From a virus: a stretch of DNA of 64,000 bases. Below, one piece after another: positions 1 to 64,000 of this stretch (positions are counted from its first letter, which is position 1; each line of letters starts with the position of its first letter). The notes under the pieces are model-generated. The model worked only from the letters and a program-made list of their open reading frames with translations, made no database searches and was not told the origin of the DNA. The DNA lies in the IMG/VR virus record IMGVR_UViG_3300035661_000043, positions 1 to 64,000 of that record; one strand, written 5' to 3'. A program made the position numbers and the translations under genes.

Positions 1-525
1 GATTATATCTGGTCCGTTACAAATGTATTCAATGCAAGTAATAGTTCATCTAGTCAACCAAATATATTTGATCTTGAATACCAATTGCGAATGAATGATA
101 TGAGGGATTTAACCTCAACAAGTATAGTTTATTATGAACAAGTTATGTAGCATATTTCTTTGCTACAACATAGATTGAATGCAGATAGGCAGTTTGATTT
201 TAACCGACTTGAAGGTAAATTGTATCTCAATCTTAATTGGGATGTCAAGATTCAAGAAGGTACTTGGATCATGTTGGAATGTTACGCGGCATTAGATCCA
301 GAAACATCTCCTAAAATGTGGAATGAGAGATTATTTAGGGATTATGTAATTGCATTAACTAAGATGCAATGGGCACAAAACCTGAGTAAATATCAAGGTA
401 TGTCATTACCTGGAGGTGTGACTCTGGATGGACAGACAATGTATAATGCAGCACAGGATGATATCGAGAAAATTGAAAATCAGATCATGAATTCTCTGGC
501 ACCACTCTCGTTCTTCATGGGATAA
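1..525 (+). CDS. gp13: Neck protein gp13, 5'-truncated by the window; one in-frame TAG at 88-90
   Basis: C-terminus QWAQNLSKYQGMSLPGGVTLDG is typical of gp13; frame is open from base 1 if TAG is read. Confidence 0.9.
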
Positions 526-540
526 AGATCTTAGTCTAAT

Positions 541-650
541 ATAGTTACATTACAACCGAGCGGTGGGGGGCAACTAAGATTATCCTTTTAATATGATTGT
601 ATATTGCCTAGAACTCTTGTAAACCCCTCTTAGCAAAATATTTTTCACAC
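541..650 (+). repeat. About 110-bp intergenic repeat, copy 1
   Basis: Identical to 29241-29349 except for one G in a homopolymer. Confidence 0.95.
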
Positions 651-812
651 CAGAGGGAAATCCCTAGAAAATTGTTTAGAACTGTAAAAACACACAGCTA
701 AGTGATTGATCTATATACACTTTTTTGATCGTTTTTTGCGTACTAAGGGGTATCCCTTACCTTTTTGATAGAAAACACAGTTTTTTAAGTTTCACACAAA
801 GTTTCACACACC

Positions 813-1073
813 ATGTCTCTTCATGATGATCTACAGTTAATTAACACAAGGACGGCAGAGAAACTTGCTATTCCAAGAAAGATCAATGGTGTAAATTTTG
901 ATGGTACGATTGATATATCAATTTCAGGAGGTGGGACATCTGGTGACTCCACTTCAATTGCTGGTGTTCCAGTTTCAGTTGCTTCTTTAACTAATGGTGA
1001 TATACTATAGTACTCTGGTTAGAGTTGGGTCAATGTTGGCCAAGATAATATAACAGATGGTGGGAATTTCTAA
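813..1073 (+). CDS. Small tail-fibre-associated protein (2 TAG)
   Basis: PRKINGVNFDGT fibre motif; reads through TAGs to a TAA that overlaps the next ATG. Confidence 0.7.
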
Positions 1074-2473
1074 TGTCAAATACAGTAAGAATTAAAAGAC
1101 GTGCATAGGGTGGTGCTTCGGGCGCACCGGCTAGTTTGGCTAATGCTGAATTAGCCTACAACGAAACAGATGATGTACTCTACTATGGTAAAGGTACTGG
1201 CGGTAGCGGCGGTTCAGCAACAACAATAATACCAATTGGAGGACCGGGTGCGTTTGTAGGACTTACTGGTGCATAGACTATTGCAGGTGTAAAAACCTTC
1301 TCCTCTTCTCCAATTCTTCCTACACCTGCTACATCAGATAATTCCACTACTGCTGCGACAACTGCTTATGTTAAAGCACAGAATTATATAACAGGCAACC
1401 AGTAGATTACAGTATCTGGTGATGCAACTGGTTCTGGTACTACAGCGATCACTCTCACACTTGCTAACTCTGGTGTAACAGCTGGTACGTACAACAACTC
1501 TTCTACACAGACACAATCATTTACTGTTGATGCTAAGGGTAGAATTACTGCAACAGGTACACTGACTACTATTACTCCAGCTTGGTCTAGTATAACGTCT
1601 AAACCAACAACTATTTCCGGATACGGTATTACTGATGCTTATACCAAGACGGAAACGGATACATTGCTGCAAGGTCTTGATCCAAAGGCGTCCGTAAAAG
1701 TAACAACAACAGCCAATATCACACTGTCTGGCACACAAACGATCGATGGTGTCGCTGTGAGTGCTGGAGATAGAGTTTTGGTTAAGAACCAATCTACCCC
1801 TTCACAGAACGGTATCTATATTGTAGCGGCAGGTGCTTGGAGTCGTTCTGCTGATATGAATATCTGGTCAGAGTTCCCAGGTGCTTACATGTTTGTAGAG
1901 GAAGGTTCTACGCAGGCAGATTTTGCATTCGTGTGTACCTCTAATGCATCTGGTACACTAGAAACAACTTCAGTAGATTTTGTGCAATTCAACGGTGCAT
2001 CTGGTATCACTGCTGGTACAGGTATCGTTAAATCGGGTAACACAGTTTCAGTATCTGCAGAACTGGCTGGTTATCACAACAATGCGACAAACGGCATCAT
2101 CGCTAGAACTGCTGTCGGTACGATCGCAGCAAGAACCCTGGCAGTCTCCGGAACAGGTATTTCTATATAGAATGGAAATGGTGTTTCCGGTGACCCAACA
2201 TTCTCCCTATCTGCTGCACTTTCTACCGTCGGTGGTCTTACTCCCGCAGTAGACCAGTTAGCATACTACACAGGATCGGCAACTGCTGCTCTTACTACAT
2301 TAACAACATTTGCTAGATCTTTGTTGGGAAATACTGATGCATCTACAATGAGAACTACTCTGGGTCTTGGTACAATAGCAACACAATCAAGTTCAAGCAT
2401 AAATATTACCGGTGGTTCTATCACCGGTCTTACTTCATTCGATAACATTACTATCGACTGCGGCACATATTAA
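1073..2473 (+). CDS. Tail fibre-like virion protein (several TAG)
   Basis: RIKRRA*GG..LANAELAYNE N-terminus, QTIDGV..GDRVLVKNQ..QNGIY motif, IDCGTY end; 467 codons to TAA. Confidence 0.8.
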
Positions 2474-2497
2474 TTTTGAACTTGAGGATGCTATAGC

Positions 2498-2647
2498 ATG
2501 AAATATACTTTATCCGATCTTACCGAACAAGAACTAAACACAATTTTGAATTCATTGGCACAGTCACCGTATGTTCAAGTATTCCAGTTGATTGGTAAGA
2601 TTCAGCAACAGTATCAAGTACAGTCTCTAGATTCTAAAACAGAGTAA
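2498..2647 (+). CDS. Small hypothetical protein
   Basis: GAGGA RBS, 49 aa, TAA stop. Confidence 0.6.
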   Translation: MKYTLSDLTEQELNTILNSLAQSPYVQVFQLIGKIQQQYQVQSLDSKTE

Positions 2648-2662
2648 TACTCTGCACAATGA

Positions 2663-4366
2663 ATGGCAAACACCCTACTATTAAAGCGATAGTCAACGGC
2701 TAGTGCCGCACCTACTACAGGACAACTAGCACTAGGTGAACTCGCAGTCAATAGTAGGGATGGTACTTTATTTCTAAAACGAAATAATGGTACTACTGAC
2801 TAGATCGTAAAAGTCTGGACAGATCAATAGCTGATAAACACCAGTCAGCTCATCAATAACTCAAATTTCATCACAAGCACTCAAGCCACAACAACAATCG
2901 GTTCTGGTGTAACAGGTCCTATCTTCCTGAACATTTAGAACTCAGGTGTCGGAAATTCTTCAGGTTTCAACTTCTTGAAGTCTAATGATGCTGCTGGTAT
3001 ATCTGTAACAGAATTCTCAGATGATTCTACTCTGTATGAATTCTTCATGTCTGATAATCCAGATGGAGGAGATTCATTTAGTTGGAGATGGACTGACTGG
3101 CAGGGTGCCAACGGATTATGGAACCCAATGTTGATTGGTGGCAGATGTACGACAGTACTGTCATCCACAATTTCAATGAATGGTGTCCTGACGCAGTCAA
3201 TGTCTCGTTGGTATACGACTAGAAACACAACTGCTGCTAATGCTGCACAGAATATTGCCGCTTACAACACACCTGCTTTCTTGAAGATTGAAGGCACAGG
3301 CACTGTGACAATCACAACTCTGGATATCAATGGATATTCAGCCTGGAGTGGTGTAGTTTTCAGCATTCGGTTCATATCCAGTACTCAATTTGAGTGGGGG
3401 TATGGTGGTCCGAATTTCACTGCTGTCCAGACCTTAGATCTTGTAGAAGGTCCTATTACACTTTCAAATGGCGTAGTTGTTACATTTTCCTAGACAACAG
3501 GTGCTGTTACAGGTGACCGGTTCCAGTGCAGAATTTGGTACATAACGAACAATGATCTGCAGACTACACAGTTCAGAGGGAATATCTATCCAGACGGGTA
3601 GAATACAAGAACTAGCGGTACTGCTTCTAGATACTGGTCAAATACATACTCTCAAATCTTCACATCTAGTGCTACTACGGGTACCGCACCACTTTCTATT
3701 GCATCAACTACACTAGTCAACAATCTAAACGCGGATTTGTTGGACGGTCAGCATGCAAGTTCATTCCAACCAGCATTAGTCTCTGGGACTAATATCAAAA
3801 CCGTAAACGGTATTTCTGTTTTAGGCACAGGAGATATCAACACATCTGGTGCTTCTGCATATGAAAAGCAAATATTCAGTGCTCCTACCGCGGGACAAAC
3901 ATCATTCACAATCTCAGGCGGTTATCCTGCTAATAAGATTGAATTCTTCAGAAACGGGGTGAAGTTAGTAGCGGGTCTGGATTATGATGCAACATCTGGG
4001 GCTTAGATCACACTTGTTGGATTCTCTGCAGCTGCAGGTGATGTGTATGAGGCGTACTGGTTTGATTCGATTACTACATAGACACAAGTTCAAGTAAGAG
4101 ATGGTGGGTAGGATTCTGGCATGATCATGGACTCTTTCCCGGGTGAAGTGTGGCATATGAAAGCGGGGAATAGTCTCAGACTTCCGGCTAATCCAGCTAT
4201 TGGCAGTTTTGTTAAGATGCACAAATCATCTGGTTTCTAGATGTCTATCCTGCGAAATGGTTAGAATATCATGGGGTTGCAGGAAGACATGACAGTCAAT
4301 GTATACACTGCAGTATAGATAGACTTTATATATGTAAGTGCTACTTATGGGTGGGCAGTTAACTGA
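2663..4366 (+). CDS. Tail fibre-like virion protein (many TAG)
   Basis: LKR*STA..GELAVN, NLNADLLDG and LVSGTNIKTVNG repeats; joins ORFs 2975 and 3737 in frame; TGA stop. Confidence 0.8.
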
Positions 4367-5505
4367 TGACTAAAGCAATACAAATATCGTAGGCAGCAAT
4401 TGCTAATGGTGTAGCAACTCTTGATGCAAATACTATACTAACACCCACTCAATTTCCAGCAGTATCAGGCGATGTTTCTGTTGCTGCCGGTTCTACAACG
4501 GCGACTCTTGCTAATTCTGGTGTTGTTGCAGGAACATATAATGGTATATCAACATAGGTAACACCTTTCACAGTTGATGCTAAAGGTAGAATTACTAGTG
4601 CGGGGACTGCAGTCATAGTCACCCCTGCATGGTCTAGTATCACATCTAAACCAACTACATTAGCTGGATATGGTATCATTGACGCTCAACTCTCTTCTGA
4701 TGCTGTAACAAAGTCTGCCACTGGTCTAGGACAAACTGGGGGCGGTCTAGGGTTAGATATAACAACGAATACTGCTGCTGAATGGGCTGCACTTCCAGTC
4801 GGTTATTCGCGGATGTTTGGTTCAGCATCACAACGAGGTGGTGATGGCACAGAAGGTGCGCCTGATATCAATTATGGATACTTCAGAAAGATAGCAAACC
4901 GTGATACAGGAGACGGTTGGGTTGGTATGTGGTATTCTTACTAGCAGCCGGGTAATATCTGGTATGGAGCAACAGTTACATCTGCTGCTACCGCGACGTG
5001 GTATAAAGTATGGACTCAGGCGAATGATGGTGATGGTTCTGGCATGGATGCAGACTTGTTGGACGGTCAGCAGGGGTCATTTTACATGGCGGCATCCATG
5101 TCAGATGTCAACAACACTGCAGGAAAAGTAGTTCTCAGAGACACAGACTAGTCAGTCCAAGTTGGTGATGTCAAAATTAATGCCCTTGTCACACTTAAGC
5201 CGTACACTATTACTACAACAAGCATATAGGAAACTATTCTGGCTACATTTAGTACTGGTTTATATGGTTGCATCAAAGTTGTTCTTTCTGCTACAACAGG
5301 AACAGAAAGACACGTGACCGAATGTCTGATTACATATAATTCAACTGATGCATTCATGACAGAATATGGAACGATGTGGACTGGTGCAGCAAAACAATTT
5401 AATCTGTCCGTTGATATCACAACAGGTGGTGTCAGATTGAAGACAACTTCAACAGCTGCAACATCTACAGTTTATAGATTCATAACAACTCTCTTAGTAC
5501 CATGA
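4366..5505 (+). CDS. Tail fibre-like virion protein (several TAG)
   Basis: FTVDAKGRIT repeat shared with 1073-2473 and a DADLLDG motif; in frame with ORF 5314. Confidence 0.75.
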
Positions 5506-5696
5506 GTATAATTCTCAGAACATCAAAATTTGCTGCTAATACTGGATTGACTGCCATGTCAGGATTTTCTTTCCATGTGGTCATAAACAGAATTGGGAAC
5601 TTTGCACAGGGGTGTTATGTTAATGCATTAATCTTGAACGCAACTCAGACGACTTGTGGTGGGTTGTATACATCAGCTGTTGGGAGATTTTTATGA
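5502..5696 (+). CDS. Small hypothetical protein
   Basis: ATGA overlaps on both sides. Confidence 0.5.
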   Translation: MSIILRTSKFAANTGLTAMSGFSFHVVINRIGNFAQGCYVNALILNATQTTCGGLYTSAVGRFL

Positions 5697-6874
5697 GTCT
5701 GGTCTTTGGTGGACATGTATCTCGGAGTGGTCTCATTTCGTATCTAGACACATCAAATAAAGGCAAGTGCTGGCTTGGAGTCCCTTCTACAAATAGTCTG
5801 TTATATTCTAATGATTTTACATTTTGGAATAAAAGTTCGGGTGTAGATGTTGTGCCAGCTTCATGGGAAATGGGTCCATTTGGATTCTAGAATGCAAAAA
5901 GAATCACTGCAAATGGTACTACTAGTGCTTATATTAATAGGTCCAGTGACTCACCTGTAGCAGCCGGAGATACTCTGACAAAAAGCATATATGCAAAAGC
6001 TGGAACTCTTAACACCATTATCAGTGAATTTAATGATAACGCAGCATATTTTATTACAACATTCAATGTCAGCACTGGCTCTATAACTAGAAATGATGCA
6101 GGAAATACAGCTACAATAGAATCATGTGGCAATGGTTGGTTTCGTTGCAGTGTGACCAGAACTTTTATTGCTGCTTCATCGGCTGGGGTGTGGTATCTTG
6201 GTGTATATGGTACATCTCCGGCTGGATATATTTTTCTTCATGGCGCACAACAAGAGTTACATTCTGGTGCTTCTAGACTTATCGAGACAAATGGTGTAGC
6301 AGTTACTAGAACAAATGGTTTAGTAGATTTGGTTGACAAGAACATTTACACTCAGAACTCGTTACTGTACGGAAATGATTCATTCTCTTTCAACGACTCC
6401 CCATCAAGTATTACAAGATCTATCACATCAGCATTCTTCAGAGATTCTAGTTGGACTGTGTCCGTAGTAGTGAAATTCTATGTTGTAAACAAGGGTTCTG
6501 ATAATGGAATTTTGAGCCACGTCGAAGTAGATGGTGTGACTAATAAACATTTGAATTTAGTTGAAAGAGCTGGAAAAATTTATTACGGTTTTTATGGTAA
6601 TGATTTTCAGACGAATATGAGTGTAAGTGCTAACGTCCCGTATCTTATAAACTTCACATATAATCCAGTCACACTAAAACAGGAAATTTATATAAATGGT
6701 GTGTTAGCACAGGGAAGAACTGCCAGTACTGCATATACAGGTGTTTCCTCTACGATTACTGTTGCTTCATGTCTATCAGGCGAATTGCCTATGATGATGA
6801 TACATGACAGAGTTTTAAGTGCATCAGAAATAAATATCTTATTCGTGACAAATAAGATAAAGTTTGGATTGTAA
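5693..6874 (+). CDS. LamG/concanavalin-like domain virion protein
   Basis: C-terminal YINGVL..HDRVLSASEI..KFGL LamG signature; joined through TAG 5888. Confidence 0.75.
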
Positions 6875-8346
6875 TGGCTACCAAAAAATTTAGAGCCCCG
6901 GCTGGCATCGAGACGCAAGTCGCAGATTTTATATCTCCAGATGAAACTAAGAAAATATCTGCAATCATGTCAGATAATGGTGAATTATCATTCACTGGTA
7001 CTGCAGGTCAATTATTTACGGTTGCTGATTCTGGTTCTGGTTCTATATTTTCTGCTAATGATATCTCTGGTATCCCTTCGATTGAAATTCTTGACACAGG
7101 GCTAGTCAAGATCGCAGAGACATCGGGAAACGTTCTTCTTGGTACTAGTACCGACAATGGAAATAAACTTCAGGTAAATGGTAATGCAAACATCGGTGGG
7201 TTGATACTCGAGGGTTCAGTAGATTCTGGTGCAACCACATATGCTGGGTACAGACCGGCAGGTACTAACTTAATTCTCAAAGGCAACTCAACTGGAGTTT
7301 CTGGTATATTCTTTCAGTCTGAGAAGGATGGCACCAATATAAATCACCCTACTGACTATGGGTATATTCAGTTTCATGCACAGGGTATTGATGGAGTTTC
7401 TGGTGAAAACAATAAGATGGTTATTGGTGTTGCTAATGACTCACCTGACTCACTAGTTCTTCAGTCACCATATAAGAATGGTGTAAAGATTTCTTTTAAA
7501 GATGTCTCAAGCGGAACAGGAGGAACAGAATATACAGTTTGGCATGCAGGAAATCATGGGGCAACATCTGGACTTGATGCAGACTTGCTAGATGGCCAAC
7601 AAGGGTCTTGGTATCAGCAGGCATTAGTCTCTGGGACTAATATCAAAACCATTAATGGTGTTTCAGTCTTAGGATCCGGTGATGTAACTATTAATGCAGC
7701 TGGTGGTGGAATTACATACACCAAAAAGATTGCAAATTACACAGCAGTTGATAAAGACGGGATTCTAGCAGATACTTCATCAGGCTCCTTTACAGTAACA
7801 CTTCCATCTTCCCCCACTGTTGGTATGCAAGTATGGATTGCAGATGGTTCTTCGTGGGCACTGAATAATCTCACCGTAGCACCAAGTGTAGGAACTTCGA
7901 TTGGTGATCTTGCTGTCAATGAAAGTCTAGTATTAGATATCGCTGGAATTGAAATCCATCTTATCTACACCGGAACTAAATGGCTGTACTATTACAGCAG
8001 CTTCGGGTCTAATGGGTCTGGCATCACTTTTGAAAAGCAAGCACAATTTAGTCTATCTGGTATAACTACTGTGACACCTATATTCACAGTACCAGTTACT
8101 ACATACCGAGGTGGAAATATTAGACTCACAGTAAGCAATGGTGCAGCATATAGATACATGATTTTCAACATTCTTCAGGATGGAACTACAGTTCAGATGT
8201 ACGATGTGTCTGGCGGTTAGCTAGAAATTGGGTAGACAAATGCTACCATTACTGCCGACATAAACACGGGTATGTTAAGAATTCTTGCTGCCAGTTCTTC
8301 TGGGTCTATTTCAATCAAAGGTGTTGCAACCTTAATGGTGGTATAA
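6874..8346 (+). CDS. Tail fibre-like virion protein
   Basis: DADLLDG, LVSGTNIKTING and VTLPSSPTVG motifs; extends through 2 TAG to TAA. Confidence 0.8.
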
Positions 8347-8349
8347 CAC

Positions 8350-8715
8350 ATGGCTACATTTTCATCTATTCTTGGTGTATCAACCCAGGTAACTCTTACT
8401 GGGGCGGAAACTCTTACTAATAAGACTCTTGTTACTCCTGTTATCACTGATGGGATCCAAGTTGTATCTACTAATACCACCGCAACGAGATCTATTACTT
8501 ATGTTCTAAGCTCGGCTGTAAATATAACACTGCCAGCAACACCTATAGCAGGAGACTGGGTAATCGTGGTGAACGCAAGTGGGACGACAACTCCCACTGT
8601 TCTAAGAAATGGATAGAGAATCATGTCCTTGTTAGAGGATTTTACTATCGACTCGAAGAATGTGTCACTGAAATTTACATACACGGATTCCACTAGAGGG
8701 TGGGTATTACAATGA
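8350..8715 (+). CDS. Small virion protein
   Basis: TLPATPIAGDWV..LRNG*RIM..YTDSTRGW motif; TGA overlaps the gp14 ATG. Confidence 0.7.
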
Positions 8716-9353
8716 CACTAAGACTCCTAAATTCTGCTTATACATCAGAGAATCTCCTGTACGAGAGTCTTATCACAGAGGCTGTCGAAATGCATGGCGA
8801 TGACTTCATGTACATACCGAGAACATTTGTCGCTAAGGATGAAGTTCTCGGAGAAGACAGACTCAGCAAGTTCAAGAATTCATATCCAGTAGTGATGTAT
8901 CTTGAATCTATCGACGGATTTGAGGGTCAAGGTGCAATGATGTCCAAGTTCGGACTTCAGATGGATCAACAGGCAACACTGACTGTGGCAAGAAGAACTT
9001 GGGATCAAACTGTGGGTCAATATGGTCAAACGATATTACCGAATAGACCTGCAGAAGGTGATCTAATCTATTACCCACGAACAAAAGCACTACTCGAGAT
9101 TATGTTCGTGCAGCACCTCAATCCTTTCTATCAGTTGGGCCAATTGTACGTTTATAAACTGACAGTTGAGAAATTCCGTTACTCAAGTGAGAAACTAGAG
9201 ACTGGTGTTACTACTATTGATGCATTCAATGATCTAGCCACAACAGGTGCGGCGAATGTTGAAACTCCTCAGTCATTTGGTGATAATACTAAGCTCAAGA
9301 CCAAAGCATAGCAGTTTGTTTTTGATACAAACAATCCTTTCGGTTAGATTTAA
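8712..9353 (+). CDS. gp14: Neck protein gp14
   Basis: GFEGQG..SKFGL and RPAEGDLIY motifs; the C-terminal NPFG is reached only through TAG. Confidence 0.9.
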
Positions 9354-9370
9354 TATGAATAATACCTATC

Positions 9371-10081
9371 ATGTTTGAAACTCCATTCTACCCAGAAACA
9401 ATCAAGAAAGTAATCACCGGTTTTGGTGCACTTTTTTCTAATATTCAAGTAATCAGACGCAATGCTGGCACTGCTGTAGAAGTAGCAAAAGTTCCAATTG
9501 CTTATGGACCAAAAGAGAAGTTTATTACCCGACTTGATGCAGACCCAGAACTTAGTGCAGGGGTTTTTATCACATTACCAAGACTCGGATTTGAAATAAC
9601 TGGTTATAATTTCAATTCAGCTGAGATGACTAATCGGAATAACAAGATCTAGTGTGCTAAACCCAATGGTACTACATTCGTTTATACACCAGTACCGTAT
9701 GATATAACTATACAATTGTATGCACTGACAAAAGGGACAGAAGACGGTCTTGCAATTGTTGAGCAGATTCTACCTTTGTTCACACCAGAATACACATTGA
9801 CAGTTAACGCATTACCAGAGATGAATCTGTCAATCGATATCCCAATTATTCTTAACGGTGTATCAGTGCAAGATGATTATGAAGGGGACTTTAGTACAAG
9901 ACGACTGGTAACTCATGTATTTGATTTTACTGCTAAAGTAAAACTTGTTGGTCTAGTGCGCGGAAATAGTGTCATTTATCGTACTGAAACTACTCTTCCT
10001 GCACCATTTAATGCTCAACACGTGGCACAGGTAGATCCAAATACCGGTAATTTGTTAGTAGATGATTGGAGTATTAATTGA
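9371..10081 (+). CDS. gp15: Tail terminator / sheath stabiliser gp15
   Basis: VPIAYGPKEKF, LPRLGFE and EQILPLF motifs; joined at TAG 9650. Confidence 0.9.
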
Positions 10082-10506
10082 GACCACAAATTTATAATGG
10101 CAATATGAATCTTAAATCTGCCGGGGTTCAATTGAATTGGGAGCAGTGGCAGATTGAAGAATGGATCAAGTGTAAGTTAGATCCAATTTATTTCATTCAG
10201 AATTATATTAAGATTGTGACTGTAGACTATGGTTTACAGCCAATGAAAACATATGAGTTCCAGAAAGAATTCGCCGATGCTATCTTAAATAAGTAGAACA
10301 AAGTTATTGGTCTCTGTGCTCGCCAGATGGGCAAGTGTGTCCAAGGTTCTACTTTAATTAATATCTCTATTAAAGATAGCAACGGAGATAAACACTTTTA
10401 TGACAATATCCCGATCGAATTAGTCAACTCGTATGCTATAGCAAGAAAATCTGGCGATGTCTTGCCAGATATCGCGAGCTACAGAAGGTAGAAATAGGAA
10501 AACTAA
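10078..10506 (+). CDS. gp17: Terminase large subunit, piece 1 (N-extein plus short IntN-1)
   Basis: KCKLDPIYFIQNY; Walker A RQMGK followed by intein start CVQGST; TAA at 10504. Confidence 0.85.
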
Positions 10507-10535
10507 GAATTATATAGATTGCAATGTTCCAATGA

Positions 10536-10676
10536 TTTGAACATATAGGATATTGCAATACGAATCGTATCAAGATTCATTATATTTGGGAAAAAGATTT
10601 TCATGAGAATAAAGAAGCAACAATAGAATTATGCAAAAATTATCTGATTCAGTATAGAGAAAATTTACAGAAGTAA
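10536..10676 (+). pseudogene. Endonuclease C-terminal remnant between intein halves
   Basis: Translates as IKIHYIWEKDF..KEATIELCKNYL (Vsr/DUF559-like tail); no start codon. Confidence 0.55.
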
Positions 10677-11389
10677 TAGATGTAGATTTCTTAGAGGTAG
10701 AAACAGATTCTGGATATCAACCAGTGTCATCTGTTAATACCACTGAGATCTATGAGATCTATGAGATCTATTTCGAATCTGGAAATATGATTCAATGTGC
10801 AGATAATCATATATTCATTGCAACAGATGGCGGTGAAATTTTTGCTAAAGATTAGATTGGAATGTGTCTTCTTACTAAGAATGGGACAGATAAAGTAATA
10901 AAAGTCATTGCAACTGGTGTATTTGAAGAAATGTATGATCTATCTGTAGATTAGGAAGATCATACGTATTATACAAATGGTATATTAAGTCATAATTCGA
11001 CCATTATGGCTGCAATTATGTGTCATTATATTATCTTCAATGATAGTAAGACATGTGCTATTCTTGCTAACAAAGCAGCTACTGCAAGGGAAATCTTATC
11101 TCGTGTTCAATTAGCTTATGAACACTTACCTAAATGGTTACAGCACGGAGTAATTGAGTGGAATAAAGGGTCTTTTTTACTTGAAAATGGATCTAGAGTT
11201 CTTGCTGCATCTACTTCATCCAGTGCAATTCGGGGATTTTCTTGTGTTTAGGGAGACACAAAAATAACACTAAGAAACAAAAAAACTGGTGAAATCAAAG
11301 AAATAGAAATCAATAAGCTACCATAGATGATGAATGAAAATGCAAATTCATCTAAGGAGCCAAATGATATTACAATTCGATTTCAATGA
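10631..11389 (+). CDS. gp17: Terminase large subunit, piece 2 (IntC-1, middle extein, short IntN-2)
   Basis: YYTNGILSHN/STI junction, then LANKAATAREIL..AIRGFS/CV*GDTKI; TGA at 11387. Confidence 0.85.
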
Positions 11390-11497
11390 ACTAATGAAAA
11401 TACAGGGTCTACAAGAACATAAAAGAAACTATACAATGTTTCTCAACTGAAGCTCCGGATAAAATATAGCCATTGAATAAGAAAACAAAAGATTTAC

Positions 11498-12844
11498 ATG
11501 CTACAAAATAATCAATCGCTGATAGATAATGATGAATGGGAAGTTCTTACTCCATCTGGGTGGCAAGACTTTTCTGGTATACTGATAACAGAAAATCAAG
11601 ATACCATCACTTTAGACTCAGGATTAACTTGCACAGAAAATCACAAAGTATTGAGAGCCGGAGTGTGGGTAGAAGCAAAATAGATAAATCACACAAAGAA
11701 TGTTAATCAAACCGTGTATGACTTAACTGATGTGACGAATGGTCATGCATATTATACAAACTCGGATATTAGTCATAATTGCAATTTCCTAGCACTGGAT
11801 GAATTTGCATTTATTCACCCCAATGTAGCAGAAGATTTCTTCGCATCTGTTTATCCTACTATTTCATCAGGTAAAACTTCAAAATTGATGATCATTAGTA
11901 CACCTAATGGTATGAATTTGTTCTATAAGATGTGGATGGATGCACTATCTGGGTCAAATGGTTTCATGCCTGTAAAGGCGATTTGGTCTGATATTCCTTC
12001 TAGAGATCAAAAATGGGCAGATGAACAGAAAGCAGTTCTGGGAGAAGTTAAGTTCTAGCAAGAATGTGAGTGTAACTTTATTGGTGCTAGCAATACACTT
12101 ATTTCTGGCAATAAACTGAGAACTATCCCATTTGAAAAGCCAATTGCTATATCACCAACTCTTCGTGTGTACGATGAACCCAAGCCCGGAAATTCATATG
12201 TAATGAATGTGGACACTGCAAGAGGGACAGGTAATGATTATTCTTCATTTACTATTATCAATGTCACATAGTTGCCATATAAAGTTGACGCTGTATATGC
12301 AGACAATGAAGTTAGCCCACTGCTTTTCCCAGGTATTATATTGAATCTGGCTAGAAAATACATTAATGCATCAGTATTAATAGAAACCAATGATATTGGA
12401 GAAAGTATAGCATCTTCTCTGTATTATGATTATGAATATGAAGAAGTTATTATGTCAGACAGCAAAGGTGGAATGTAGGCATTTGGTGGAGAGAAACCAG
12501 GGCTGAGAACTACTAAAAAGACAAAATCAGTAGGATGTTCTGTCCTCAAGACATTGATTGAAAATGATCAATTAATCATTCGCGACTCCGAGATTCTATA
12601 TGAGTTATCAAATTTTGCTCTAAAGGGATCATCATACGAGGCGGAGAACGGACATGATGATAGAGTAATGACACTCGTTCTTTTTGCATACCTTACTACT
12701 CAGAGTGTTATGACCGAATTGACAAGTTAGTAGGCAAAAGCAAGAATTATTGAACTGAGACAGAAACAAACAGAAGATGCAATGATGCCGGCAGGATTCT
12801 TTTCTGATGGGACAGAATCTGAATCAGATACATTTCATTTCTAA
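11498..12844 (+). CDS. gp17: Terminase large subunit, piece 3 (IntC-2 plus C-extein with Walker B and nuclease domain)
   Basis: YYTNSDISHN/CNFLALDEFAF, STPNG, VDTARG and HDDRVM motifs; 449 codons to TAA. Confidence 0.88.
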
Positions 12845-12860
12845 TTCAAAGATTCAAAAG

Positions 12861-12868
12861 TATAAATA
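12861..12868 (+). promoter_or_regulatory. T4-type late promoter TATAAATA (also at 14927 and 19374)
   Basis: Exact gp55 consensus upstream of gp18, gp19 and gp22. Confidence 0.8.
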
Positions 12869-12918
12869 CCCAGTGAACACAAGTTCTACAATATTTTAAT
12901 TTGACAAAGGAACATAAG

Positions 12919-14895
12919 ATGGCAATTTCCGTTTCACCATCAGTTGTTGTTACTGAAAAAGATCTGACAAACATCGTCCCAGCAGTATCTAGCTCTGTTG
13001 GTGCTGCGGTTATTGATGCAGCATGGGGTCCAGTTATGGATGTCACAAGCATTGATTCCGAAAAAGCATTAATTCAGCGCTTTGGTAAACCAAACAACTC
13101 AAACTTCGAAAACTGGTTCAACGTAGCAAACTTTCTTGGCTATAGTGCCTCGGCTCTTGTTGTTCGTACCGATACCGCTGGACAATTCAACGCTGTTTCT
13201 ACCCTAACAGGCAGAGTAGGTGTTGTGACTATTGGTGCCGGTGGGACAGGTTACATTCCCTCTGAGACTTCTGTTTCATTCTCTGCTCCTAATGTGACCG
13301 GTGGCATCCAAGCCACAGGAACTGCTATCATTTCTGGTGGTGTGATCACTGGTGTCACTGTTACTAACCCAGGTTCTGGCTACACCTCAGCTCCTACAAT
13401 CACTATTGCTTCTACTGGATCTGGTGCTAGCGCTACTGCTACTGCTACAAAAGTAGATGGTGGTATCAAGATCAATAACCTTGATACATACCAAATGTCT
13501 TATGCAAATGGTGAAGGTGTAGTTGGAGAATTTGCTGCTCGTTATCCAGGTTCGCTTGGTAATTCTCTGACTGTATCTATGGCAGACTCTGCTACATTTG
13601 ATACATGGGCATATAAAGCAATCTTCGGTATCAAACCCGGCACTTCCAACTTTGCTACTTCAGTTGGCGCGAGCAATGATGAATTGCATGTAGTAGTGAT
13701 TGATGCAGATGGCAAGTGGACAGGCACTGCCGGCACTGTTATTGAATCATACGCCTTCCTATCTAAAGCATCAAATGCTAAGAAATCTGATGGTACTTCT
13801 TCTTATATTAAGAATGCTATCAACAATGCATCACAATATGTTTACTGGATGGATCACCCAATTGCAGTTTCTGGTACCGGTGCTGACTGGGGTACTCTGG
13901 CAGTAAATGGTAGTGCATATAAGAGTCTTACAGCTGTTGTTACATCTACTCTGGCTGGTGGTGCCGATGATTATGCATCAACGAATGCAGATAAGATCGA
14001 TGCATATGCATTGTTCAACAATGATGAACAGTATGATGTCAGCTTGGTTCTGGCAGGTGATGCAGATAGAGAAATAGCTCGTTTCATTATCGACAATATC
14101 GTTGAAGTCCGTAAGGATTGCATGGCATTCGTTTCCCCGAAGAATGTTAGTACTGGTGAGCCAATCATCGGCTCTAATGCGGATGCAGATGAAGCAATCA
14201 TCAAGTATAAGAATGGTGATGGCGCTTCTCTGACTTCACTACCTTCTAGCTCTTACGTTGTGTTTGATTCTGGTTACAAGTACCAGTATGACCGCTACAA
14301 TGATGCATATCGTTGGGTCCCACTGAACGGTGATATTGCAGGTCTGTGCGCTCGTACCGACTATACAGATGACCCATGGTTCTCTCCTGCAGGTTTCAAT
14401 CGCGGTCAGGTAAAGAATGCTATCAAGTTGGCATACAACCCAACCAAGGCTAGCCGAGACACATTGTACTTGAATGGTGTTAATCCAGTGGTTTCTTTCC
14501 CAGGTCAGGGTGTAGTTTTGTATGGTGATAAAACAGGTCTGGCTAAGCCATCTGCTTTTGATCGTATCAATGTACGTCGTCTGTTCATCACTTTGGAAAA
14601 GGCTATTGCTACTGCAGCTAAGTATCAACTATTTGAATTCAATGATGGTTTTACCCGTGCGCAATTCCGTAACATGGTTGAGCCATTCCTGCGCGATGTA
14701 AAAGGTCGTCGTGGTATTATCGACTTCAAGTGCATGTGTGATGAGACAAATAACACAGCAGAAGTTATTGATGGTAACAGATTTGTTGCTGACATTTACC
14801 TAAAGCCATCTCGTTAGATTAATTTTATTCAGCTTTCCTTTGTGGCAACACGCACAGGTGCAAGTTTCGATGAAATTATCGGTGGCACAGCATAA
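12919..14895 (+). CDS. gp18: Tail sheath protein gp18
   Basis: PWFSPAG, FDRINVRRLF and KPSR*INFIQLSFVATRTG; single TAG at 14815. Confidence 0.95.
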
Positions 14896-14905
14896 TATGA
14901 AGATT

Positions 14906-14923
14906 GGGACTTCGGTCCCTTTT
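14906..14923 (+). terminator. Intrinsic terminator with UUCG loop
   Basis: GGGAC-TTCG-GTCCC followed by a T run. Confidence 0.8.
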
Positions 14924-14974
14924 CATTATAAATATCGATAATAACAGTTATCAGAAAGACTCGAGGAACCCAAA

Positions 14975-15520
14975 ATAGCTCAGATTTAGCAATTCAAAGC
15001 TCAAATGATCAACGGTGGTGCACGTGCTAACCAATTCATGGTTCATATCACATTTCCCACGATCGTGCCAAATGCAGCACTAGCAGGACAGAAATTGCAA
15101 TTCGTTGCAAAATCTGCATCACTGCCTTCTTCTACTATCAGTGATGTAGCCGTAAGTTTCCGTGGGCGCCCAGTTCACTTTGCTGGCGAACGTGAATTCC
15201 AACCATGGAATATCGAAGTGTATAACGATAATGACTTCACTGTGCGTAATGCATTTGAAGCATGGGTTGATACAATTCAGAATGCAGAATCTACAAACGG
15301 TACTCAGAATCCTCTACTGTATCAAGTGGATATGCAAGTTCTACAGATGGACAGAAATGACCAGATTGTCAAGGAATATACTTTCAAGGATGCATGGCCT
15401 ATGGATGTTGGCCAAATCGCACTTGATTGGGAAGCTAACAATCAGATTGAAATCTTCCCCGTGACATTCCAATATAATTATTGGACATCTTCTAGTAGCA
15501 ACGGGACTACTATGATGTAA
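14975..15520 (+). CDS. gp19: Tail tube protein gp19 (probable ATA start)
   Basis: GGARANQF, FRGR..FAGER and IEIFPVTFQYNYW motifs; GAGGA lies 7 nt before ATA. Confidence 0.9.
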
Positions 15521-15544
15521 AGATAAGGGCTTCGGCCCTTATCT
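15521..15544 (+). terminator. Hairpin, probable terminator
   Basis: AGATAAGGGC-TTCG-GCCCTTATCT. Confidence 0.65.
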
Positions 15545-15739
15545 GACATTTAAGCGAGATCTCGCTAACTAATGGGTCTATTAAATATAATGTCTGGTTT
15601 GGGAACCAAGTCGGACTTTAAACAAAAACCGAAGGAGGTGCCGGCATTAGCTGGGCATATGAGTTCGGAAGATACATGATCTTTAGTCATATATTAGTTC
15701 ATTAAATTTGATTACCTGTTAACTTTAATTATATCCTCA

Positions 15740-17902
15740 ATGTCTAATCCAATATTCAATTTTTTCGGGTTCTAGATCAAACGATCTGAAGAGGAGAAAC
15801 AGCTTCCTAAATCAGTTGTTGCTCCAAATCTAGCAGATGGTTCTATTGTTATTAATCAGAACTTGGGAACTGGTATTCTCGGAGACTCTTATACTCTTGC
15901 ATTTGACCCAGACGGTCAGATCACAAATGAGATCGATCTCGTTCGTAGATATAGAGAATTGTGCAGATATCCAGAAGTAGCAGAAGCTATTGAAGATATC
16001 GTTAACGAAGCAGTGATTATCGAAGGTGAAGATAAACCTGTTGAAATCAATCTTGAGTATCTTAAGATCTCAGATTCAATCAAGAAAAAGATCACAGAAG
16101 AATTTGCCAAGATTCTTTCACTGATGAACTTCAATGAAGAAGGGTATGATCTATTTGAAAGATGGTATGTGGATGGGAAGATCTTTTTCCATATATTACT
16201 GGATGAAAATCATTCAAATGGTATCAAAGAGCTAAGATTAATTGACCCACGTAAGATCAAGAAGATCAAGAATGTGATCAAAGAGAAATTAGCAAGTGGT
16301 GTAGAGATTGTCAGGGAAGTACAAGAATATTACATATACAATGACAAGGGTATTGCAGGCGGCACTAGTCAGGGTGTAAGATTAAGTGTTGATTCTGTTG
16401 TGTACTGCCATTCAGGTCTGATTGATTCACAAACTGGATTAGTTCAATCATATTTGCATAAAGCAATCAAACCTGCTAACCAATTAAAAATGTTGGAAGA
16501 AGCGGTTATTATCTACAGATATACTCGTGCACCAGAGCGTAGGGTATTCTATATTGATGTTGGAAATTTACCAAAAGGTAAAGCTGAGCAATACGTCAGT
16601 GATATGATGAATAAGTTCAAGAACAAGTTATCATATGATGCTGTTACTGGGGAATTGGCAGATTCTAAGAGACACTTGTGTTTGGATATGAGCACACAAG
16701 TACCATTGCTTGATGGCAGAACACTGTCTATTTCCGAGATTGCTGCAGAGATGGATCAATCAGATAAACCTCTATGGGCATATTCATGTGATCCAGTGAC
16801 TGGCAAATTTGTGCCGGGTAAAATTACCTGGGCCGGTGTATCTAGACCAAATGCACAAGTCATGCGTATTACTCTTGATAATGGAAAAACCATTACTTGC
16901 ACCCCAGATCACAAATTTCCAGTTTGGGACAAGGGATTCGTAAAAGCTGAAGATCTATATATTGGCGAATCAATGATCCCGCATTATACTCGTTGGAAGG
17001 AAATTGCTAAGGGTTCTTCCAAGAATTACGAACAAATTTTCGAGAATGATACTGGAGAATGGAAATTCACACATCAAGCAGTATCCGATTGGAAAGATTG
17101 TATTACATCGCGCCGTTCATCTACATCATGTGTTTCTTCTGATAACAGTGCAGATAGACAAATTGATTCTCTAATGTTCCGTAACCATAAAATTGCAAAA
17201 ATTGAGTGGTTAGAAGAAACAATGGACACTGGATGTCTGACTATTGACGGAGATGAAGAATTCCACAATTATCATACATTCGCTCTATCTGCCGGAATTT
17301 ACACCCAGAACTAGATGATGGAAGATTTCTGGATGCCTAGGCGCGGAGATAAATCAACAGAAATCACGACACTTCCAGGGGGTCAGGGTCTCGGTCAGTT
17401 GGATGATTTGGATTATTTCAAGGATAAACTATATCGTTCTTTAAATGTACCTAAATCTAGATTCGTTCCAGATAGTGGTTTCTCTATTGGTAGATCAGAT
17501 ACTATTTCTAGGGATGAAGTAAAATTTGCTAAATTTGTTGGCAAATTGCGCAACAAATTCGGAAATATCTTTTTAGATATATTGCGCGTTCAATTGATTT
17601 CTAAGGGTATTTTCTCTAGTAAAGATTGGGAACAATTTAAAGAGAAGATTAAAGTCATTTACGCTAAAGATAACTTCTTTGCCGAATTAAAAGAAAATGA
17701 AGTTCTTACTACTAGACTTTAGACTGCATTGCAATTGGATCCATTTGTCGGCAAATATGTAAGCAAAGAATACATCCAAAGAAAAGTACTAAGATTCACA
17801 GATGATGAAATAAAAGAAATAAATACACAAATGGAAGCCGAGATCAAATCTGGTGATATTACTGACCCAGTAGCAATGATGCAAGAACCACCTCAGGCAT
17901 AA
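15740..17902 (+). CDS. gp20: Portal protein gp20 with a cis intein
   Basis: RAPERRVFYIDVGNLPK, EDFWMPRR and TEITTLPGG motifs; 3 TAG. Confidence 0.95.
16679..17311 (+). mobile_element. Mini-intein (211 aa) in gp20
   Basis: Starts CLDMST, has block B TCTPDHKF, ends GIYTQN; the +1 codon is TAG. Confidence 0.9.
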
Positions 17903-17918
17903 TCTTTAAGGAATAAAC

Positions 17919-18158
17919 ATGACAACAGCGCATGATTTAGTTAACGCAATTCAGTCAGGCAAAAGTGCAACGATTCAGGCTACTTTTGATTCACTAATGA
18001 CAGAGAAAATTCAGGGTGGTATCGAGGCATATCGTCAAGCAGTCATCGATAACACTTTCAACCCAGAATTGATGGAATCTGCCGAAGAATCTGCCGAAGA
18101 ATCTGCCGAAGAAGATGCAGATGATTCTAGCATTAATGGACTAAGCAAGAGCACATGA
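17919..18158 (+). CDS. Prohead core protein (gp67-like)
   Basis: Small acidic protein immediately after the portal gene. Confidence 0.6.
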   Translation: MTTAHDLVNAIQSGKSATIQATFDSLMTEKIQGGIEAYRQAVIDNTFNPELMESAEESAEESAEEDADDSSINGLSKST

Positions 18159-18231
18159 TAGAGTTGGCAACAAAAGCCGTCAAAAGAATTCCTAATATCG
18201 GTAAAGCAGTCGACAAACTAACTAAGTAATT

Positions 18232-18654
18232 ATGGCTAAAACAATACTCAAAAATACAGAAACTTTAGCAATCGTAAAAGTTTCTGGCAACAATATCTCA
18301 GAGACAATCACTCTTGCTACAGATCTTTTATAGTCATCTACAGTTGTTTCTGGCACACCATCAGTTGGTATCAACCATATCCAATGGTCTTTGCAGGGTG
18401 ACAATGGGGCTACTAAAATTGCTATTACTAGAGGAGCTACAGATGTACTTTCTCTATATGATAACGGTTAGGCATTTGATTTTGCTGGCAATGGTGGTTT
18501 CTGTGAGACCACAGGGTCTACATCTGATCTAGTAGTCACAATCACTGGCAAAGCATATGCTTATATAACTCTCAGAAAACTCTCTGGCTATAAGTCTAAG
18601 ATTGAGACAGCAGAGTTTGGTTCATATGACGACACAACTGTGGTAGGAAGCTAA
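18232..18654 (+). CDS. Hypothetical head-region protein (2 TAG)
   Basis: 141 codons ATG to TAA when TAG is read. Confidence 0.7.
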
Positions 18655-18656
18655 TC

Positions 18657-19298
18657 ATGTTGCTTTTAAGAGAATAGGTTGATTTTACTGATGTTCAGTT
18701 ACTAACAGAGGCAGATGCTTCTGGCAAGAAATCTCTCTTCATTGAGGGTATTTTTGCTCAAGCCGAAAAGAAGAACCGCAATGGTAGGATTTACCCAAAA
18801 TCAGTCATGGAAAAGTCTATAACTGATTATATTGATAATCAGGTTAAGAAGAAACGTGCTCTCGGAGAAATTAGTCACCCCTCAGATCGACCACAGGTAA
18901 AACCAGAACTAGCATCACATCTGATCACAGAACTTCGGTTTGACGGAAATGATGTTTATGGTAAAGCTAAGGTGCTAGAAACACCACAGGGTCAAGTATT
19001 AGCAGGTTTGCTAAATGGTGGTGTTCAGATGGGTGTGTCTACACGTGGTCTCGGCACAGTAGTTGAAAGAGCTGGATCAACATTTGTCAACAATGATTAT
19101 GTTATCATGGCAATTGATGCTGTTGCAGATCCATCTGGAATCGATTGCTTTGTTGATGCCGTAAATGAATCTCGTGAATGGTTGGTTCTTGACAATGGTC
19201 AGGTAATCGAAAGGATGAGACAAGAAATTAAAAAGACTCAACTCACTGAAGAACGTAAGTATCAGATGATGTCAGAGTTTTTTGCTTCTTTAAAATAA
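18657..19298 (+). CDS. gp21: Prohead protease gp21
   Basis: IEGIFAQAEKKNRNGRIYP, ALGEISHP, GVSTRGLG and DAVADPS motifs. Confidence 0.95.
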
Positions 19299-19406
19299 GA
19301 AGCACAACAGATTGATGGTATATTTGAATAGTTGCTTTTTATATTAAGAAATTGATTTTCGAGATCTAAAAAGTATAAATAAAACATTGTTTATTAGGAA
19401 TTTAAC

Positions 19407-20435
19407 ATGGGAAAAGAACAAGATCTGTTAGAAGAATTGCGTCTCCGTGCTGCCGCTCTAGTTGAAGCCAAAGAAAAGGCTTGTGACAAAGAGGATGAGA
19501 AAGATATGGATGACGAGAAAGATGAAATCGAGGATGGTGCCGAAGATTCTGATGATGATTCTGATGATGATTCTGATGATGATTCTGATGATTCTGATGA
19601 TTCTGAAAAAGATGACAAGAAAAAATCAAAGAATTCAAAGAATTCAAAGAATGAATCTAAGGAAGTTGACATGAGCATCGAATCTATTTTCGAAGGTCAG
19701 GATCTGTCCGAAGAATTCAAAATCAAAATTACTGCACTGTTCGAAGCATCAGTTGCACAAAAAGTTTCCGCTATTGAAGAATCCTATGTGAAAGCAATGG
19801 GAGAATTCAAGGCAGAAGTATCTCAGCGGACAATCTCTGAGTCCGCTGAGGTAGTAGAGGGACTCGTTGAAAGAGTTGATGGATATCTCGACTATATGGT
19901 TGAGCAGTGGATTGAAAATAATGAGATTGCCCTTGAACGTGGTATCAAAGCTGACCTGTTCGAAAGCTTCATGACTGGTATGAAAGGTCTATTTGAAGAG
20001 CATATGATTAATGTCCCGGAAGACAAGATCGAAGTTCTAGAATCCCAAGCAGCCGAAATTGAAGAATTAGAATCTAAGGTTGACTCTGTTCTCGCAGAAA
20101 ATGTAGAACTGAAGCAAACTCTAAAAGGAATCGCTAAGCAAAATCAAATCAAGGAAGCAGCCAATGGCCTTTCCGAAGTAGAGATGGAGCGATTTGTAGA
20201 ACTAGCTGAAGAACTTACATATGACAATGAAGAAGTTTTCGGTAAGAAATTGTCCGTAATCCGCGAACAATTCTTCTCGCAGACCGATGACTCCAAGCAA
20301 TTGGTAGAGTCAGTGGCCAATGTGACTACTGATGAGCCTCTGGTAGAAGTTGAAATGCCAAAACGTGCTCTGAGCGAAGGTGTTGACCCTACAATCGCAG
20401 CTCTGGCAGCTCGCATCGCCCGTAATTCTTACTAA
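19407..20435 (+). CDS. gp22: Prohead scaffolding protein gp22
   Basis: LSEEFK..FEA and YLDYMVEQW..N motifs; acidic low-complexity N-terminus. Confidence 0.9.
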   Translation: MGKEQDLLEELRLRAAALVEAKEKACDKEDEKDMDDEKDEIEDGAEDSDDDSDDDSDDDSDDSDDSEKDDKKKSKNSKNSKNESKEVDMSIESIFEGQDLSEEFKIKITALFEASVAQKVSAIEESYVKAMGEFKAEVSQRTISESAEVVEGLVERVDGYLDYMVEQWIENNEIALERGIKADLFESFMTGMKGLFEEHMINVPEDKIEVLESQAAEIEELESKVDSVLAENVELKQTLKGIAKQNQIKEAANGLSEVEMERFVELAEELTYDNEEVFGKKLSVIREQFFSQTDDSKQLVESVANVTTDEPLVEVEMPKRALSEGVDPTIAALAARIARNSY

Positions 20436-20460
20436 TCCATTAACTCTAAAGGAAAATAAA

Positions 20461-21729
20461 ATGGAACAAAATGTCCAACAATTGGTCAAAAAGTGGTCTC
20501 CTATTCTGGAGCACGCCGATATGCCAGCAATCAAGAGCGCTCAAGTTCGCGCTGATACTGCTGTTCTGTTGGAGAACCAAGAGCGCGAAATGACCCGTGC
20601 TACTTCCTCTCTGAACGAAGATGCAGCCAGTAACGCTGTTGGTGCTATGAGTGACACCGGTGGTGTTGCTAAGTTTGACCCAGTACTGATCAGCTTGGTT
20701 CGCCGTGCTGCTCCTGCAATGATCGCTTATGATATCTGCGGTGTTCAGCCTATGTCCCAGCCTACAGGTCTGATCTTCGCTATGAAGAGCAGGTACGGTT
20801 CACAAGGTGGCCCTGAGGCACTGTTCAACGAAGCTGATTCTGACTTCTCAGGCAAGGGCACGCATGCTGGTTCTAACCCAGTCAACGGTACTTACACTAC
20901 TGGTACTGGTATGACTACCACCGAAGCAGAAACCCTAGGTTCTACCAACGGTACTCCTGGTGGCACATTCAATCAGATGGCATTCACCATTGAAAAGACT
21001 TCCGTGGTTGCACAAACCCGCGCTTTGAAGGCTGAGTACACTGTTGAACTGGCTCAAGATCTGAAGTCTGTTCATGGTCTGGATGCTGAACAAGAACTGA
21101 GCAACATCCTGTCTCAAGAAATCACCAACGAGTTGAACCGTGAAATCATGCGTACCGTGTACACCTCTGCTAAGTTAGGTGCTCAAGTTGGTACTGCTAC
21201 TGCCGGTACTTTCGATCTGGATGTGGATTCTAACGGTCGTTGGTCTGTTGAGAAGTTCAAGGGTCTGATGTTCCAAATCGAACGCGAAGCTAACCGTATC
21301 TATCAAGAGACACGTCGTGGCAAGGGTAACATCATCATCGCGTCTGCCGATGTTGCTTCTGCTCTGGCAATGGCTGGTGTTCTGGATTATGCTCCTGCAC
21401 TGAAGACTGATCTAAATGTTGACGAAGCTACTAGCACCTTCGCTGGTGTTCTGAATGGTCGTTACAAAGTATATGTTGACCCATTCGTTGCTAACGGTAC
21501 TGCTGAACAGTTCCTGTTGGTCGGCTATAAGGGTGCAAATCGCTTTGATGCTGGTATGTTCTACTGCCCATACGTTCCACTGCAAATGTATCGTGCAACA
21601 GATCCACAAACCTTCCAACCAAAGATTGCTTTCCGTACACGATATGGACTGGTGGCTAACCCATTCACCACTAACAGTGCTGATAGCAACATTTATTACC
21701 GCAAAATTAAGGTTACCAACTTGTTATAA
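20461..21729 (+). CDS. gp23: Major capsid protein gp23 (no TAG)
   Basis: GVQPM..PTGLIFAM, RALKAEYTVELAQDL and FYCPYVPL motifs. Confidence 0.98.
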   Translation: MEQNVQQLVKKWSPILEHADMPAIKSAQVRADTAVLLENQEREMTRATSSLNEDAASNAVGAMSDTGGVAKFDPVLISLVRRAAPAMIAYDICGVQPMSQPTGLIFAMKSRYGSQGGPEALFNEADSDFSGKGTHAGSNPVNGTYTTGTGMTTTEAETLGSTNGTPGGTFNQMAFTIEKTSVVAQTRALKAEYTVELAQDLKSVHGLDAEQELSNILSQEITNELNREIMRTVYTSAKLGAQVGTATAGTFDLDVDSNGRWSVEKFKGLMFQIEREANRIYQETRRGKGNIIIASADVASALAMAGVLDYAPALKTDLNVDEATSTFAGVLNGRYKVYVDPFVANGTAEQFLLVGYKGANRFDAGMFYCPYVPLQMYRATDPQTFQPKIAFRTRYGLVANPFTTNSADSNIYYRKIKVTNLL

Positions 21730-21770
21730 TTTATAACAAGCTACCTATACTGGATATAGGTTTAATATCA

Positions 21771-21793
21771 AAACCGCCTTCTGGCGGTTTTTT
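21771..21793 (+). terminator. Bidirectional intrinsic terminator
   Basis: AAACCGCC-TTCT-GGCGGTTTTTT between convergent genes. Confidence 0.8.
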
Positions 21794-21795
21794 CA

Positions 21796-23241
21796 TTAGT
21801 TCAAGATATAGACAAAATTTCCACAGTCATATATTTGAAAATATCCAGCATTTTCCATAATCTGTCTTTCAGTTAAATCATCTTTATAATAAGTAGGTAC
21901 TAATTTCTTTAGTTTGGATTTTTGTGTTTGATATCTTGAATACCAACCATTAAAACTATGCCAGGAATAACCGGGTTCTGTTTTTCTTATATATTTCCCA
22001 AATCGGGAATATGTTTTGCCAGTGGATATTTTTCTGTCGCAATAAGTAAGAATAGGTTCTGTTGTTATATTATTTCTTACATATTTCATCAATTTTGAAA
22101 AACCACCAATGACTGTGACATTAAGTTTAGACGCCATTCTTATTAATTCAAAATTACATTCTTTTGTGAATCTACTTTTTCCTATGGATATACACATGAC
22201 GATCTCATTATCTGATAGAAGAGCAATATAGTTATTAGCAGGAGAAAATCCCTGAAGATGTGTTTTATCAAAAAATTCTCTTGCTTCTTTCGCTGCAATC
22301 TCTTTTATAGTTGTTTTTCTTGCATAGATTTTTTCTGAATTACCTAATTTGTTCAAAAGAATAGACTTCACAATTTCTGGTTTATGTTTCAATTCCTATT
22401 CAAATATATGCATAAGATTAACACCAATTTGAGAAGCCATTTCTGTTTTTTCTAGATGAGATTTAATTTCATCTGATTTTTTAGTAGAATGCCAATAGAT
22501 TCCATCAAATTCAATCCCAAGTTTTAGTTCTGGGATGTAAATGTCAATTTCTCTCGGAGTTATTACTGATCTACTATTTCTTACAGTATCAAAACCGAAA
22601 GATCTGATCCATGCATCTAATTCATCCTCACCAGCAGAACCTGTTTTGGCATAAGTAAAAAGATTATGATATGCATAATACTTTTGTACAAAAACTACAT
22701 GAGCACCATTAAAGAATTTCATACTTAGTTCTGATAAAGATTTACACTCATCTCTAATAGAGCAGAGATAATCTTTGTCAAAATACATATCCAAATTTAA
22801 ACCAAGTTCTGAAAATTTACTCTTTAAAGATTCGATCTTTCTAATTCCCCTTTTCTTTTTCTTTGATTCTTTTACACCAGGAATTCCATTATTCCATGAA
22901 ACACCGTATTTTTCTTGGTAAGTTTTTCTAGCTTTTTCTGCACGTTGTTTAGAATTATTTCTTTGAATTTCAGATATTTTGGCAACAGTAGAAGGTTCAT
23001 TTGCTGCACATCTAGGAGAACATACTTTCTGACCGGGTTTCACATAGTGAATACCACCACAGTAACATTTCATTGGCGGCATGTCGCTTATCAAGAAATC
23101 GATACGATCCCGCATGTTCCATTTTTCATAGCCAACGGCTGAAGTTTTCTCCATAATATATGTAAATAGCCCATGAGACTTGAGATAATTCTCTTGCATT
23201 TTTCTGGGACTTTTTCTTACTTCTACAAGTTTTTCTTTCAT
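21796..23241 (-). CDS. Hef-like putative homing endonuclease
   Basis: EIDIYIPELKLGIEFDGIYWHS and IYARKT..YDCG motifs; two ORFs joined at IFE*EL. Confidence 0.8.
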
Positions 23242-23378
23242 TCTAGCCTTAAATTGGTTATATCAATTTGATGATCTTGTTAATTAAACATGTCTACTAA
23301 CCTTTTGTAACCTAATTGATGAATTAAGTGTTCAATCTTTTCACAAAACCGCCCGAAGGCGGTTTTTGTGTTTCTTCT

Positions 23379-24845
23379 TCATGTTAACACATACTTTAAA
23401 TTGCCGCAATCATAGTATATCTTGAACTTATTATTAAACATATTCTGTTCTTCTGTTAAGTTTTGATCAAAAGTCTTTAACAGTGTCGATAATTTGGATT
23501 TTTGTGTTTTGTATCTGGAATATGTTCTTGATCCATTTGTCCAAACATACCCAGGATCTGTCAATTTCAAGAATGTAAACTATGATTTTGCATATACATT
23601 CCCATTTGAAATTCTTCTGTCAGCATATGTAATAATAGAACCAGTATAGTTCTTTCTGAAATAATTTAGAATCTTCTGAAATCCACCTACAACAGTAGTA
23701 TTCAATTTAGATGCAAATCTGATGATTTCCCACTCATAGTTCTTTTCAAATCTTGGTTTACCAAAAGTACAAACTGCTACTAATTCATTCTCATAATATA
23801 GACCGAGATTGACTTTAGACACTGCATATCCACTTAGATGTGTTGTTTCCAAGAATTGCTTTGTATTTTTAGAATCAACTATTCTAAGATCACATTTTCT
23901 AGCATATATCTTTTCTGTGATGCCTAATTTAGAACGAATAATAGATTTGACTAATTCCGGAGATTCTTTCCATTCTTCTTCTGTGATTCTTATAACAAGA
24001 TTACCCGTTTTTTCTGCATCAATCACTTTCTTTTGATGTATTTTCTTTTCGGCAGATGAGAGTTTTCTGTCTGATCCGTGAAAATATAGACCATCATATT
24101 CTATACCAAAATTCTTTTCTGGTACAAATATGTCTATCTCTCTTTTATCTGTGTCAAAAATTTTGACATTCTGTTGAACGTCAAATCCAATCGATTTGAC
24201 GAATTCTGCAATTTGTTTTTGACCAGAAGAAATAGAATAGCCTACTTTCACTGGTATTTCATGTAACGCAATATATTTTGCTATAGTTCCTTTGTCAATA
24301 TCAAACTCCGATGATATATCCATATACGTCTTGTCTAATGTGATATACTGATTATATAGCCAATCTCTGTCTGAAACCATGGTTTCAATTCTTTTCTACA
24401 ACTTAGATTTAGTCCATACGTGCTTTATATCTTCTCTTTGTGAGTTATATTCTACCCCATATTTCTTAATCATTGTTTCTTTTCTGGATTGTTTTCTTTT
24501 TTCAAGAATTTCTGGATCTGAATCACGAGTTTTTACAGCAAGACGGATTCTTTCAACATCTTTAGAAGAACATTTTTTTGAACAATAATCTGAAATTCCT
24601 TTGTCTCCAAATACGAACATTCTTCTATTTGTTTTACACACCGCACAAACCCCAGGTTCACACAATTGCATTTTGGCTAGTGTGAACAATTCTCTGACAG
24701 AATAGCCATCTCGTTCATATATATCTAAAATAGCTAGAATATGTGAAGTGTATTCAAATTTTGCACGAAGAAATTTGTAATTGCACCTCTTGCTAGGTAT
24801 TTTTCCATTTACTTCTAGTGCTTCTATTATCTCATCAAACCACAT
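23379..24845 (-). CDS. Hef-like putative homing endonuclease (paralogue)
   Basis: KKYGVEY, EIDIFVP..IEYDGLYFH and YYDCG motifs; three ORFs joined through TAG; AGGAG RBS. Confidence 0.8.
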
Positions 24846-25153
24846 TTGGAAACTCCTATGTTCTATATTATATATTAATTTGATGATCCAGTGAAGTAAA
24901 CGGAATGAATAATAGAAACTATTCATTACTTCAATGTGACTAATTTCTCACACATAGACAAAGTTATGTTTGTCTGTGTCAGATCACTGCTAGACAAGAT
25001 CGAAGCTGTAGGACAGTTAATGCAGGAGCCTACTGGTGTCTCCTTCGGTTTATGTTTCAATTCCTATTCGGACCCAAACCCTTAATTCACGGAGTGCGCG
25101 TATTTTTCTCACTTGGTACATAAATAGTACAACACACTTTCGGGGATATTCAA

Positions 25154-26056
25154 ATGACCGGTAATGATTTAGCTGATATGTTATCCAAGTCTGGATACAA
25201 AATAAAGTCGAAAACAAGTACATCTGTTGTTGTATTAGTATCTGGAAATCGCCTTAATGCTATGAAAGAGTTAGCTGTAAAATTACACAATCTAGGTGCT
25301 GTAATGGATCCGAATGCAAAGGGTTAGTAGATCGGTGCCATTATGATTGATAAAATTAAGGTATTAGTAAAATCAGATGGGAAGACTGGTGGGCTAGATG
25401 TAGAATAGGCGGCTATTGAATCTTTAACTAATGCTATAAATGGGGCATTATGTCAGGCTGGAGAGCCAATTACTATTAAAATGCCACATCGAACAGTATC
25501 TGGGATCGTTGGTGTAGAAAAAACTGCTGGCACACCTAAGTAGGATTTTCACTTAGTAGATGAAAATGATAGACCTGTAGTTTTCATCTCTCATAAAAAA
25601 GGTTCTAAACCAAATGATTTTCAACAATGGGGTGGCATGACAGAAAAAGAAATTGCTGCTCATAAAGAAGTAATCCAATTCGCTTTGGAATGTAGAGCTA
25701 GCCCGCATGTTGGATAGAAGATACCTTAGGGTATGTCTGTGTATAAGAAAATAAAAAGTAATGATCTAAAGATGATGTAGGTATTTGGTGTCAATTCTCT
25801 AAGATAGAATGGTAATGATATCAATTCCGTAGATGTACTAATCCAAGGAGACCCGGGTGTCAAATTTATATCTGGAGTTACATTTGAATTAACGGGTACA
25901 GGTCACATACATTATTACGGCGATATCCCTAGTGGCGGATTTGAACCAGTTTTAGCATGCATATATAAAGGTGACAGAGATCAATTCGGTATTAAAGGTG
26001 CAAGATTTTCTATCTATCCATTCGCAGGAAGAAATTTTAAGGTCCAATTGAAATGA
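25154..26056 (+). CDS. PD-(D/E)XK restriction-fold-like protein (about 8 TAG; absent from the ORF track)
   Basis: 301 codons ATG to TGA; GTPK*DF..VFISHKKG..FQQWGG motif. Confidence 0.7.
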
Positions 26057-26556
26057 TATCATTTAGACAATATCTTATAGAGGCAATGGATACTCGTGTT
26101 GGAAATTATGTTTAGGTCGGAACAACATTCCCAGACATAATAGATCAGATGGATGTTTCAACTGGAAATAGATCAAAAGATCCTCATATCACATTAGTCT
26201 ACTCTAAAGAATCTTCTGTTGATAAAAACAAACTGTTAAAGTCAATCCAGCAATCATTTAAAGATTATGGAGTAGCAGAAATAATTGGAGCAGCTGCTTT
26301 TAGAGAAGATGATAAAGCATGTATAGTACTCAAACTTAAATCTCCACAATTATCTAGAATTAATACCGCTCTGTGTTCATTTGAAGATATAAAACATTCA
26401 TATCCAGAGTTCAATCCACACCTAACTCTATTCTATGATGTAAATCAAGAAGAAGCAGATTACTGGGTAGATTGGTTAAACCAGAGAGTTAAAGGGAAAA
26501 TGTTAGAATTCAAAGGATTTGAATAGACAACAATTATAGAAGATTGGAACAAATAA
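26053..26556 (+). CDS. 2H phosphoesterase, Acb1/gp57B-like
   Basis: Two HxT motifs (HITLVYS and PHLTLFY); next to gp3. Confidence 0.7.
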
Positions 26557-26634
26557 TGACTACTTCATGAATGCAAACATCACCCGCATAATGCTCACCA
26601 AAACCCCAATAATTATAGAAGATTGGAACAAATA

Positions 26635-27186
26635 ATGACTACTTTAACTTGCCCAAGCCCAGGTAATGTGAATCCTCTTAGACTCCAGAGTTATCAGTTC
26701 ACGATTCAGAAATTACCAGAACTGACGTATTTTGTCTCTACTACTGAAGTACCATAGATGACGCTCGGTGTTTCTACACAGTCATCTTCTGTACATGATA
26801 TTAAGATACCAGGTGAAACGATGGATTATTCGGATCTGACTATCGATTTTCAGATTGATGAGGAGATGAAGAACTGGAATGCAATTTATTTCTGGATGGT
26901 GGGTCTTGGTTACCCAGAAGGTCATGAGTTGTATCGGCGTTATATGAATGCCAAGGTAAATCAAAATTCTACAAATGAACTGATGAAGGGCTATTCAGAT
27001 GCATCGCTGATTGTTTTGGATTCTTAGAATAACCCGAAACAGGTTTTTACTTTTGTGGACTTGTTCCCCGTGAGTCTGTCGGGTATGAGATTTGATTCTA
27101 GTAACACAGACAACCCCATAGCAATGGCGTAGGCGACTTTTGCTTATTCTTATTACTACATAAATAAGGATGTGCAAACCACTTGA
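26635..27186 (+). CDS. gp3: Tail completion protein gp3
   Basis: FTIQKLP..IPGE, FQIDEEMKNW, SDASL and LFPVSLSG motifs; 3 TAG. Confidence 0.85.
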
Positions 27187-27196
27187 GACATAAATT

Positions 27197-27631
27197 ATGA
27201 CATTAGATGATTTGCGGGCTGCTTGGCAGTCTGACTGTGAGATTGACCAAAATGATTTAGGGACTGCTTCTGCGAAGAGTCCCAATCTCCATGCCAAATA
27301 CTTGGATGAATTAATTCAGTACAAACTTCGCATGACTAAACTCCAAAATGAGATCATAGAATACAGAGTCAAAAGGACTAAGTATTTTCGTGGTGAAATG
27401 ACGCGAGAAGAACTAAAAGATGCTGGCTGGGATCAATGGCAATATAAGACATTGAAGTCCGAAGTAGATGCACTAATTGATGCAGATCCGGATTATCAGA
27501 AACTCTCCACTAGAGAACAATACATCAAAACATGTGTGTATTTCCTTGAAAGTGTTTTACAAGAAATTAGATCTAGATCTTTTACAATTAAGAATATTGT
27601 AACTTGGCAACAATGGAGAAGTGGGAATTAA
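27197..27631 (+). CDS. uvsY: Recombination mediator UvsY
   Basis: D.EID..L, PNLHAKYL, IDADP and RSFTIKNI motifs. Confidence 0.9.
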   Translation: MTLDDLRAAWQSDCEIDQNDLGTASAKSPNLHAKYLDELIQYKLRMTKLQNEIIEYRVKRTKYFRGEMTREELKDAGWDQWQYKTLKSEVDALIDADPDYQKLSTREQYIKTCVYFLESVLQEIRSRSFTIKNIVTWQQWRSGN

Positions 27632-27690
27632 TATAGTATATCTATTATTTCAAAGTCCATAAGAAATACAGATCCGATGAAAGATGTATA

Positions 27691-29238
27691 ATGAATGTAG
27701 ATGTTGAATTTATCCCAAAGGATGAATAGAATATTCTTATTAGATGTTCTGATTTTGGTATATACCAAGAAATGTCTGAGTATTTCTCGTTCTTCGTTGA
27801 AGGCTACAAGTTTATGCCATCATATCGTAATGGTACATTCGATGGGAAAATTCGGATCTTCGATGCTCGATATAAGAAGTTACCAAAAGGACTCTTAAAG
27901 ATTGCAATAAAATTCTGTAAGGACAGAGATTATACATTCAGCATTGATCCAGAATTAAATCCAAAGACTAACTTTAATGAAAAAGAAATTATAGATTGGA
28001 TAGATTCAATTGATGTTACTACAAAAGGGAAACCAATTGCAGTAAGAGATTACCAGACACAAGCTATTCTTCAATCTTTGAGATATTATCGTAATCTGCT
28101 AATCAGTCCTACTAGTTCCGGAAAGTCATTAATTCTGTATTACAAACTGAGATATCACATTGATATACTACATCAGAATGTAGTTGTAATTGTTCCAACA
28201 ACTCAGTTAGTTGAGCAACTATATTCTGATTTCAAGGATTATAGTGAAACAAATGGGTGGGATGTTGACGAATATACTCAAATGCTTTACTCCGGGAAAG
28301 AGAAGTTATTTACTAAGCAATTAATGATTTCTACTTGGCAATCACTTGCTGCTATGTAGAAATTTCATCAAGATAAATTCAAGCATATCTGTGACACAAC
28401 TGATGTTCTGTGTATGGATGAAGCACATACATATAAATCAGATGTAACTTTAGCAACTGCTAATAAGTTTTATAGAGCAAAATGGAGAACTGGTACAACT
28501 GGCACACTAGATGACTCGAAAATCAATAAGTTACAGTTAATTGGTCTAATGTCAGAACCATATCAGGTAATTACCACTCGTGAATTGATGGATCAAAAAT
28601 CAGTTGTAAATCTTGATATCAAAGTATGCAAAATCCATTACCCCGATGTGCTGAAACAGCAATTGATTGGTATGGATTATAAAGCAGAGATTAATTATCT
28701 AGTAACATACGAGCCTAGGAATCGATTCATTGCAGATCTTGCCAAGAATACTAAAGGTGTTACTTTAGTTCTGTATACATATATTGAGAAACACGGTGCA
28801 GTATTAGACAAATTCATCCGTGAAATCTGTCCAGGAAGAACAGTGAGATTTATTCACGGTGGTGTAGATATTGAAAATAGAGAAGAAGTAAGAAAAGTGG
28901 CAGAGACTGATGAAAATTGTATTATCATTGCTTCTTCTGCAATTTTCAGTACAGGTACTAATATCCCATCAATTGAGAATGTGATTTTTGCAATGCCCAC
29001 GAAATCAACAATACGTGTGCGGCAATCGATTGGTAGAGGTTTAAGACTAAGAGAAGGAAAGAATAAATGCACATTGTTTGATGTGGCAGATGATCTCAGT
29101 TTCAAGTCGTACACCAACACAACGTTACGTCACATGTTTCATAGAATTGAAATTTATGACAAGGAGCAATTTGACTACACAGTCCATAAGATTGATGTCA
29201 GTAAATTCATGTCTGACTCATCAATGTACACAGACTAA
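27691..29238 (+). CDS. uvsW: UvsW helicase
   Basis: RDYQ, SPTSSGKS, DEAH and QSIGRGLR motifs; 2 TAG. Confidence 0.95.
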
Positions 29239-29240
29239 AG

Positions 29241-29349
29241 ATAGTTACATTACAACCGAGCGGTGGGGGCAACTAAGATTATCCTTTTAATATGATTGTA
29301 TATTGCCTAGAACTCTTGTAAACCCCTCTTAGCAAAATATTTTTCACAC
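29241..29349 (+). repeat. About 110-bp intergenic repeat, copy 2
   Basis: Matches 541-650. Confidence 0.95.
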
Positions 29350-29431
29350 ATGCTAAGAGGGGTTTCTTCATTTTCTTCTGTGTTATAATAGTAAGTGAAT
29401 GACACAACACATCCTAATTCAGGAGCATACT

Positions 29432-30028
29432 ATGGCGAAATACTACGACGCAACCCCCATCAAAATCAAACCACCCGTGGATCCAAAGAATCCAGAGCAC
29501 TACGTCAACAACCAAGACTTCAAAACTGCTCTGTTAGACTATGCGGAGCAAAGAGATGCCGCTCTTGCTGCAGGCGAAGAAAAACCCCAAGTGTAGAATT
29601 ACATCGCTTCATGTTTCCTGAAGATTGCTAAGGGTCTAGGCTCGAAGCACAACTTCCGGAATTACAGTTATTTGGATGATATGATTAGTGATGCAGTTTT
29701 TACATGTCTTAAGAATATCGACTGTTTTGATGCATCTAGAGGAACTAGTGCATTTGCATATTTCACACAATGTGTCTGGTTTTCCTTTCTTGGCTCTATC
29801 AAAGATGAAAAGAAGAAAGAACAGACTAAACGTGATTTGTTCTTCAGAGGGGATTTTGATACCTTTGATATGGGATCAGAAGATGAAGAATTTCAAATGT
29901 AGTATACTGAATACATGAAATCTCTCGGGACAGATTCAACTCCTTATGAATCAAAAGAACAAAATAAAAGAAAGAAATTTGAAGCAAAGAAATCAGGTCT
30001 TGACACACTGTTCGGGGATGAAGAATGA
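29432..30028 (+). CDS. gp55: Late-transcription sigma factor gp55
   Basis: HYVNN, NFRNYSY, MISDA and FAYFTQ motifs; TAG at 29594 and 29900. Confidence 0.92.
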
Positions 30029-31074
30029 AAGTGTGCATACTCGGTGATCTTCATCTAGGTGCACGAAATGGGAGTAATCATTTCTAGGATTACTTTAATA
30101 GATTCTTTTCTGAAGTTCTTTACCCATACTGCAAGAAAAATAAGATCAAACATATTCTCCAACTTGGAGATTGTATGGATAACAGAACCAATTTAGCATA
30201 CAAAGCATTTTCAAAATGCCGAGATGTTTGGTTTAATGATATGGGAAATCATGGAATATCAATGCATGTTCTTCTTGGCAATCATGATATTGCATATCGG
30301 CATACTTTGGAGATTAATAGCCCAGAGTTATTGCTTGGTGAATACAAACATATCACTGTTGTGAATAAGCCTACTCAAATCGAATTGGGAGGCACAAAAA
30401 TTGATATTGTACCTTGGATCTGTGATGAAAATGAAGAACAAATTAAGGAATTTGTAAAGAGAAAAGATAGAGGATCTATTCTTCTTGGGCATCTTGAATT
30501 AGCTGGATTTGCAATGTACAAGGGTATTGAATCTCATGGTGGGATGTCTGGGTCTATATTTGATGGGTATAATTTGGTTTTCTCTGGTCATTACCACACG
30601 AGAAGTGAAAAGGGTAATATCGTTTACACTGGTATCCCATATGAAATTACTTGGGCTGACTATGCAGACCCAAAAGGATTTTTTGTCTATGATACTGACA
30701 AGAACACCTATGAGTTTGTGAGAAATCCGCTGACTATGTTCGAGAAGATTCACTATAATAATGGTAGTAAAGTTGATATATCAAAACTTGCTGGTAAAAT
30801 TGTGAAGATCATTGTTGGTGAGAAGAAAGATGCAGTTCTTTATGAGAGATGGCTTGATTCTATTAGATTGGTGTCACCTTACGAATTAACTACTATTGAG
30901 AATGATATTGTTTCTTTGGATGGAGAATTAGATGATTCTATTCAGATCGAAGATACCCCTACCTTAGTAAAGTCATATATCGACAAGATAGACACATCAG
31001 TTTCCAAAGAAGACTTGAATAAGTATATGCAAGCACTTTATTTTGAAGCACTGACTACAAACGACACACTGTAA
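30025..31074 (+). CDS. gp47: Recombination nuclease gp47 (Mre11-like)
   Basis: GDLHLG, LGD, GNHD and SGHYH motifs. Confidence 0.95.
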
Positions 31075-31079
31075 ACTAT

Positions 31080-32786
31080 ATGATTATCTTCGAAAGTATA
31101 AGAATCAAGAACTTCCTCAGTTACGGCAATGCATGGACTGAATTAAATCTCAGACAGGGAAAAGTACTAGTTGCAGGTGCCAATGGGGCAGGAAAATCTA
31201 CTATGGTAACTGATGCTCTGTAGTATGCACTATTCGGTAAGCCATTTCGTAAGATCAATATCCCACAATTGATCAACTCTATCAACCAGAAGGATTGCCA
31301 GGTAGAACTAGATTTCTAGATTGGCAAGGATTCTTACCAAATTAAGAGAGGGATGAAACCGGGGAAGTTCGAAGTATACAAAAATTCAGAATTGATAAAA
31401 CAGGAAGCAGCAACAAAGGATTATCAATAGTATCTTGAGCAGCAAGTGCTGAAGATAAATCATAAGACGTTTGTACAGATTCTTGTTCTTGGTTCTGCTG
31501 TTTTTACTCCTTTTATGCAATTAGCAGCCGGTCATAGAAGAAATGTGATTGAAGATCTTCTAGATATCAATGTTTTCAGCACTATGCTTAGATTGCTTAA
31601 GGAAAAGATTCAAGTCAATAAAGAAGAAACTCTAATCATCAATGGTAAACTAGAATCAGCTAAGAAGGAATAGATTGCACAGAAAAGACTCATTGAAACA
31701 TTGAGTTCTAAGAGTGATGATCAATTGGTAATTCTGTATTCTGAACTCACATAGTTACAGAACGATATAGTATCGGCAAAATAGAAGAGAAATGATGTAC
31801 ACAAATTACTTGAATCTATCCAGATTCCTGACTTTATGTCAGAAGAATTAGAAGATATAAGAGTTGAATTCAATACACTGAAAAAGTAGATTCAATCAGA
31901 TATCAAGAAGATAGATTCAGTCTCCGCTATTCATTCATGCCCAACATGTTTACAGTCTGTAACTGATGATCACAAAGTAAGAATCAAGACTGAACTAAAA
32001 TATAAGTATGATCAACAGAAACCGAAGCTAGATCAGTATTCTAAAAAAGTTGAAGAACTGACTACACAGAAAGAATTGTTTGATACAGCAAAGATCGAAC
32101 AGCAGAAAATGTTGAAAGAACTTGCTGCGATAGACCAGAAAATAATTTCCCTTGAAGAACAAGAATCTTCCACACGAGTGAAGATCGAGACACAGAAACA
32201 AAGTTCTTCTGCAGACTTGGAAAAAGAAAAAGATCGACTCAGAGATTTAGCACAATCTGCTCTTATGTTGATTGAACGCAAGAACGAATTGATCACAGAG
32301 AAATAGATTCAAGAAGTCTCTCTAGGTCTTCTGAAGGACACAGGTATTAAGGCTAGTATCATCAAAGAATACCTGCCGATTCTCAATAAGATGATCAACA
32401 AGTATCTATCTGAGTTCGACTTTTTCATTAATTTTGTATTGGATGAAAATTTCAATGAACAGCTGTTGAGCAGAGGAAGAGATTCGGCTTAGTACTTCTC
32501 TCTATCAGAGGGTGAAAAGAAGCGAGTAGATGTTGCAATTCTTCTCGCATTCAGGCATATTGCTTCTCTAAAGAATTCTGCAAAGATCAATTTGCTTGTT
32601 CTTGATGAACTTGATTCTGGGTTGGATCACGACTCTCGTTTGAAGTTGCTAGAATTGATCCAGACTATGGATTCCGATGTCTGGATGGTCTCCCACTCTA
32701 TACAGAACACTGAACTTGAACAGCAGTTCGATAAGGTGACTTTTGTAATGAAGAAGGGAGATTTTTCAGAAATGATCATCAAGTGA
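31080..32786 (+). CDS. gp46: Recombination ATPase gp46 (Rad50-like; many TAG)
   Basis: KNFLSYGN, GANGAGKST, CPTC hook, SEGEK and LDE motifs. Confidence 0.95.
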
Positions 32787-32882
32787 ATCTACATGTGCTA
32801 AAATTTTGAATTTCTCCATGAGAAATATGTTATAATGATTTTACTGGCAATAATGCCATTTTTACTATAAGGTGACTACTTT

Positions 32883-33545
32883 ATGAACTTATCAAAACAA
32901 ACACTGTCCATTCTTAAGAATTTTGCGGGTATCAACGGTAACATTGCACTGAAGAAGGGATCCGTTCTTACCACTATCTCCCCACAGCGCAATGTTGTAG
33001 CATCTGTGACTGTGACGGAGGACTTTCCAGAAGACTTCTATATCTATGATTTAAGTCAATTCCTGGGTGTTCTATCACTGTTTTCTGATCCAGATATCGA
33101 CTTCAGCTCAACCGTTGCAACGATCAAGGAAGGAAAAAATAGTATCAAGTACTATGCAGCAGACAAATCTGTTCTACTGCTCCCACCAGACAAGGCTATC
33201 AAGTTCCCCGGAGCTGATGTCGAGTTTGAATTTACTGCAGAACAGTTAACCGCTATTCAGAAGACTTCCAGTGTACTTTCTGCTCCAGATCTGAGTATCG
33301 TTGGTGATGGAAAAACCTTGACAATGAAAGTCTTAGATCTTAAGAATAATAGTACAAATAACTATGAAGTTGAGATCGGTGACACCACAGAAGAGTTTGT
33401 TGCTAACATCACAATTAGTAACCTGAAAATGATTAATCAGTCCTATAAAGTTGAGCTGTCATCAAAGAAAATTTCTAAATGGACTGCTCTGGATGGTGAT
33501 ATGACGGTGTATGTAGCTCTGGATTCTACTTCCACATTCTCGTGA
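32883..33545 (+). CDS. gp45: Sliding clamp gp45
   Basis: LSKQT..ILKNFAGIN and IYDL..FL motifs. Confidence 0.95.
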   Translation: MNLSKQTLSILKNFAGINGNIALKKGSVLTTISPQRNVVASVTVTEDFPEDFYIYDLSQFLGVLSLFSDPDIDFSSTVATIKEGKNSIKYYAADKSVLLLPPDKAIKFPGADVEFEFTAEQLTAIQKTSSVLSAPDLSIVGDGKTLTMKVLDLKNNSTNNYEVEIGDTTEEFVANITISNLKMINQSYKVELSSKKISKWTALDGDMTVYVALDSTSTFS

Positions 33546-33667
33546 TATAATGGGGCTTTGTCCCCCTTCCAAGAGTTAGATTTTACTAAATTGGTAACAT
33601 CAAAAGATATGAGTGGAATAGCACTAGACAGTAAATTGAACCATCTGAATAATCTGAAAGATATATT

Positions 33668-34609
33668 ATGAGCAGTATTGAAAATTTTGTGTGGAGTGAA
33701 AAATATCGACCTTAGACTGTGGCAGAATGCATACTCCCACAGTCAATCAAAAATGTGATTGTAAGCATGATCAAGAATGAAGATGTGACACATATTCTTA
33801 TGTCTGGATCTGCTGGTTGTGGGAAAACAACATTAGCTAGAGCCATAGTAAATGACTATGGTGGTGAATATCTGTTCATTAATGCATCTTTGGAGAATGG
33901 TATCGACACTATCCGAACTAAGGTTATGCAGTATTCCAGTACTGTTTCTTTGGAAGGAAAACAGAAATTTCTCATCATGGATGAATTTGATGGAATTTCT
34001 CGACAGAGTCAAGAGGCTCTTCGTGGTATCATTGAAGAGTTTAAGAATGTAAGATTCTTCTTTACTTGCAATTTTAAAAATCGTATTATCGATGCTATCA
34101 TCTCTCGTACAGTTGAGATCAATTTTACTATCCCAAGTGATGAAAAATCAAAACTTCAGTCTCAGTTCTTCAAACGTATAGTTGAGATTCTGAAAAAAGA
34201 AAATGTAGAGTTTGACCCAAAAGCAGTTGCAGAACTCATCCAAAAAAGTTATCCAGACAATCGTAAGATTCTGAATGAACTACAACGATATGCGTCAGGT
34301 GGTAAAATTGATGCAGGTGTTTTGATAGATCAAAGTAAATCTCACTTCAAAGATCTACTCAAAACCCTGAAAGAAAAGAACTTTACGGAGATGCGCAAGT
34401 GGGTCGCAAAAAATACCGATATTGAACCACAATCACTATTTCGGGAGATTTATGATTCTGCTAATGAGCAATTGCTACCTTCTTGTATACCTCAAGTAGT
34501 AATTCTTGCTGCAGATTATGGGTTCAAGTCTACACATTCAGTTGATCAAGAAATTCTTATTGCTGCATTTCTCACTGAATTTATGGCAGGTGCTCAATGG
34601 AAGCAGTAA
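33668..34609 (+). CDS. gp44: Clamp loader large subunit gp44
   Basis: EKYRP*T..ECILP, G.GKTT and DEFD motifs. Confidence 0.95.
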
Positions 34610-34929
34610 ACACTCTAACGGATTTGACACTGTTTGTTTTTTTACTACTGGCTGTAGTAATAGGATGGACTACAGGTTATTACAAAGGGCTCATCACCGG
34701 CTATAATTATGCTAAATCGGAAGAGATAGATAAGTACCCAGTTGCCAATGTGTATTTTTATGACACAGACAAAGAGGATGCAGACAAAGAGGATGAATAT
34801 TCATTTGTGAATATGGTGACTGGTGAGTTTATCACCTCCGGCTCATTTAATGAGTGTATTGAGAAATTAAAATCTAAAGATACATCTAAGCTTGTTGTTT
34901 TTTCTAAAGGAGAAAAAGATGAGCAGTAA
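34597..34929 (+). CDS. Hypothetical membrane protein
   Basis: N-terminal hydrophobic helix. Confidence 0.55.
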   Translation: MEAVNTLTDLTLFVFLLLAVVIGWTTGYYKGLITGYNYAKSEEIDKYPVANVYFYDTDKEDADKEDEYSFVNMVTGEFITSGSFNECIEKLKSKDTSKLVVFSKGEKDEQ

Positions 34930-35311
34930 TCCTTTTGATTGGCTGAATAATATCAATGGGTCTACTGAATCTATTTGGGATGAATCTACCTCTGAAAAAG
35001 ATTATAATTCTTTCATGATAAACCGGGGTTTATCACAATTTCGTGACACAGTTCTATTTTCTCAGATGATGAATGAGAAGTCACAGTATCTTTCAAATAA
35101 GATGCAATATGACTTTTACAGATTGGGAATCACTCATAAGAAAAAACGATTCGCCAAGTGGCATAAACCAGAAAAACTTCAAGAAATTGAAATGTTATCC
35201 AAGCACTTTGGTATCTGTATTAGAGTTATGGAAAACTATGTTTCTCTTCTGTCAGATGAAACTAAGAAAGAATTATTGGCTTCACTGGCTAGGGGTGGTA
35301 GGAATAAGTAA
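34919..35311 (+). CDS. gp62: Clamp loader small subunit gp62
   Basis: YNSFMINRGLS..MN..QYDF..KKRFAKW. Confidence 0.9.
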   Translation: MSSNPFDWLNNINGSTESIWDESTSEKDYNSFMINRGLSQFRDTVLFSQMMNEKSQYLSNKMQYDFYRLGITHKKKRFAKWHKPEKLQEIEMLSKHFGICIRVMENYVSLLSDETKKELLASLARGGRNK

Positions 35312-35603
35312 AAGATTTACACTTATCCTATTGCGCATATCCGCTTTGGGATTTGAAAATCTGATTCATATTTGGCGGCTTCTGATTTCCACATTAAATT
35401 CTGTGTACTAAATAATACGGAAAGATTCTAATCCAGTATGCTTGATTAATTCTTTTACATACTTAGATGATGTTTTATATCATCTTGTGTTAACAATTTT
35501 GAATGATGACAGCCTGATTTTGTTTCAGATCCGCGATATAAAAGACCAGAAGATGTGTGTTCTATGATATAAAAGTATGGTTTCGATTTTTTACGCTGGA
35601 CAT
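35312..35603 (-). pseudogene. Frameshifted GIY-YIG homing endonuclease remnant
   Basis: Fragments KPYFYIIEHTSSGLLYRGS and SSKYVKELI lie in different frames. Confidence 0.65.
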
Positions 35604-35770
35604 AACATTTCCTTAAAGATTTGTAGCATAAATATGTTTAGAGGTACTGGGAACAGGAATTCCGCAAGTATAACCTATTCATAGTTTTCGACAAATAGAA
35701 AACAATGTTTCATTGATGAGTGAAACTGATTATGCAACTTTAATAGGATCCCTGGATAGGGGTGAGCAAC

Positions 35771-36211
35771 ATGGAACTAAAAAATGATTACACTGTCTGG
35801 GACTTCAAATGGTAGCCAGATATTATGCTAGAGATCAGTTTAATCGACCCTGATTCTTTTCTCAAAATCAAAGAAACATTGACTCGTATTGGTATTTCTT
35901 CGAAGAAAGATCAAACTTTGTATCAGACGTGCCATATCTTACATAAGAAGGGCAAGTATTATATTGTTAGTTTCTTGGAGCTATTTGCACTTGATGGGAA
36001 GGATACAACTCTGGGTTACGAAGATGTAGCTCGTAGAAATACTATCGCTTCTTTGATTGAACAGTGGGGAATGTGTTCTGTCATAAAGACATCCATGTAT
36101 GAGAATGCAAGAGTTCCTGTTTCTTCTATTAAAATTATTTCTCACAGTGAAAAGAAAAATTGGAATTTGATACCAAAGTATAATCTTGGTAAATTTAAGA
36201 CCAAATCATAA
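35771..36211 (+). CDS. regA: Translational repressor RegA
   Basis: FLKIKETLTRIGI and LYQTCHILHKKGKYYIV; N-terminal W*PDIMLE. Confidence 0.93.
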
Positions 36212-36302
36212 AGAATTCAAAAGAATTTGAGGGTAGTTCCCTCAAATAGGAAGATGCCTATTGGGTCTTCCTCTAACCTTGTCTAATTGAAAGGAAAATA
36301 AA

Positions 36303-36764
36303 ATGGACTTATTTGATCAACTAACTCGTGGCTACATTGGTGCTGACAGATTTTTTAATCTGCAAGCTCAACTAGCTGCAAATGCCAAGAAATTTGGAAC
36401 GTTCCCGTTCTATAATATTAAAAAGACCGAAGAAAATAAGTATACAGTAGAATTGGCTCTTGCAGGTTATAGTATTTCTGATCTAGAGATTACTCTAGAA
36501 AAGAATGTTCTGACTATCTCCAGTAGCGGAAAGGATGAAAATTCTACAAACTATATTTTCAAAGGTTTTGCTTCCAGAAAATTCACTCGTCAATTCACAC
36601 TGATGGACAATATTAAGGTGGCAGGAGCGGATTTGGTAAACGGTATTCTCTCTATCTGGTTAGAGGAATATGTGAAAGAAGAAGATAAACCAAAGAAAAT
36701 TAATATCGGCCCTCCTTCTGAAGAACTACATCCACAATTGTTAAACGAATCCTCAAACTTCTGA
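36303..36764 (+). CDS. Small heat-shock protein (Hsp20)
   Basis: PFYNI..ELALAG..RKFTRQFTL..NGILSI. Confidence 0.9.
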   Translation: MDLFDQLTRGYIGADRFFNLQAQLAANAKKFGTFPFYNIKKTEENKYTVELALAGYSISDLEITLEKNVLTISSSGKDENSTNYIFKGFASRKFTRQFTLMDNIKVAGADLVNGILSIWLEEYVKEEDKPKKINIGPPSEELHPQLLNESSNF

Positions 36765-36814
36765 TGCTTTGAACTAAATAGGTCCATGGTTAACTCTATG
36801 GACCTTTAAAGTTT

Positions 36815-37024
36815 ATGCCAGCAAAAATTGAGCGAATAGCAGTATTTGGATCTAAGAAGATTGATGACTGGATATTCCGAGTTTAGATCTAGAACTCGGA
36901 GAATATTATGATTATGTGCTATGATAGTAATGATCCTGTGAATTTCATAATACGTTTCTTCTTAGATGAAGAACAAGCTAATGCTTTTGTTCATGAAGCT
37001 GCTATGGGGAAACACTAGCCGTAA
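36815..37024 (+). CDS. Hypothetical protein (3 TAG)
   Basis: 70 codons ATG to TAA when TAG is read. Confidence 0.5.
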
Positions 37025-37082
37025 CATTCACTATAAGATTATGATATAATGAACTTTGTTATTATGAAAGAGGTGATCAAAA

Positions 37083-37667
37083 ATGTATTTGTATGACTTA
37101 GAGACACTTGGTGTAAATGAAACAGCTGTAGTACTTTCTATAGGTTGCATTTATATCAGTTCACCAGAACCGTGTTCATATCATGATTTGATGAAGAATT
37201 CTTTCTTCGTGAAATTGGATGCTAAACATCAAATCCAAAAACTGGGTCGACAAGTTACTTCCTCTACCGTAGATTGGTGGGCAAAACAAAGCACCGCTGC
37301 TAAGCATACATCATATATCCCAAGTAAGAATGATGTGACACCTGACGTGGCGCTTCAGCAACTACGGAAGTTTGTCTATGACAACACCGGGCAATCTCGA
37401 GTCAAGTGCTATACTCGTGGATCCATGGATGTTATTGTTTCAGAGCATTTGGCTAAGCAAGTCGACATGAAACTTCCTTGGGTGTATAATAACTTCAGAG
37501 ATATTCGTACTGCTATCGATATTCTATACACACTCAGTAAAGATGGGTATGTGGCAGTAGACCAGACAAAATGCTTTGGTTACACAGATGACATGACTAT
37601 TGCGCACAACCCAGTGCACGACTGTGCTCGCGATGCTGCAATGCTACTTTTTGGAAAGACTGAATGA
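37083..37667 (+). CDS. DEDDh 3'-5' exonuclease (DexA-like)
   Basis: DLETLG, RDIRT and HNPVHDCARD motifs. Confidence 0.85.
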   Translation: MYLYDLETLGVNETAVVLSIGCIYISSPEPCSYHDLMKNSFFVKLDAKHQIQKLGRQVTSSTVDWWAKQSTAAKHTSYIPSKNDVTPDVALQQLRKFVYDNTGQSRVKCYTRGSMDVIVSEHLAKQVDMKLPWVYNNFRDIRTAIDILYTLSKDGYVAVDQTKCFGYTDDMTIAHNPVHDCARDAAMLLFGKTE

Positions 37668-39169
37668 CAAGATTTTATACAAACGTAGTAAGACTCGGGA
37701 ACAATATCTGTGTCCGAGAGCAAACAGAAACTGGACCTAGCAAGTTTAAAACTCGTTACCAGCCAACATTATTTCTAAAGACCGACAAGGAGTCAAAGTT
37801 TAAGACTCTGTACGGAGATTTTGCTAAACCCGTGCAACAAGACTCGATGTCAGAAGCACGAGAGTTCATCAAGAAATATGAAGGTGTACGTGGGGTAGAA
37901 TTGTTCGGTCAGCATAACTGGGTTCTTCAGTACATTAATGAGACATATTCTGGATCAGTTAACTTTGACCCAAAACTGATTTCTGCTTGGTCTTTAGATA
38001 TAGAAACGCTATTGTTTGAAGATGCAGAAGGAAAGATTACTGGCTTCCCGAATGCAGAGACAGGTGATTGTGAAATCACTCTTATCACAATTCAATGTCT
38101 GCAGAGCAAACAGTGCTTCACATTTGGCTCACGCGAGTATAAAGGTGAAAAAGTTCTTGATAGCAGGTACATGAACTGTGGATCTGAAAGGGAAATGCTT
38201 AAGCAGTTCATACAATTTTGGCAACTCAAATCAGTAGAAGTGATCACTGGATGGAACATCGAGCGGTTTGATATTCCGTACATTGTGAATCGTGTAAAAG
38301 TAGTTCTCGGAGAAGAATGGGCCAAGAAGTTATCACCGTGGGAATCAGTTGAAGTTATTAAGAAACGTGTCTCCGGTGGGTTTGGTGGAGATGAAGAAAT
38401 CATCTGTAATATTGCTGGTGTGTCTATTCTAGACTATATGGCTCTGTACAAGAAATTTGTGTTTGTAAAACATGAATCTTACTCGTTAGGGCATATTGCA
38501 CAGGAAGAACTTGGTGAGACCAAATTGGACCACTCGGAGTATAAGAACTTCAATGAGTTCTACTGGAAGGGGTTTGATGCAAAGTATGTTGACTATAACA
38601 TCCGAGATACGCAACTTGTTGCTCGTCTTGAAGATAAATTGAAACTTATTGAGTTAGTCTATACTCTGGCATATTTGGCAAAAATCAACTTTACAGATGT
38701 TTTCAGTCCTGTAAAGATGTGGGATTCTATTCTCCACAACAGGCTGTTTGGTGAAAATACGGTTGTGCCACTGAAGGAACACAATCCTGATGGTGACAAG
38801 CACATCGAAGGTGCTTATGTAAAGGACCCATCAGTTGGTATGCATGAATGGGTTATCTCATTAGATGCTACAAGCTTGTATCCATCCATCATGATGACAC
38901 TGAATATCAGCCCAGAAACATATCGAGGTATTGACAAAGAATACAATGTTGATTCTTTGTTGGCTGGGAAAATGAAGTTGGATCCACCTCAAAATCAAGC
39001 ATGGGGACCGAATGGTTCCAAGTTTGAAATTACTACACGCGGTGTTATCCCAAAGATTGTAGAAGAAATGATGGCAGATAGGAAATCTTCTAAAAAGAAA
39101 ATGCTTAATAGGACTCAGGATCTGGAACACATCAAGACAGAAATCACCAGGCGTGGATTGAAAGTGTAA
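37664..39169 (+). CDS. gp43: DNA polymerase B, N-terminal subunit (gp43A)
   Basis: DIET, TGWNIERFD, YNIRD and DATSLYPS motifs; ends in the fingers domain at TAA. Confidence 0.95.
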   Translation: MTRFYTNVVRLGNNICVREQTETGPSKFKTRYQPTLFLKTDKESKFKTLYGDFAKPVQQDSMSEAREFIKKYEGVRGVELFGQHNWVLQYINETYSGSVNFDPKLISAWSLDIETLLFEDAEGKITGFPNAETGDCEITLITIQCLQSKQCFTFGSREYKGEKVLDSRYMNCGSEREMLKQFIQFWQLKSVEVITGWNIERFDIPYIVNRVKVVLGEEWAKKLSPWESVEVIKKRVSGGFGGDEEIICNIAGVSILDYMALYKKFVFVKHESYSLGHIAQEELGETKLDHSEYKNFNEFYWKGFDAKYVDYNIRDTQLVARLEDKLKLIELVYTLAYLAKINFTDVFSPVKMWDSILHNRLFGENTVVPLKEHNPDGDKHIEGAYVKDPSVGMHEWVISLDATSLYPSIMMTLNISPETYRGIDKEYNVDSLLAGKMKLDPPQNQAWGPNGSKFEITTRGVIPKIVEEMMADRKSSKKKMLNRTQDLEHIKTEITRRGLKV

Positions 39170-39339
39170 GATCAAAAAGTTTCCGACTATTGATTTAGCT
39201 GGGACTTTTGTATATTACCAAATACACGTTCACTTTTCTTCATTCCCACAAACGGGAAGTAATTTTTCTTCGATATCAACAATTTTCAACCTTTACTATA
39301 TCACCATATAGTATATTTTATTAGAACAGGACCTCATAT

Positions 39340-39984
39340 ATGGATCTTTCTAAACTTTCCGATTCCGAATTGTTAAAACTCTACAATAAAGCAGAAGAGG
39401 AAATCTCCGCTCTTGATAACTTACAAATGGCACTCAAGATCTCTTTAAATTCACTTTACGGTGGAATTGGAAATCAAGGGTTCCGTTTCTTCAACTCTAA
39501 TGTTGCAGAGACAATTACATTGACCGGTCAGTATGTTCTTCGGTCTATTGAGCAAAGCATCGATGATAAACTGAATAAAGTATTCAAGACAGAGGGTCAC
39601 AAGTACCTGATCTATATCGACACTGATTCTGTCGTCGGAGATACAAAAATTTTAGTTAACGGCACTGAAACAACAATTGCAGATTATTATGATTCTAAGA
39701 CGGAGTTCATCAAAAGAGATGAATTTAATAAAGACTATGTTAAAAAATGTGATTCAGATTACACACCTACTGTGAATCCAAATACACAGGTAATGGAAAA
39801 TAAATCTGTTTCATATGTTATGAAACATAGAGTAAAAAAGAGAATGTATAAAATTACTGTTGGTGGAAAAGAAGTAATTTGTACGAATGATCACTCAATT
39901 ATTGTACGCAGGAATAGTCTCATTCTTTCCGTTATTCCCTCAGACATTCTGAAGACTGATGAGTTAATACATATTAAGCACTGA
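39340..39984 (+). CDS. gp43: DNA polymerase B, middle piece plus split-intein IntN
   Basis: KISLNSLYG, YIDTD/SVVGDT junction and block B TNDHS; TGA stop. Confidence 0.92.
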   Translation: MDLSKLSDSELLKLYNKAEEEISALDNLQMALKISLNSLYGGIGNQGFRFFNSNVAETITLTGQYVLRSIEQSIDDKLNKVFKTEGHKYLIYIDTDSVVGDTKILVNGTETTIADYYDSKTEFIKRDEFNKDYVKKCDSDYTPTVNPNTQVMENKSVSYVMKHRVKKRMYKITVGGKEVICTNDHSIIVRRNSLILSVIPSDILKTDELIHIKH

Positions 39985-40043
39985 ATTTGTATGAACTAAT
40001 ACATGACTAAAGATCGTGATTTAATTATAGAAAGATTAAAAAA

Positions 40044-40997
40044 ATGCAATTAGAGTTCACAACTGATTTTCAGATTGAAGATTTAGGTGAGATCGAAGAA
40101 GATGTTTATGATATTGAAACAGAAGATAATCATAATTTTTTCGGCAACGGTGTTTTAGTACACAACAGTTGTTACATCAATGTCGCCCCAGTTGTACAGA
40201 AATATCTATCAGATATTCCCGATAAGTCTGAGATTATTAAACGATTAGAAAAATTGGCAGTTGATATTATTCAAAAGAATGTCAATGATATTGTGAATGA
40301 TGTCTGTAAGCAAATGAATGTCTACGAGAACAAACTATCATTTAAATTAGAGGTATGTGCAGATAAGGCAATCTGGTTAGCAAAGAAAAAATATGTAGTA
40401 CGTGCATATTCTTCTGAGGGTGTTACATACTCAAAACCAAAATATAAAACGATTGGTTTGGAACTCGTCCGTTCGTCTACTCCAATGTTTATCCGTAAGA
40501 AGTTGAAGGATGTTCTCCCATTGGTGTTTGACACAGATCAAAGCACAATTCAGAAATTTTTATTAGAAACTCGTAAAGAGTTTGATCAATTGTCGGTGCA
40601 AGAAATTGCATTTCCAAGATCTGCTAACAATTTAGAGGAATATTCCGATAGTCAAAATATCTACAAAAAGGGTGCTGGTGTGTCTACACCAATACATGCC
40701 CGCGCAAGTTTGTTGTATAATGATCTAATACGGAAGAAAAATCTTCAAGGGCAGTTTCCAATTATTGTTTCTGGTGCGAAGATCAAATTTGTGTATCTAA
40801 AACTACCAAATACTCTAAGAGAGAATGTCATTGCTTTCCCTGCTGATGAGACTCTTCCTATTGAATTTGACCTACACCAGAAGGTTGACAGAGATATTCA
40901 ATGGGACAAAACGATGATTGCTTCTACACAGATCATTCTAGATTCAATTGGTTGGTCAGCTATCGAACAGTCAAGTTTAGATGACTTTTTTGGTTAA
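40044..40997 (+). CDS. gp43: Split-intein IntC plus DNA polymerase B C-terminal piece
   Basis: VYDIE..NFFGNGVLVHN/SCY junction, KKKY, GLELVRSSTP and the clamp-binding SLDDFFG. Confidence 0.92.
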   Translation: MQLEFTTDFQIEDLGEIEEDVYDIETEDNHNFFGNGVLVHNSCYINVAPVVQKYLSDIPDKSEIIKRLEKLAVDIIQKNVNDIVNDVCKQMNVYENKLSFKLEVCADKAIWLAKKKYVVRAYSSEGVTYSKPKYKTIGLELVRSSTPMFIRKKLKDVLPLVFDTDQSTIQKFLLETRKEFDQLSVQEIAFPRSANNLEEYSDSQNIYKKGAGVSTPIHARASLLYNDLIRKKNLQGQFPIIVSGAKIKFVYLKLPNTLRENVIAFPADETLPIEFDLHQKVDRDIQWDKTMIASTQIILDSIGWSAIEQSSLDDFFG

Positions 40998-41115
40998 TAG
41001 TGAAAGATACAAAAGTTTAAACGGAAAAGAAACTTGGTATTTTTTGATCCATCTTTCATTAAGAGGAAACTCAGAAATTCGCTGAGTGGTTTCATATTCA
41101 AGGAGATATTTTAAA

Positions 41116-42189
41116 ATGAGTAAATTATTGCAAAAAATGTTGAAAGCAGGTTCTGCAGGGGCTACAATTCTGTCAGAAGCTGATATGTTCAAAGAACAAG
41201 ATCTCGTTCAGACATCGCTTCCTATTATTAACATTGCATATTCTGGTAAAGTAGATGGTGGGTTCGGCTCCGGTCTAACAATTCTGGCAGGTGAATCAAA
41301 GACATTTAAAACTGCTCTGGCACTATATTGTCTGAAGGCGTATTTGGACAAATACAAAGACGGTATTGGTGTTCTATATGATTCTGAGGGTGGTTGTAAC
41401 CCACAATATATTAAGTCATTTGGTATTGATCCAGCCAGAGTTGTTCACGTTCCAGTTGAACATGTTGAACAACTGAAGTTTGACTTTGTTAAGAAACTAG
41501 AAGAAATCGAAAAGGGTGATAAAGTATTTTTCTTGGTTGATTCAATTGGTCAAATTGCATCAAAGAAAGAAACTGATGATGCGAGTGATGAGAAATCAGT
41601 GGCTGATATGTCACGTGCCAAAGCTATTCGGTCTCTCCTCCGTCTTGTGACAGTGCAATTGAATAAAAAGTTGCTACCATGTTTCATGATCAATCACGTC
41701 TATCAAGAAATTGGTATGTTCCCAAAGACTATCATTCCTGGTGGAACAGCTGTCACATATTCCGCGAACACTATCTTTGTTATTGGAAAATCACAAGACA
41801 AATCTTCAGATGGTGAATTGAATGGTTGGCACTTCACATTGAATATTCATAAATCTCGATTTGTCCGTGAAAAGGCTAAATTCCCATTCACTGTGAATTA
41901 TGAAACAGGTATTAAGCCATATTCCGGTCTTTTGGACATGGCAATTGAATTGGGTGCAATTGTATCTCCTTCGTCCGGATGGTACTCTGTAGTTGATCTG
42001 GTGACTGGAGAAATTTCATCTAAAAAATATAGAAAAAAGGACTGTGATTCGGAAGAATTCTGGAGTCCTATCTTAGAATCAAAGGAATTTAAGCAAAAAG
42101 TGATTAATCGTTATATGCTATCTTCTCCTAGTATGACAGATGAAGATATTGACACCGCAATGAGCGAGATTGGAGATGACAATGAGTGA
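41116..42189 (+). CDS. uvsX: UvsX recombinase
   Basis: AGESKTFKT, YDSE, DSIG and DMSRAK motifs. Confidence 0.95.
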   Translation: MSKLLQKMLKAGSAGATILSEADMFKEQDLVQTSLPIINIAYSGKVDGGFGSGLTILAGESKTFKTALALYCLKAYLDKYKDGIGVLYDSEGGCNPQYIKSFGIDPARVVHVPVEHVEQLKFDFVKKLEEIEKGDKVFFLVDSIGQIASKKETDDASDEKSVADMSRAKAIRSLLRLVTVQLNKKLLPCFMINHVYQEIGMFPKTIIPGGTAVTYSANTIFVIGKSQDKSSDGELNGWHFTLNIHKSRFVREKAKFPFTVNYETGIKPYSGLLDMAIELGAIVSPSSGWYSVVDLVTGEISSKKYRKKDCDSEEFWSPILESKEFKQKVINRYMLSSPSMTDEDIDTAMSEIGDDNE

Positions 42190-42454
42190 ATTTGATTATG
42201 TGCCTTCAGATGTTCACAAAGACAAAATTGTGATTAAAATAAACTCTGGTCCATTTGCCGGCATTAGTTATGTTCTTGGGGAAGTAAATTTTCCCGATGA
42301 AGATGAACCAATTCTACAATTCCAATACGATATCATAGAAGGCGAACCTTATGATGTGCAGGCATTTGAAAAGTTTGTTGGTGATGCTCTTGTTGAAATG
42401 TTGACAAAATCCTTAGAGGAACATACCACTGTATTCAAGGGCGGAACTGAATAA
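42182..42454 (+). CDS. Hypothetical protein in the position of T4 gp40
   Basis: Lies between uvsX and the helicase; synteny only. Confidence 0.6.
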   Translation: MSEFDYVPSDVHKDKIVIKINSGPFAGISYVLGEVNFPDEDEPILQFQYDIIEGEPYDVQAFEKFVGDALVEMLTKSLEEHTTVFKGGTE

Positions 42455-42732
42455 AGGAAGAACGACATCCTCAATTTAGATATTTGAATTGAGGATGTTT
42501 CCCTCCTTTCTTCCATACCATTCGATGTATCTTCTTTCTAGTGCAAAAGCACCTATTTCTGACAGATTTCTTTCTAGTATGACTATATTACTTTTATGAT
42601 GGAATATGTAGACTTCCATGTTTTGCATATGCTCTTTTGCCGCTGCCTATGTAGTATGGTGTGCCGGCTTTAGCGGTATCACTATCTTTTGATCTCAGAT
42701 AGGCATAAACGTAATATATTTTTGTTGCTCAT
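42455..42732 (-). pseudogene. Frameshifted GIY-YIG homing endonuclease remnant
   Basis: YYVYAYLRS..GTPYYIGSG and AFALERRYIEWYGRK fragments. Confidence 0.75.
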
Positions 42733-42814
42733 ATAAGCCTTTAGTTGGTTGAGTAAAGTCATCGGGAACGCCAATTCCGCGGGTGACACCTATTCATAAT
42801 TGTGGAGTTTAGTA

Positions 42815-44257
42815 ATGCAAATTGAGTCAGTGATTATATCGAGTCTTTTGATTAGTGAGGACTACGCCAGAAAGGTAGTTCCTCACCTTGAAAAAGAATA
42901 TTTCGCAGAAAGAGTTGATGCTCTCATTTACGATGAAATCAATACTTTCTTCTTGAAATTCAATGTGCTTCCTACAAAGGATGTACTGCGTGTGCAAATT
43001 ACAGACAAGTCAGGTATTTCTAATTCTGATGCCGAAGACGCTCTTGCTAGGATACAAGGTCTTTCAACCGAGCCGAAAAATCTAGATTGGCTAATAGAAA
43101 AGACTGAAGCATTCTGCAGAGATCGTGCTCTGTACAATGCTATCATGAAATCTATCACCATCATCGACGGCAAAGATCAGAAACACTAGCGGGAAGCAAT
43201 CCCTAGTATTCTTCAAGAAGCATTGGGGATTTCTTTTAACACTGCGGTTGGTCACTAGTATCTTGATGATGCAGAAAAACGGTTTGATTTTTATACTCGT
43301 GTTGAATCTAAGATCGTCATGGATATTGAGATGTTCAATAAGATCACAAATGGCGGACTGAGCAGAAAAACTCTAAACATCTTATTAGCTCAATCTGGTG
43401 GTGGTAAATCATTGGTGATGTCGCACATGGCCGCAGGATGTTTACGAGATGGATTAAATGTACTCTATATCTCTATGGAGATGTCCGAAGAAAAGATCGC
43501 AGAACGTATCGATGCCAACTTACTTGATGTTGAAGTTGACAAGATCAAAGATATTGGTAAGGATATCTTCTGCACAAAAATTTCTAATCTTGCAGCTAAG
43601 ACTCACGGAAGATTGTTTATCAAGGAGTATCCATCCGGTGCAGCACACACAGGTCATTTCCGCGGTCTGTTAGAAGAACTGAAAACTAAGCAAGATTTTA
43701 CCCCTGACATTATCTTCATTGATTACCTTGGCATCTGTGCTTCATCTAGGGTGAAGATGGGAGGGTCAGTTAACTCTTATGCTTACCTGAAATAGATAGC
43801 AGAAGAACTTCGTGCATTTGCCACAGAGAATGATGTGCCTGTCGTGACTGCAGGTCAAGTGAATCGTGGTGGGTACAACACCACAGATTTAGACATGACT
43901 GACACATCAGAAAGTTTAGGTATTGCTATGACCGCAGATGTGATGCTAGGTATTGTTCGAACTGAAGAACTCGATGATATGAATCAGTTGATGATGGTAC
44001 AACTGAAAAATAGATATTAGGATCCCACTATCAATAAAAGATTTACTGTCGGTCTAAATCGCGCTAAGATGAAGTTATATGATCTGGAAGGGATGGCAAA
44101 TTCCGGTTTCACACCAGATGCAAAAAATAAAACATATGCACCAAAAATTGCATAGAACACCAGAGAAGACACACCGGTATCAGAAGATGTTATAGAATAG
44201 TTACCGGTTGCAGGTATTAAATCTAAAACAGTCAACACACAAGGATTCGCGTTTTGA
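42815..44257 (+). CDS. gp41: Replicative helicase gp41 (several TAG)
   Basis: GGGKSL, SMEMSEE, IDYL, K*IAEELR and LKNRY motifs. Confidence 0.95.
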
Positions 44258-45867
44258 ACTATGAAAAATATATTGATGATCACTTCCCATTTGAGAAGTT
44301 CAATCCAGGTCAGAAGGAAGCAATTGATTTCGCCGTAACAAATCTAGTTGCAGGAAAAAAGCATATTCTTATGGAACTGCCGACAGGTATAGGCAAGAGT
44401 GCTATTGCTACAACAGTACATAGAGTCATGCGTCAGATCAAAAAGGGTAAAGAGAATTGGAAAACTGCAATTATTACTGCTACTAAAGGTCTACAAGAGC
44501 AGTATCTTCATGATGATAAGGAGATTTTCTCGTTAAAAGGTCGTCAGAACTACCCCTGTTCAAAGAATGCAGGACATTATGGCTCTGCAAAATGTAAACA
44601 AACTTGTAATGCGGGTGGCTGTGTTCCTGCTTCATCTTGTGATTACTTCAAGACCCGCGAGGTGTGGAGACTACACGCAGATCTTCGTTTGACTAACACA
44701 TCTTTCCAAATTAAGGCACCAACAGTATTGATTGGTGATGACAAATCTCGTGCATCACTCACTGTTATCGATGAATGTCATGAGATTGATGAGCAGTTGG
44801 TGAAACATGCTGCTTTGACTATAGATGTTGTCGATCTTACTTCTATCGAAAAGGTGGCCGGCAAGAACTTCACCGGTAGATTTGCTGCTTTCATCAATGA
44901 CTTCTCCGAGTATGATGAGGGTTTCTATTTTGTCCCTGACGCGGATATCCAGAAATCTGCCAAGGAACTCATTGATGCTATCGATACTAAGGCAGGTGAA
45001 CTTGAGCAGAAAGCCAAGGAGTCTTCTCATGGGCATGGGTCTATTGCAGCGGTGATAGATGATCTGAGAGGTTGGGCAACAGCTCTGCATTCTTTTGCAT
45101 TTTCTGGTGGTGAGTGGATTATTGAAGAATATGCATATGCTCAGAAACTGGTCTTAACACCAGTATATACGCATCAGGTTGTGAACAAAGGTCTGTATGA
45201 CAAATGTGATCAGTTTATTCATATGTCGGCTACGATCTGCGGATTTGATGAGTATATGAAAACGATGGGGATAGATAAGAAGGATGTCGCTGTGATCGAT
45301 GCGGCAAATCCCATTCCAGTCGAACAAAGACCTGTGTATGCGATGAATGCTATCAAAGTGTCAGGATAGTTCGATAAAGAGAAATTGGCGACATTTGTTG
45401 ACAAGATTATTGATCGACATGGGACTGATAATGGTGTTATTCATACCGTGTCTTTCCAACTTGCTAAAGACATCCGTGATAACTCTAAACACAAGAAACG
45501 TATGGTGATCAGTAACGACAGGGATGAAATTATCTCTCTTTTGAAAAAGAAGAATATGATTTTATTGAGTCCCAGTGTTGAGTCGGGATATGACTTCAAG
45601 GGAGATCTTGCTAGATGGCAAATTCTACCAAAGGTACCTTACGAGTATCTTGGTAACCCAAGAATAAAATTGTTAATGAACAGGTAGAATAAATGGTACG
45701 CCAGACAAGCTATTCTTAGAATTGTTCAATCATCTGGTAGAGCTGTCAGAGGTATGGATGATTATGCCACAACATACATCATCGATAGTAACTTTAGCAC
45801 GTTGTGGCATGGAAATCAGGAATTATTCCCGAGTTGGTTCAAAGAAGCTGTCACTGTTGTAAAATAA
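44254..45867 (+). CDS. DinG/Rad3-like helicase
   Basis: PTGIGKS, Cys cluster, DECH, MSAT and QSSGRAVR motifs; 2 TAG. Confidence 0.9.
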
Positions 45868-45882
45868 TTTGTGCTTAAGCGT

Positions 45883-45908
45883 GCTTTTATTCTAGTATGT
45901 GTTATAAT
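45883..45908 (+). promoter_or_regulatory. Recurrent promoter GCTTTTA-N-TG-N-TATAAT (MotA-box-like)
   Basis: About 11 copies between 45.9 and 59.4 kb, upstream of small genes and RNAs. Confidence 0.75.
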
Positions 45909-46008
45909 GCAACTATGATCAAACAAACACTCATCGAAATCATCCAGGCATCAGTAATAGGTGCCATGTTCTTTGGTCCCCTCTTTTACTATTATGTCTG
46001 GTAATATC

Positions 46009-46305
46009 ATGAAAAAACTTGCAATTGCTCTTACCTTTGCTGTCGGTGTAACCTCTGCCCAAGCTTGGGGTGATCGCGAGCAGGGTGCCCTTCTAGGATT
46101 AGTCATTGGAGGTGCTATCGCTGCACAAAAAACAGAACCTCAACGATATCCATACGATGTGTATCCACAGCAGCAAATTATCGTTCAACCACAACAACAG
46201 TTGGTATGTGGTTACAATACATATTGCGGTCCTACTTATTGCTATCAAGAACCAATCTGGGGTCAGTATGGGCAAGTCATAGCATATCGAAATGTGTGTC
46301 GATAA
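46009..46305 (+). CDS. Secreted hypothetical protein with a glycine zipper
   Basis: Signal peptide MKKLAIAL..AQA and GALLGLVIGG. Confidence 0.7.
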   Translation: MKKLAIALTFAVGVTSAQAWGDREQGALLGLVIGGAIAAQKTEPQRYPYDVYPQQQIIVQPQQQLVCGYNTYCGPTYCYQEPIWGQYGQVIAYRNVCR

Positions 46306-46570
46306 TCCAGTAAAATTAACAACTATAGAATGAGTTTCTATGTCAATTAGAAACGGCATTTTAATCGGAAGGTTCCAACCCTTTCGTGGTGGGCGGTTAA
46401 GTGCAAAGACACAACTACACACGAAAAACTTTTCACATAAATTAATGAGGTAATGAAATGATGTCATTCTGGTCAGCATGTTTAGGTGCTATAATCGGCA
46501 CATTGGTAGCACTGGGTATAGTATCTCTTTGGCTATGGTATGAATTCTTTTCAGATGATGATGAAGAAGA

Positions 46571-47110
46571 ATGAGAATCACAGGAAAAATTAGAATCATT
46601 GAGACTGGAATTGATACCAAACCTTTTCTAGAAGAACTGGAGCAAAACAAGCATCTTTGGTAGATGGTGAAAAAGATGCAAGACATTGGTGGAGATAAAG
46701 ACCCGTATGGATTCTTGCCACTTTGCATGGGAGTAGAAGATAAGCCAGGGAACATCAAGAATTCGGACATTCATAGTAAGACTCCAGCGTATTGGCAATT
46801 CCCCATGATAAGAAAGTTTCTTAATGAACGAAATGCATCAGAACATTCTCGTGCCGCTTTCTTTAAACTAGCCCCAGGTGGTTGTGTTGGTAAACACATC
46901 GATGATGGTGACTATTATCTAAACAAAGATCGCTATCACTTTTCACTGTCTGGTGTCTATAATTACTGGTGTGATGGGGATTGGCTAGAAGTTCATCCAG
47001 GTACTTTCTTCTGGTTCGATAACAAAAGAGAACATTGGGCAGATAATATTGGGGGTGTTGACAGAGTTACATTCGTCTTTGACTTGAAACATTCCTCTAC
47101 AAACCCATGA
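46571..47110 (+). CDS. Asp/Asn beta-hydroxylase-like 2OG-Fe(II) protein
   Basis: HID, RYH and WFDNKREH..RVTFVFD motifs. Confidence 0.8.
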
Positions 47111-47207
47111 TGAAGTTTTGAACAAGTTTTGATCAAATCCCCTCTTTAGGGGATTTTTAGTTTCTGCTGTTTTCCGTAAAAAACCATGAGGGGTCCCTCA
47201 TCCACTG

Positions 47208-47381
47208 AAAAACGATGAAAAAAGTGTATATAGATCAATCACTTAGCTGCGATAAAACGCAGAAAATATCGTTTCTAAAGCAATCTCATAGATTTTATGA
47301 TTAAGGAAATTTATCAGGACTAGAACATGATAAACAAAATTGTATCGTAGAACAGTGTGAAACTGCTAAGAGGGGTTTACA
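47208..47381 (-). repeat. Diverged inverted copy of the 610-740 intergenic element
   Basis: AAGTGTATATAGATCAATCACTTAGCTG and GCTAAGAGGGGTTTACA are reverse complements of sequence at about 696-725 and 618-634. Confidence 0.85.
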
Positions 47382-47581
47382 GGGGACTCCCTTCCTAATA
47401 GAATGGACATATTAAAAGGATAATTCAGAAGTACTCTGTCGTTCGTTGGTAATGGAGCTACATGATGGTACACATACCAAGAAGATGCAGTCACAAATTT
47501 GTTGACCAATGTAGAGCTTTTAATCAAAGCCGTGTTATAATGAACACATGGAAACAAACAAGGTAAACTAAGGTAACAATC

Positions 47582-47773
47582 ATGACTAAACTTTCAACTG
47601 TGATTTTCTCTATGTCTTCCTCTAACATCCGAAATGCTAACAAGATCTTTGATGGTTCTATTGAAAAGACCAAAGAACAGAAGAAGTTGACTTCTATTGC
47701 AAATCGAGTGTCTAAAGCCAAGCGCGAGTCTATGAAGCCTGGTCCTTGTGTTGTGATCACTTCTCAGAAATAA
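47582..47773 (+). CDS. Hypothetical protein
   Basis: Downstream of a promoter motif. Confidence 0.55.
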   Translation: MTKLSTVIFSMSSSNIRNANKIFDGSIEKTKEQKKLTSIANRVSKAKRESMKPGPCVVITSQK

Positions 47774-47809
47774 AGTAGCTTTTATTCGGATGTGTGTTAT
47801 AATGAACAC

Positions 47810-48028
47810 ATGAAAACAAAACAACAAATTGCCCTTGTTCTTTATCATCTCGACCCAATGGGTACTTGCTGTAAAGAGAACGAACTCTTCGATGAGTATG
47901 AAAAAGAAGCAGATATGATTGCTTCTGGTTGTTCGTTGAAAGCTGTATTCTTTTCTTGCTTTTGGAAAGGTTGTTTAAATAATAGACAACTGAAAGAAAT
48001 CAAGGAAAAGATCGATGCTATAGTTTAA
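47810..48028 (+). CDS. Hypothetical protein
   Basis: Follows a promoter; DPMG..DEYE motif. Confidence 0.55.
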   Translation: MKTKQQIALVLYHLDPMGTCCKENELFDEYEKEADMIASGCSLKAVFFSCFWKGCLNNRQLKEIKEKIDAIV

Positions 48029-48384
48029 GCAGTTGCTGAATGAGAATGAAGCTCAAGCAGGGGCTCCTATGATCATTACTGAGACTGTGACTATTTTGGA
48101 AATAGTTGTAAAATAGTTTCCTAAAAGTTGCACATTGAGTATAAATAAGTATATGAACAAAATTTTCAATCACTTCCATAGAGCTCCCTCAAGTCTAGAC
48201 ACAAAATAGACATGGTGCTGTGCATACACAACTGGCTATAATGCACCGATGATTGAGGGAAGAGGATACACCTAAGCATAACAAGAACGATACTTTATAT
48301 CTTGTTAGGGTCTTAGGGAAACTTAAGATCCTTTTTGTTTATGATCTGCGATACTTTTAATCAAAGTTGTGTTATAATAAACAC

Positions 48385-48567
48385 ATGAAAACAAAACTTC
48401 AAACTGTTGTGTTAGGTGGGAGAGCTTATGTGGGTGGATTCATAAATCAAAACAACTGGGTTGTGGATCTGAAGGGAAGAAATGTAGCTGAGTGCTATAG
48501 CAAAGAGGTTGCAAGAGCTCTTGCAAAAGAACTCAACAAAATGTTTGAATACGGTAACAGCTTTTAA
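48385..48567 (+). CDS. Hypothetical protein
   Basis: Follows a promoter motif. Confidence 0.5.
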   Translation: MKTKLQTVVLGGRAYVGGFINQNNWVVDLKGRNVAECYSKEVARALAKELNKMFEYGNSF

Positions 48568-49010
48568 TCAAAGTTGTGTTATAATAAAAGAAAAACAAGT
48601 GATCGGACTTGTTTGGATGGATCTTTTAAAATTTGTTGTCATAACGCTTTAGTGGTTATATTCTGACACAGTGTTACACAGTACAGTCTATGAGTTTTTT
48701 AGGATGTTGACAACAAATTTTAAAAGTTTCATTTAGTACAGCTTTTAATCAAAGTTGTGTTATAATAAACACATGGAAACAAACAAGGTGATAGGGCTTT
48801 GTTTGATGGATCTTTTAAAATTTGTTCTAGTTACGTGCACAATGGGTAGACATGTTGGTAGCTAAACATCAGTGGTGTTTAGAAATACGATTTGGTAACT
48901 AGAACAAATTTTAAAAGTTTCATTTAGTACAGCTTTTAATCAAAGTTGTGTTATAATAAACACATGATCCGATGATAGTGTTGGATCACAAAGGTTCATT
49001 AAAAATTAAG
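48559..49010 (+). repeat. Tandem promoter / boxA-like / hairpin cassettes
   Basis: Three identical promoters spaced 181 and 191 bp apart, with conserved flanks and variable hairpin cores. Confidence 0.85.
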
Positions 49011-49214
49011 AACACTTTAAAAGTATAATTCCTAGTGTTAGAGTGTGGAGATAATCTACCCTAGCACTAGGAGCTATATTGAAGATATTTTTCCTGGGAT
49101 TTTAGCAGACCGATGGTTAGCTATCTCTCGGTTTAAGATATCTTCAATATGGGGGAATGGGACTGCATGGGTGATGTTGAAAGACTCAGATCGGATCATT
49201 ATAGATATTCTCCA

Positions 49215-49434
49215 CACAATTTTGTTGCATCGGACCAAGATCCGGCATGTGACTCCAGAGCAAATGAAACCGAAAGGTTTCCAACGGTTGTAAGTGACGA
49301 TGGGAGGTGATCGGAACTTTCACAATTTTGTTGCATCGGACCAAGATCCGGCATGTGACTCCAGAGCAAATGAAACCGAAAGGTTTCCAACGGTTGTAAG
49401 TGACGATGGGAGGTGATCGGAACTTTCACAATTT
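49215..49434 (+). repeat. Perfect 106-bp tandem duplication
   Basis: 49215-49320 equals 49321-49426. Confidence 0.95.
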
Positions 49435-49532
49435 AATAGCTGCAGATACCTAGCATCTCCCAAGTATGCAGGTGACAATTTAATGCAATGCTGCAACTGT
49501 CAGGAAAGAATCCATATACTGACAATAATTTT

Positions 49533-49608
49533 CTCTCGTTGGCGTAATCTGGTAGCGTTCCTGGTCTGGATCCAGGGGGTCTGAGTTCAAATCTTAGGCG
49601 GGAGACCA
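49533..49608 (+). tRNA. tRNA-Pro(TGG)
   Basis: Cloverleaf, loop TC-TGG-AT, CCA. Confidence 0.8.
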
Positions 49609-49648
49609 CAGTTCATTAACATTATGTTCTTGACTAAGTTTTTAGTAT

Positions 49649-49726
49649 CCGTGATTCGCCTAGTCTGGAATGGCACTCCATCTGGGGTGGAGAATAACGC
49701 AGGTTCGAATCCTGCATCACGGACCA
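49649..49726 (+). tRNA. tRNA-Pro(TGG)
   Basis: Cloverleaf, loop TC-TGG-GG, CCA. Confidence 0.8.
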
Positions 49727-49749
49727 GTTTTTAGAAGAAAGTAGTAAGT

Positions 49750-49837
49750 GGAGGTGCTGAGCATAAGTGAGCTCAACTGACTGTAAATCAGCCGCATCAT
49801 CAATAAGCCTGTGTAGGAGCGTTACCTGCCGCCTCCA
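49750..49837 (+). tRNA. tRNA-Tyr(GTA), atypical, no encoded CCA
   Basis: CT-GTA-AA loop and long variable arm. Confidence 0.65.
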
Positions 49838-49956
49838 CTTACTACTTTCATATTCCCATAATTTGTTAACTTAAAAGGAAGAACATCACGAAACGTGGTA
49901 AATGTAAGTGACACTCAGATGTCTGGGTTGTCACGTTAATTCAAAATATGTGTCAC

Positions 49957-50031
49957 CCCTCTAAAGTGTTACGGCTGCACAGCGGACTCTTACTCCGACA
50001 AGTCTGGATTCGAGTTCCAGTGGAGGGACCA
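49957..50031 (+). tRNA. tRNA-Lys(CTT)
   Basis: CT-CTT-AC loop, CCA. Confidence 0.75.
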
Positions 50032-50035
50032 ATAT

Positions 50036-50111
50036 GGGACTATAGTTTAATGGTTAAAACATCACCCCTTTAAGGTGTAAGCTCTCGGTTCGAATCCGAG
50101 TAGTCCTACCA
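50036..50111 (+). tRNA. tRNA-Lys(TTT)
   Basis: CC-TTT-AA loop, GGTTCGAATCC, CCA. Confidence 0.8.
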
Positions 50112-50240
50112 TTCATATAGTAAGACCATCGACGGGTGCCATACTGCAGATTACAGCAGTCAACATTCGGTGCTCCTGCCAGGGTGCGAAAAGCTGGGTT
50201 GGCAGACTCGGCAAATTATTGATGGTCTTACTATATGAAT
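50111..50240 (+). ncRNA. Unknown structured RNA closed by a perfect 20-bp inverted repeat
   Basis: ATTCATATAGTAAGACCATC / GATGGTCTTACTATATGAAT. Confidence 0.55.
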
Positions 50241-50280
50241 GAATTTTGCCCGGTTAGCTCAAATGTAGAGCAATCGACCA

Positions 50281-50415
50281 GATCCAAAGAATAATTATAA
50301 AGCATTGCAAGATAAAGAAAAGATAAAATCTGTAATCAAACAAAATGAAGTTAATTTGAAGATCGTATTGAATCATCAATTGACTTTATTACATATAAGA
50401 AGCCTCTGTAGTTAA
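50281..50415 (+). pseudogene. Homing endonuclease C-terminal remnant following a tRNA 5' half
   Basis: DPKNNY..DKEKI..V..QN..HQL matches the C-terminus of 51486-52340. Confidence 0.7.
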
Positions 50416-50475
50416 ATGGTATAACGGGCGCTTGATAAGCGCTTATTGTATGTTCAATTCATACCAGAGGTACCA
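50402..50475 (+). tRNA. tRNA-Ile(GAT)
   Basis: TT-GAT-AA loop, CCA. Confidence 0.8.
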
Positions 50476-50483
50476 AGAATAAT

Positions 50484-50555
50484 GGGGTTACCGTATGGGA
50501 CGGACTCGGGGTTTGCAACCTTGATGATGCGGATCGTTACCGCATAACTCCACCA
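50484..50555 (+). tRNA. tRNA-Ala(TGC)
   Basis: G3:U70 pair, TT-TGC-AA loop, CCA. Confidence 0.7.
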
Positions 50556-50667
50556 CAGGATAATAGAAATCCTAGGTATCTATAAGGGCTTGCCCTAGAT
50601 CATGAACACGGGATCCTTTCCACGAGGGTTTAGTGTAATGTCTCCGGCACAATCCACCAATTTTAAT

Positions 50668-50742
50668 GCTGAAGTAGTTTAACTGGAAAAATCGCCCTTT
50701 GGTATGGGGCAGTCATGGGGTCAGTTCCCATCTTCAGCTCCA
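50668..50742 (+). tRNA. tRNA-Thr(GGT)
   Basis: TT-GGT-AT loop, CCA. Confidence 0.75.
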
Positions 50743-50854
50743 ATCCGCCTCCACTTACTACTTTCATATTCCGTTCACTCCCGGATATGGTAAAGGTCTC
50801 TGGCTGTTAACCAGAAGGGAGTGTGGGTATCATTGTATCCTAGACAGTATTTTT

Positions 50855-50930
50855 AGCCTTAAGAGTGAATGAGATTCCTATCTCTATGACATAGAGATGA
50901 TGCGAGGTGCGACTCCTCGTTAGGCCACCA
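50855..50930 (+). tRNA. Degenerate tRNA-Val(GAC)
   Basis: AT-GAC-AT loop, T arm and CCA; mismatched acceptor stem. Confidence 0.45.
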
Positions 50931-50936
50931 GTTTTC

Positions 50937-51007
50937 GGTTCTAAGATTTTACGTAAGCATACCACTTCTTAGAAGTGGAGGAGAGAGATCGTTACTCTCT
51001 AGAACCG
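50937..51007 (+). tRNA. tRNA-like element with loop TCTTAGA (TTA or TAG anticodon)
   Basis: Perfect acceptor, anticodon and T stems; poor D arm; no CCA. Confidence 0.4.
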
Positions 51008-51066
51008 TCCGAAATTCTAGCTGCAGGAGTAATTTCCTGTCTAGACCCGGGAAGTCATGACCCCGG

Positions 51067-51164
51067 GACCTCGTAGTGATGGAATGGTAGACATAGGCTC
51101 GTATAGTGATCCGGTGGAAATAAACGCCACATGCAGGTTTCGAAGTCCTGCCTACAATGAGGTT
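51067..51164 (+). ncRNA. tRNA-Leu-like ncRNA, copy 1
   Basis: D-loop GGAATGGTAGACA, T arm and bulged closing helix; paralogue at 53722. Confidence 0.65.
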
Positions 51165-51194
51165 AAGTAAACATGATGTCATGAGTTTTAAGAT

Positions 51195-51269
51195 GCCTCC
51201 GAGGTGTTGGTGATTACATCTCTGACTTCCACTCAGATGTATCCGGTTTGACTCCGGACGGAGGCTCCA
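51195..51269 (+). tRNA. tRNA-Gly(TCC)
   Basis: CT-TCC-AC loop, U73, CCA. Confidence 0.8.
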
Positions 51270-51283
51270 GTTTTGATTAGTAA

Positions 51284-51359
51284 TGTGTGATAGCTCAGTT
51301 GGTAGAGCAGATGGTTGTTACCCATCAGGTCGAGGGTTCGAAGCCTTCTCACACAGCCA
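51284..51359 (+). tRNA. tRNA-Asn(GTT)
   Basis: TT-GTT-AC loop, G73, CCA. Confidence 0.85.
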
Positions 51360-51410
51360 AATTTTATATGCCCTTATAGCTCAGTTGGAAGAGCAACAAA
51401 AAAAATATAT

Positions 51411-51485
51411 TCTCTTAAAGCATAGATAGCGATGCAGGGGTCTTGTAAACCTCAGAGGAGCGCGCAAGTCGTTCTGGGAGAACCA
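51411..51485 (+). tRNA. tRNA-Thr(TGT)
   Basis: CT-TGT-AA loop, CCA; atypical T loop. Confidence 0.65.
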
Positions 51486-52340
51486 TCACAATAAAGTTTG
51501 TATATATTCCCAACTCAGTTGGTGCTTATTTAAGATATGAACTATGACATTATTTTCTTCCATAACTTTTGAAATTTTTTCTGTGTCTATGGATATTAGA
51601 TAATCGTTTTTAGGATCTAAATACACATCATATTCTACTAGGTAAAAATCTGCAAAGTATTTTTTAGTACCATATCTCAGATAAGATGGTCTAGTCCAAT
51701 TGATATTGTTAGAATCTAATTCGGTTGCGATTTTATATTCATAAGAAGATTCTAACCAGACTTTTCCAGCAAATCTAGATTCATACCAACCCCAGGCTTT
51801 ATTGTTTTTATTTCCACCAAGAGCCGGATTTGATTTTGCTGTTTCTGATAATCTTTTGAGATAACATTCCTTTGAACAAGTTTTTCTGTCTCCTGGGAAG
51901 CATTTATTGCAAACACAACACCAAGAAACATAAGTAAATTTTAATTTTTCTCTATTAGTTTTTGTTTCATTGTGTTTTGTTTTTATTTTTTGTAGTTTTG
52001 GTCCGATAAAAGCAGGTCTATTACATTTTTCTCTTTTTCTATTTGTATAAGAAGCAGCACATGAATGAGAACAATATTTGTTATTTCTTGCCTTCATTGA
52101 TTTAGGTTTTCCACATTCACATAGATTCGGATTTGAATTATATTCGGCTATGCGTGCGGCTGCTTTTGCCTTTTGTGTAATGTGATTCTATTTGCTAGCT
52201 TTGCCTGCTTTAATCTTCTAAAGTTTTCCAGCTTCAGTGTGCGCTGCGATAAAATGAGAAAAGATACCTTTGGAAGATTTGATTTCTCTACATTCTAAAC
52301 AGGAGACTAGAGGAGATAGATATTTGTCTTCGACTGTCAT
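51486..52340 (-). CDS. PD-(D/E)XK (TnsA-like) homing endonuclease with Zn-binding motifs; 2 TAG
   Basis: YCSHSC and ESSYE..W.RP..YFADFYL..LDPK motifs; 285 codons. Confidence 0.75.
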
Positions 52341-52620
52341 AGTTGTTACCTTAATAAATAAAAATGATATGGGACAGCTTGGTTGTTACCTTACTGGGTT
52401 GAATGATACGCCAATATCATTCTAACCATATCTATGTATACAAATTAGTTCTTGAGGGTCCGGGATTCGAATTCTCGTGAGGGCACCAAGTTTTGATTAG
52501 TAATGTCTTTAGCGAGAGAGTCTAGTAGACACAGATTGTTCTTCGGTGTTATACGAGATGATCTTGTCACTCAATAGTAGGAGAACATGAGGAGTGGCCT
52601 ACTAATCAGATTTATTTTAT

Positions 52621-52696
52621 TGCGGCGTGGAGAAGTAGTATCTCATCAGTCTCATAAGCTGAAGGTCGTCTGTGCGATTCAGACCGTTCGCAACCA
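52621..52696 (+). tRNA. tRNA-Met(CAT), initiator-like
   Basis: CT-CAT-AA loop; ends CGCAACCA. Confidence 0.7.
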
Positions 52697-52966
52697 CTTT
52701 ATTTTGTATTACTTCGAATGCTGTTTCTGGAGTGTAAGATCTATCTTCAAAGATGAGAACTTCCAAACCAACTGCTTCGAATTCATTTATTTCAATTCTA
52801 TCTCGGTTTTGTACTTGCAACAGAGAGTGTTGTTAATCGACTCAATGAGGCTTTACTCTGCCCGAAGAATATCAGTGAGTTTATCTCAGTGCTACACGTC
52901 TTTCAACAGTGAAAATCTTTTCAATCTTTTCAATCATTCCTTAGCTCAGGAACAATTAATTTTAAT

Positions 52967-53040
52967 GCTGCGTAGTCCGAAAAGTGAGGGCGCGACTTGA
53001 TAAGGCGCTGGCAGATGGGGCAGTACCATCACGCAGCACC
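52967..53040 (+). tRNA. tRNA-Ile(GAT), atypical
   Basis: Acceptor GCTGCGT/ACGCAGC and TT-GAT-AA loop. Confidence 0.5.
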
Positions 53041-53209
53041 CATTTTCAATAGGAAGTATGAGGATCATTACCTCGTAATAGGTGTAACTATACTTTGTAT
53101 TTCCACCGTAGACTTGGTGTCCCGGAACTGCGCGCGCCGGAAGACGGTTCGATTCCGTCGTTAAAAGGTTTATGTTAGGTTCGATTCCTAACCGGTGGCC
53201 TACTTATTA

Positions 53210-53575
53210 TGTGCGATATCTCTATCGCACATCAGAATGACTGTATGGATCTTCGGATCTGTGAAGTTGAAAGAAATGTGTTCAGGAAGCGAGTTCGAGT
53301 CTCGCCAGCTCCACCAGAAGTATATCATCTGATGCATTCTGTGTGCTGTATATATTGCAAGTATTCAGTATACTTCTGATGGGGCTGTATTGGTTTCGAC
53401 TGGGCAATGAGTATGGAGATGGACAGTTTGGCAACGCAGAAGCCATTATGATTGGGTCTTCCCGGTTGAAGAAGCAAACAAAAGTAAAAGCAAACGCTGA
53501 TACATTCCTGATGGCGGCTTGATCGCCCAGTGAGGATTCCTTGGGTGTTCCTTATTACCAAAACACCCATCCTAA
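53210..53575 (+). ncRNA. ssrA: Circularly permuted (two-piece) tmRNA
   Basis: T arm and CAGCTCCACCA (ending 53316) precede GGGGCTGTATTGGTTTCGAC (53381); tag ANADTFLMAA-TGA at 53490-53522; outer ends approximate. Confidence 0.9.
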
Positions 53576-53580
53576 TATAC

Positions 53581-53668
53581 GGAGAGTGGACCTGCAGGGT
53601 GCAGGCGCTGTTTGCTAAACAGTTGGTGTCAGGAATGGCATTCCGGTCGGGACGGACTCTCTCCTCCA
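53581..53668 (+). tRNA. tRNA-Ser(GCT)
   Basis: GGAGAG acceptor, TT-GCT-AA loop, long variable arm, U73, CCA. Confidence 0.75.
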
Positions 53669-53721
53669 AAATTCTTTCTAAGAGCTGATCCCTCTTAGTT
53701 AGACAGGAGTTATAACTCCTG

Positions 53722-53825
53722 GGCCCGTAGTGATGGAATGGTAGACATAAGCCCACGTGGGCTGGTGGGATAAACCCCGGGGTTTAAACCCCACGTACAG
53801 GTTCGAGTCCTGTCTACAATGGGCC
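53722..53825 (+). ncRNA. tRNA-Leu-like ncRNA, copy 2
   Basis: Same architecture as 51067, with compensatory changes. Confidence 0.65.
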
Positions 53826-53835
53826 AAATAATTAT

Positions 53836-53910
53836 AGATTCTAGGGTGTGATAGCAGCACGATTCCCTCATAAGGAATAGGACTCCGAGCGTAACGGATA
53901 GAATCTACCA
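53836..53910 (+). tRNA. tRNA-Met/Ile(CAT), atypical
   Basis: ATTCC-CTCATAA-GGAAT arm, CCA. Confidence 0.55.
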
Positions 53911-53929
53911 AATGACAGACTTCTTTGGT

Positions 53930-54004
53930 GTGATGTTAGCTTAACAGTAAAGTCCGAGAATGTGACTCTCGTGGATATGGATGCGACTTCCATACATCAC
54001 CCCA
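53930..54004 (+). tRNA. tRNA-His(GTG)
   Basis: AT-GTG-AC loop, C73, CCA. Confidence 0.75.
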
Positions 54005-54632
54005 AAGAAGTTTTAATGCTCCGGCTCCTCTGTCAATTTTTCAATGATGAAAGTTCATCATGACTACTACCAAAGAAACCCAAGACAACGCATCATTTGT
54101 ACAGATGGCAATGATGTGAAAAGTAAATGGAAAGCTTTTATTCATTCCTGTGATATAATACATTCATGGAAACGAACGATGACTGGAAACGCGAATTCTT
54201 CTACTATCGTCAATTTCGAGTTTGGGTTGGTGAAAGATAGTGAAGGCAACCAAATTGGTGATACTGAATACTTTCCAACAAAACTCTCACAGTGACCTGG
54301 AAAGAGGAAGTTGTTAACTATACTTCCTCTTCATAGTAAGCAGAAGGTGGATCTATGTACAGTAGCACGCACTTGACATTCTTATTTTTAATGAGTAAAT
54401 CATGATCATCAAAGCTAATGTTTCTGTGTGTGATATCACAGATAGGAACTACGGTAAGTATATCGAAGGTGCTGCAGCTATTGCCGTGGTGCAACCGGTC
54501 GCTGGTGTGCTGTACTCTGGTTTGGTCCTGAGTATATTGCAGAGAATGATTTGAAGATCACCTCTCGTGAAGAAGCAGTTAAGAAGATTGAAGCACTGGG
54601 AGATCAGGTAGATTCTTAAAGAAAGATAAATT

Positions 54633-54896
54633 GCAAATTTAGCTCAATGGTTAGAGCAGCGGACTCATGAAAAATTGTGCACCTAGGTAGGGATGCTTAG
54701 TGTGAATGTTGTCAAATTCGAAGAAACCTAAGTCAGAAATGATATGGTAACCTCGAGCCAAGCCTGAGAAATTAGGTGCTGTGTAGAGACTAGACGGCAA
54801 CCATCTAGAACAGATGAAGGTATAGTCCAGGGAGTGGCGAAAGTCACACAAACCAGAATCCGTTGGTTACAGGTTCGAGTCCTGTAATTTGCACCA
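54633..54896 (+). tRNA. tRNA(CAT) (Ile2/Met) interrupted by a group I intron
   Basis: Exons 54633-54668 and 54857-54896 join into a perfect cloverleaf (GCGGA-CTCAT^AA-TCCGT). Confidence 0.9.
54669..54856 (+). mobile_element. Group I intron (IC3, Azoarcus type), 188 nt, no ORF
   Basis: P/Q/R/S elements AAATTCG..AAACC, CGAGCCAAG, GTAGAGACTAGACGG and GGTATAGTCC; terminal G. Confidence 0.93.
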
Positions 54897-54940
54897 AGAA
54901 TTAATGCGAGGTTGGTATAGATAGATGGTAACCTCTTAAA

Positions 54941-55015
54941 CGCACCGTGGCTGAAATGTTAGGCAGTGGATTGCAAATCCACTTTATGAGATCTCAGAAT
55001 TCTCCGGTGTGTCCA
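54941..55015 (+). tRNA. tRNA-Cys(GCA)
   Basis: TT-GCA-AA loop, U73, CCA; atypical T arm. Confidence 0.7.
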
Positions 55016-55134
55016 TATTTTTCAGTAAGTGACTAAGAAATAATCTATCTCTGATGTTCGTATAATGAGCTGTTTCTCTTAGTTAGAAGATAAGAGAATA
55101 TTGAACAACCCATTGTATTTGTTCTTAAAAATTC

Positions 55135-55209
55135 GGGTCTGTGGTGAAACGGAAATCATAAGAATCTTCTAAATTCCTGTTCCAAGTTCGATTCTTGGCA
55201 GACCCACCA
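55135..55209 (+). tRNA. tRNA-Arg(TCT)
   Basis: CT-TCT-AA loop, CCA. Confidence 0.85.
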
Positions 55210-55307
55210 TTTAATATTGGAAGTAGCTCAATTGGTAGATCACAGACTCGAGTATGAAGATGAGACGGATCGCCGTAGTAAATGGGCTATCCAATTGACC
55301 GTTTAAT

Positions 55308-55382
55308 ATACCCTTAAGATAATGGCAGTCGTCAGGTCTCCAAAACCTTGAAGTCGCGGTTCGAGTCCGTGGGGTTATGCCA
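55308..55382 (+). tRNA. tRNA-Trp(CCA)
   Basis: CT-CCA-AA loop, G73, CCA. Confidence 0.75.
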
Positions 55383-55666
55383 TAATATAATACAACTATA
55401 GTTTAGTTTGGAGATGTAACTTACATCTCGTCTCCGGATAGCTGCTCCATGTTCGAATCTCTCTAGGTGTTCCGATATTCGGTGATTGATCCCAGTCATC
55501 GCTGGGCATACACTGGAAATGTATCGGTCTGTATGAAACTGGATTCGTGTCGGTAACGACTATCTCCTCCATCTTAAAGCCCCGATGCTGAAAGATATTT
55601 GAACTTTTATTCAGTCCGGTGATATAATTCATCCACACCACAACAAAACACTGAAAGAGGTAGTAT

Positions 55667-56122
55667 ATGAAGAATGGTGAATTATTGTCAAAGGCTATCA
55701 TTATTGCGACAAACGCACATGCTGGACAATTTGATAGGGGTGGTACTCCATATATCCTGCACCCACTGCGAGTGATGTCATACTTGGAGGATGCAGACGA
55801 GGAACTCCAGTGTATTGCAGTTTTACACGATGTAGTAGAGGACACCTCTGTTACTTGGAAAGATCTTATCGAAGCAGGTATGACTCAACGAATCATCAGT
55901 GCTCTAAGATTGCTGACAAAGCTTTCCGGTCAGACACCGGATGAATACAAAGCAGGAGTTCTTTCTTCTGTGGATGCGATGAAGGTGAAAATGTGCGACT
56001 TGCGTCACAATTCTGATGTCCGCAGGTTGAAAGGCGTCTCTGAAAAAGACATAGCAAGAACTGCAAAGTATCACATGTTCTATATGGAAATCAAATCTGT
56101 TTTAGAACAAAGCAGAATTTGA
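55667..56122 (+). CDS. HD-domain (p)ppGpp hydrolase-like protein (SpoT-HD/SAH family)
   Basis: AHAGQ..PYILHPLRV, LHDVVEDT and VKMCDLRHN motifs. Confidence 0.88.
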   Translation: MKNGELLSKAIIIATNAHAGQFDRGGTPYILHPLRVMSYLEDADEELQCIAVLHDVVEDTSVTWKDLIEAGMTQRIISALRLLTKLSGQTPDEYKAGVLSSVDAMKVKMCDLRHNSDVRRLKGVSEKDIARTAKYHMFYMEIKSVLEQSRI

Positions 56123-56242
56123 CATGAAGGAAAATTGAACATTACTCTCACTTTAGCTGAACTCTAGTTTAGTGTAGTCGAGTCTTCTGTTTGTGATGTA
56201 GAATATTCACCGGATCTGATCCGTGCTACTGCCCAAGATAAT

Positions 56243-56319
56243 CCGCCGTTAGCGCAATTGGTAGGAGGCAACTGGCTTAAGACCAGTACAGTGTGGGTTC
56301 GAATCCTCACGGCGGACCA
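56243..56319 (+). tRNA. tRNA-Leu(TAA) with short variable loop
   Basis: ACTGG-CTTAAGA-CCAGT arm, CCA. Confidence 0.8.
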
Positions 56320-56339
56320 TGTATTATGAAAGAGTGAAA

Positions 56340-56699
56340 ATGAAAGACATCCTAGGTCGCGAAGTTCATGTTGGTAATTATATTGCCTATGCTCAGGTTG
56401 CCGGTAGATCTGCTAATATGGCAATTTACAATGTCATCGCCATTGTCGGTGATTACCATGGTACTATCAAGGCGACGAAACTAGTAGAGAGCTATGGAGA
56501 TTATGCTCCATCTCGAATGTGTACTCTCACATCTGGAAAGGTAATTCCATGGCGATATGCGACACACACGAAAGATGTATGGAAACTTATTGAAATGACT
56601 CCAGAAGAAAAAGATGCAGTAGATAACAAGACATTCACTCTGAAGATCGGAGAGAGAATCATTATCCTCGATAATTTTACTCCAGATGTAGTAAAATAA
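56340..56699 (+). CDS. Hypothetical protein
   Basis: MKDILGREVHVG N-terminus common in phage proteins. Confidence 0.6.
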   Translation: MKDILGREVHVGNYIAYAQVAGRSANMAIYNVIAIVGDYHGTIKATKLVESYGDYAPSRMCTLTSGKVIPWRYATHTKDVWKLIEMTPEEKDAVDNKTFTLKIGERIIILDNFTPDVVK

Positions 56700-56784
56700 T
56701 ACACAGACCGAGAAGTCTTGGTACTAGTCATCGGTGATGCATCATCATACTTATATCCGATTGAAATGTTCTTAATTCAGTAAT

Positions 56785-57459
56785 ATGTCTCGACATCTTA
56801 TGTTACAATGTCTTTTCAGCACACCTCTTTGGTCTTCTAATAAAATGGAAGACTTTCAAGAGAAGAAAAAAGCGATTATTCCATATCTATTGGATGATAA
56901 TAACTACATTCTTTCTGGGAAAAAGAATGGACTTTTGATCACAGATGCAAATTTACACAAGAATGCTGAATTCCGTGATATCTATAATTTCATGCGGATG
57001 AATGTATACAAAGCAATGCAAGAACTAGGTTTTCAGCCTAGATTCACTGTGACAAGTATGTGGGCAACAAAACAAGAATCATTTGCATATCATCACTTGC
57101 ACACTCACCGGAATTCTTTTCTCGGATCGGTGATGTATATTCACACAGACTCACCTACTAGTGGTACTACATTTGTTAATCCAACTGCTAGCATGTGGCA
57201 GTTGGAACCTGCATATCACGGTGGGTCTATGCCTCTTATTGCGAATTCATTTACTACAGACTTTGAAGAAGGTTCTGCTCATGTGTTTCCTGGGTGGCTG
57301 CAACACTATACAGAACCTAGTAAGTCTTCGTGTAGGATTGTCATTGCGATGAACATAATGCCTGTAGGTGGCACGAATAGAGATCACTACGATCGATATG
57401 AGTTCCCATCGGATATGAATTTGTTAGAAATAGAAAAAAATGTATTTCATCCCAGCTAA
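56785..57459 (+). CDS. 2OG-Fe(II) oxygenase (TIGR02466-like)
   Basis: SMWAT..HHLHTHRNS.LGSVMY and FPGWLQH..RIVIAMN motifs. Confidence 0.85.
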   Translation: MSRHLMLQCLFSTPLWSSNKMEDFQEKKKAIIPYLLDDNNYILSGKKNGLLITDANLHKNAEFRDIYNFMRMNVYKAMQELGFQPRFTVTSMWATKQESFAYHHLHTHRNSFLGSVMYIHTDSPTSGTTFVNPTASMWQLEPAYHGGSMPLIANSFTTDFEEGSAHVFPGWLQHYTEPSKSSCRIVIAMNIMPVGGTNRDHYDRYEFPSDMNLLEIEKNVFHPS

Positions 57460-57519
57460 AGTATGTTATAATTACTCAACAACAAAAGAGAAACACTCTT
57501 TCTAACTTAATAGTTTAAT

Positions 57520-57609
57520 GGAAGTTTGGCAGAGTGGTTTATTGCCGCGGACTCTAAATCCGCTGAATCAGAGATGGTTCCACGAGTTCGAATCTCGTAA
57601 CTTCCTCCA
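57520..57609 (+). tRNA. Amber-decoding tRNA (anticodon CTA) with a serine-type body
   Basis: GGAAGTT/AACTTCC-T-CCA acceptor, GCGGA-CTCTAAA-TCCGC anticodon arm, long variable arm GAATCA-GAGA-TGGTTC, T arm GTTCGAATC. Confidence 0.93.
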
Positions 57610-57622
57610 CCAATTACTTGCT

Positions 57623-57802
57623 ATGATAGACGAATCTCATCTGCCGACATCAGAACAGTCTTTGATCTTTAGACTCAGGAAACGAGCCGAGATTCGTAGA
57701 TCCATCAGTCACAGAAAATCAGTTCAAGAAAATCAACCAGACAGAATAGCAGATCTTTTAGAAGAAGCTGCGAACGAATTGGAGAGATTAAAACATGAGT
57801 AA
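57623..57802 (+). CDS. Hypothetical protein
   Basis: LRKRAEIRRSI..DRIADLLEEAA. Confidence 0.65.
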   Translation: MIDESHLPTSEQSLIFRLRKRAEIRRSISHRKSVQENQPDRIADLLEEAANELERLKHE

Positions 57803-57952
57803 CCCAGAAACAAACTAAATCATTCTAGAAGAATTGCAAAGACTAGGACAAAGGGATACACGATCTTTAGTTGTGTATTTTCTCACTTTACTGCTGATAA
57901 TAGGTGCTACTTGTGGTACCGAATCTCTTAACATTGAAATAGGAATAACAAA

Positions 57953-58153
57953 ATGAGTATCTCTGAAAGCCGCGGTTCATCTATTGATCTTGAAAAATGT
58001 GTTGAACAATCTGGAAATCGGTATAAGTTAGTAATTGAGGCAGCTGCTCTGGCTCGAGATATCAAGCGCAAGAATCGACATTCTCCATATCGCGAACACC
58101 AGTTTCCCCAAGTCACTTCATTGAAGATGATCGAAGAGGGCAGAGCAAAATGA
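57953..58153 (+). CDS. RNA polymerase omega-subunit-like protein
   Basis: CVEQSGNRYKLVIEAA..AR and VTSLKMIEEG resemble RpoZ. Confidence 0.75.
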   Translation: MSISESRGSSIDLEKCVEQSGNRYKLVIEAAALARDIKRKNRHSPYREHQFPQVTSLKMIEEGRAK

Positions 58154-58225
58154 ACTTATCTTGAGCTTTTATTCTGAGATGTGTTATGATAAACACATCA
58201 ACACAACACTTGAATCAATATAATC

Positions 58226-58423
58226 ATGCCTTCACAGATCATCAAATATCACCCACGTACCACTGATATTGCTCTTTTGTTCTCACCTGAGAGCAAAGAA
58301 TACTGGATCGGTGAATACTCTCCATTCTGTACTCATCAATCCGGTGAACCAGATTATATCTGGGTTGCTGGCAGTTGGACTTCCTTAGAGGAAGCCGATC
58401 TTTCTCTGATTCTTTGGATGTAA
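58226..58423 (+). CDS. Hypothetical protein
   Basis: Follows a promoter motif. Confidence 0.5.
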   Translation: MPSQIIKYHPRTTDIALLFSPESKEYWIGEYSPFCTHQSGEPDYIWVAGSWTSLEEADLSLILWM

Positions 58424-58610
58424 AAATTTGATCATGCGCAAATCTGAACTCGAATTCACACAGACTCGTGTTTCTAGCAAATCTTTCCGTGAAAAACCTC
58501 GCAAAGAGAATGAACAATATTCTCGTAATGAGAAGAAGAAAGAATATCAACGAGAGCGTGCTCGACAAAAACGTGACATTTAAACTAATTTCTAACTGTA
58601 GAAAGACAAT

Positions 58611-58886
58611 ATGAAAACTATTGCAATGAAACTTGTATCCGGAGAAGAACTGATTGGTCGATCTGTATCAGAGACAGCTACTTTGACCACCATCTCCCAT
58701 GCTCGTACTATGGGTCTGCAGCAAGATCAACAAGGTCGATATGGTGTAGGGATGATGGACTACATTCTGGCTAACAAAGATTGTGAGATTTCCATCTCCA
58801 AGGATAAGATCATCACCATGTATGAACCCGCAGTGGAAGTAGAGAAGGCTTACCTATCTCAAACATCTGGAATTCAACTATCGTGA
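58611..58886 (+). CDS. Conserved T4-like hypothetical protein
   Basis: KLVSGEELIG..YLSQTSGI pattern. Confidence 0.7.
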   Translation: MKTIAMKLVSGEELIGRSVSETATLTTISHARTMGLQQDQQGRYGVGMMDYILANKDCEISISKDKIITMYEPAVEVEKAYLSQTSGIQLS

Positions 58887-59079
58887 AAGAAAAGATTGCG
58901 ATAGTTCTTGTTAGTTCGAATATCCATGCATTGACTAGATCATCTAAGAAGGAAATGTTAACACAATTCTCATCACACATGTCATGACAATGTTTTTCTC
59001 CTTTTCGCGTGTTTACTAAGCTCGATGAAAACGGAGTTCGTATTTTTCTATCAAACCCACTGTAATTAAGGAAATAAAA

Positions 59080-59340
59080 ATGACACAGAAACAATTCTCC
59101 ACACCTCAAGTCAAACATGGCAAGGGTGATCCACAAACTCCTCGCAAGACACCAGTCACCGGTCCTACTTGGCGCATGTCGCACGCAGTGAAAAACCTGC
59201 TTGGGTCAGAACGTGATCCGGTTCAGCGAGCCATCTATAAGAACATGATGGTAGAGGCAAGTGCTTATGCTGCAGCACAGGCAGCCGAACTTGCTAAGAA
59301 GAAGGACAAGAAAAGCGCTGCACCGAACTCCGGTAATTGA
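59080..59340 (+). CDS. Hypothetical basic protein
   Basis: AAGGA RBS. Confidence 0.6.
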   Translation: MTQKQFSTPQVKHGKGDPQTPRKTPVTGPTWRMSHAVKNLLGSERDPVQRAIYKNMMVEASAYAAAQAAELAKKKDKKSAAPNSGN

Positions 59341-59438
59341 TCTTTTCTTTTGCCTAAAAGCTCCTCTGTGAAAGCATTGGAGCTTTTATTCATTTGTGTG
59401 GTATAATACACTTATAAACAACAAAACACAGGTATAAA

Positions 59439-59759
59439 ATGACAAACGCTAAAACAGAATTGCTGCACATATTGCAAGGTCATGGTACTCGCATCAAATG
59501 TGCGGTCATCGCCCTTGGGGATGAGTATAGTGATACTACCCAACAAGTCTTTAACTTGAAGCTCGGTGCTTCTGATAAAGAAGTAGATGATTTCTTCAAC
59601 TCCTTGGACTTCGAGTATGATTCTGGATATGGCAGACAAGAGCTGTTCGGCACAGTCTGGCTGGAAAAAGAAGGTACTTGGCTGACGCGCGGAGAGTATG
59701 ACGGATCTGAATGGTGGGAATTCCATGAATGCCCTGAGATTCCTATGGAGATGTTATAA
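59439..59759 (+). CDS. Hypothetical protein
   Basis: YDSGYGRQELFGTVW..RGEYDGSEWW motif. Confidence 0.7.
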   Translation: MTNAKTELLHILQGHGTRIKCAVIALGDEYSDTTQQVFNLKLGASDKEVDDFFNSLDFEYDSGYGRQELFGTVWLEKEGTWLTRGEYDGSEWWEFHECPEIPMEML

Positions 59760-59910
59760 GGGTTTAGATTTCACAAGTTTATAGACGAGAATGAAAGTTC
59801 CGAATATGATTATATGTCTATGGAATGGCTGCTGAACAACAAAATTCTAATTAGACTTCCGTTCATCATCTATACTTTTGTTTACAAATATCAGATCAAA
59901 GAGATCAATC

Positions 59911-60402
59911 ATGTCTAAGTTTCAAAAGTATTTCACTAACCTCGGTATTGATGTCCAGAAAGTTCTAGAACTGGATGAATTCAGTGGGTGTTCTTATGTC
60001 GGGCAATTTCCTGGTGGTCGCCGCAAGGATAATGGATCCATCGACTTCCGTGATAGCGCAGTTGACGTCTTTTATCAACCAAATCCAGATCGTTCTCTAG
60101 GGCACACAAACTATTTTTCTGTGTTCAATCATCAAGGGTCGGTCTATATTGCCAATGCAGAATATGTGACTGATGTTCTTCTGAATGGTATCATTGACTC
60201 AGAAGGAGATATTCTCTACGCGCGCTATCAACATGACTTCCGCTATACTTTCGATAAAAAGTGTGGTGTTGATGGTGGATGGTGGCTGAAATGGGAAGAT
60301 GGGCTTTGGGCTATGGCTGCTCGAACTATTGGTTCTGTAGATGGAAGTCTCCCTAAGTGGGTTAATATCCGTGTGAAAGATGGTATTCTTTCTGAGGTCT
60401 GA
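59911..60402 (+). CDS. Hypothetical protein
   Basis: ORF with HDFR..VDGG motif. Confidence 0.6.
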   Translation: MSKFQKYFTNLGIDVQKVLELDEFSGCSYVGQFPGGRRKDNGSIDFRDSAVDVFYQPNPDRSLGHTNYFSVFNHQGSVYIANAEYVTDVLLNGIIDSEGDILYARYQHDFRYTFDKKCGVDGGWWLKWEDGLWAMAARTIGSVDGSLPKWVNIRVKDGILSEV

Positions 60403-60679
60403 TGACTTATATTCGGTTCTGCGATTGGTCGGTGTATCTACAACGCTGGGCGCGAACATGTAGAAAAATTCAAGCAATGGGTAATCGATTCGGAAGAAGA
60501 AGGATATACCATCAAATTTGAGATGTGCTAAGATTTCAGAGGTTGAGAAAAGTCATTGATGGACTGCCCAGAGTATTTCTGGTCTTGAGAAACAACTATC
60601 ATGACTCGCTGGGGGATTGGCCGAATTTGGCCAAATGTGATCAAGTACACATTTTTGTGTAAACATAGGAGTATTGAAA

Positions 60680-61033
60680 ATGTCTAACCAGCAATTTGAG
60701 TATACTGAAGAGATGATAGATCATCTCGATAAGGTCGAACTATATATCCATGGGTATCGTCTTGCGCTGACATGGTTTGCGTGCCCTGAGCAATATGATA
60801 TGTTTGACCGTGCTGGAAACATGGTAGCATATTTTCGGTTGAGGGACGGATCTTTTAGAGTTGATGTCCCAGGCTGTGGTGGAAGGACCGTCTATCAGAA
60901 TTCTGATGTTGAAGGTGATGGTAGATTCAGTAAAAAAGAGCGATTTGGTGAACTGACAAAAGCAGTTGAACACGTGATAGAATACTATTTGAACACAGAA
61001 TGGTATTCTAACGATGATGTTAACTATTCTTGA
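60680..61033 (+). CDS. Hypothetical protein
   Basis: ACPEQYD..YFRLR.G motif; AGGAG RBS. Confidence 0.65.
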   Translation: MSNQQFEYTEEMIDHLDKVELYIHGYRLALTWFACPEQYDMFDRAGNMVAYFRLRDGSFRVDVPGCGGRTVYQNSDVEGDGRFSKKERFGELTKAVEHVIEYYLNTEWYSNDDVNYS

Positions 61034-61061
61034 ATAATTCACCTATACCAAGAGAAATATC

Positions 61062-61259
61062 ATGGAAATCAAACTCCATTCATATCACGAAGTTGAAATC
61101 ATCGAATCTGAACGTGGCTATGATCAAAAGATCGATGCAGTGAAATATTTTGACTCGAAAGAAGATGCCATGTGCTTCTGTGCCGAGTTTAATGCGCAAA
61201 ACACATCAAAGACTATACCAGTCAGGTATGCTGAATATGTTGGAAAGTTTGGTCATTGA
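61062..61259 (+). CDS. Hypothetical protein
   Basis: EIIESERG..KID motif. Confidence 0.55.
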   Translation: MEIKLHSYHEVEIIESERGYDQKIDAVKYFDSKEDAMCFCAEFNAQNTSKTIPVRYAEYVGKFGH

Positions 61260-61260
61260 A

Positions 61261-61431
61261 ATGAATAACACAATTGATGTCGATGAATTGCAGTACTCGA
61301 GTGAGTACGCCGAATACATCATGACACATGGAGACCGCCCGTGTTACAATGGTAGTATGCTCCTCGAACTGATGGAGCAGGGTTACTTATTCAGTGCTTT
61401 CTTGGAAAGCATTAATGAAGACGATGAATGA
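61261..61431 (+). CDS. Hypothetical protein
   Basis: Short acidic ORF. Confidence 0.5.
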   Translation: MNNTIDVDELQYSSEYAEYIMTHGDRPCYNGSMLLELMEQGYLFSAFLESINEDDE

Positions 61432-61553
61432 CGGATGGTCCGATGCTATGACTATCCCATATCTCTGTGATGCTGATGATAGAACTTCTTGTGGTGCAAT
61501 GAACTACTTGATGAAGTGATATAATACATAATGGACCAATCAAATAGGAAATT

Positions 61554-63107
61554 ATGAAAAAGACGATTGAACAAAAATACCGTAAGCTGGATGAAATTTC
61601 TCACGTACTTTTGAGACCTGGAAGATATCTAGGTAGTATTACTCCGCACACCGCTGATGCATGGACTGTGACTGAATCTGGTACTATGCAAAAGAGGAGT
61701 CTGACATGGACTCCTGCTTTGCTTAAGATCTTTGATGAGATCATTTCTAACTCTGTTGACTTTAGCAAGACAGAAGAAGGAAAGCATCTGGATACTATCA
61801 AGGTGGATTTGAACCGGATAACTGGTGAGATCACAGTATACGATAATGGCGGTATCGCTGTGATCAAACACAGTGAATATGATCAGTATATCCCGGAGAT
61901 GATCTTTGAATTGCGCTCTGGATCAAATTTCGATGATTCGGAAGATAGCATGGCAACCGGGCAGAATGGAGAAGGCTCAGCCCTAACAGCTATTTTCTCC
62001 TCTGAGTTCGAAGTACAGACTGCAGATGGATCTAATCAATTCATCCAGACTCGCACCGACAATTCAAGGAAGATTTCCGACCCTAAAGTCAAGACATCAG
62101 ATAAACACTTCACGAAGATTCGATTCATTCCGGACTATGAAAAGTTCGGTCTTGATGGTCTTGATACCGATAATGAAGCTAGATTGATTAAGCGTGTATA
62201 TGATGTAGCTGGCTGCAACCCAAAACTGAATGTATATCTCAATGGGAAGCGGATCAAGATTGCCTCATTCTCTGACTACGTGAAATTGTATACATCTGAT
62301 TTTGTGCACGAAGAAAACGATCACTGGCATGTTGCATTGGCTGCTTCGGAAGATGGATTCAATCATGTATCATTTGTGAATGGTACAGAAACTACCACCG
62401 GGGGGAATCATATCAGCTACATCGCAGATCAGATCACGAACAAGCTGCGCGACTTCTTCAAAAAGAAACACAAAGTAGATGTGAAGCCAGGAGATATTCG
62501 GAATCACATGCTCCTGTTTATTGATGCCGGTATTATCAGACCAAGATATTCAAGCCAGACTAAAGAAGATCTGATTACAGAATCAAAGAACTTTGGTACT
62601 AGTATTGAAATTTCAGATAAGTTCATCCAAAAGGTTATCAAATCAAATATCGTTCAGTCTGTATTGGATTGGGTAAATGCAAAAGCTGCAGCAGCTGAAG
62701 CAGCGGAACTTCGCAAGAAATCAAAGGACATTGACAAGGCGAACCTACGAAAGATCAGCAAGTTTACTGATGCCACACAGAAAGAAAATCGTGATCAATG
62801 CATGATTTTCATTGCCGAGGGTGAATCTGCTGCAAGTTCTATTCTGTCTGCGCGTACAGGCAATATCGGTTGTTACCCATTGAAGGGTAAGCCGATTAAC
62901 GCTATGGCTGCTACAACTAAGGATCTTCTTGATAATAAAGAATTCACTGAGCTGATGACCGTCACAGGTCTGAAAATTGGTGAGAAAGTTAAAATAGAAG
63001 TAGATTCACTATATGAAATCTATATTGATGATATCTCATATATTGTGTCTACAGAAGATATCATTATTCACAAAGATAAACAATATATTGTAAAAGATTT
63101 AATCTGA
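61554..63107 (+). CDS. gp39: Topoisomerase II ATPase subunit gp39
   Basis: HVLLRPG, DEIISNSVD, GQNGEG, EGESA and PLKGK motifs; lacks the DxD part of TOPRIM. Confidence 0.95.
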   Translation: MKKTIEQKYRKLDEISHVLLRPGRYLGSITPHTADAWTVTESGTMQKRSLTWTPALLKIFDEIISNSVDFSKTEEGKHLDTIKVDLNRITGEITVYDNGGIAVIKHSEYDQYIPEMIFELRSGSNFDDSEDSMATGQNGEGSALTAIFSSEFEVQTADGSNQFIQTRTDNSRKISDPKVKTSDKHFTKIRFIPDYEKFGLDGLDTDNEARLIKRVYDVAGCNPKLNVYLNGKRIKIASFSDYVKLYTSDFVHEENDHWHVALAASEDGFNHVSFVNGTETTTGGNHISYIADQITNKLRDFFKKKHKVDVKPGDIRNHMLLFIDAGIIRPRYSSQTKEDLITESKNFGTSIEISDKFIQKVIKSNIVQSVLDWVNAKAAAAEAAELRKKSKDIDKANLRKISKFTDATQKENRDQCMIFIAEGESAASSILSARTGNIGCYPLKGKPINAMAATTKDLLDNKEFTELMTVTGLKIGEKVKIEVDSLYEIYIDDISYIVSTEDIIIHKDKQYIVKDLI

Positions 63108-63155
63108 AGTCAGACAATTTGGCTATATGTTTGTCAGAAATCGAAAGGATTGGAA

Positions 63156-63719
63156 ATGGAAATTAAAGTAAAAAAAATTGATGTCAATCATCAAAACATG
63201 ACAAAATATCTTGGTGATAATAATGTTATCAGAAAGACTAATCTTAGAAGCAGTCTGCGCTTCGGCAAATTGGTTATGTGCGCAGACGCAGACGCAGATG
63301 GTTAGCTTCGGCTAACTAATCTATAAACTAATTTAAGAAAGAATATTGGCTCACATATTTGTGGCTTAATTATGGCAGGGCTGAAGAAATTTTGGCCCGA
63401 ATTATTTTCTCTAGGTGCAGTATATCGATTCCAGACACCGATTATGAAAGTTATGATCGGCAAGGATGAAAAATATTTCTATTCACTTGATGAATTCTCT
63501 GTTTGGGAAAAGACTAATACTAAATCTTTCAAGACTCGGTATCTGAAAGGTCTTGGCTCTTCTACCGCGGAAGACTTCCGAGGTTATTTTGCTAACATGG
63601 ATAACAATCTAGTGCAGATTACGTTACAATCTACTGATGATCTAGACATTGTTGATCTGGTATTTGGTAAGGAAACAGGAGCAGCTGATGCTCGTAAAGT
63701 CTGGTTGGATTTGGAGTAA
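63156..63719 (+). CDS. gp60: Topoisomerase II subunit gp60 with a 48-nt coding gap (63303-63350)
   Basis: ADADADG, then the gap, then SHICGL..YLKGLGS; the gap contains TAG, a UUCG hairpin and TAA. Confidence 0.88.
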
Positions 63720-63722
63720 TCT

Positions 63723-64000
63723 ATGGCAAAAATGAATATTAAAGACTTTTTCGGCACTGCCGTGCGCGACTACTCCATTTATGCATGCGAACGTGCTATT
63801 CCATCTGGCTGTGATGGTCTCAAGCCAAGTCAGCGCAAGGTGTTGTATGGAATGACAAAAGAATTTCCTACTCAGGAAGTGAAAGTTTCCATCTGCGCGG
63901 CTACTATCCAAGCAGTGACCGCATATCATCATGGTTCTTTGGAAGCAGTAGTCACAGGAATGGCACAGAACTTTGTTGGTTCTAATAATGTCCCATTGTT
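63723..64000 (+). CDS. gp52: Topoisomerase II subunit gp52, 3'-truncated by the window
   Basis: RAIPS..DGLKPSQRKVLY and AYHHGS motifs. Confidence 0.92.
   Translation, partial: MAKMNIKDFFGTAVRDYSIYACERAIPSGCDGLKPSQRKVLYGMTKEFPTQEVKVSICAATIQAVTAYHHGSLEAVVTGMAQNFVGSNNVPL

Follow-up and report, generated by a model that had tools for sequence, protein, structure and literature searches.

The amber codon TAG very probably means serine in the T4-like myovirus analyzed here and in its sister lineage, because codon pairs, distant-homolog columns, the residue following a portal intein, and the body of a phage-encoded tRNA(CUA) independently pointed to this amino acid. The phage is uncultured and derives from microbial-mat and sediment metagenomes; the window is the 64,000-nt stretch of DNA that was analyzed, part of a 79.8-kb contig. 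An initial annotation had proposed this recoding throughout the window. Serine was indeed the best-fitting residue at TAG by each of these lines of evidence, but the use of TAG was not uniform, and large gene blocks avoided it. The relevant features are listed in Table 1.

Table 1 Coordinates of TAG-bearing genes, TAG-free regions, and the tRNA(CUA) locus in the window.
Feature	Position	Strand	Details or basis
Structural ORF, the most TAG-rich gene	2663..4366	+	12 in-frame TAGs
Tandem TAG-TAG, C-terminal piece of the terminase large subunit (11498-12844)	12728..12733	+	TAG-TAG also in sister phage
TAG in tail sheath gp18 (12901-14895)	14815..14817	+	26 conserved codons after it
Intein within portal gene gp20 (15740-17902)	16679..17311	+	Pfam Portal_T4 in two stretches, Intein_splicing between
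TAG as +1 extein residue after portal intein	17312..17314	+	Sister comparison
Scaffold (gp22) and major capsid (gp23)	19407..21729	+	791 codons, 0 TAG
Tandem TAG-TAG, ORF 25154-26056 (8 TAGs)	25325..25330	+	Identical in X2 and X3 contigs
gp55 late sigma factor	29399..30028	+	2 TAGs (29594, 29900)
gp46-like recombination nuclease subunit	31080..32786	+	9 in-frame TAGs
Replication block: gp45, gp44, gp62, RegA, DNA polymerase pieces, UvsX	32883..42189	+	Names via alignment to annotated HTVC008M
TAG in clamp-loader gp44 (33668-34609), motif EKYRP-TAG-T	33713..33715	+	Homolog alignment
gp41 primase-helicase	42800..44257	+	6 TAGs (43187, 43256, 43793, 44018, 44153, 44198)
TGTTATAAT, extended -10-like element	57464..57472	+	Read directly from sequence
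Phage tRNA, anticodon CUA, proposed Ser-accepting TAG decoder	57520..57609	+	ARAGORN; Rfam

Across the contig, 158 TAGs were located inside greedy ORFs bounded by TAA or TGA alone, and 116 in-frame TAGs were found in the 74 ORFs with a length of 100 aa or more, 40 of which carried at least one TAG. These 74 ORFs ended in TAA (43) or TGA (31), and none of them required TAG as the terminator, in agreement with the earlier view that genes are interrupted by TAG and terminate only at the other two stop codons. TAG accounted for approximately 7% of the Ser-plus-TAG codons. Alignments with homologs from HTVC008M and about 100 T4-like contigs ran on across the TAGs. When a site was counted as spanned with at least 6 identities in 20 on each side of the codon, distant-homolog alignments spanned 35 TAG sites versus one TAA and one TGA site on the plus strand; overall, 35–50 TAG sites were spanned by distant homologs, and TAA and TGA about one each. 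In-frame TAG was confirmed at all positions singled out by the initial annotation (4262, 11249, 14815, 15773, 29594, 31221, 33713, 35813, and 43793), as were its tandem in-frame pairs at 12728/12731 and 25325/25328. TAG is read through, and the in-frame TAGs are genuine, occur beyond chance, and are not a sequencing artefact.

TAG was distributed unevenly among the genes (chi-square 170, df 73, p = 1e-9), and 34 ORFs totalling 7,925 codons lacked it. It was absent from the tube genes as well as from the scaffold and major capsid genes, was limited to 4 in 2,727 codons in the region binned at 32800–42500, and was avoided in the block of topoisomerase and nucleotide-metabolism genes, the latter having almost none. 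On the other hand, most genes of the virion, packaging, recombination, and helicase classes contained it. Such unevenness might reflect mixed or time-dependent decoding, in which TAG would terminate translation, or be decoded weakly by near-cognate host tRNAs, until the phage tRNA has accumulated, and would be serine later, with some terminal TAGs still acting as stops. The last tenth of ORFs contained 20 TAGs versus about 12 expected, six TAGs lay within 10 codons of a TAA or TGA stop, and one TAG within a gene-60-like bypass hairpin is probably not decoded, all of which would suit this explanation. An A at +4 favours amber suppression, and A followed TAG in 47% of cases versus 33% at Ser codons (p = 0.003), which also speaks for it. 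However, no gene needs a TAG terminator, and gp46, gp41, gp55, and UvsW, which belong to the early or middle class in T4, were TAG-rich, whereas the late capsid genes were TAG-free; this distribution agrees more closely with expression level than with a simple early/late switch. We therefore regard mixed decoding as unlikely, although a few TAGs near ORF ends may serve as terminators, and it refines the serine reading rather than contradicting it.

Which amino acid TAG encodes was examined against the sister phage, whose contigs (G001/L096-98, L006, L005, and L008) tile positions 1–46306 of the window with approximately 83% nucleotide identity. Among 10,341 codon pairs, TAG was paired with TAG in 30 cases and with a sense codon in 57; of the latter, 32 coded for Ser, 13 for Gln, and 6 for Ala, and the remaining six each for a residue seen once. 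The log-likelihood was −109.9 for Ser, −166.5 for Ala, and −167.1 for Gln. The Ser partners were TCT (16), TCA (6), TCG (6), TCC (2), and AGY (2), and most of them differed from TAG at two or three bases, which argues for selection on the amino acid. Ser also ranked first in the distant-homolog columns at 50 sites (−140.4), followed by Asn (−146.8), Thr (−151.9), and Gln (−154.8); its lead over Asn was only 6.4 log units, and the weighted share of Ser was 17% at TAG columns versus 31% at ordinary Ser codons. A residue tally of the kind suggested as a check placed Ser first in both close pairs and distant columns, and Gln was not dominant.

The proposal that TAGs occupy conserved Ser columns was borne out for some sites, while many others were located in variable columns. 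The TAG of gp18 at 14815 corresponded to Ser in 15 of 16 distant homologs, to TCC in the sister phage, and to Ser in T4 itself (KPAR-S-IN). Similarly, the counterpart of the gp44 TAG at 33713 was Ser in T4 (KYRP-S-T; PDB 8unf/3u5z), the sister phage, and HTVC008M. In contrast, the residue that distant relatives have opposite the TAGs at 15773, 29594, 35813, 43256, and 44018 was E, P, K, D, or N; the two TAGs in gp41 (43256 and 44018) corresponded to D or N in all 80 distant homologs, and the sister phage has Ser there (TCG and TCC). The sister codon was TCT at another gp41 TAG (43793) and at 32304 and 32490 of the gp46-like gene. In gp55, 29594 was TAG in both phages, and 29900 faced TCA in the sister phage, with Ser in five of seven distant homologs. 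Several TAGs of the structural ORF, for which no Pfam family was matched, faced CAG or TCA in the sister phage.

The portal gene carries TAG at the +1 position of its intein, with the junctions KRHL/CLDM and YTQN/TAG-MMEDFW. The intein was not present in the sister phage, whose contig L096 reads KRHL-S-MMEDFW with Ser at the +1 site, and distant homologs have S or T at this position. Only with Cys, Ser, or Thr at +1 can an intein splice, so that Gln would block it. This bears on the possibility that TAG encodes glutamine, as in code-15 phages (crAss-like, Lak, and others) and as reported in the literature on recoded phages. Gln codons made up 13 of the 57 sister-phage partners, far above what ordinary Ser–Gln exchange yields. 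However, 11 of the 13 were CAG, and we attribute the Gln partners to TAG and CAG being one T/C transition apart, at sites that tolerate the exchange; no conserved Gln column was found when these sites were checked against homologs. Gln was also 57 log-likelihood units worse than Ser in the close pairs and 14 worse in the distant columns, and the long variable arm and Ser-type body of tRNA(CUA) are unlike tRNA-Gln. Some Gln or mixed decoding at TAG is possible, but glutamine as the meaning of TAG is highly improbable.

The candidate decoder is a 90-nt tRNA(CUA) with a 7/5 cloverleaf and an encoded CCA (ARAGORN), which matched the Rfam tRNA family with 54.1 bits. Judged from its sequence, its body is of the Ser type, with a class-II long variable arm composed of a 6-bp stem and a 4-nt loop. 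The six closest class-II tRNAs were all tRNA-Ser(GCU/UGA) from related T4-like contigs (73–80% identity), the annotated full-length matches in the phage database were all tRNA-Ser, and the best E. coli match was tRNA-Ser; the variable and T arms were similar to those of the L029 tRNA-Ser(UGA). The best Tyr match was 73%, and Leu matches were at most 64%. The acceptor and D-stem elements of the E. coli tRNA-Ser identity set, G1-C72, G2-C71, A3-U70, and C11-G24, were present in the cloverleaf. The discriminator was U73, versus G73 in E. coli tRNA-Ser; among the six nearest tRNA-Ser(GCU/UGA) genes, three likewise have U73, and the U73-CCA end is common to several related phage tRNA-Ser. Ser identity is independent of the anticodon, G73 has just a moderate weight in it in E. 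coli, and Leu and Tyr identity require A73 (PMC9976931). Charging of tRNA(CUA) with serine is thus suggested by its relatives rather than by the textbook identity set.

Charging of the U73 tRNA by a synthetase other than SerRS, so that TAG means Thr, Ala, Asn, or Cys, has a still smaller probability than glutamine. U73 differs from the Ser discriminator of E. coli, Ala and Asn were second-best in the close pairs and distant columns, respectively, and Thr or Cys would equally meet the requirement at intein +1. Nevertheless, Ser was first in both likelihood tests, and U73 is found in ordinary tRNA-Ser of related phages. The acceptor stem lacks the G3-U70 pair for AlaRS, and ThrRS, AsnRS, and CysRS read the anticodon and would not be satisfied by CUA. 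For the stretch at 25–45 kb, matching contigs came from four public runs of four studies, and the TAG codons in the listed contig pieces of X2, X3, and X4 (40, 18, and 4, respectively) were all unchanged. Together with the 30 TAGs kept at identical codons in the sister phage amid divergence biased to codon position 3, and with at least 116 sites spread over essential genes, this practically eliminates sequencing or assembly errors, such as the TCG miscalls considered in the initial annotation, and pseudogene marks, for which no support was found.

Here, we propose a model for the serine reading in which the tRNA gene would stem from the tRNA-Ser genes that related T4-like phages commonly carry, with a change of its anticodon to CUA. 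SerRS would recognize the long variable arm and overall tRNA shape; since it ignores the anticodon (PMC9976931), the host enzyme should charge tRNA(CUA) with serine, and the tRNA would insert this residue at UAG while competing with release factor 1 (RF1) of the host. In this model, TAG is tolerated by most genes of the virion, packaging, recombination, and helicase classes and avoided in the most highly expressed genes (capsid, scaffold, and tube), the polymerase/clamp core, and the topoisomerase/nucleotide-metabolism block. We infer the host SerRS charging, the RF1 competition, and any timing role. A bolder version, which we offer only tentatively and consider rather doubtful, is that a natural amber=serine code was born inside T4-like phages from their own tRNA-Ser and acts as a built-in dependency switch: production of gp55, the terminase, the products of most tail and baseplate genes, and the portal intein's +1 nucleophile would have to await tRNA(CUA), TAG would be kept out of the replication core and of the most abundant proteins, and the sister phage would fill this role from the same locus with a tRNA(CUA) of different, 8/4-type structure. 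No match to a release factor (PF00472) or synthetase (PF00587) was found in G000 and G001, which are fragments 45% and 35% complete, respectively.

E. coli supD, a tRNA-Ser with anticodon CUA, and psu1+, which arose from the tRNA-Ser of T4, are both Ser-inserting amber suppressors, and tRNA(CUA) resembles them as a tRNA-Ser whose CUA anticodon would insert Ser at UAG. Whereas these are single laboratory-selected mutations rescuing amber mutants, here the suppressor would be fixed in a natural lineage with more than 100 TAGs depending on it. Irregular (8/4) tRNA-Ser and allo-tRNAs are known from bacteria and alpha-proteobacterial phages, and with engineered variants of allo-tRNA(CUA), Ser or Ala is incorporated in E. 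coli (Mukai et al., PMC5389517); no phage with TAG recoded to Ser was reported in that study. The sister tRNA(CUA), encoded at the syntenic place in contig L121 and given an acceptor of 8 bp and a T stem of 4 bp in the ARAGORN fold, is similar to these 8/4 tRNAs, unlike the regular 7/5 tRNA(CUA) of the window.

Recoded phages with their own suppressor tRNA, including crAss-like, Lak, jumbo, and other gut phages, read TAG as Gln ("code 15") or TGA as Trp (10.1101/2021.08.26.457843; PMC9523058; PMC7886860; PMC13037316). The window phage shares with phages of the type described by Borges et al. the in-frame TAGs in hallmark genes, a phage tRNA(CUA), the retention of TAA and TGA, and uneven use of the recoded codon among genes. 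It differs from the recoded gut phages in using Ser rather than Gln and in being a T4-like myovirus from mat or sediment; unlike in some recoded phages, no RF2 gene was seen in the available 80-kb fragment. In Borges-type phages the recoded codon would be depleted in early and enriched in late genes; in the window the most abundant late proteins (capsid, scaffold, and tube) avoid TAG and several early/middle-class genes, such as gp46, gp41, and gp55, use it heavily. Within the searchable literature, no phage was found for which TAG=Ser is described, TAG in recoded phages being described as Gln only.

Stop-codon recoding in phages is usually annotated with code 15 (TAG=Gln). If TAG is serine in this phage, gene callers would either split these genes or translate over 100 positions wrongly, an intein nucleophile among them. 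Phages would then not be restricted to a single amino acid when they reassign the amber codon, a new code could start from any class-II tRNA with a synthetase that ignores the anticodon, and recoding would extend to T4-like phages outside the gut. The phage would also provide a natural Ser amber-suppressor tRNA with U73 as a reagent, and a specific case in which to study how host RF1 is dealt with during infection.

ARAGORN labelled the window gene "tRNA-Pyl", which is its default name for any CUA anticodon; a pyrrolysine identity was rejected, as the long variable arm and Ser-type sequence do not fit the short variable loop of tRNA-Pyl. A scan for sigma-70 two-hexamer promoters gave no match. 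The element TGTTATAAT is located 47 nt upstream of the tRNA gene, just past the stop codon of the preceding ORF, and from its extended -10-like sequence it may act as a promoter.

With TAG taken as a stop, as in the standard code, many hallmark genes fell into fragments, and reading through TAG joined them into single ORFs. A greedy ORF set, bounded by TAA and TGA only, contained 158 in-frame TAGs. ORFs of 100 aa or longer numbered 74 and held 116 TAGs in 20,491 codons (5.7 per 1000), approximately 7% of the Ser-plus-TAG codons. The TAG positions named in the initial annotation were all in frame, both tandem pairs included, and its observation that joined genes end in TAA or TGA was borne out by the terminators of the 74 ORFs (43 TAA and 31 TGA). 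On the + strand, alignments of distant relatives with at least 6 of 20 identities on each side of the stop codon crossed 35 TAG sites versus one TAA and one TGA site. In the proposed comparison of coding density between code 11 and TAG as sense, ORF coverage rose from 67% to 83–85%, but a rise to this range followed whichever stop was freed, and density is uninformative as evidence for TAG. The region 25–45 kb was matched near-exactly by contigs of four runs from four studies. The listed contig pieces of the public runs X2, X3, and X4 covered 40, 18, and 4 of its TAG codons, respectively, and no variant listed for them fell at a credible TAG codon. A sister phage from IMG/VR sample 3300048672 tiled window positions 1–46306 with approximately 83% nucleotide identity, its mismatches lying mainly at codon position 3, and 30 TAG codons were common to both phages at the same positions. 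The in-frame TAGs are genuine and not an artifact.

The amino acid was examined using the codons of the sister phage. Among 10,341 aligned codons, 57 paired TAG with a sense codon, and the partner was Ser in 32 pairs (TCT 16, TCA 6, TCG 6, TCC 2, AGT/AGC 2), Gln in 13 (11 of them CAG), and Ala in 6; the remainder were six singletons. Candidates were scored with the substitution spectrum of the same window–sister alignment, and the log-likelihood was −109.9 for Ser, −166.5 for Ala, and −167.1 for Gln. As the majority of the Ser partner codons differ from TAG by two or three mutations, the agreement is one of protein sequence. The Gln-paired TAG sites lay at unconserved positions, with none in a conserved Gln column. 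TAG and CAG are one transition apart and CAG is 3.4 times commoner than TCG; the excess of Gln probably arose along this mutational path.

The portal gene also bears on Gln. It carries an intein, with the Pfam domain Portal_T4 divided by Intein_splicing, and its junctions read KRHL/CLDM and YTQN/TAG-MMEDFW, placing TAG at the +1 residue. In the sister phage, whose portal lacks the intein, the sequence is KRHL-S-MMEDFW; portals of distant relatives carry S or T here. Protein splicing requires Cys, Ser, or Thr at +1, so Gln there would block portal maturation.

A comparison with a single reference, the T4-like phage HTVC008M, gave no preferred residue opposite TAG (D 7, R 4, Q 4, S 4, T 4); a preference emerged only with a close relative and many homologs. 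Over 50 TAG columns with distant homologs, Ser scored highest (log-likelihood −140.4), followed by Asn (−146.8), Thr (−151.9), Ala (−153.3), Asp (−154.4), and Gln (−154.8). This test is weaker evidence for Ser than the sister pairs, because TAG frequently occupies variable columns. In columns invariant for a different residue, the sister phage nonetheless carried Ser: at two gp41 sites, all 80 distant homologs had D (43256) or N (44018), and the sister codons were TCG and TCC, both Ser. The claim that the TAGs occupy conserved Ser columns held only in part: T4 has Ser opposite the TAG of gp44 (KYRP-S-T) and of gp18 (KPAR-S-IN; window context KPSR-TAG-INFIQLSFVATR), but many other TAGs are in variable columns.

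The candidate decoder is a 90-nt tRNA with anticodon CUA, found by ARAGORN and confirmed as a tRNA by Rfam. It folds into a regular 7/5 cloverleaf with a long variable arm (6-bp stem) and has G1-C72, G2-C71, A3-U70, C11-G24, U73, and an encoded CCA. When it was compared with the class-II tRNAs of the related T4-like loci retrieved, its six nearest matches were all tRNA-Ser (73–80% identity), three of which also have U73-CCA, and in its variable and T arms it is similar to tRNA-Ser(UGA) from one such locus (L029). In the same loci, the best tRNA-Tyr match was 73% and tRNA-Leu reached at most 64%. Every annotated full-length match in the phage database was tRNA-Ser, as was the single match in E. 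coli. The molecule is best interpreted as a phage tRNA-Ser that has acquired a CUA anticodon. A putative promoter, the extended −10-like element TGTTATAAT, lies 47 nt upstream; a sigma-70 two-hexamer scan of the upstream region found nothing. In the sister sample, the syntenic position (contig L121, IMGVR_UViG_3300048672_000535) is likewise occupied by a tRNA(CUA) with U73-CCA. The acceptor ends are alike (GGAAGG..CCTTCC-U-CCA in L121, GGAAGTT..AACTTCC-U-CCA in the window); the body is unlike that of the window, and in the ARAGORN fold it takes the 8/4 form (acceptor stem of 8 bp, T stem of 4 bp), as does the irregular tRNA-Ser reported for alpha-proteobacterial phages (PMC5389517). Pattern searches for the tRNA returned a sole, non-tRNA match in viral contigs and, in metagenome contigs, only an unrelated, GC-rich class-II tRNA(CUA). 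The sister pairs, the distant columns, the intein +1 residue, and the tRNA body all support the assignment of TAG to Ser made in the initial annotation, and we regard it as very likely for this phage.

TAG use was highly uneven among the ORFs (chi-square 170, df 73, p = 1e-9), and the tail tube gene has no TAG. Expression level together with core replication function fits this distribution better than a plain early/late split. Code-15 phages are likewise reported to use their recoded codon unevenly. The base after TAG was A in 47% of cases versus 33% after Ser codons (p = 0.003). An A directly after TAG is known to favor amber suppression, and this context hints at competition with host RF1. 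Searches for a release factor (PF00472) and a class-II synthetase core (PF00587) gave no hit in the window record, whose CheckV completeness of 45% implies a full genome of about 170 kb, or in the sister record, both being fragments.

Locations of features and TAG content of gene blocks
Feature	Position	Strand	Codons	TAGs	Remarks
Structural and packaging block	1–19.4 kb		5,778	50	
Block including gp55, gp47, and gp46	21.8–32.8 kb		2,983	30	
gp41 and adjoining helicase			1,022	8	
Scaffold and major capsid			791	0	
Replication block, gp45 to UvsX			2,727	4	
Topoisomerase and nucleotide-metabolism block	61.5–79.7 kb		4,601	7	
Terminase large subunit	10078–12844	+			three ORFs; middle piece with intein-domain signal (Pfam, below cut-off); part of region absent from sister phage
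gp43 homology	37664–39169, 40044–40997	+			separate ORFs
264-aa ORF with TAG	39190–39984				between the two gp43-homologous ORFs
tRNA-Lys(UUU)	50036–50111	+			Infernal; unusual C33; top score of the cluster, 67.3 bits
Irregular class-II-like tRNA-like element	~51069–51160	+			L121:1100–1221 in sister sample; 79% conserved; acceptor mismatched; no clear anticodon
tRNA(CAU)	52622–52692	+			Rfam yes, ARAGORN no
Permuted two-piece tmRNA	53257–53522	+			RF04321, 94.7 bits; tag peptide ANADTFLMAA (ARAGORN)
tRNA-Met(CAU)	54633–54896	+			anticodon loop split by group I intron, 54657–54849 (RF00028, 66.4 bits)
tRNA(CUA)	57520–57609				
tRNA(CUA), sister sample	L121:7754–7844				
Unrelated class-II tRNA(CUA), 88 nt, G73	L119:1042–1129, L120:1145–1232				GC-rich groundwater metagenome contigs
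Putative gene-60-like bypass, topoisomerase subunit	63150–63380	+			

In-frame TAG was absent from approximately 100 more distant T4-like loci and from L004, a locus with 50% amino acid identity. Among the loci sampled, the recoding looks confined to the small lineage of the window and sister phages. TAG read as Ser is not known from any NCBI translation table. The nearest functional parallels are the laboratory amber suppressors E. coli supD and T4 psu1+, which insert Ser. Phrase searches of the literature for TAG or UAG read as Ser in phages returned nothing relevant; in those phage-recoding papers that could be searched, TAG=Gln and TGA=Trp are the only reassignments.

The source contig is viral (79,755 bp, 38.9% G+C). 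Its tail sheath is approximately 50–55% identical to those of the Pelagibacter phages Mosig and HTVC008M and the Methylophilales phage Melnitz. The genes follow the order of HTVC008M, from the neck genes through terminase, gp18, gp19, gp20, gp21–23, UvsY/UvsW, and gp55 to gp47/46, gp45/44/62, RegA, DNA polymerase, UvsX, and gp41. By this order and the sheath similarity, the phage is classified as a T4-like myovirus. The public runs containing it are metagenomes of microbial mat and sediment, with no RNA runs listed among them. The interrupted DNA polymerase homology may mean that gp43 is split or carries an insertion.

Several other RNA features were noted. ARAGORN called the tRNA-Lys(UUU) 'tRNA-Stop(tta)', but an ochre suppressor was rejected, since Infernal gave the anticodon UUU with C33 and homologs crossed a single + strand TAA site versus 35 TAG sites. 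Additional tRNAs under relaxed ARAGORN settings were mostly false, and tRNA-Ser(GCU) was not found in the window phage by ARAGORN, Rfam, or Infernal. The irregular tRNA-like element may represent a tRNA that has degenerated or that departs from the canonical form. The permuted tmRNA is also present in a distant relative (L122); one might speculate that it could clear run-off ribosomes when TAG is suppressed. In the topoisomerase subunit, a putative translational bypass like that of T4 gene 60 reads CADADADG-GGT, followed by TAG within a hairpin (UAGC-UUCG-GCUA), an in-frame TAA, GGC, and SHICGL, with the recoded codon as its take-off stop.

What the first reader, a model, noticed from the sequence alone, without database searches (positions are those of the whole stretch)
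54633..54896. Compact Azoarcus-type group I intron in a phage tRNA(CAU)
The insertion site (CTCAT^AATCCG) and the 3' end (GTCCAGGGAGTGGCGAAAGTCACACAAACC.G) closely match the Azoarcus tRNA-Ile intron as I recall it. At 188 nt it is shorter than that roughly 205-nt model ribozyme and more AT-rich. It implicates phages as vectors of tRNA introns and, together with the permuted tmRNA, hints at a betaproteobacterial host (inference).
Basis: partly seen in the sequence, partly recalled or inferred. Interest (0 to 1): 0.7.

Follow-up and report, generated by a model that had tools for sequence, protein, structure and literature searches.

The report
Minimal self-splicing intron in phage tRNA
A T4-like phage from a microbial mat carries a tRNA(CAU) gene split by a 188-base self-splicing group I intron; this is a trimmed relative of the well-studied Azoarcus ribozyme, in a setting (phage tRNA genes) where a 2014 review said no such intron had been seen.

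Summary
At 54633-54896 a tRNA(CAU) gene is split after the anticodon (CUCAU^AA) by a 188-nt intron (54669-54856). The intron scores 66.4 bits on Rfam Intron_gpI (cut-off 50). It belongs to the classical Ile2.5Ug / IC3 class, whose type member is the 205-nt Azoarcus intron. I recovered that intron (L108) and checked it against a printed sequence.

- The 3' 32 nt match Azoarcus at 31 positions; overall intron identity is 68%.
- The window keeps P1, P3, P4, P5, P7, P8, P9.0, P9 and omega-G, with compensatory changes in P3 and P4.
- It agrees at 86 of 95 intron columns that are invariant in 41 relatives.
- It is the shortest of about 100 tRNA introns fetched.
- It alone has L2 GGGA instead of GAAA, and it has lost the 11-nt receptor in P8. 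Both partners of one tertiary clamp have therefore changed.

A 19-nt P9 motif hit only Betaproteobacteria. This supports the host hint; the permuted tmRNA does not. About 50 of 62 fetched IMG/VR loci, and the cultured phage Atu_ph07, hold similar unannotated tRNA introns. This scan had already noted group I introns in phage tRNAs on other DNA. Splicing was not observed.

The parts
54633..54668 (+). 5' exon of tRNA(CAU): acceptor 5' strand GCAAAUU, D arm, 5' half of the anticodon stem, and loop bases CUCAU ending in the anticodon CAU
   Evidence: ARAGORN -i; sequence; family alignment and pair counts
54669..54856 (+). Group I (IC3) intron, 188 nt, no ORF; first base G, last base omega-G at 54856
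   Evidence: Rfam RF00028 66.4 bits; homology to 41 family members
54857..54896 (+). 3' exon: AA of the anticodon loop, 3' half of the anticodon stem, variable loop, T arm, acceptor 3' strand AAUUUGC, discriminator A (54893), encoded CCA (54894-54896)
   Evidence: all exon helices pair in the window row
54677..54679 (+). Internal guide sequence GUG. It pairs with exon CAU (54666-54668) to form P1, with the U.G wobble at the 5' splice site
   Evidence: the three pairs are invariant in 40 distinct sequences
54674..54676 (+). AUU next to the guide sequence, complementary to the first three bases of the 3' exon (AAU, 54857-54859): putative P10
   Evidence: read from the sequence; inference, not conserved across the family
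54680..54704 (+). P2 hairpin, 10 bp with one bulged U, capped by a GGGA tetraloop (54690-54693). All 41 relatives have GAAA here
   Evidence: fold -9.0 kcal/mol; alignment; invariant-column test
54708..54713 (+). P3 5' strand GUUGUC; pairs with 54796-54801 (GGCAAC). The second pair is U-A where relatives have G-C
54718..54723 (+). P4 5' strand UCGAAG; pairs with 54751-54756 (CCUCGA). One G-C to A-U compensatory change and one A.C mismatch
54727..54747 (+). P5 with an intact 11-nt GAAA receptor (CCUAAG...UAUGG) around a 3-bp distal stem
   Evidence: sequence; alignment; receptor definition from PMC2275092
54762..54777 (+). P6 reduced to one 6-bp hairpin with a GAAA loop (54768-54771). Relatives have P6 plus P6a
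   Evidence: fold; alignment gaps
54788..54792 (+). P7 5' strand GACUA; pairs with 54823-54827 (UAGUC) to give the pseudoknot that holds the guanosine site
   Evidence: 5/5 pairs in the window; A-U to U-A compensatory change in 4 relatives
54796..54801 (+). P3 3' strand GGCAAC
54802..54816 (+). P8 reduced to a plain 5-bp hairpin (CAUCU/AGAUG, loop AGAAC). The 11-nt receptor present in all 41 relatives is deleted
54823..54827 (+). P7 3' strand UAGUC
54830..54854 (+). P9.0 (GG 54830-54831 with CC 53-54 of 548xx, i.e. 54853-54854) enclosing P9 (GUGGC/GUCAC, 54834-54847) with the L9 GAAA loop (54839-54842)
   Evidence: 31/32 identity to Azoarcus over the 3' end

Best explanation
This is a working tRNA gene of a T4-like phage, most likely tRNA-Ile2 (anticodon CAU, read as AUA after lysidine modification). 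It is interrupted by a self-splicing group I intron of subgroup IC3, class Ile2.5Ug, the same family as the Azoarcus pre-tRNA-Ile intron. Mechanism, inferred from the family: the guide sequence GUG pairs with the exon's CAU (P1). An external guanosine bound in P7 attacks the bond after U54668. The terminal G54856 then takes the guanosine site, and the freed 3'-OH of the 5' exon joins to A54857. This gives a 76-nt tRNA with the loop CUCAUAA. The ribozyme is a naturally trimmed version. The catalytic core and the L9(GAAA)-P5(11-nt receptor) clamp are kept. The second clamp of the Azoarcus fold (L2 GAAA with the P8 receptor) has changed in both partners (L2 GGGA, plain P8), and P6a is gone. Shown here: anatomy, homology, covariation, phage context. 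Inferred: that it splices, the tRNA's identity, and what replaces the lost clamp.
For: - Rfam RF00028 scores 66.4 bits against a cut-off of 50.
- ARAGORN -i calls tRNA(cat) with intron i(37,188).
- Forty-one homologues have the same insertion site. The structure of 73 pairs is 98.6% paired, and 41 pairs show changes on both sides. None of 500 shuffles reached any of the five measures, and slid controls were 32-41% paired.
- In the window row, every pair of P1, P3, P5, P7, P8, P9.0, P9 and all four tRNA stems is standard. P4 has one A.C.
- Compensatory changes are private to the window in P3 (G-C to U-A) and P4 (G-C to A-U).
- 86 of 95 family-invariant intron columns are kept. The 9 differences break down as 2 in L2, the P4 pair (2), 4 in deleted P6/P8 parts, and 1 in J8/7, where the window's U equals the Rfam consensus.
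- The acceptor stem has diverged to an A/U-rich perfect 7-bp helix. That is not expected of a dead gene.
- The D and anticodon arms are base-for-base those of L108, the Azoarcus tRNA-Ile gene.
- The 11-nt receptor binds GGGA more than 4,500-fold worse than GAAA (Kd >20,000 nM against 4.4 nM), so the two changes are coherent (PMC2275092).
- AUA makes up 10.4 per 1000 codons in 20 phage ORFs.
- The same sequence, with no differences, stands in contigs of two studies (X1 4,731 nt; X3 361 nt spanning 54505-54865), so it is not a chimera.
Against: - No RNA evidence of splicing was obtained; no RNA holder was listed.
- Loss of the GAAA/11-nt L2-P8 clamp is expected to weaken the fold.
- There is an A.C mismatch in P4.
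- The intron sits on a very long branch (0.82 substitutions per site).
- The E. coli TilS acceptor-stem determinants as I recall them (C4-G69, C5-G68) are A-U pairs here, so Ile2 versus elongator Met is not settled.
Confidence: 0.85

Rival explanations
1. The intron is a decaying copy that no longer splices efficiently, so the gene is a tRNA pseudogene carried along in the tRNA cluster.
For: Both partners of the L2-P8 clamp are lost, P6a is deleted, P4 has an A.C, and the branch is long. A second, odd tRNA(CAU) with a poor acceptor stem lies at 52622-52692, so the cluster does hold imperfect genes.
Against: The core is intact and the changes in P3 and P4 are compensatory. All four tRNA stems pair perfectly after heavy sequence divergence. 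P2, P6 and P8 were shortened cleanly into stable hairpins. A roughly 92%-identical wastewater contig keeps the whole gene, with only a 1-base deletion in the P1 loop listed inside the intron's first bases.
Confidence: 0.1
2. The intron splices, but the tRNA is an elongator tRNA-Met rather than tRNA-Ile2.
For: ARAGORN names it Met from the anticodon. Acceptor pairs 4-69 and 5-68 are A-U, unlike the E. coli TilS determinants as I recall them.
Against: The D and anticodon arms are identical to the Azoarcus tRNA-Ile gene, and the intron class occurs in Ile2 genes (Ile2.5Ug, bioRxiv 10.1101/2020.01.27.920355). Another CAU tRNA exists at 52622-52692 that could serve Met. AUA codons are common in the phage.
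Confidence: 0.25
3. The tRNA-intron stretch is host (betaproteobacterial) DNA joined to a phage contig by misassembly.
For: All cellular relatives are Betaproteobacteria. Intronless look-alike tRNAs of other organisms occur in the same metagenomes (joints and loose ends).
Against: Contigs from two studies cover the junctions with zero differences. The gene lies inside a 14-gene tRNA/tmRNA array. Its G+C (0.44) and A/U-rich acceptor stem fit the 39% G+C phage rather than the hosts' exons, which begin GGGCC... It is at most 74% identical in the intron to any cellular copy.
Confidence: 0.02

Closest known systems
[quoted passage not shown]
   Same: Same tRNA arm sequences around the site and the same insertion point (CUCAU^AA). 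Same guide sequence GUG, P3-P9 core, P5 11-nt receptor and L9 GAAA. The 3' 32 nt are identical at 31 positions. Neither has an ORF.
   Different: 17 nt shorter and 68% identical overall; G+C 0.44 against 0.60. L2 is GGGA rather than GAAA. P8 lacks the 11-nt receptor, so there is no TL2-TR8 clamp. P6a is absent. It is carried by a phage rather than a bacterium.
Ile2.5Ug introns of other Betaproteobacteria (Limnohabitans, Massilia, Duganella, Dechloromonas, Limnobacter and others; L064-L097, L101-L109)
   Same: One homologous family, with 63-73% intron identity to the window and 198-214 nt in length. It is sporadic: about 10 of 201 Rhodocyclaceae genomes searched have it, and many others have the uninterrupted gene.
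   Different: All keep GAAA in L2 and a receptor-type P8. All are longer, and their exons are G+C-rich.
Intron-bearing tRNA(CAU) genes on other IMG/VR phage contigs (L006, L016, L018, L020, L021, L032, L034, L043, L044)
   Same: Phage-borne members of the same family. L006 shares 83% of the exon bases and an identical T stem. Several sit in large tRNA arrays (21 tRNAs in L006).
   Different: 198-208 nt, with the L2-P8 clamp kept. These phages are only distantly related to this one, sharing few proteins at 25-50%. Whether they form one clade with the window is unresolved: FastTree gives 0.99, but IQ-TREE does not recover it.
Cyanobacterial/plastid tRNA-Leu(UAA) IC3 intron (Leu.3Ug) and its phage copies (Agrobacterium phage Atu_ph07 L132:1490-1851; huge phage LR756501 L133:1460-1750)
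   Same: Same subgroup and core motif (TAGAGACTAGACGGCA). It also lies in a tRNA anticodon loop, and it is also unannotated in phage records.
   Different: Different tRNA and different site (inside the anticodon). The peripheral contacts differ.
'Enigmatic' tRNA introns of Lak megaphages (Devoto et al. 2019, PMC6784885)
   Same: Introns in phage tRNA genes. The authors wrote that phage tRNA introns had not been reported before.
   Different: Those were not classified as group I. This one is a canonical ribozyme.

Membership tests
Group I intron (Rfam RF00028) | Covariance-model score above the curated cut-off | tested here: met
   66.4 bits against 50; full-length match 1-253
Group I intron (Rfam RF00028) | P3-P7 pseudoknotted core with P4-P6 and P3-P8 domains | tested here: met
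   All helices pair in the window. The family shows compensatory changes in P2, P3, P4, P5, P6, P7, P8, P9.0 and P9
Group I intron (Rfam RF00028) | U.G wobble at the 5' splice site in P1, and a terminal G (omega-G) | tested here: met
   U54668 pairs with G54677; G54856 precedes the 3' exon
Group I intron (Rfam RF00028) | Guanosine-dependent self-splicing | not testable with these tools
   No RNA run held the stretch; this needs a bench assay
IC3 tRNA intron, class Ile2.5Ug (Azoarcus type) | Insertion after the fifth anticodon-loop base (3' of CAU) of a tRNA(CAU) gene | tested here: met
   CUCAU^AA, as in all 41 relatives; class named in bioRxiv 10.1101/2020.01.27.920355
IC3 tRNA intron, class Ile2.5Ug (Azoarcus type) | Alignable along the whole length with the Azoarcus intron | tested here: met
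   126/186 identical to L108, and 86/95 family-invariant columns kept. L108 was checked against the printed Azoarcus template
IC3 tRNA intron, class Ile2.5Ug (Azoarcus type) | L9 GAAA tetraloop with an 11-nt receptor in P5 (TL9-TR5) | tested here: met
   GAAA at 54839-54842; CCUAAG...UAUGG at 54727-54747. Motifs only; docking was not tested
IC3 tRNA intron, class Ile2.5Ug (Azoarcus type) | L2 GAAA tetraloop with an 11-nt receptor in P8 (TL2-TR8) | tested here: not met
   L2 is GGGA and P8 is a plain 5-bp hairpin; all 41 relatives have both motifs. This is a peripheral feature of the Azoarcus fold, not a criterion of the class
tRNA-Ile2 (lysidine tRNA, AUA decoder) | Anticodon CAU in a non-initiator body | tested here: met
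   CAU; G1-C72 is paired; the anticodon stem is GCGGA/UCCGU, without the three G-C pairs of initiators
tRNA-Ile2 (lysidine tRNA, AUA decoder) | Recognition by TilS and IleRS rather than MetRS | tested here: inconclusive
   The D and anticodon arms are identical to the Azoarcus tRNA-Ile gene, but acceptor pairs 4-69 and 5-68 are A-U. No isotype model was available

The most novel reading that the evidence does not exclude
This is the smallest natural self-splicing group I intron. It folds without the GAAA/11-nt L2-P8 clamp, perhaps by docking its GGGA loop in the minor groove of the CU:AG step of the shortened P8. It is also one visible tip of a large, unannotated population of IC3 introns in phage tRNA genes, which would make phages a main reservoir and carrier of bacterial tRNA introns.
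Probability: 0.3. Interest if true: 0.7.

Novelty: new variant of a known kind. Interest (0 to 1): 0.55.

Why it matters
- The Azoarcus intron is a standard model for RNA folding and for experimental evolution, partly because it is so small. A natural relative that is 17 nt shorter, and that has changed both partners of one of its two tertiary clamps, shows what that fold can do without. It can be tested directly at the bench.
- The 2014 review of bacterial group I introns states that all phage introns seen so far lie in protein-coding genes, despite the many phage tRNA genes (PMC3984707). This locus, about 50 IMG/VR loci, and the cultured phage Atu_ph07 show that this reflects how tRNA finders work.
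- Default tRNA tools miss these genes. Phage tRNA inventories and the codon-supply arguments built on them are therefore incomplete.

Tried and rejected
- **RNA evidence.** No RNA holder was listed for 53000-56500. The one run labelled RNA-Seq (X5, wastewater) is probably DNA; it holds a relative about 92% identical that keeps the intron.
- **Joints 54668>54857 and 54668>54863 in contigs.** I rejected these as spliced or intronless forms of this gene. Each side is only 21-28 letters, and the loose ends read ..GGGCCTA / GTGGGCCCACCA, so they are other organisms' uninterrupted tRNAs that share the anticodon arm.
- **Metagenome scan for close relatives.** The scan used the window's private P3 and J8/7 bases and found two partial look-alikes (L139, L140), neither of them a tRNA.
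- **Tree placement.** FastTree groups the window with the viral L020/L021/L043 (0.99). IQ-TREE does not recover this, and the window's branch is 0.82, so I make no claim.
- **tmRNA as a host clue.** The Rfam permuted model also touches the ordinary tmRNAs of four betaproteobacteria. ARAGORN calls those one-piece, with tags such as ANDERFALAA against the phage's ANADTFLMAA. The tags are similar, but the topology argument fails. No phage record resembles the tmRNA.
- **GenBank phages.** Only a capsid-gene intron core resembles this intron.
- **Promoter and terminator scan.** Nothing above chance.
- **ORF on the minus strand (54651-54851, 66 aa).** It has no support; the tblastn hits only reflect the conserved RNA.
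- **Naming Azoarcus through genome handles.** Names are withheld, so I identified L108 by short motifs and by eye against the printed template.

Full report
**What is there.** The window is part of a 79.7-kb IMG/VR virus record that CheckV rates about 45% complete. It encodes a T4-type major head protein, tail sheath, DNA polymerase, helicase and topoisomerase II large subunit. Its nearest cultured relatives by capsid are Pelagibacter phage HTVC008M (61%) and Methylophilales phage Melnitz (59%). Between 49.5 and 57.6 kb lies an array of 13 tRNA genes and a permuted tmRNA.

At 54633-54896, default ARAGORN and the Rfam tRNA model see nothing. Rfam's group I intron model scores 66.4 bits (cut-off 50, E 1e-14, full model) at 54657-54849. 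Read directly, the 5' exon ends ...GGACUCAU (54668). The intron runs from G54669 to G54856. The 3' exon starts AAUCCG and ends in discriminator A and an encoded CCA.

**Relation to the Azoarcus intron.** A scan of one genome per prokaryotic species for the 19-nt P9 hairpin motif gave 34 loci. All are Betaproteobacteria, including Limnohabitans, Comamonas, Massilia, Duganella, Janthinobacterium, Limnobacter, Dechloromonas, Azonexus and Gulbenkiania. Most of these loci, and eleven IMG/VR contigs found with a core 16-mer, align with the window over the whole tRNA plus intron at 70-78%.

A search of 201 Rhodocyclaceae genomes found about ten more copies. Many genomes have the two exons abutting, so the intron is sporadic within the family. 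One copy, L108 (205 nt by ARAGORN), carries four 22-26-nt segments I recalled from the laboratory Azoarcus ribozyme without mismatch. By eye it equals the 197-nt Azoarcus template printed in PMC8890501, which says the natural intron has eight more 5' bases. I therefore treat L108 as the Azoarcus intron.

Over the whole intron the window is 68% identical to L108 and at most 74% identical to any relative. Exon identity is highest (83%) to the viral contig L006. The class is the classical 'Ile2.5Ug', one of four known IC3 tRNA intron types (bioRxiv 10.1101/2020.01.27.920355).

**Structure.** I aligned 42 family members (A2). I took the RNAalifold helices, removed four that clash with P1 or P7, and added P1 and the P7 pseudoknot.
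- Of the 73 pairs, 98.6% of cells are standard pairs, and 41 pairs change on both sides somewhere in the family.
- None of 500 shuffles reached any of the five measures, and partners slid by 1-3 columns gave 32-41% pairing.
- P7 has an A-U to U-A exchange in four sequences, which supports the pseudoknot.

In the window row, every pair of P1 (CAU/GUG with the U.G wobble), P3, P5, P7, P8, P9.0, P9 and the four tRNA stems is standard. P4 has one A.C. Two changes private to the window are compensatory: G-C to U-A in P3 and G-C to A-U in P4.

Of 95 intron columns invariant in the other 41 sequences, the window keeps 86. The nine differences are:
- two in L2;
- the compensatory P4 pair (two columns);
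- four inside deleted parts of P6 and P8;
- one C-to-U in J8/7 (54821), where U is the Rfam consensus base.

The core is therefore intact. The heavily diverged but perfectly paired acceptor stem (GCAAAUU/AAUUUGC) argues that the gene has been under selection in an A+T-rich phage lineage while carrying the intron. That selection only makes sense if the intron is removed; this step is inference.

**What is unusual.** At 188 nt the intron is the shortest of the roughly 100 tRNA introns fetched here. The family ranges from 198 to 214 nt, and other phage tRNA introns are 195 nt or more. The 17 missing bases come from three peripheral places.
- P6/P6a is reduced to one 6-bp hairpin with a GAAA loop.
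- P5 is shortened above its receptor.
- P8 is cut to a plain 5-bp hairpin, CAUCU/AGAUG.

In Azoarcus two tetraloop-receptor clamps hold the fold: TL2-TR8 and TL9-TR5 (bioRxiv 10.1101/037895). The window keeps the motifs of the second clamp exactly (L9 GAAA; CCUAAG...UAUGG in P5). In the first clamp both partners have changed. P8 has no 11-nt receptor. L2, on a well-formed 10-bp P2, is GGGA, whereas all 41 relatives have GAAA. The 11-nt receptor binds GGGA with Kd above 20,000 nM against 4.4 nM for GAAA (PMC2275092, Table 1). The two changes therefore belong together: once one partner was lost, the other was free to drift or to be re-used.

From memory of the Jaeger/Costa/Michel rules, GNGA loops prefer a CU:AG helix step, and the shortened P8 ends in exactly that step. 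A replacement contact is therefore possible. I did not test this and rate it as a lead.

**Which tRNA.** The body is not an initiator. Its D and anticodon arms are base-for-base those of the Azoarcus tRNA-Ile gene, and the intron class is tied to Ile2 genes. The phage has tRNA-Ile(GAU) at 50402 and a second, poorly paired tRNA(CAU) at 52622-52692. AUA makes up 10.4 per 1000 codons in 20 long ORFs. I give Ile2 about 70-75%. The acceptor pairs that E. coli TilS reads (from memory) are different here.

**Phage context and host.** The same sequence, with no differences, is in a 4.7-kb contig of a microbial-mat run and in a 361-nt contig of a sediment run that bridges the upstream ORF and the intron. 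A wastewater contig about 92% identical keeps the whole gene. Misassembly is therefore very unlikely.

The betaproteobacterial link rests on the intron family and, weakly, on the Melnitz relationship and a beta-like 10-residue tmRNA tag. The permuted topology of the tmRNA does not help. Four intron-bearing betaproteobacteria have one-piece tmRNAs. The intron's place in the family tree is unresolved, so I cannot say from which host, or from which phage, it came.

[quoted passage not shown] Devoto et al. 2019 wrote that introns in phage tRNAs had not been reported, and could not classify theirs (PMC6784885). Williams 2020 mapped tRNA group I introns in bacterial genomes only. My other literature searches found no report of a group I intron in a phage tRNA.

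The data show they are common.
- About 50 of the 62 IMG/VR loci that hold one IC3 16-mer are intron-split tRNAs: Leu-UAA, Ser-AGA, CAU, Lys, Thr, Tyr, Arg and Ile-UAU. Many sit in arrays of 10-30 tRNAs.
- The cultured Agrobacterium phage Atu_ph07 has an unannotated tRNA-Leu(UAA) with a 278-nt intron; its 3' end is overlapped by a 'hypothetical protein' CDS.
- A 735-kb huge phage has one with a 205-nt intron.
- Earlier notes of this scan describe group I introns in phage suppressor tRNAs on other DNA.

This locus is thus not the first phage tRNA intron in the data, but it is a new structural variant of the best-studied family.

**Verdict.** Self-splicing and the Ile2 identity are inferred, not shown. 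Interest is moderate. The intron is a natural minimal version of a model ribozyme, and together with its relatives it corrects a published generalisation.

Noticed in passing
window 1-64000; tRNA at 57520-57609: Reading TAG as a sense codon lengthens many ORFs; for example, 2663-4366 has 12 in-frame TAGs. There are 56 TAGs inside 20 long ORFs, which end in TAA (14) or TGA (6). A 90-nt long-arm tRNA with anticodon CUA lies at 57520-57609.
   Followed up: partly
window 50036-50111: A tRNA with anticodon UUA, which would read the stop codon UAA. It scores 67 bits on the Rfam tRNA model, the best in the array. Yet TAA still seems to end most genes, and I have no explanation.
   Followed up: no
window 53224-53613: A phage-encoded permuted (two-piece) tmRNA: Rfam RF04321 94.7 bits, tag ANADTFLMAA. 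No phage record in GenBank resembles it by blastn. The tag resembles the betaproteobacterial ANDERFALAA, but those bacteria have one-piece tmRNAs.
   Followed up: partly
window 52622-52692: A second tRNA(CAU), found by Rfam (45 bits) but not by ARAGORN. The cloverleaf arms are good, but the acceptor stem has three mismatches. It may be the Met tRNA or a decaying copy.
   Followed up: partly
window 54941-55015: A tRNA-like stretch 45 nt downstream of the intron-bearing gene. It has a perfect 7-bp acceptor stem, discriminator U and an encoded CCA. Its anticodon-type hairpin has the loop UUGCAAA (GCA = Cys). It has no normal D or T arms and no Rfam tRNA match at E up to 1. Fold z-score is -3.0.
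   Followed up: partly
L132:1490-1851 (Agrobacterium phage Atu_ph07, MF403008.1) and L133:1460-1750 (LR756501.1): Unannotated tRNA-Leu(UAA) genes split by IC3 group I introns of 278 and 205 nt, in a cultured jumbo phage and a 735-kb metagenomic phage. In Atu_ph07 a 'hypothetical protein' CDS overlaps the 3' end of the gene.
   Followed up: partly
L002-L063 (IMG/VR loci): About 50 of 62 viral loci that share the 16-mer TAGAGACTAGACGGCA are intron-split tRNA genes of at least eight anticodon types. Some contigs have two or three next to each other: L043 has Leu-UAA at 5363-5654 and CAU at 5953-6230, and L024 and L059 have Thr-GGT, Leu-UAA and CAU.
   Followed up: partly
L139:2900-3497: A metagenome contig in which look-alikes of the 5' part and the P7-P8 part of this intron lie about 500 nt apart instead of 50. 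It may be a related intron with an insert, and there is no tRNA around it.
   Followed up: no
L115, L117-L121, L126, L127 and other Rhodocyclaceae loci: Many genomes of the family have the same tRNA(CAU) exons abutting without the intron, while about 10 of the 201 searched have it. These would serve as clean presence/absence pairs for dating gain and loss.
   Followed up: no

Follow-up and report, generated by a model that had tools for sequence, protein, structure and literature searches.

Computational analysis of the virus record IMGVR_UViG_3300035661_000043 showed that TAG is a sense codon in this phage and that it corresponds to serine. We assign a probability of about 0.85 to the reading that a serine-type class II tRNA with the anticodon CUA, hereafter tRNA(CUA), would be charged by seryl-tRNA synthetase (SerRS) and would read TAG as Ser at around 100 codons. 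The stretch of DNA analyzed here, termed the window, comprises the first 64 kb of a linear virus contig of 79,755 bp with a completeness of 45% (CheckV estimate). The T4-like markers detected on the contig with Pfam were the T4 portal protein gp20, a T4-type large terminase, UvsW, a gp46-like SMC ATPase and a DnaB-like helicase, and its major capsid protein shared 61% identity with the counterpart in Pelagibacter phage HTVC008M and 59% with the one in Methylophilales phage Melnitz. Judged by these genes, the contig belongs to a T4-like phage. The public DNA runs carrying the tRNA stretch were microbial-mat and sediment metagenomes. Contigs from three further DNA runs carried the tRNA stretch unchanged where it was covered, two of them with zero differences there and the third with one unlocated difference; the CTA anticodon is thus not an assembly slip.

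Only if TAG is treated as a sense codon do the plus-strand genes of the phage tile as long abutting open reading frames (ORFs), with TAA or TGA as their stops. About 96 in-frame TAGs were located inside genes between 1 and 46 kb, with 12 in a fibre-like gene, 9 in the gp46-like recombination ATPase gene (31080-32786, plus strand; Pfam SMC_N and AAA_23), 8 in the gene at 25154-26056, and 6 each in the helicase gene and the C-terminal part of the terminase. Homology to relatives runs across the TAG sites, and no gene examined terminates in TAG. From 54 kb to the end of the contig, nearly all plus-strand genes are free of TAG, both internally and as a terminator; this TAG-free set includes the topoisomerase genes and the block around tRNA(CUA). 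A minus-strand ORF at 71363-72388 contains five TAGs and is a possible exception to the TAG-free region.

The residue for which TAG stands was assessed by comparison with related phages. For this comparison 158 related IMG/VR loci were fetched, every gene was compared by tblastn, and the subject codon was recorded at each TAG. The close band, consisting of HSPs with at least 80% amino-acid identity, drew on the relatives L002, L003 and L094 from IMG sample 3300048672. At 40 TAG sites in this band, the relatives carried TAG at 18, Ser at 14, Gln at 5, and Gly, Asp and His at one each. The 14 Ser codons were TCT (7), TCA (3), TCG (2), TCC (1) and AGT (1), and most of them differ from TAG at two or three positions, which is what synonymous drift between Ser codons would produce. 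Where the site had changed, Ser accounted for 14 of 22 codons (64%), compared with 72% for genuine Ser codons that differ between the same relatives, which served as the control. Gln at the changed sites (5/22, 23%) fell far below its own control of 72% and lay above the typical Ser-to-Gln exchange; these five codons are explicable because CAG-to-TAG is a single transition. Ambiguous Ser/Gln decoding was considered as the main reading and rejected on that ground, and on the match of Ser to its synonymous control rate. In the band of 55-80% identity, our TAGs faced Ser 24 times, TAG 9 times and Gln 7 times. Conversely, the TAGs of relatives in the same band faced a codon other than TAG in our phage at 25 sites, 14 of which are Ser; this comparison includes L102, a second lineage from another sample, which carries 17 in-frame TAGs.

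A likelihood test was then applied, in which the substitution tables were derived from these alignments themselves and sites were down-weighted for non-independent homologs. Ser was the best residue in all three identity bands, the next being Thr, Ala or Gln at 22 to 35 ln units lower, and 95-98% of the site bootstraps picked Ser. Comparison of the gp46-like protein with 120 database homologs placed Ser opposite the TAG at position 471 in 97 of the 120, and the TAG at position 198 faced Ser in 24 of the 24 closest homologs. As a separate observation, the database proteins P0004-P0008 show Gln at several TAG columns, which may reflect either CAG/CAA codons or a table-15 translation of TAG.

The portal gene (gp20) provided a chemical constraint on the same assignment. 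It contains an intein that starts at Cys and ends in ...GIYTQN; the next codon is TAG (17312-17314, plus strand), followed by MMEDFW, so that the in-frame TAG is the +1 residue of the intein. Protein splicing requires Cys, Ser or Thr at +1, which excludes Gln, Tyr, Leu, Lys, Glu and Trp at this position, and maturation of the portal therefore depends on insertion of Ser, Cys or Thr at this codon. The residue ahead of MMEDFW was Ser in 37 of 43 portal homologs, and the intein-free portal of L094 (95% identical) reads HL-S(TCA)-MMEDFW. The first-pass annotation had held that its tRNA-based assignment agreed independently with the protein-level evidence, and the codon comparison, the three-band likelihood and the intein +1 position indeed all favour Ser.

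The gene for tRNA(CUA) lies at 57520-57609 on the plus strand. Both ARAGORN and Rfam called it, with 54.1 bits for the Rfam tRNA model, whose gathering score is 29, in agreement with the first-pass description of a canonical 90-nt tRNA with CTA at 57554-57556. ARAGORN placed the anticodon at raw position 35, within the loop C-T-CTA-A-A, and drew a canonical cloverleaf with a 7-bp acceptor stem and a 5-bp T stem (7/5). The acceptor stem consists of G1-C72, G2-C71, A3-U70, A4-U69, G5-C68, U6-A67 and U7-A66; the D stem consists of G10-C25, C11-G24, A12-U23 and G13.U22, and the D loop contains GG. The anticodon stem has 5 bp and the loop CUCUAAA, and the T loop is UUCGAAU. The variable region spans 18 nt (57564-57581), namely U, a 6-bp stem GAAUCA/UGGUUC closed by a GAGA loop, and C, as given by the ARAGORN drawing and by the minimum-energy structure of RNAfold. 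The gene ends in the discriminator U73 and an encoded CCA (57606-57609). The G1-C72, G2-C71, A3-U70 and C11-G24 pairs and the long variable arm, which the first-pass annotation had listed, were all found in the ARAGORN cloverleaf.

ARAGORN labelled this gene 'tRNA-Pyl', a label that takes account of the anticodon only and not of the body. The body of tRNA-Pyl has a 3-nt variable loop, a small D loop without GG and a 6-bp anticodon stem; the long variable arm, the GG in the D loop, the 5-bp anticodon stem and the standard UUCGAAU T loop ruled out tRNA-Pyl here. An acceptor stem of 8 bp combined with a T stem of 4 bp (8/4), the shape known from allo-tRNAs and tRNA-Sec, was likewise ruled out for the tRNA(CUA) of the window by its 7/5 stems.

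The main tRNA cluster of the phage (49533-56318, plus strand) comprises 12 ARAGORN tRNAs, a permuted tmRNA and an intron-bearing tRNA, as identified with ARAGORN and Rfam. ARAGORN found 13 tRNAs and a tmRNA in total, of which tRNA(CUA) is the last, 1.2 kb past the main cluster and separated from it by two protein genes (56319-56699 and 56785-57459). An extended -10 promoter-like motif, TGTTATAAT, was read directly at 57464-57472 on the plus strand, 48 nt upstream of the 5' end of the tRNA, as a putative promoter. Both the separation from the cluster and the presence of a motif of its own had been pointed out in the first-pass annotation and were borne out. A sigma-70 scan requiring a -35 element did not flag the TGTTATAAT promoter, and an extended -10 motif search flagged it. 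The window contains 18 copies of the word TGNTATAAT, every one on the plus strand, where 4.8 would be expected, and none of 100 shuffles reached 18; the remaining copies lie ahead of genes of replication type and small genes of early type. By contrast, the sheath gene, the tube gene and one head gene follow TATAAATA, the late-promoter word of T4. From these motifs, tRNA(CUA) appears to have its own promoter, of a non-late class.

We next examined the isotype of tRNA(CUA). A BLAST search against 50,697 phage records returned six full-length matches with 71-76% identity, of which the four annotated ones were all tRNA-Ser and two were unannotated; partial matches to the 5' half included tRNA-Ser of Bacillus phages and, at 85%, tRNA-Tyr of phAPEC8. 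From nine tRNA-bearing phage loci we extracted 35 long tRNAs (80 nt or more), and in global alignment against these the six top scores (38-43) all belonged to tRNA-Ser, the best Tyr and Leu scores being 30.5 and 26. Anticodon-masked profile HMMs gave 61.1 bits for Ser, 17.5 for Tyr and 15.7 for Leu, with a leave-one-out accuracy of 19/22; the reference set of this classifier was small, and its Ser part consisted partly of the best BLAST matches of the query itself, which biases it toward Ser, so that the BLAST ranking is the unbiased part of the comparison. The anticodon stem-loop of tRNA(CUA) is identical, except for GTA in place of CTA, to that of tRNA-Tyr in L004 and L005, and its D arm also resembles that of phage tRNA-Tyr. 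When viral contigs were searched for the exact anticodon arm, whatever its anticodon, only tRNA-Tyr genes of unrelated phages came up. No sister tRNA-Ser(CGA) was found, so that the single CGA-to-CUA change proposed in the first-pass annotation is a putative origin.

The identity elements of E. coli SerRS are G1-C72, G2-C71, R3-Y70 and C11-G24, and the discriminator of canonical bacterial tRNA-Ser is G73. The SerRS identity proposed in the first-pass annotation stood with respect to the paired positions and the long arm; the U73 of tRNA(CUA), a departure from the canonical tRNA-Ser set, had not been flagged there as a problem. U73 also occurs in the annotated tRNA-Ser of Vibrio phage R29Z, the T4-like Erwinia phage Vettismorki, Bacillus phage Bastille and Pseudomonas phage RVTF4. 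Every Tyr and Leu tRNA examined carries A73, and the U73 here thus argues against a Tyr or Leu identity. The SerRS signature has been described as a long variable arm together with G73 or U73 (Mukai et al. 2017, PMC5389517), and in one E. coli experiment of the same study Ser was inserted by the G73 variant of an allo-tRNA only (Mukai et al., PMC5389517). These comparisons supported the assignment of tRNA(CUA) as a serine-type tRNA, as far as its sequence and predicted fold can tell.

A counterpart of tRNA(CUA) was found in the related locus L086, which comes from the same sample as L002, L003 and L094 and whose neighbouring proteins are 66-88% identical to those of the window phage. L086 holds a 91-nt class II tRNA(CUA) (11754-11844) in the matching slot, between the same two genes, and this tRNA shares with that of the window the GGAAG..CUUCC-U-CCA end and the CUCUAAA loop. 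The body differs, the acceptor stem having 8 bp and the T stem 4 bp (8/4). Its best Rfam match, to tRNA-Sec, scored 39 bits and did not reach the gathering score of 47, and the profile classifier, which gave 7.5 bits for Ser and 15.6 for Tyr, did not place it. In viral contigs, a pattern search for a class II CUA tRNA with the GGAAG...CUUCCUCCA end returned L086 only. The same pattern gave 25 matches in metagenome contigs, 24 of them by chance and one (L185) a tRNA(CUA), which lies on a contig with 53% G+C. In-frame TAG was present in 6 of 156 related loci, all of them a few related contigs of the same lineage; because it is found in so few loci, the code change is limited to a small subclade. 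A permuted tmRNA is present both in the window phage and in L086; permuted tmRNA occurs in alpha-proteobacteria, among other groups.

The following mechanism is consistent with these data. The tRNA(CUA) would be transcribed from its own sigma-70-like extended -10 promoter, within a region of TAG-free genes, and may be made early. Host SerRS would charge tRNA(CUA) with Ser through the long variable arm and the acceptor stem, the anticodon playing no part in recognition; the precedent is E. coli supD. The resulting Ser-tRNA(CUA) would pair with UAG and deliver Ser at roughly 100 in-frame TAGs in replication and virion genes, for which it would have to outcompete release factor 1. We infer that tRNA(CUA) is the decoder because no other tRNA of the contig has a clear CUA anticodon. 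Neither the class II synthetase core (PF00587) nor the RF-1 domain (PF00472) had a match in the 79.7-kb contig, which represents about 45% of the genome; a second UAG decoder or a phage synthetase may therefore exist.

This incompleteness of the contig and the ARAGORN call of a 'tRNA-Stop(UUA)' in the main cluster (50036-50111) speak for a different decoder, supplied by the host, by the missing half of the genome or, through wobble, by that UUA tRNA, with tRNA(CUA) left as a relic or a regulatory RNA. The Rfam alignment puts the anticodon loop of the 'UUA' tRNA at CCUUUAA, and the mitochondrial mode of ARAGORN calls it Lys(ttt); it is probably, and more simply, a tRNA-Lys(UUU) with an unusual C33 and is unlikely to decode TAG, Lys being 57 ln units worse than Ser. 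The tRNA(CUA), for its part, is intact and CCA-ended, follows a promoter-like motif of its own, recurs without change where the contigs of the further runs cover it, and has a counterpart in the same slot of L086, which also uses TAG. We consider such a different decoder very unlikely. A charge on tRNA(CUA) with a residue other than Ser, mainly Tyr through a G34-to-C change of a tRNA-Tyr (supF-like) but possibly Leu or Gln, appears still more improbable. The class II architecture is common to bacterial tRNA-Tyr and tRNA-Leu, and the L004 and L005 stem-loops and the 5' half of the phAPEC8 tRNA, described above, lean toward Tyr. The variable arm of 18 nt with a 6-bp stem, in contrast to about 12-13 nt in Tyr tRNAs, leans the other way, as do U73, set against A73 in all Tyr and Leu tRNAs examined, and the classifier scores of both isotypes compared with that of Ser. 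Recoded phages usually read TAG as Gln (Borges preprint), and Gln was seen at 5 of the 22 changed sites, yet it fell 25 to 36 ln units below Ser in all three bands; Tyr and Leu were outside the top seven residues, and the chemistry of the intein +1 position rules out all three.

Least probable in our estimate is that Ser is charged and then converted on the tRNA by a tRNA-Sec, Sep-tRNA or Cys route, so that TAG would not stand for plain Ser. tRNA-Sec is also a substrate of SerRS, the 8/4 tRNA(CUA) of L086 has tRNA-Sec as its best, sub-threshold Rfam match, and Cys would also suit the intein +1 position. The tRNA(CUA) of the window, however, is an ordinary 7/5 tRNA of the tRNA-Ser type, Cys trailed Ser by 36 ln units in the close band, and TAG exchanges with ordinary Ser codons in the relatives at about the synonymous rate. 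A special residue is moreover implausible at about 100 sites per half genome, many of which are variable. Plain serine inserted by a SerRS-charged tRNA(CUA) is accordingly the reading that we retain.

A further and rather doubtful suggestion is that tRNA(CUA) acts as a timing switch besides being the decoder, and that the body of the decoder has been replaced while the code was kept. The gene lies behind a promoter of early type, and the block around tRNA(CUA) is readable under either code because it contains no TAG, whether as sense or as stop. Genes for replication, recombination and the virion would then need tRNA(CUA) before their products could be fully synthesized, and splicing of the portal intein would wait for Ser at its TAG. 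The occurrence of 7/5 and 8/4 bodies in the same slot of two related phages would mean that the decoder was replaced and the code kept.

The first-pass annotation spoke of a new code, which was overstated. According to a review (PMC4695839), Ivanova et al. 2014 (Science 344:909) described UAG reassigned to Ser and to Gln in phages encoding Ser-tRNA(CUA) or Gln-tRNA(CUA). As summarized there, those phages share with ours the reading of UAG as Ser with a phage-borne tRNA-Ser(CUA) as the decoder; set against what the review conveys of them, the present case is distinguished by a T4-like phage, by mats and sediment as the source, by U73, and by a TAG at the intein +1 position. The window phage is a well-supported case of a rare, known and under-documented code change and not of a new code. 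Full-text literature searches returned no paper on TAG-to-Ser in a T4-like phage.

Several other systems resemble this one in part. The E. coli suppressor supD (Su1) is a serine tRNA that, by one anticodon change, inserts Ser at UAG (PMC4566969, citing Steege 1983), and like tRNA(CUA) it joins a serine tRNA body to CUA, the anticodon being ignored by SerRS, as noted in the same source (PMC4566969). It is a laboratory suppressor in a cell where TAG is still a stop, whereas here TAG is a regular sense codon at about 100 positions. The discriminator of supD is G73, compared with the U73 of the tRNA(CUA) in the window. In T4 psu1+, an anticodon mutant of the T4 tRNA-Ser suppresses amber codons with Ser; it is a laboratory mutant made for genetics, in contrast to the natural and fixed code change here. 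Among natural phages, the TAG-to-Gln 'code 15' phages with Sup-CUA tRNAs comprise crAss-like, Lak, Garnet and Topaz phages (Borges et al., 10.1101/2021.08.26.457843), and among phages with a code unlike that of the host the same authors reported TAG-to-Gln and TGA-to-Trp only (10.1101/2021.08.26.457843). Recent surveys of recoded phages have likewise reported only TAG-to-Gln and TGA-to-Trp or Gly. The code 15 phages have in common with ours a phage CUA tRNA and TAGs that are concentrated in some genes, with TAG-free blocks elsewhere, but they read TAG as Gln; here the residue is Ser and the tRNA is of class II, which points to SerRS rather than GlnRS.

Ordinary phage tRNA-Ser genes, such as Ser-GCU of R29Z and Ser-UGA of Vettismorki and of RVTF4, are 71-77% identical to tRNA(CUA) over the full length. 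They share with it a near-identical D arm, the GGAAG/GGAGG start of the acceptor stem, the long variable arm and, in several cases, U73; their anticodons read Ser codons, whereas that of tRNA(CUA) reads a stop codon. The (8/4) tRNA-Ser and allo-tRNAs combine G73 or U73 with unusual anticodons, and phages of alpha-proteobacteria are among their sources (PMC5389517). The tRNA(CUA) of L086 matches the 8/4 shape of Mukai et al., and that of the window is 7/5 instead.

The Ser variant of amber recoding is hereby extended to an environmental myovirus lineage. For amber-recoded phages, gene callers and databases offer TAG as Gln (table 15) only. None of the NCBI tables is known to have TAG as Ser. 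Because only table 15 is on offer, the proteins of phages with TAG as Ser are cut at TAG or given Gln, and the wrong residue reaches catalytic positions such as the intein +1. The T4-like core genes align to thousands of homologs, which makes this phage a benchmark for code-inference tools, and its natural U73 tRNA-Ser(CUA) is a candidate suppressor for testing.

One more tRNA-like RNA in the window was examined. The first-pass annotation had matched the end of tRNA(CUA) to a tRNA-Ser(GCT) of the phage itself. A conserved RNA ending in ACUCUCC-U-CCA is indeed present, at 53581-53668 on the plus strand, but it is a non-canonical 88-nt tRNA-like RNA that the standard finders miss: the mitochondrial mode of ARAGORN reported it as Ser(gct), with the loop UUGCUAA (anticodon GCU), and neither the standard mode of ARAGORN nor Rfam made a call. 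It has a GGAGAGU...ACUCUCC-U-CCA end and a long variable arm capped by a GNRA loop, its D and T arms are non-standard, and its fold z-score was -1.24. The RNA is 93% identical to positions 4752-4840 of L086, with both flanks sharply diverged. Because this identity is kept while the flanks diverge at once, the stretch represents a conserved gene, plausibly an odd tRNA-Ser(GCU).

The genome is split into TAG-using and TAG-free blocks. Genes at 1-46 kb contain about 96 in-frame TAGs, and nearly all of the plus-strand genes in the contig region 54000-79755 (54000-64000 in the window) lack in-frame TAG, either as a sense codon or as a terminator. The gene for tRNA(CUA), the serine-type tRNA at 57520-57609 proposed to read TAG as Ser, is located within the TAG-free block. 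A minus-strand ORF at 71363-72388, in this otherwise TAG-poor region, carries 5 TAGs.

The related phage locus L086 encodes its own tRNA(CUA) at 11754-11844, in the same gene slot as that of the window. In the L086 tRNA, the acceptor stem is 8 bp long and the T stem 4 bp, a shape that resembles an allo-tRNA or tRNA-Sec. Judged from these predicted folds, phages with a common code differ in the body of the decoder tRNA. A 93-nt class II tRNA(CUA) with the end GGAAGGA...UCCUUCC-U-CCA was found at 1016-1108 of L185, a 2.6-kb metagenome contig of 53% G+C. By its predicted structure, it is a further serine-like amber tRNA, outside the phage group of the window.

Five full-length database homologs of the recombination ATPase gp46 (P0004-P0008) carry Gln at 4 or 5 of the 9 TAG columns of the window's gp46. 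The gene caller may have applied table 15 and so rendered TAG as Gln; if so, public protein sets contain erroneous Gln in place of Ser. TAG also occurs at an intein junction. Intein-like insertions with Pfam Intein_splicing matches were detected in the large terminase (10613-12844) and the portal (15740-17902), and the +1 residue of the portal intein is encoded by TAG (17312-17314). The penultimate residue of this intein is Gln instead of the usual His.

The tRNA at 50036-50111 was labeled 'tRNA-Stop(UUA)' by ARAGORN, with an ambiguous anticodon assignment. Its loop is CCUUUAA in the Rfam alignment, which gives the anticodon UUU and C33, the mitochondrial mode of ARAGORN called it Lys(ttt), and a tRNA-Lys(CUU) gene adjoins it. 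The gene probably encodes a Lys tRNA, in which C33 is unusual, rather than an ochre suppressor.

At 54631-54900, the anticodon loop of a tRNA with the anticodon CAT appears to be broken by a group I intron, which Rfam places at 54657-54849 (Intron_gpI, 66.4 bits). At 51366-52490, a tRNA 5' half (GCCCTTATAGCTCAGTTGGAAGAGCA...) and its matching 3' half (...GGTCCGGGATTCGAATTCTCGTGAGGGCACCA) flank an insert of about 1.1 kb that contains a minus-strand ORF (51486-52340). The insert may be an intron that carries a homing endonuclease.

Phage-encoded permuted (two-piece) tmRNAs were identified at 53257-53522 of the window (Rfam tmRNA_permuted, 94.7 bits; tag peptide ANADTFLMAA by ARAGORN) and at L086:4198-4550 (68.5 bits), a hint that the host is an alpha-proteobacterium or a similar bacterium. 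A non-canonical 88-nt tRNA-like RNA at 53581-53668, with a GCU anticodon loop, a variable arm capped by GNRA and a U73-CCA 3' end, received no call from standard tRNA finders. This RNA is 93% conserved with its counterpart at L086:4752-4840, whereas the flanking sequence has diverged. Other tRNA-like elements, at 49730-49860 and 50110-50240, lie between long inverted repeats such as AGTAGTAAGTGGAGG...CCTCCACTTACTACT, and the Rfam tRNA match at 49750-49837 is weak (26.3 bits). Odd-shaped tRNAs of the phage group are present at L086:2089-2173, 2792-2881 and 9028-9115 and at 56242-56318 of the window; some tRNAs in the group carry an Asn, Pro or Met anticodon despite a long variable arm, and the variable region is short in some of its tRNA-Leu genes, which measure just 77-78 nt.

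Follow-up and report, generated by a model that had tools for sequence, protein, structure and literature searches.

Long-range translational bypassing is among the most extreme departures from linear decoding, and to our knowledge every natural case seems to do no more than make good the harm caused by a selfish insert. In gene 60 of phage T4, a 50-nt translational bypass belongs to a MobA element (Huang 1988 and Bonocora 2011, as summarised in bioRxiv 10.1101/2022.08.31.505936 and PMC5462505). Manning and Atkins described dozens of homologous cassettes as parts of a MobA-type mobile element (bioRxiv 10.1101/2022.08.31.505936). [quoted passage not shown] The take-off and landing codons of the family are matched or wobble-matched, with GGU/GGC in S16, MGS1, MGS12 and others, and the A-site codon is UAG, UGA or a rare sense codon. 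A mini Shine-Dalgarno (GAG, GGG, GGA or AGG) is located 5-7 nt before the landing codon in A/U-rich surroundings, and the conserved nascent-peptide residues correspond to Y16, Q19, V22, R24, Y33, M39 and T40 of T4. The endonuclease is of the MobA, GIY-YIG or VSR type and can be lost or swapped; endonuclease-free members have spacers of 20-39 nt, and some lineages lose parts of the element. Recoded hosts and suppressor tRNAs are not mentioned in the preprint.

In the present study, we analysed a topoisomerase locus of a T4-like phage (Portal_T4) from microbial mats. The phage is represented by a 79.8-kb fragment (G000, CheckV completeness ~45%), and the window denotes its first 64,000 nt, the whole stretch of DNA analysed. 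Using Pfam domains and ORFs, type II topoisomerase genes were located on the + strand at 61554-64000. The large-subunit frame was found to be single and continuous, with three stops (TGA at 63105, TAG at 63303 and TAA at 63324). No match to the locus was obtained by megablast and blastn against 50,697 phage records. The features are listed below.

57520-57609, + strand: tRNA gene of 90 nt (anticodon CUA) whose long variable arm is of the Ser type, called by ARAGORN; likely decoder of sense TAG.
61554-63107, + strand: ORF1, N-terminal part of the topoisomerase II large subunit, T4 gp39-like, 517 aa, ending in TGA and free of in-frame TAG (Pfam DNA_gyraseB and HATPase_c).
62994-63104, + strand: CTE of 37 aa, IEVDSLYEIY...YIVKDLI, from the inserted element; missing in continuous homologues and in the uninterrupted relative L054.
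63108-63155, + strand: spacer between ORF1 and ORF2, 48 nt, with an AAAGGA Shine-Dalgarno and without a homing endonuclease gene.
63156-63254, + strand: unique part of the NTE, 33 aa, candidate nascent-peptide signal (..MTKYLGDNNVIRKTN..), similar to T4 gp60.
63255-63302, + strand: homR, 16 codons (LRFGKLVMCADADADG), which replaces the parental TOPRIM segment and ends at the take-off codon; 75% DNA identity to L054, the aligned protein being the same.
63296-63322, + strand: predicted take-off stem-loop with 11 pairs, one bulge and a UUCG loop; its core (63300-63317) contains the take-off GGT and the TAG.
63300-63302, + strand: putative take-off codon GGT (Gly49), the same conserved DxDxDG Gly as in T4.
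63303-63305, + strand: TAG, which would occupy the A site when the ribosome takes off; a standard-code stop and, from sequence and recoding evidence, most likely Ser in the code of the phage.
63303-63350, + strand: putative coding gap, 48 nt, 71% A+T, exactly missing from L054.
63339-63341, + strand: AAG, aligned with the GAG mini Shine-Dalgarno of T4 and separated from the landing codon by 6 nt.
63348-63350, + strand: putative landing codon GGC; like its synonym GGT, it is decoded by tRNA-Gly(GCC).
63351-63719, + strand: resumed ORF2, SHICGL...WLDLE, 122 aa, ending in TAA (Pfam TOPRIM_C, 5.8e-22).
63723-64000, + strand: start of the gp52-like topoisomerase II small-subunit gene (ORF 63723-65033 in G000, 436 aa in the whole record; Pfam DNA_topoisoIV), free of TAG.

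The preliminary description of this DNA reported a take-off GGT at codon 49 (63300) with TAG next to it in a hairpin, an in-frame TAA, a GGC landing codon and resumption at TCA CAT ATT, and all of these elements were present in the sequence. The hairpin reads GGTTAGC-TTCG-GCTAACT (63300-63317). The 27-nt stem-loop around it (63296-63322) had a folding energy of -10.6 kcal/mol and a z-score of -4.8, and none of 200 shuffled sequences folded as well. The gap is in frame, its 48 nt being equal to 16 codons. It was observed that TAA occurs in every frame of the gap (63324-63326 in frame; 63313 and 63334; 63317 and 63329); all five gap stops other than the take-off TAG are TAA. The tail of the gap is 87% A+T, and a UAAG is located at 63334-63337, 10 nt upstream of the landing codon. 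Contigs of three runs, namely the possible source run and two more (microbial mat or sediment), carried the gap without any difference, indicating that it is not an assembly artefact, and no contig in four runs joined across it. An Rfam search with the gap and hairpin returned chance-level matches only, with no family at threshold, and a promoter and terminator scan gave no sign of a separate transcription unit. A further stem-loop of 9 pairs (GGGCTGAAG..TTTTGGCCC) was observed at 63378-63398, 28 nt past the landing codon, and was also picked up by the terminator scan. T4 has a 3' stem-loop, a barrier to forward slippage, at the matching position, and the corresponding stretch of L054 paired more poorly by eye.

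Subsequently, the locus was compared with T4 gene 60. The best tblastn match of the 49-aa N-terminal peptide of ORF2 among the 50,697 phage records was the N terminus of T4 gp60. The window NTE showed 38% identity to gp60 residues 1-46 (pairwise E = 5e-8) and had the motifs K.KID, M.KY, NNV.R and DAD.DG in common with it, which bears out the earlier remark that the upstream peptide resembles the gp60 signal. The two gaps could be aligned base for base, sharing TAG C(C)TTCG(G)GCTA, CTATA and a TAAG..ATT before the landing codon. As in T4, the insert is located in the same gene and at the same codon, after the Gly of the TOPRIM DxDxDG motif, and a UAG follows the take-off Gly codon in a stem closed by C(UUCG)G. 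The A/U-rich tail, in which a purine triplet precedes the landing codon by 6 nt, the split into ORF1 and ORF2 with a CTE and an NTE, and the KY..NNV.R nascent-peptide motif are likewise common to both. At the conserved nascent-peptide positions, Y18, V24, R26 and F36 of the window peptide were kept, whereas Q19 of T4 was replaced by Asp, M39 by Cys and T40 by Ala. The window differs from T4 in its gap length (48 nt against 50), in its codon pair (GGU/GGC against GGA/GGA), in having one G-C pair fewer at the stem tip, in having AAG for the GAG of T4, and in lacking mobA, which T4 has between ORF1 and ORF2. In addition, the in-frame back-up stop is TAA in the window but TAG in T4, and the phage carrying the window cassette appears to read UAG as Ser. 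At the level of sequence, homology to the T4 gene 60 system was found for all parts of the cassette.

To search for related cassettes, IMG/VR was scanned with the pattern GAYGGNTAGCTTCGGCTA. Three further phages (G001, G002 and G003) were found to have the same arrangement in the same motif. The five cassettes (gap length, take-off / landing codons, stem energy) are as follows.

Window (G000): 48 nt, GGT / GGC, -10.6 kcal/mol.
T4 gene 60: 50 nt, GGA / GGA, -14.7 kcal/mol.
G001: 49 nt, GGT / GGC, -18.2 kcal/mol.
G002: 47 nt, GGA / GGA, -13.7 kcal/mol.
G003: 44 nt, GGG / GGG, -13.4 kcal/mol.

The seven core stem pairs were 100% paired in all five cassettes, and the wobble base of the take-off codon covaried with its partner (A-U, U-A, G-C). 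The take-off stem of the window was the weakest of the five (-10.6 compared with -13.4 to -18.2 kcal/mol). Since the gaps of the sister cassettes (49 nt in G001, 47 nt in G002 and 44 nt in G003) do not preserve the frame, translation across the gap cannot be the general mechanism. We also considered whether the in-frame length of 48 nt is meaningful and rejected this idea because the other cassettes have gaps of 44, 47, 49 and 50 nt; the in-frame length looks like chance. Collectively, the comparisons supported true homology between the window locus and the bypass cassette of T4 gene 60.

The locus was then compared with the family described in the preprint. It has the TOPRIM insert site, the split with a CTE and an NTE, a codon pair read by one tRNA, a TAG after the take-off codon and a UUCG-capped take-off stem-loop. 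The triplet AAG is outside the reported GAG, GGG, GGA and AGG and is weaker than those. The endonuclease is lacking, the ORF1-ORF2 spacer having only 48 nt; because endonuclease-free forms are published as members, an endonuclease is not required for membership. By eye, the CTE resembled that of MGS3 (..YIVNENDI..KEYLVKDLIS; preprint Table S2), and no alignment between the window CTE and the T4 CTE was obtained by BLASTP. An NTE variant on another contig (P0002), likewise of 49 aa, was 86% identical; in the P0002 scans of metagenome and viral contigs, its own contig was not among the matches listed. The take-off hairpin of MGS11 (clade 11, Lake Kivu sediment) is identical to that of the window (GAT GGT TAG C TTCG GCTAAC), its Topo2L backbone is similar (..KKKHKVDVKPGD..), and its source is also environmental rather than enteric. 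Unlike the window, MGS11 has retained an endonuclease of the VSR type between its ORFs, and its landing codon is GGT. The window sequence itself was not found in the tables or supplements of the preprint. Judged by its sequence, the locus is a new member of the catalogued MobA-element bypass family. The GGT/GGC pair and the gap length other than 50 nt, which the preliminary description had presented as unusual, fall within the published range, and its statement that natural bypass is very rare was too strong in view of the dozens of homologous cases (bioRxiv 10.1101/2022.08.31.505936).

An empty site was identified in the metagenome contig OGWO01002850.1 (L054), which reads GAT GGT and TCA CAT without interruption and also lacks the ~250-nt CTE/NTE insert. 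Its DNA identity to the window is ~86% after the gap and ~78% before it. Compared with two continuous homologues, L001 from IMG/VR (74% aa identity to ORF1) and gp485 of Ralstonia phage RsoM2USA, the window has two insertions. The first amounts to ~85 codons and comprises the CTE, the stop, the new start and the NTE, whereas the second is exactly 16 codons between DADADG and SHI. The parental sequence replaced in the window amounts to 63 nt. The empty site of L054 indicated that the 48 nt (63303-63350) are an insert with both borders defined to the base, in agreement with the in-frame gap proposed earlier. The fold of the stem-loop, the 16 codons missing from continuous homologues, the exact empty site and the alignment with the T4 gap together show that the arrangement did not arise by chance. 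After the gap, the window and L054 differ by 40 synonymous and 8 non-synonymous codon changes in 123 codons, which speaks for a translated gene and demonstrates that the sequence downstream is conserved. Several other features were observed in the relatives. The ORF after the large-subunit gene of L054 (~880-1400) starts with MKIEYTYLIEFKPTGQLYFGSKYG.. and looks like a GIY-YIG homing endonuclease rather than a gp52 homologue, and the first ~40 nt of this contig look like sequencing adapter. In L055 (Ga0114977_10013091, 1220-1800), an NTE-bearing ORF2 (MAIKIKQKNITPTKEQLKEYYK..) reads through DADLDG-YHI with no gap, so that the gene is split and the extension is kept with no bypass cassette, as in clades 7, 8 and 20 of the preprint. 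In L011 (3757-4335), the large-subunit gene matched in two pieces in different frames, ~580 nt apart near residue 430; this appears to be a different insertion, for which an intron, an intein and an endonuclease are candidates.

The preliminary description had further taken TAG to be recoded and decodable as Ser, and our results confirmed the recoding. The phage has 117 in-frame TAGs. The long-ORF cover increased from 0.50 to 0.74 with TAG as sense, and the gain was smaller when TAA or TGA was removed. Reading through TAG gave full-length family matches for the SbcC-like gene (9 TAG), the DnaB-like gene (6), the portal gene (3), sheath, terminase and two helicases. The 60 ORFs traced in the window all end in TAA or TGA (34 in TAA), and none ends in TAG. 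At the TAG positions of the SbcC-like gene, a 96% relative has S and S, and a 51% relative has T, T, G, S, G, D, D, S and S. The portal gene (15740-17902) contains an intein at 16700-17320 (Pfam Intein_splicing, residues 323-508), and the +1 residue of this intein is encoded by TAG (..GIYTQN-TAG-MMEDFW). For splicing, the residue after an intein must be Cys, Ser or Thr; thus, maturation of the portal would depend on TAG being read as one of these. Together with the Ser-type tRNA(CUA), these results showed that the phage uses TAG as a sense codon, the amino acid being most likely Ser.

The TAG codons were unevenly distributed. A TAG-using block (window 1-47000), which contains the structural and many replication genes, has 94 TAGs in 13,989 codons (0.67%). 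An almost TAG-free block (G000 56700-79755), which includes the topoisomerase genes, has 14 in 5,758 codons, mostly in three ORFs, and a tRNA cluster lies between the two. Besides the take-off codon, the topoisomerase genes (1124 codons) contain no TAG, and 7.6 would be expected from the rate in the 1-47 kb block (P ~5e-4). The base after sense TAGs is A in 46% and C in 13% of cases; the C after the take-off TAG is dictated by the hairpin. Like stop-codon-recoded phages with a suppressor tRNA (TAG or TGA reassigned), this phage has in-frame TAGs in numerous essential genes, encodes its own tRNA(CUA), contains a gene block devoid of TAG and terminates none of its genes with this codon; it differs in that the amino acid appears to be Ser. 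In G001, G002 and G003, almost no gain in ORF cover was obtained with TAG as sense, and the helicase of G002 has no internal stop, indicating that these phages follow the standard code. For these three same-hairpin phages, we rejected the notion that a phage with the cassette is, as a rule, recoded. It was also observed that G002 (IMGVR_UViG_3300042566_001780, 292 kb) carries a 77-nt tRNA(CUA) at 141916-141992 in addition to its gene-60-type cassette; the standard code already gives it a high ORF cover, so that a suppressor tRNA is present without genome-wide recoding.

From the above comparisons, we infer that ribosomes hop over the gap. The locus is probably a MobA-type remnant with a ribosomal hop over 48 nt, which would be needed for the full-length subunit under either code. 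Window 62994-63350 would be what is left of the element in the large-subunit gene after loss of the endonuclease, namely the CTE, the stop, the new start, the NTE and the coding gap. In the proposed mechanism, ribosomes would translate ORF2 up to Gly49 (GGU) and stall with the UAG in the A site, within the UUCG-capped hairpin. The peptidyl-tRNA-Gly would be retained, slide over the 48 nt and re-pair at GGC, and translation would resume at UCA. The hop would recreate the DADADG-SHICGL junction of the uninterrupted L054, which agrees with the earlier suggestion that it restores the TOPRIM motif (DADADG-SHI). The predicted product contains the junction peptide ..ADADADGSHICGL.., and the full-length ORF2 product would have ~171 aa (~19 kDa). 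As the phage most likely reads UAG as Ser, the A-site codon at take-off would be a sense codon in its own code. If Ser-tRNA(CUA) were accepted there, translation would run into the TAA six codons on and give a dead-end 56-aa peptide ending in ..DG-S-LRLTNL. Because TAA occurs in all three frames of the gap and the topoisomerase genes contain no other TAG, the full-length product should need the hop whichever code applies.

Three readings dispense with the hop. The gene may exist in three pieces, the part after the gap being initiated separately (at ATG 63372 or ATT 63345), or it may be decaying. An ORF at 63372-63719 is present, the element no longer has its endonuclease, and partial loss of the element is known from some lineages. 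However, ATG 63372 has no Shine-Dalgarno upstream, and separate initiation would lose SHICGLI and leave the acidic DxDxD motif on a 49-aa peptide. Moreover, none of the T4-type signals has been lost, three runs carry an identical locus, and synonymous changes prevail after the gap, so that we consider this reading improbable. The 48 nt might instead be translated as a 16-residue insertion, with the TAG read by tRNA(CUA) and the TAA by a tRNA at 50036-50111 that ARAGORN calls as 'UUA'. Although the gap is in frame and ARAGORN calls both tRNAs, TAA is the terminator of 34 of the 60 traced genes, and the anticodon stem of the 'UUA' tRNA contains two mismatches, a better pairing being obtained with a UUU loop. 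Such an insertion would also sit within the TOPRIM motif, and the sister cassettes are out of frame; this reading is very improbable. Excision of the 48 nt before translation, whether from the mRNA or from a fraction of the DNA population, is a formal alternative that found no direct support and is hardly credible, since contigs joined across the gap were absent from all four runs, and we know of no bacterial or phage intron type as small as 48 nt. The gap of T4 gene 60 stays in the mRNA (PMC5462505).

If the ribosome does hop, the hop may be an ordinary one that never meets the suppressor, the topoisomerase block being translated before tRNA(CUA) accumulates, so that UAG acts as a plain host stop. 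We tentatively regard this as a realistic possibility. It is favoured by the absence of other in-frame TAGs from the topoisomerase genes and of TAG from the gene ends, and the TAG-free early block corresponds to the layout that is reportedly usual in stop-codon-recoded phages. On the other hand, the gp41-like helicase (6 TAG) and the SbcC/gp46-like protein (9 TAG) are products of replication genes, and in T4 the genes of these types share a temporal class with genes 39, 52 and 60. The TAG-rich replication genes indicate that the suppressor tRNA must be active while replication proteins are made. The TAG-free topoisomerase block suggests that the suppressor rarely gets a chance at the take-off codon, whereas the TAG-rich replication genes suggest that the suppressor and topoisomerase synthesis overlap in time. 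The hop could also act as a sensor of the code switch of the phage: early on, UAG would be unreadable and the hop would proceed, and later the accumulating Ser-tRNA(CUA) would compete at the weak hairpin, divert ribosomes to the TAA at 63324 and bring synthesis down. This reading is unlikely in our judgement.

In T4, the UAG is protected against RF1, near-cognate tRNAs and read-through by the hairpin in the A site together with the nascent peptide and a locked peptidyl-transferase centre, and one G-C pair less at the stem tip results in more termination and read-through (PMC5462505). Such shielding implies that the suppressor may have little effect on the hop and may not compete at all. The stem tip of the window has one G-C pair fewer than that of T4, but so do those of the standard-code sisters, and as the same hairpin occurs in standard-code phages, nothing in it is demonstrably adapted to recoding. 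The suppressor tRNA could conceivably lower the yield of the full-length subunit. Clade 5 cassettes (Acinetobacter phage) have the rare sense codon AGG in the A site, which is decoded slowly, so that the A-site codon is sense, as it would be in the window. Their slowness comes from a rare host tRNA, whereas the window codon is a host stop decoded by a tRNA that the phage brings. What is new about the locus is this context, in which the take-off UAG appears to be a reassigned codon with a phage-borne decoder; no published case of a reassigned codon doubling as a bypass take-off signal was found. With such an A-site codon, the locus is a candidate for regulated bypassing. According to a 2016 review written by leading authors of the field, a bypass with a regulatory role would broaden the interest of the phenomenon, and codons read by a regulated tRNA are the best lead (PMC5009743). 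The locus would be such a configuration in the classic gene 60 system, with the phage itself supplying the A-site tRNA, and would also be a natural test of hairpin and nascent-peptide shielding against a fully cognate tRNA, beyond RF1. If the suppressor has no effect, the locus would simply be one more member of the catalogued family; if the hop does sense the code switch, it would represent a naturally occurring bypass that serves regulation and is set by a tRNA of the phage.

Two further RNA genes were observed in the window. At 50036-50111, the tRNA to which ARAGORN assigns the anticodon UUA (ochre suppressor) lies directly after a tRNA-Lys(CUU); when its anticodon-stem pairing is shifted by one base, four good pairs are formed and the loop becomes CCUUUAA (anticodon UUU, Lys, with C at position 33). 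At 53224-53613, in the tRNA region of the phage, ARAGORN reported a permuted tmRNA-like gene with the tag peptide ANADTFLMAA.
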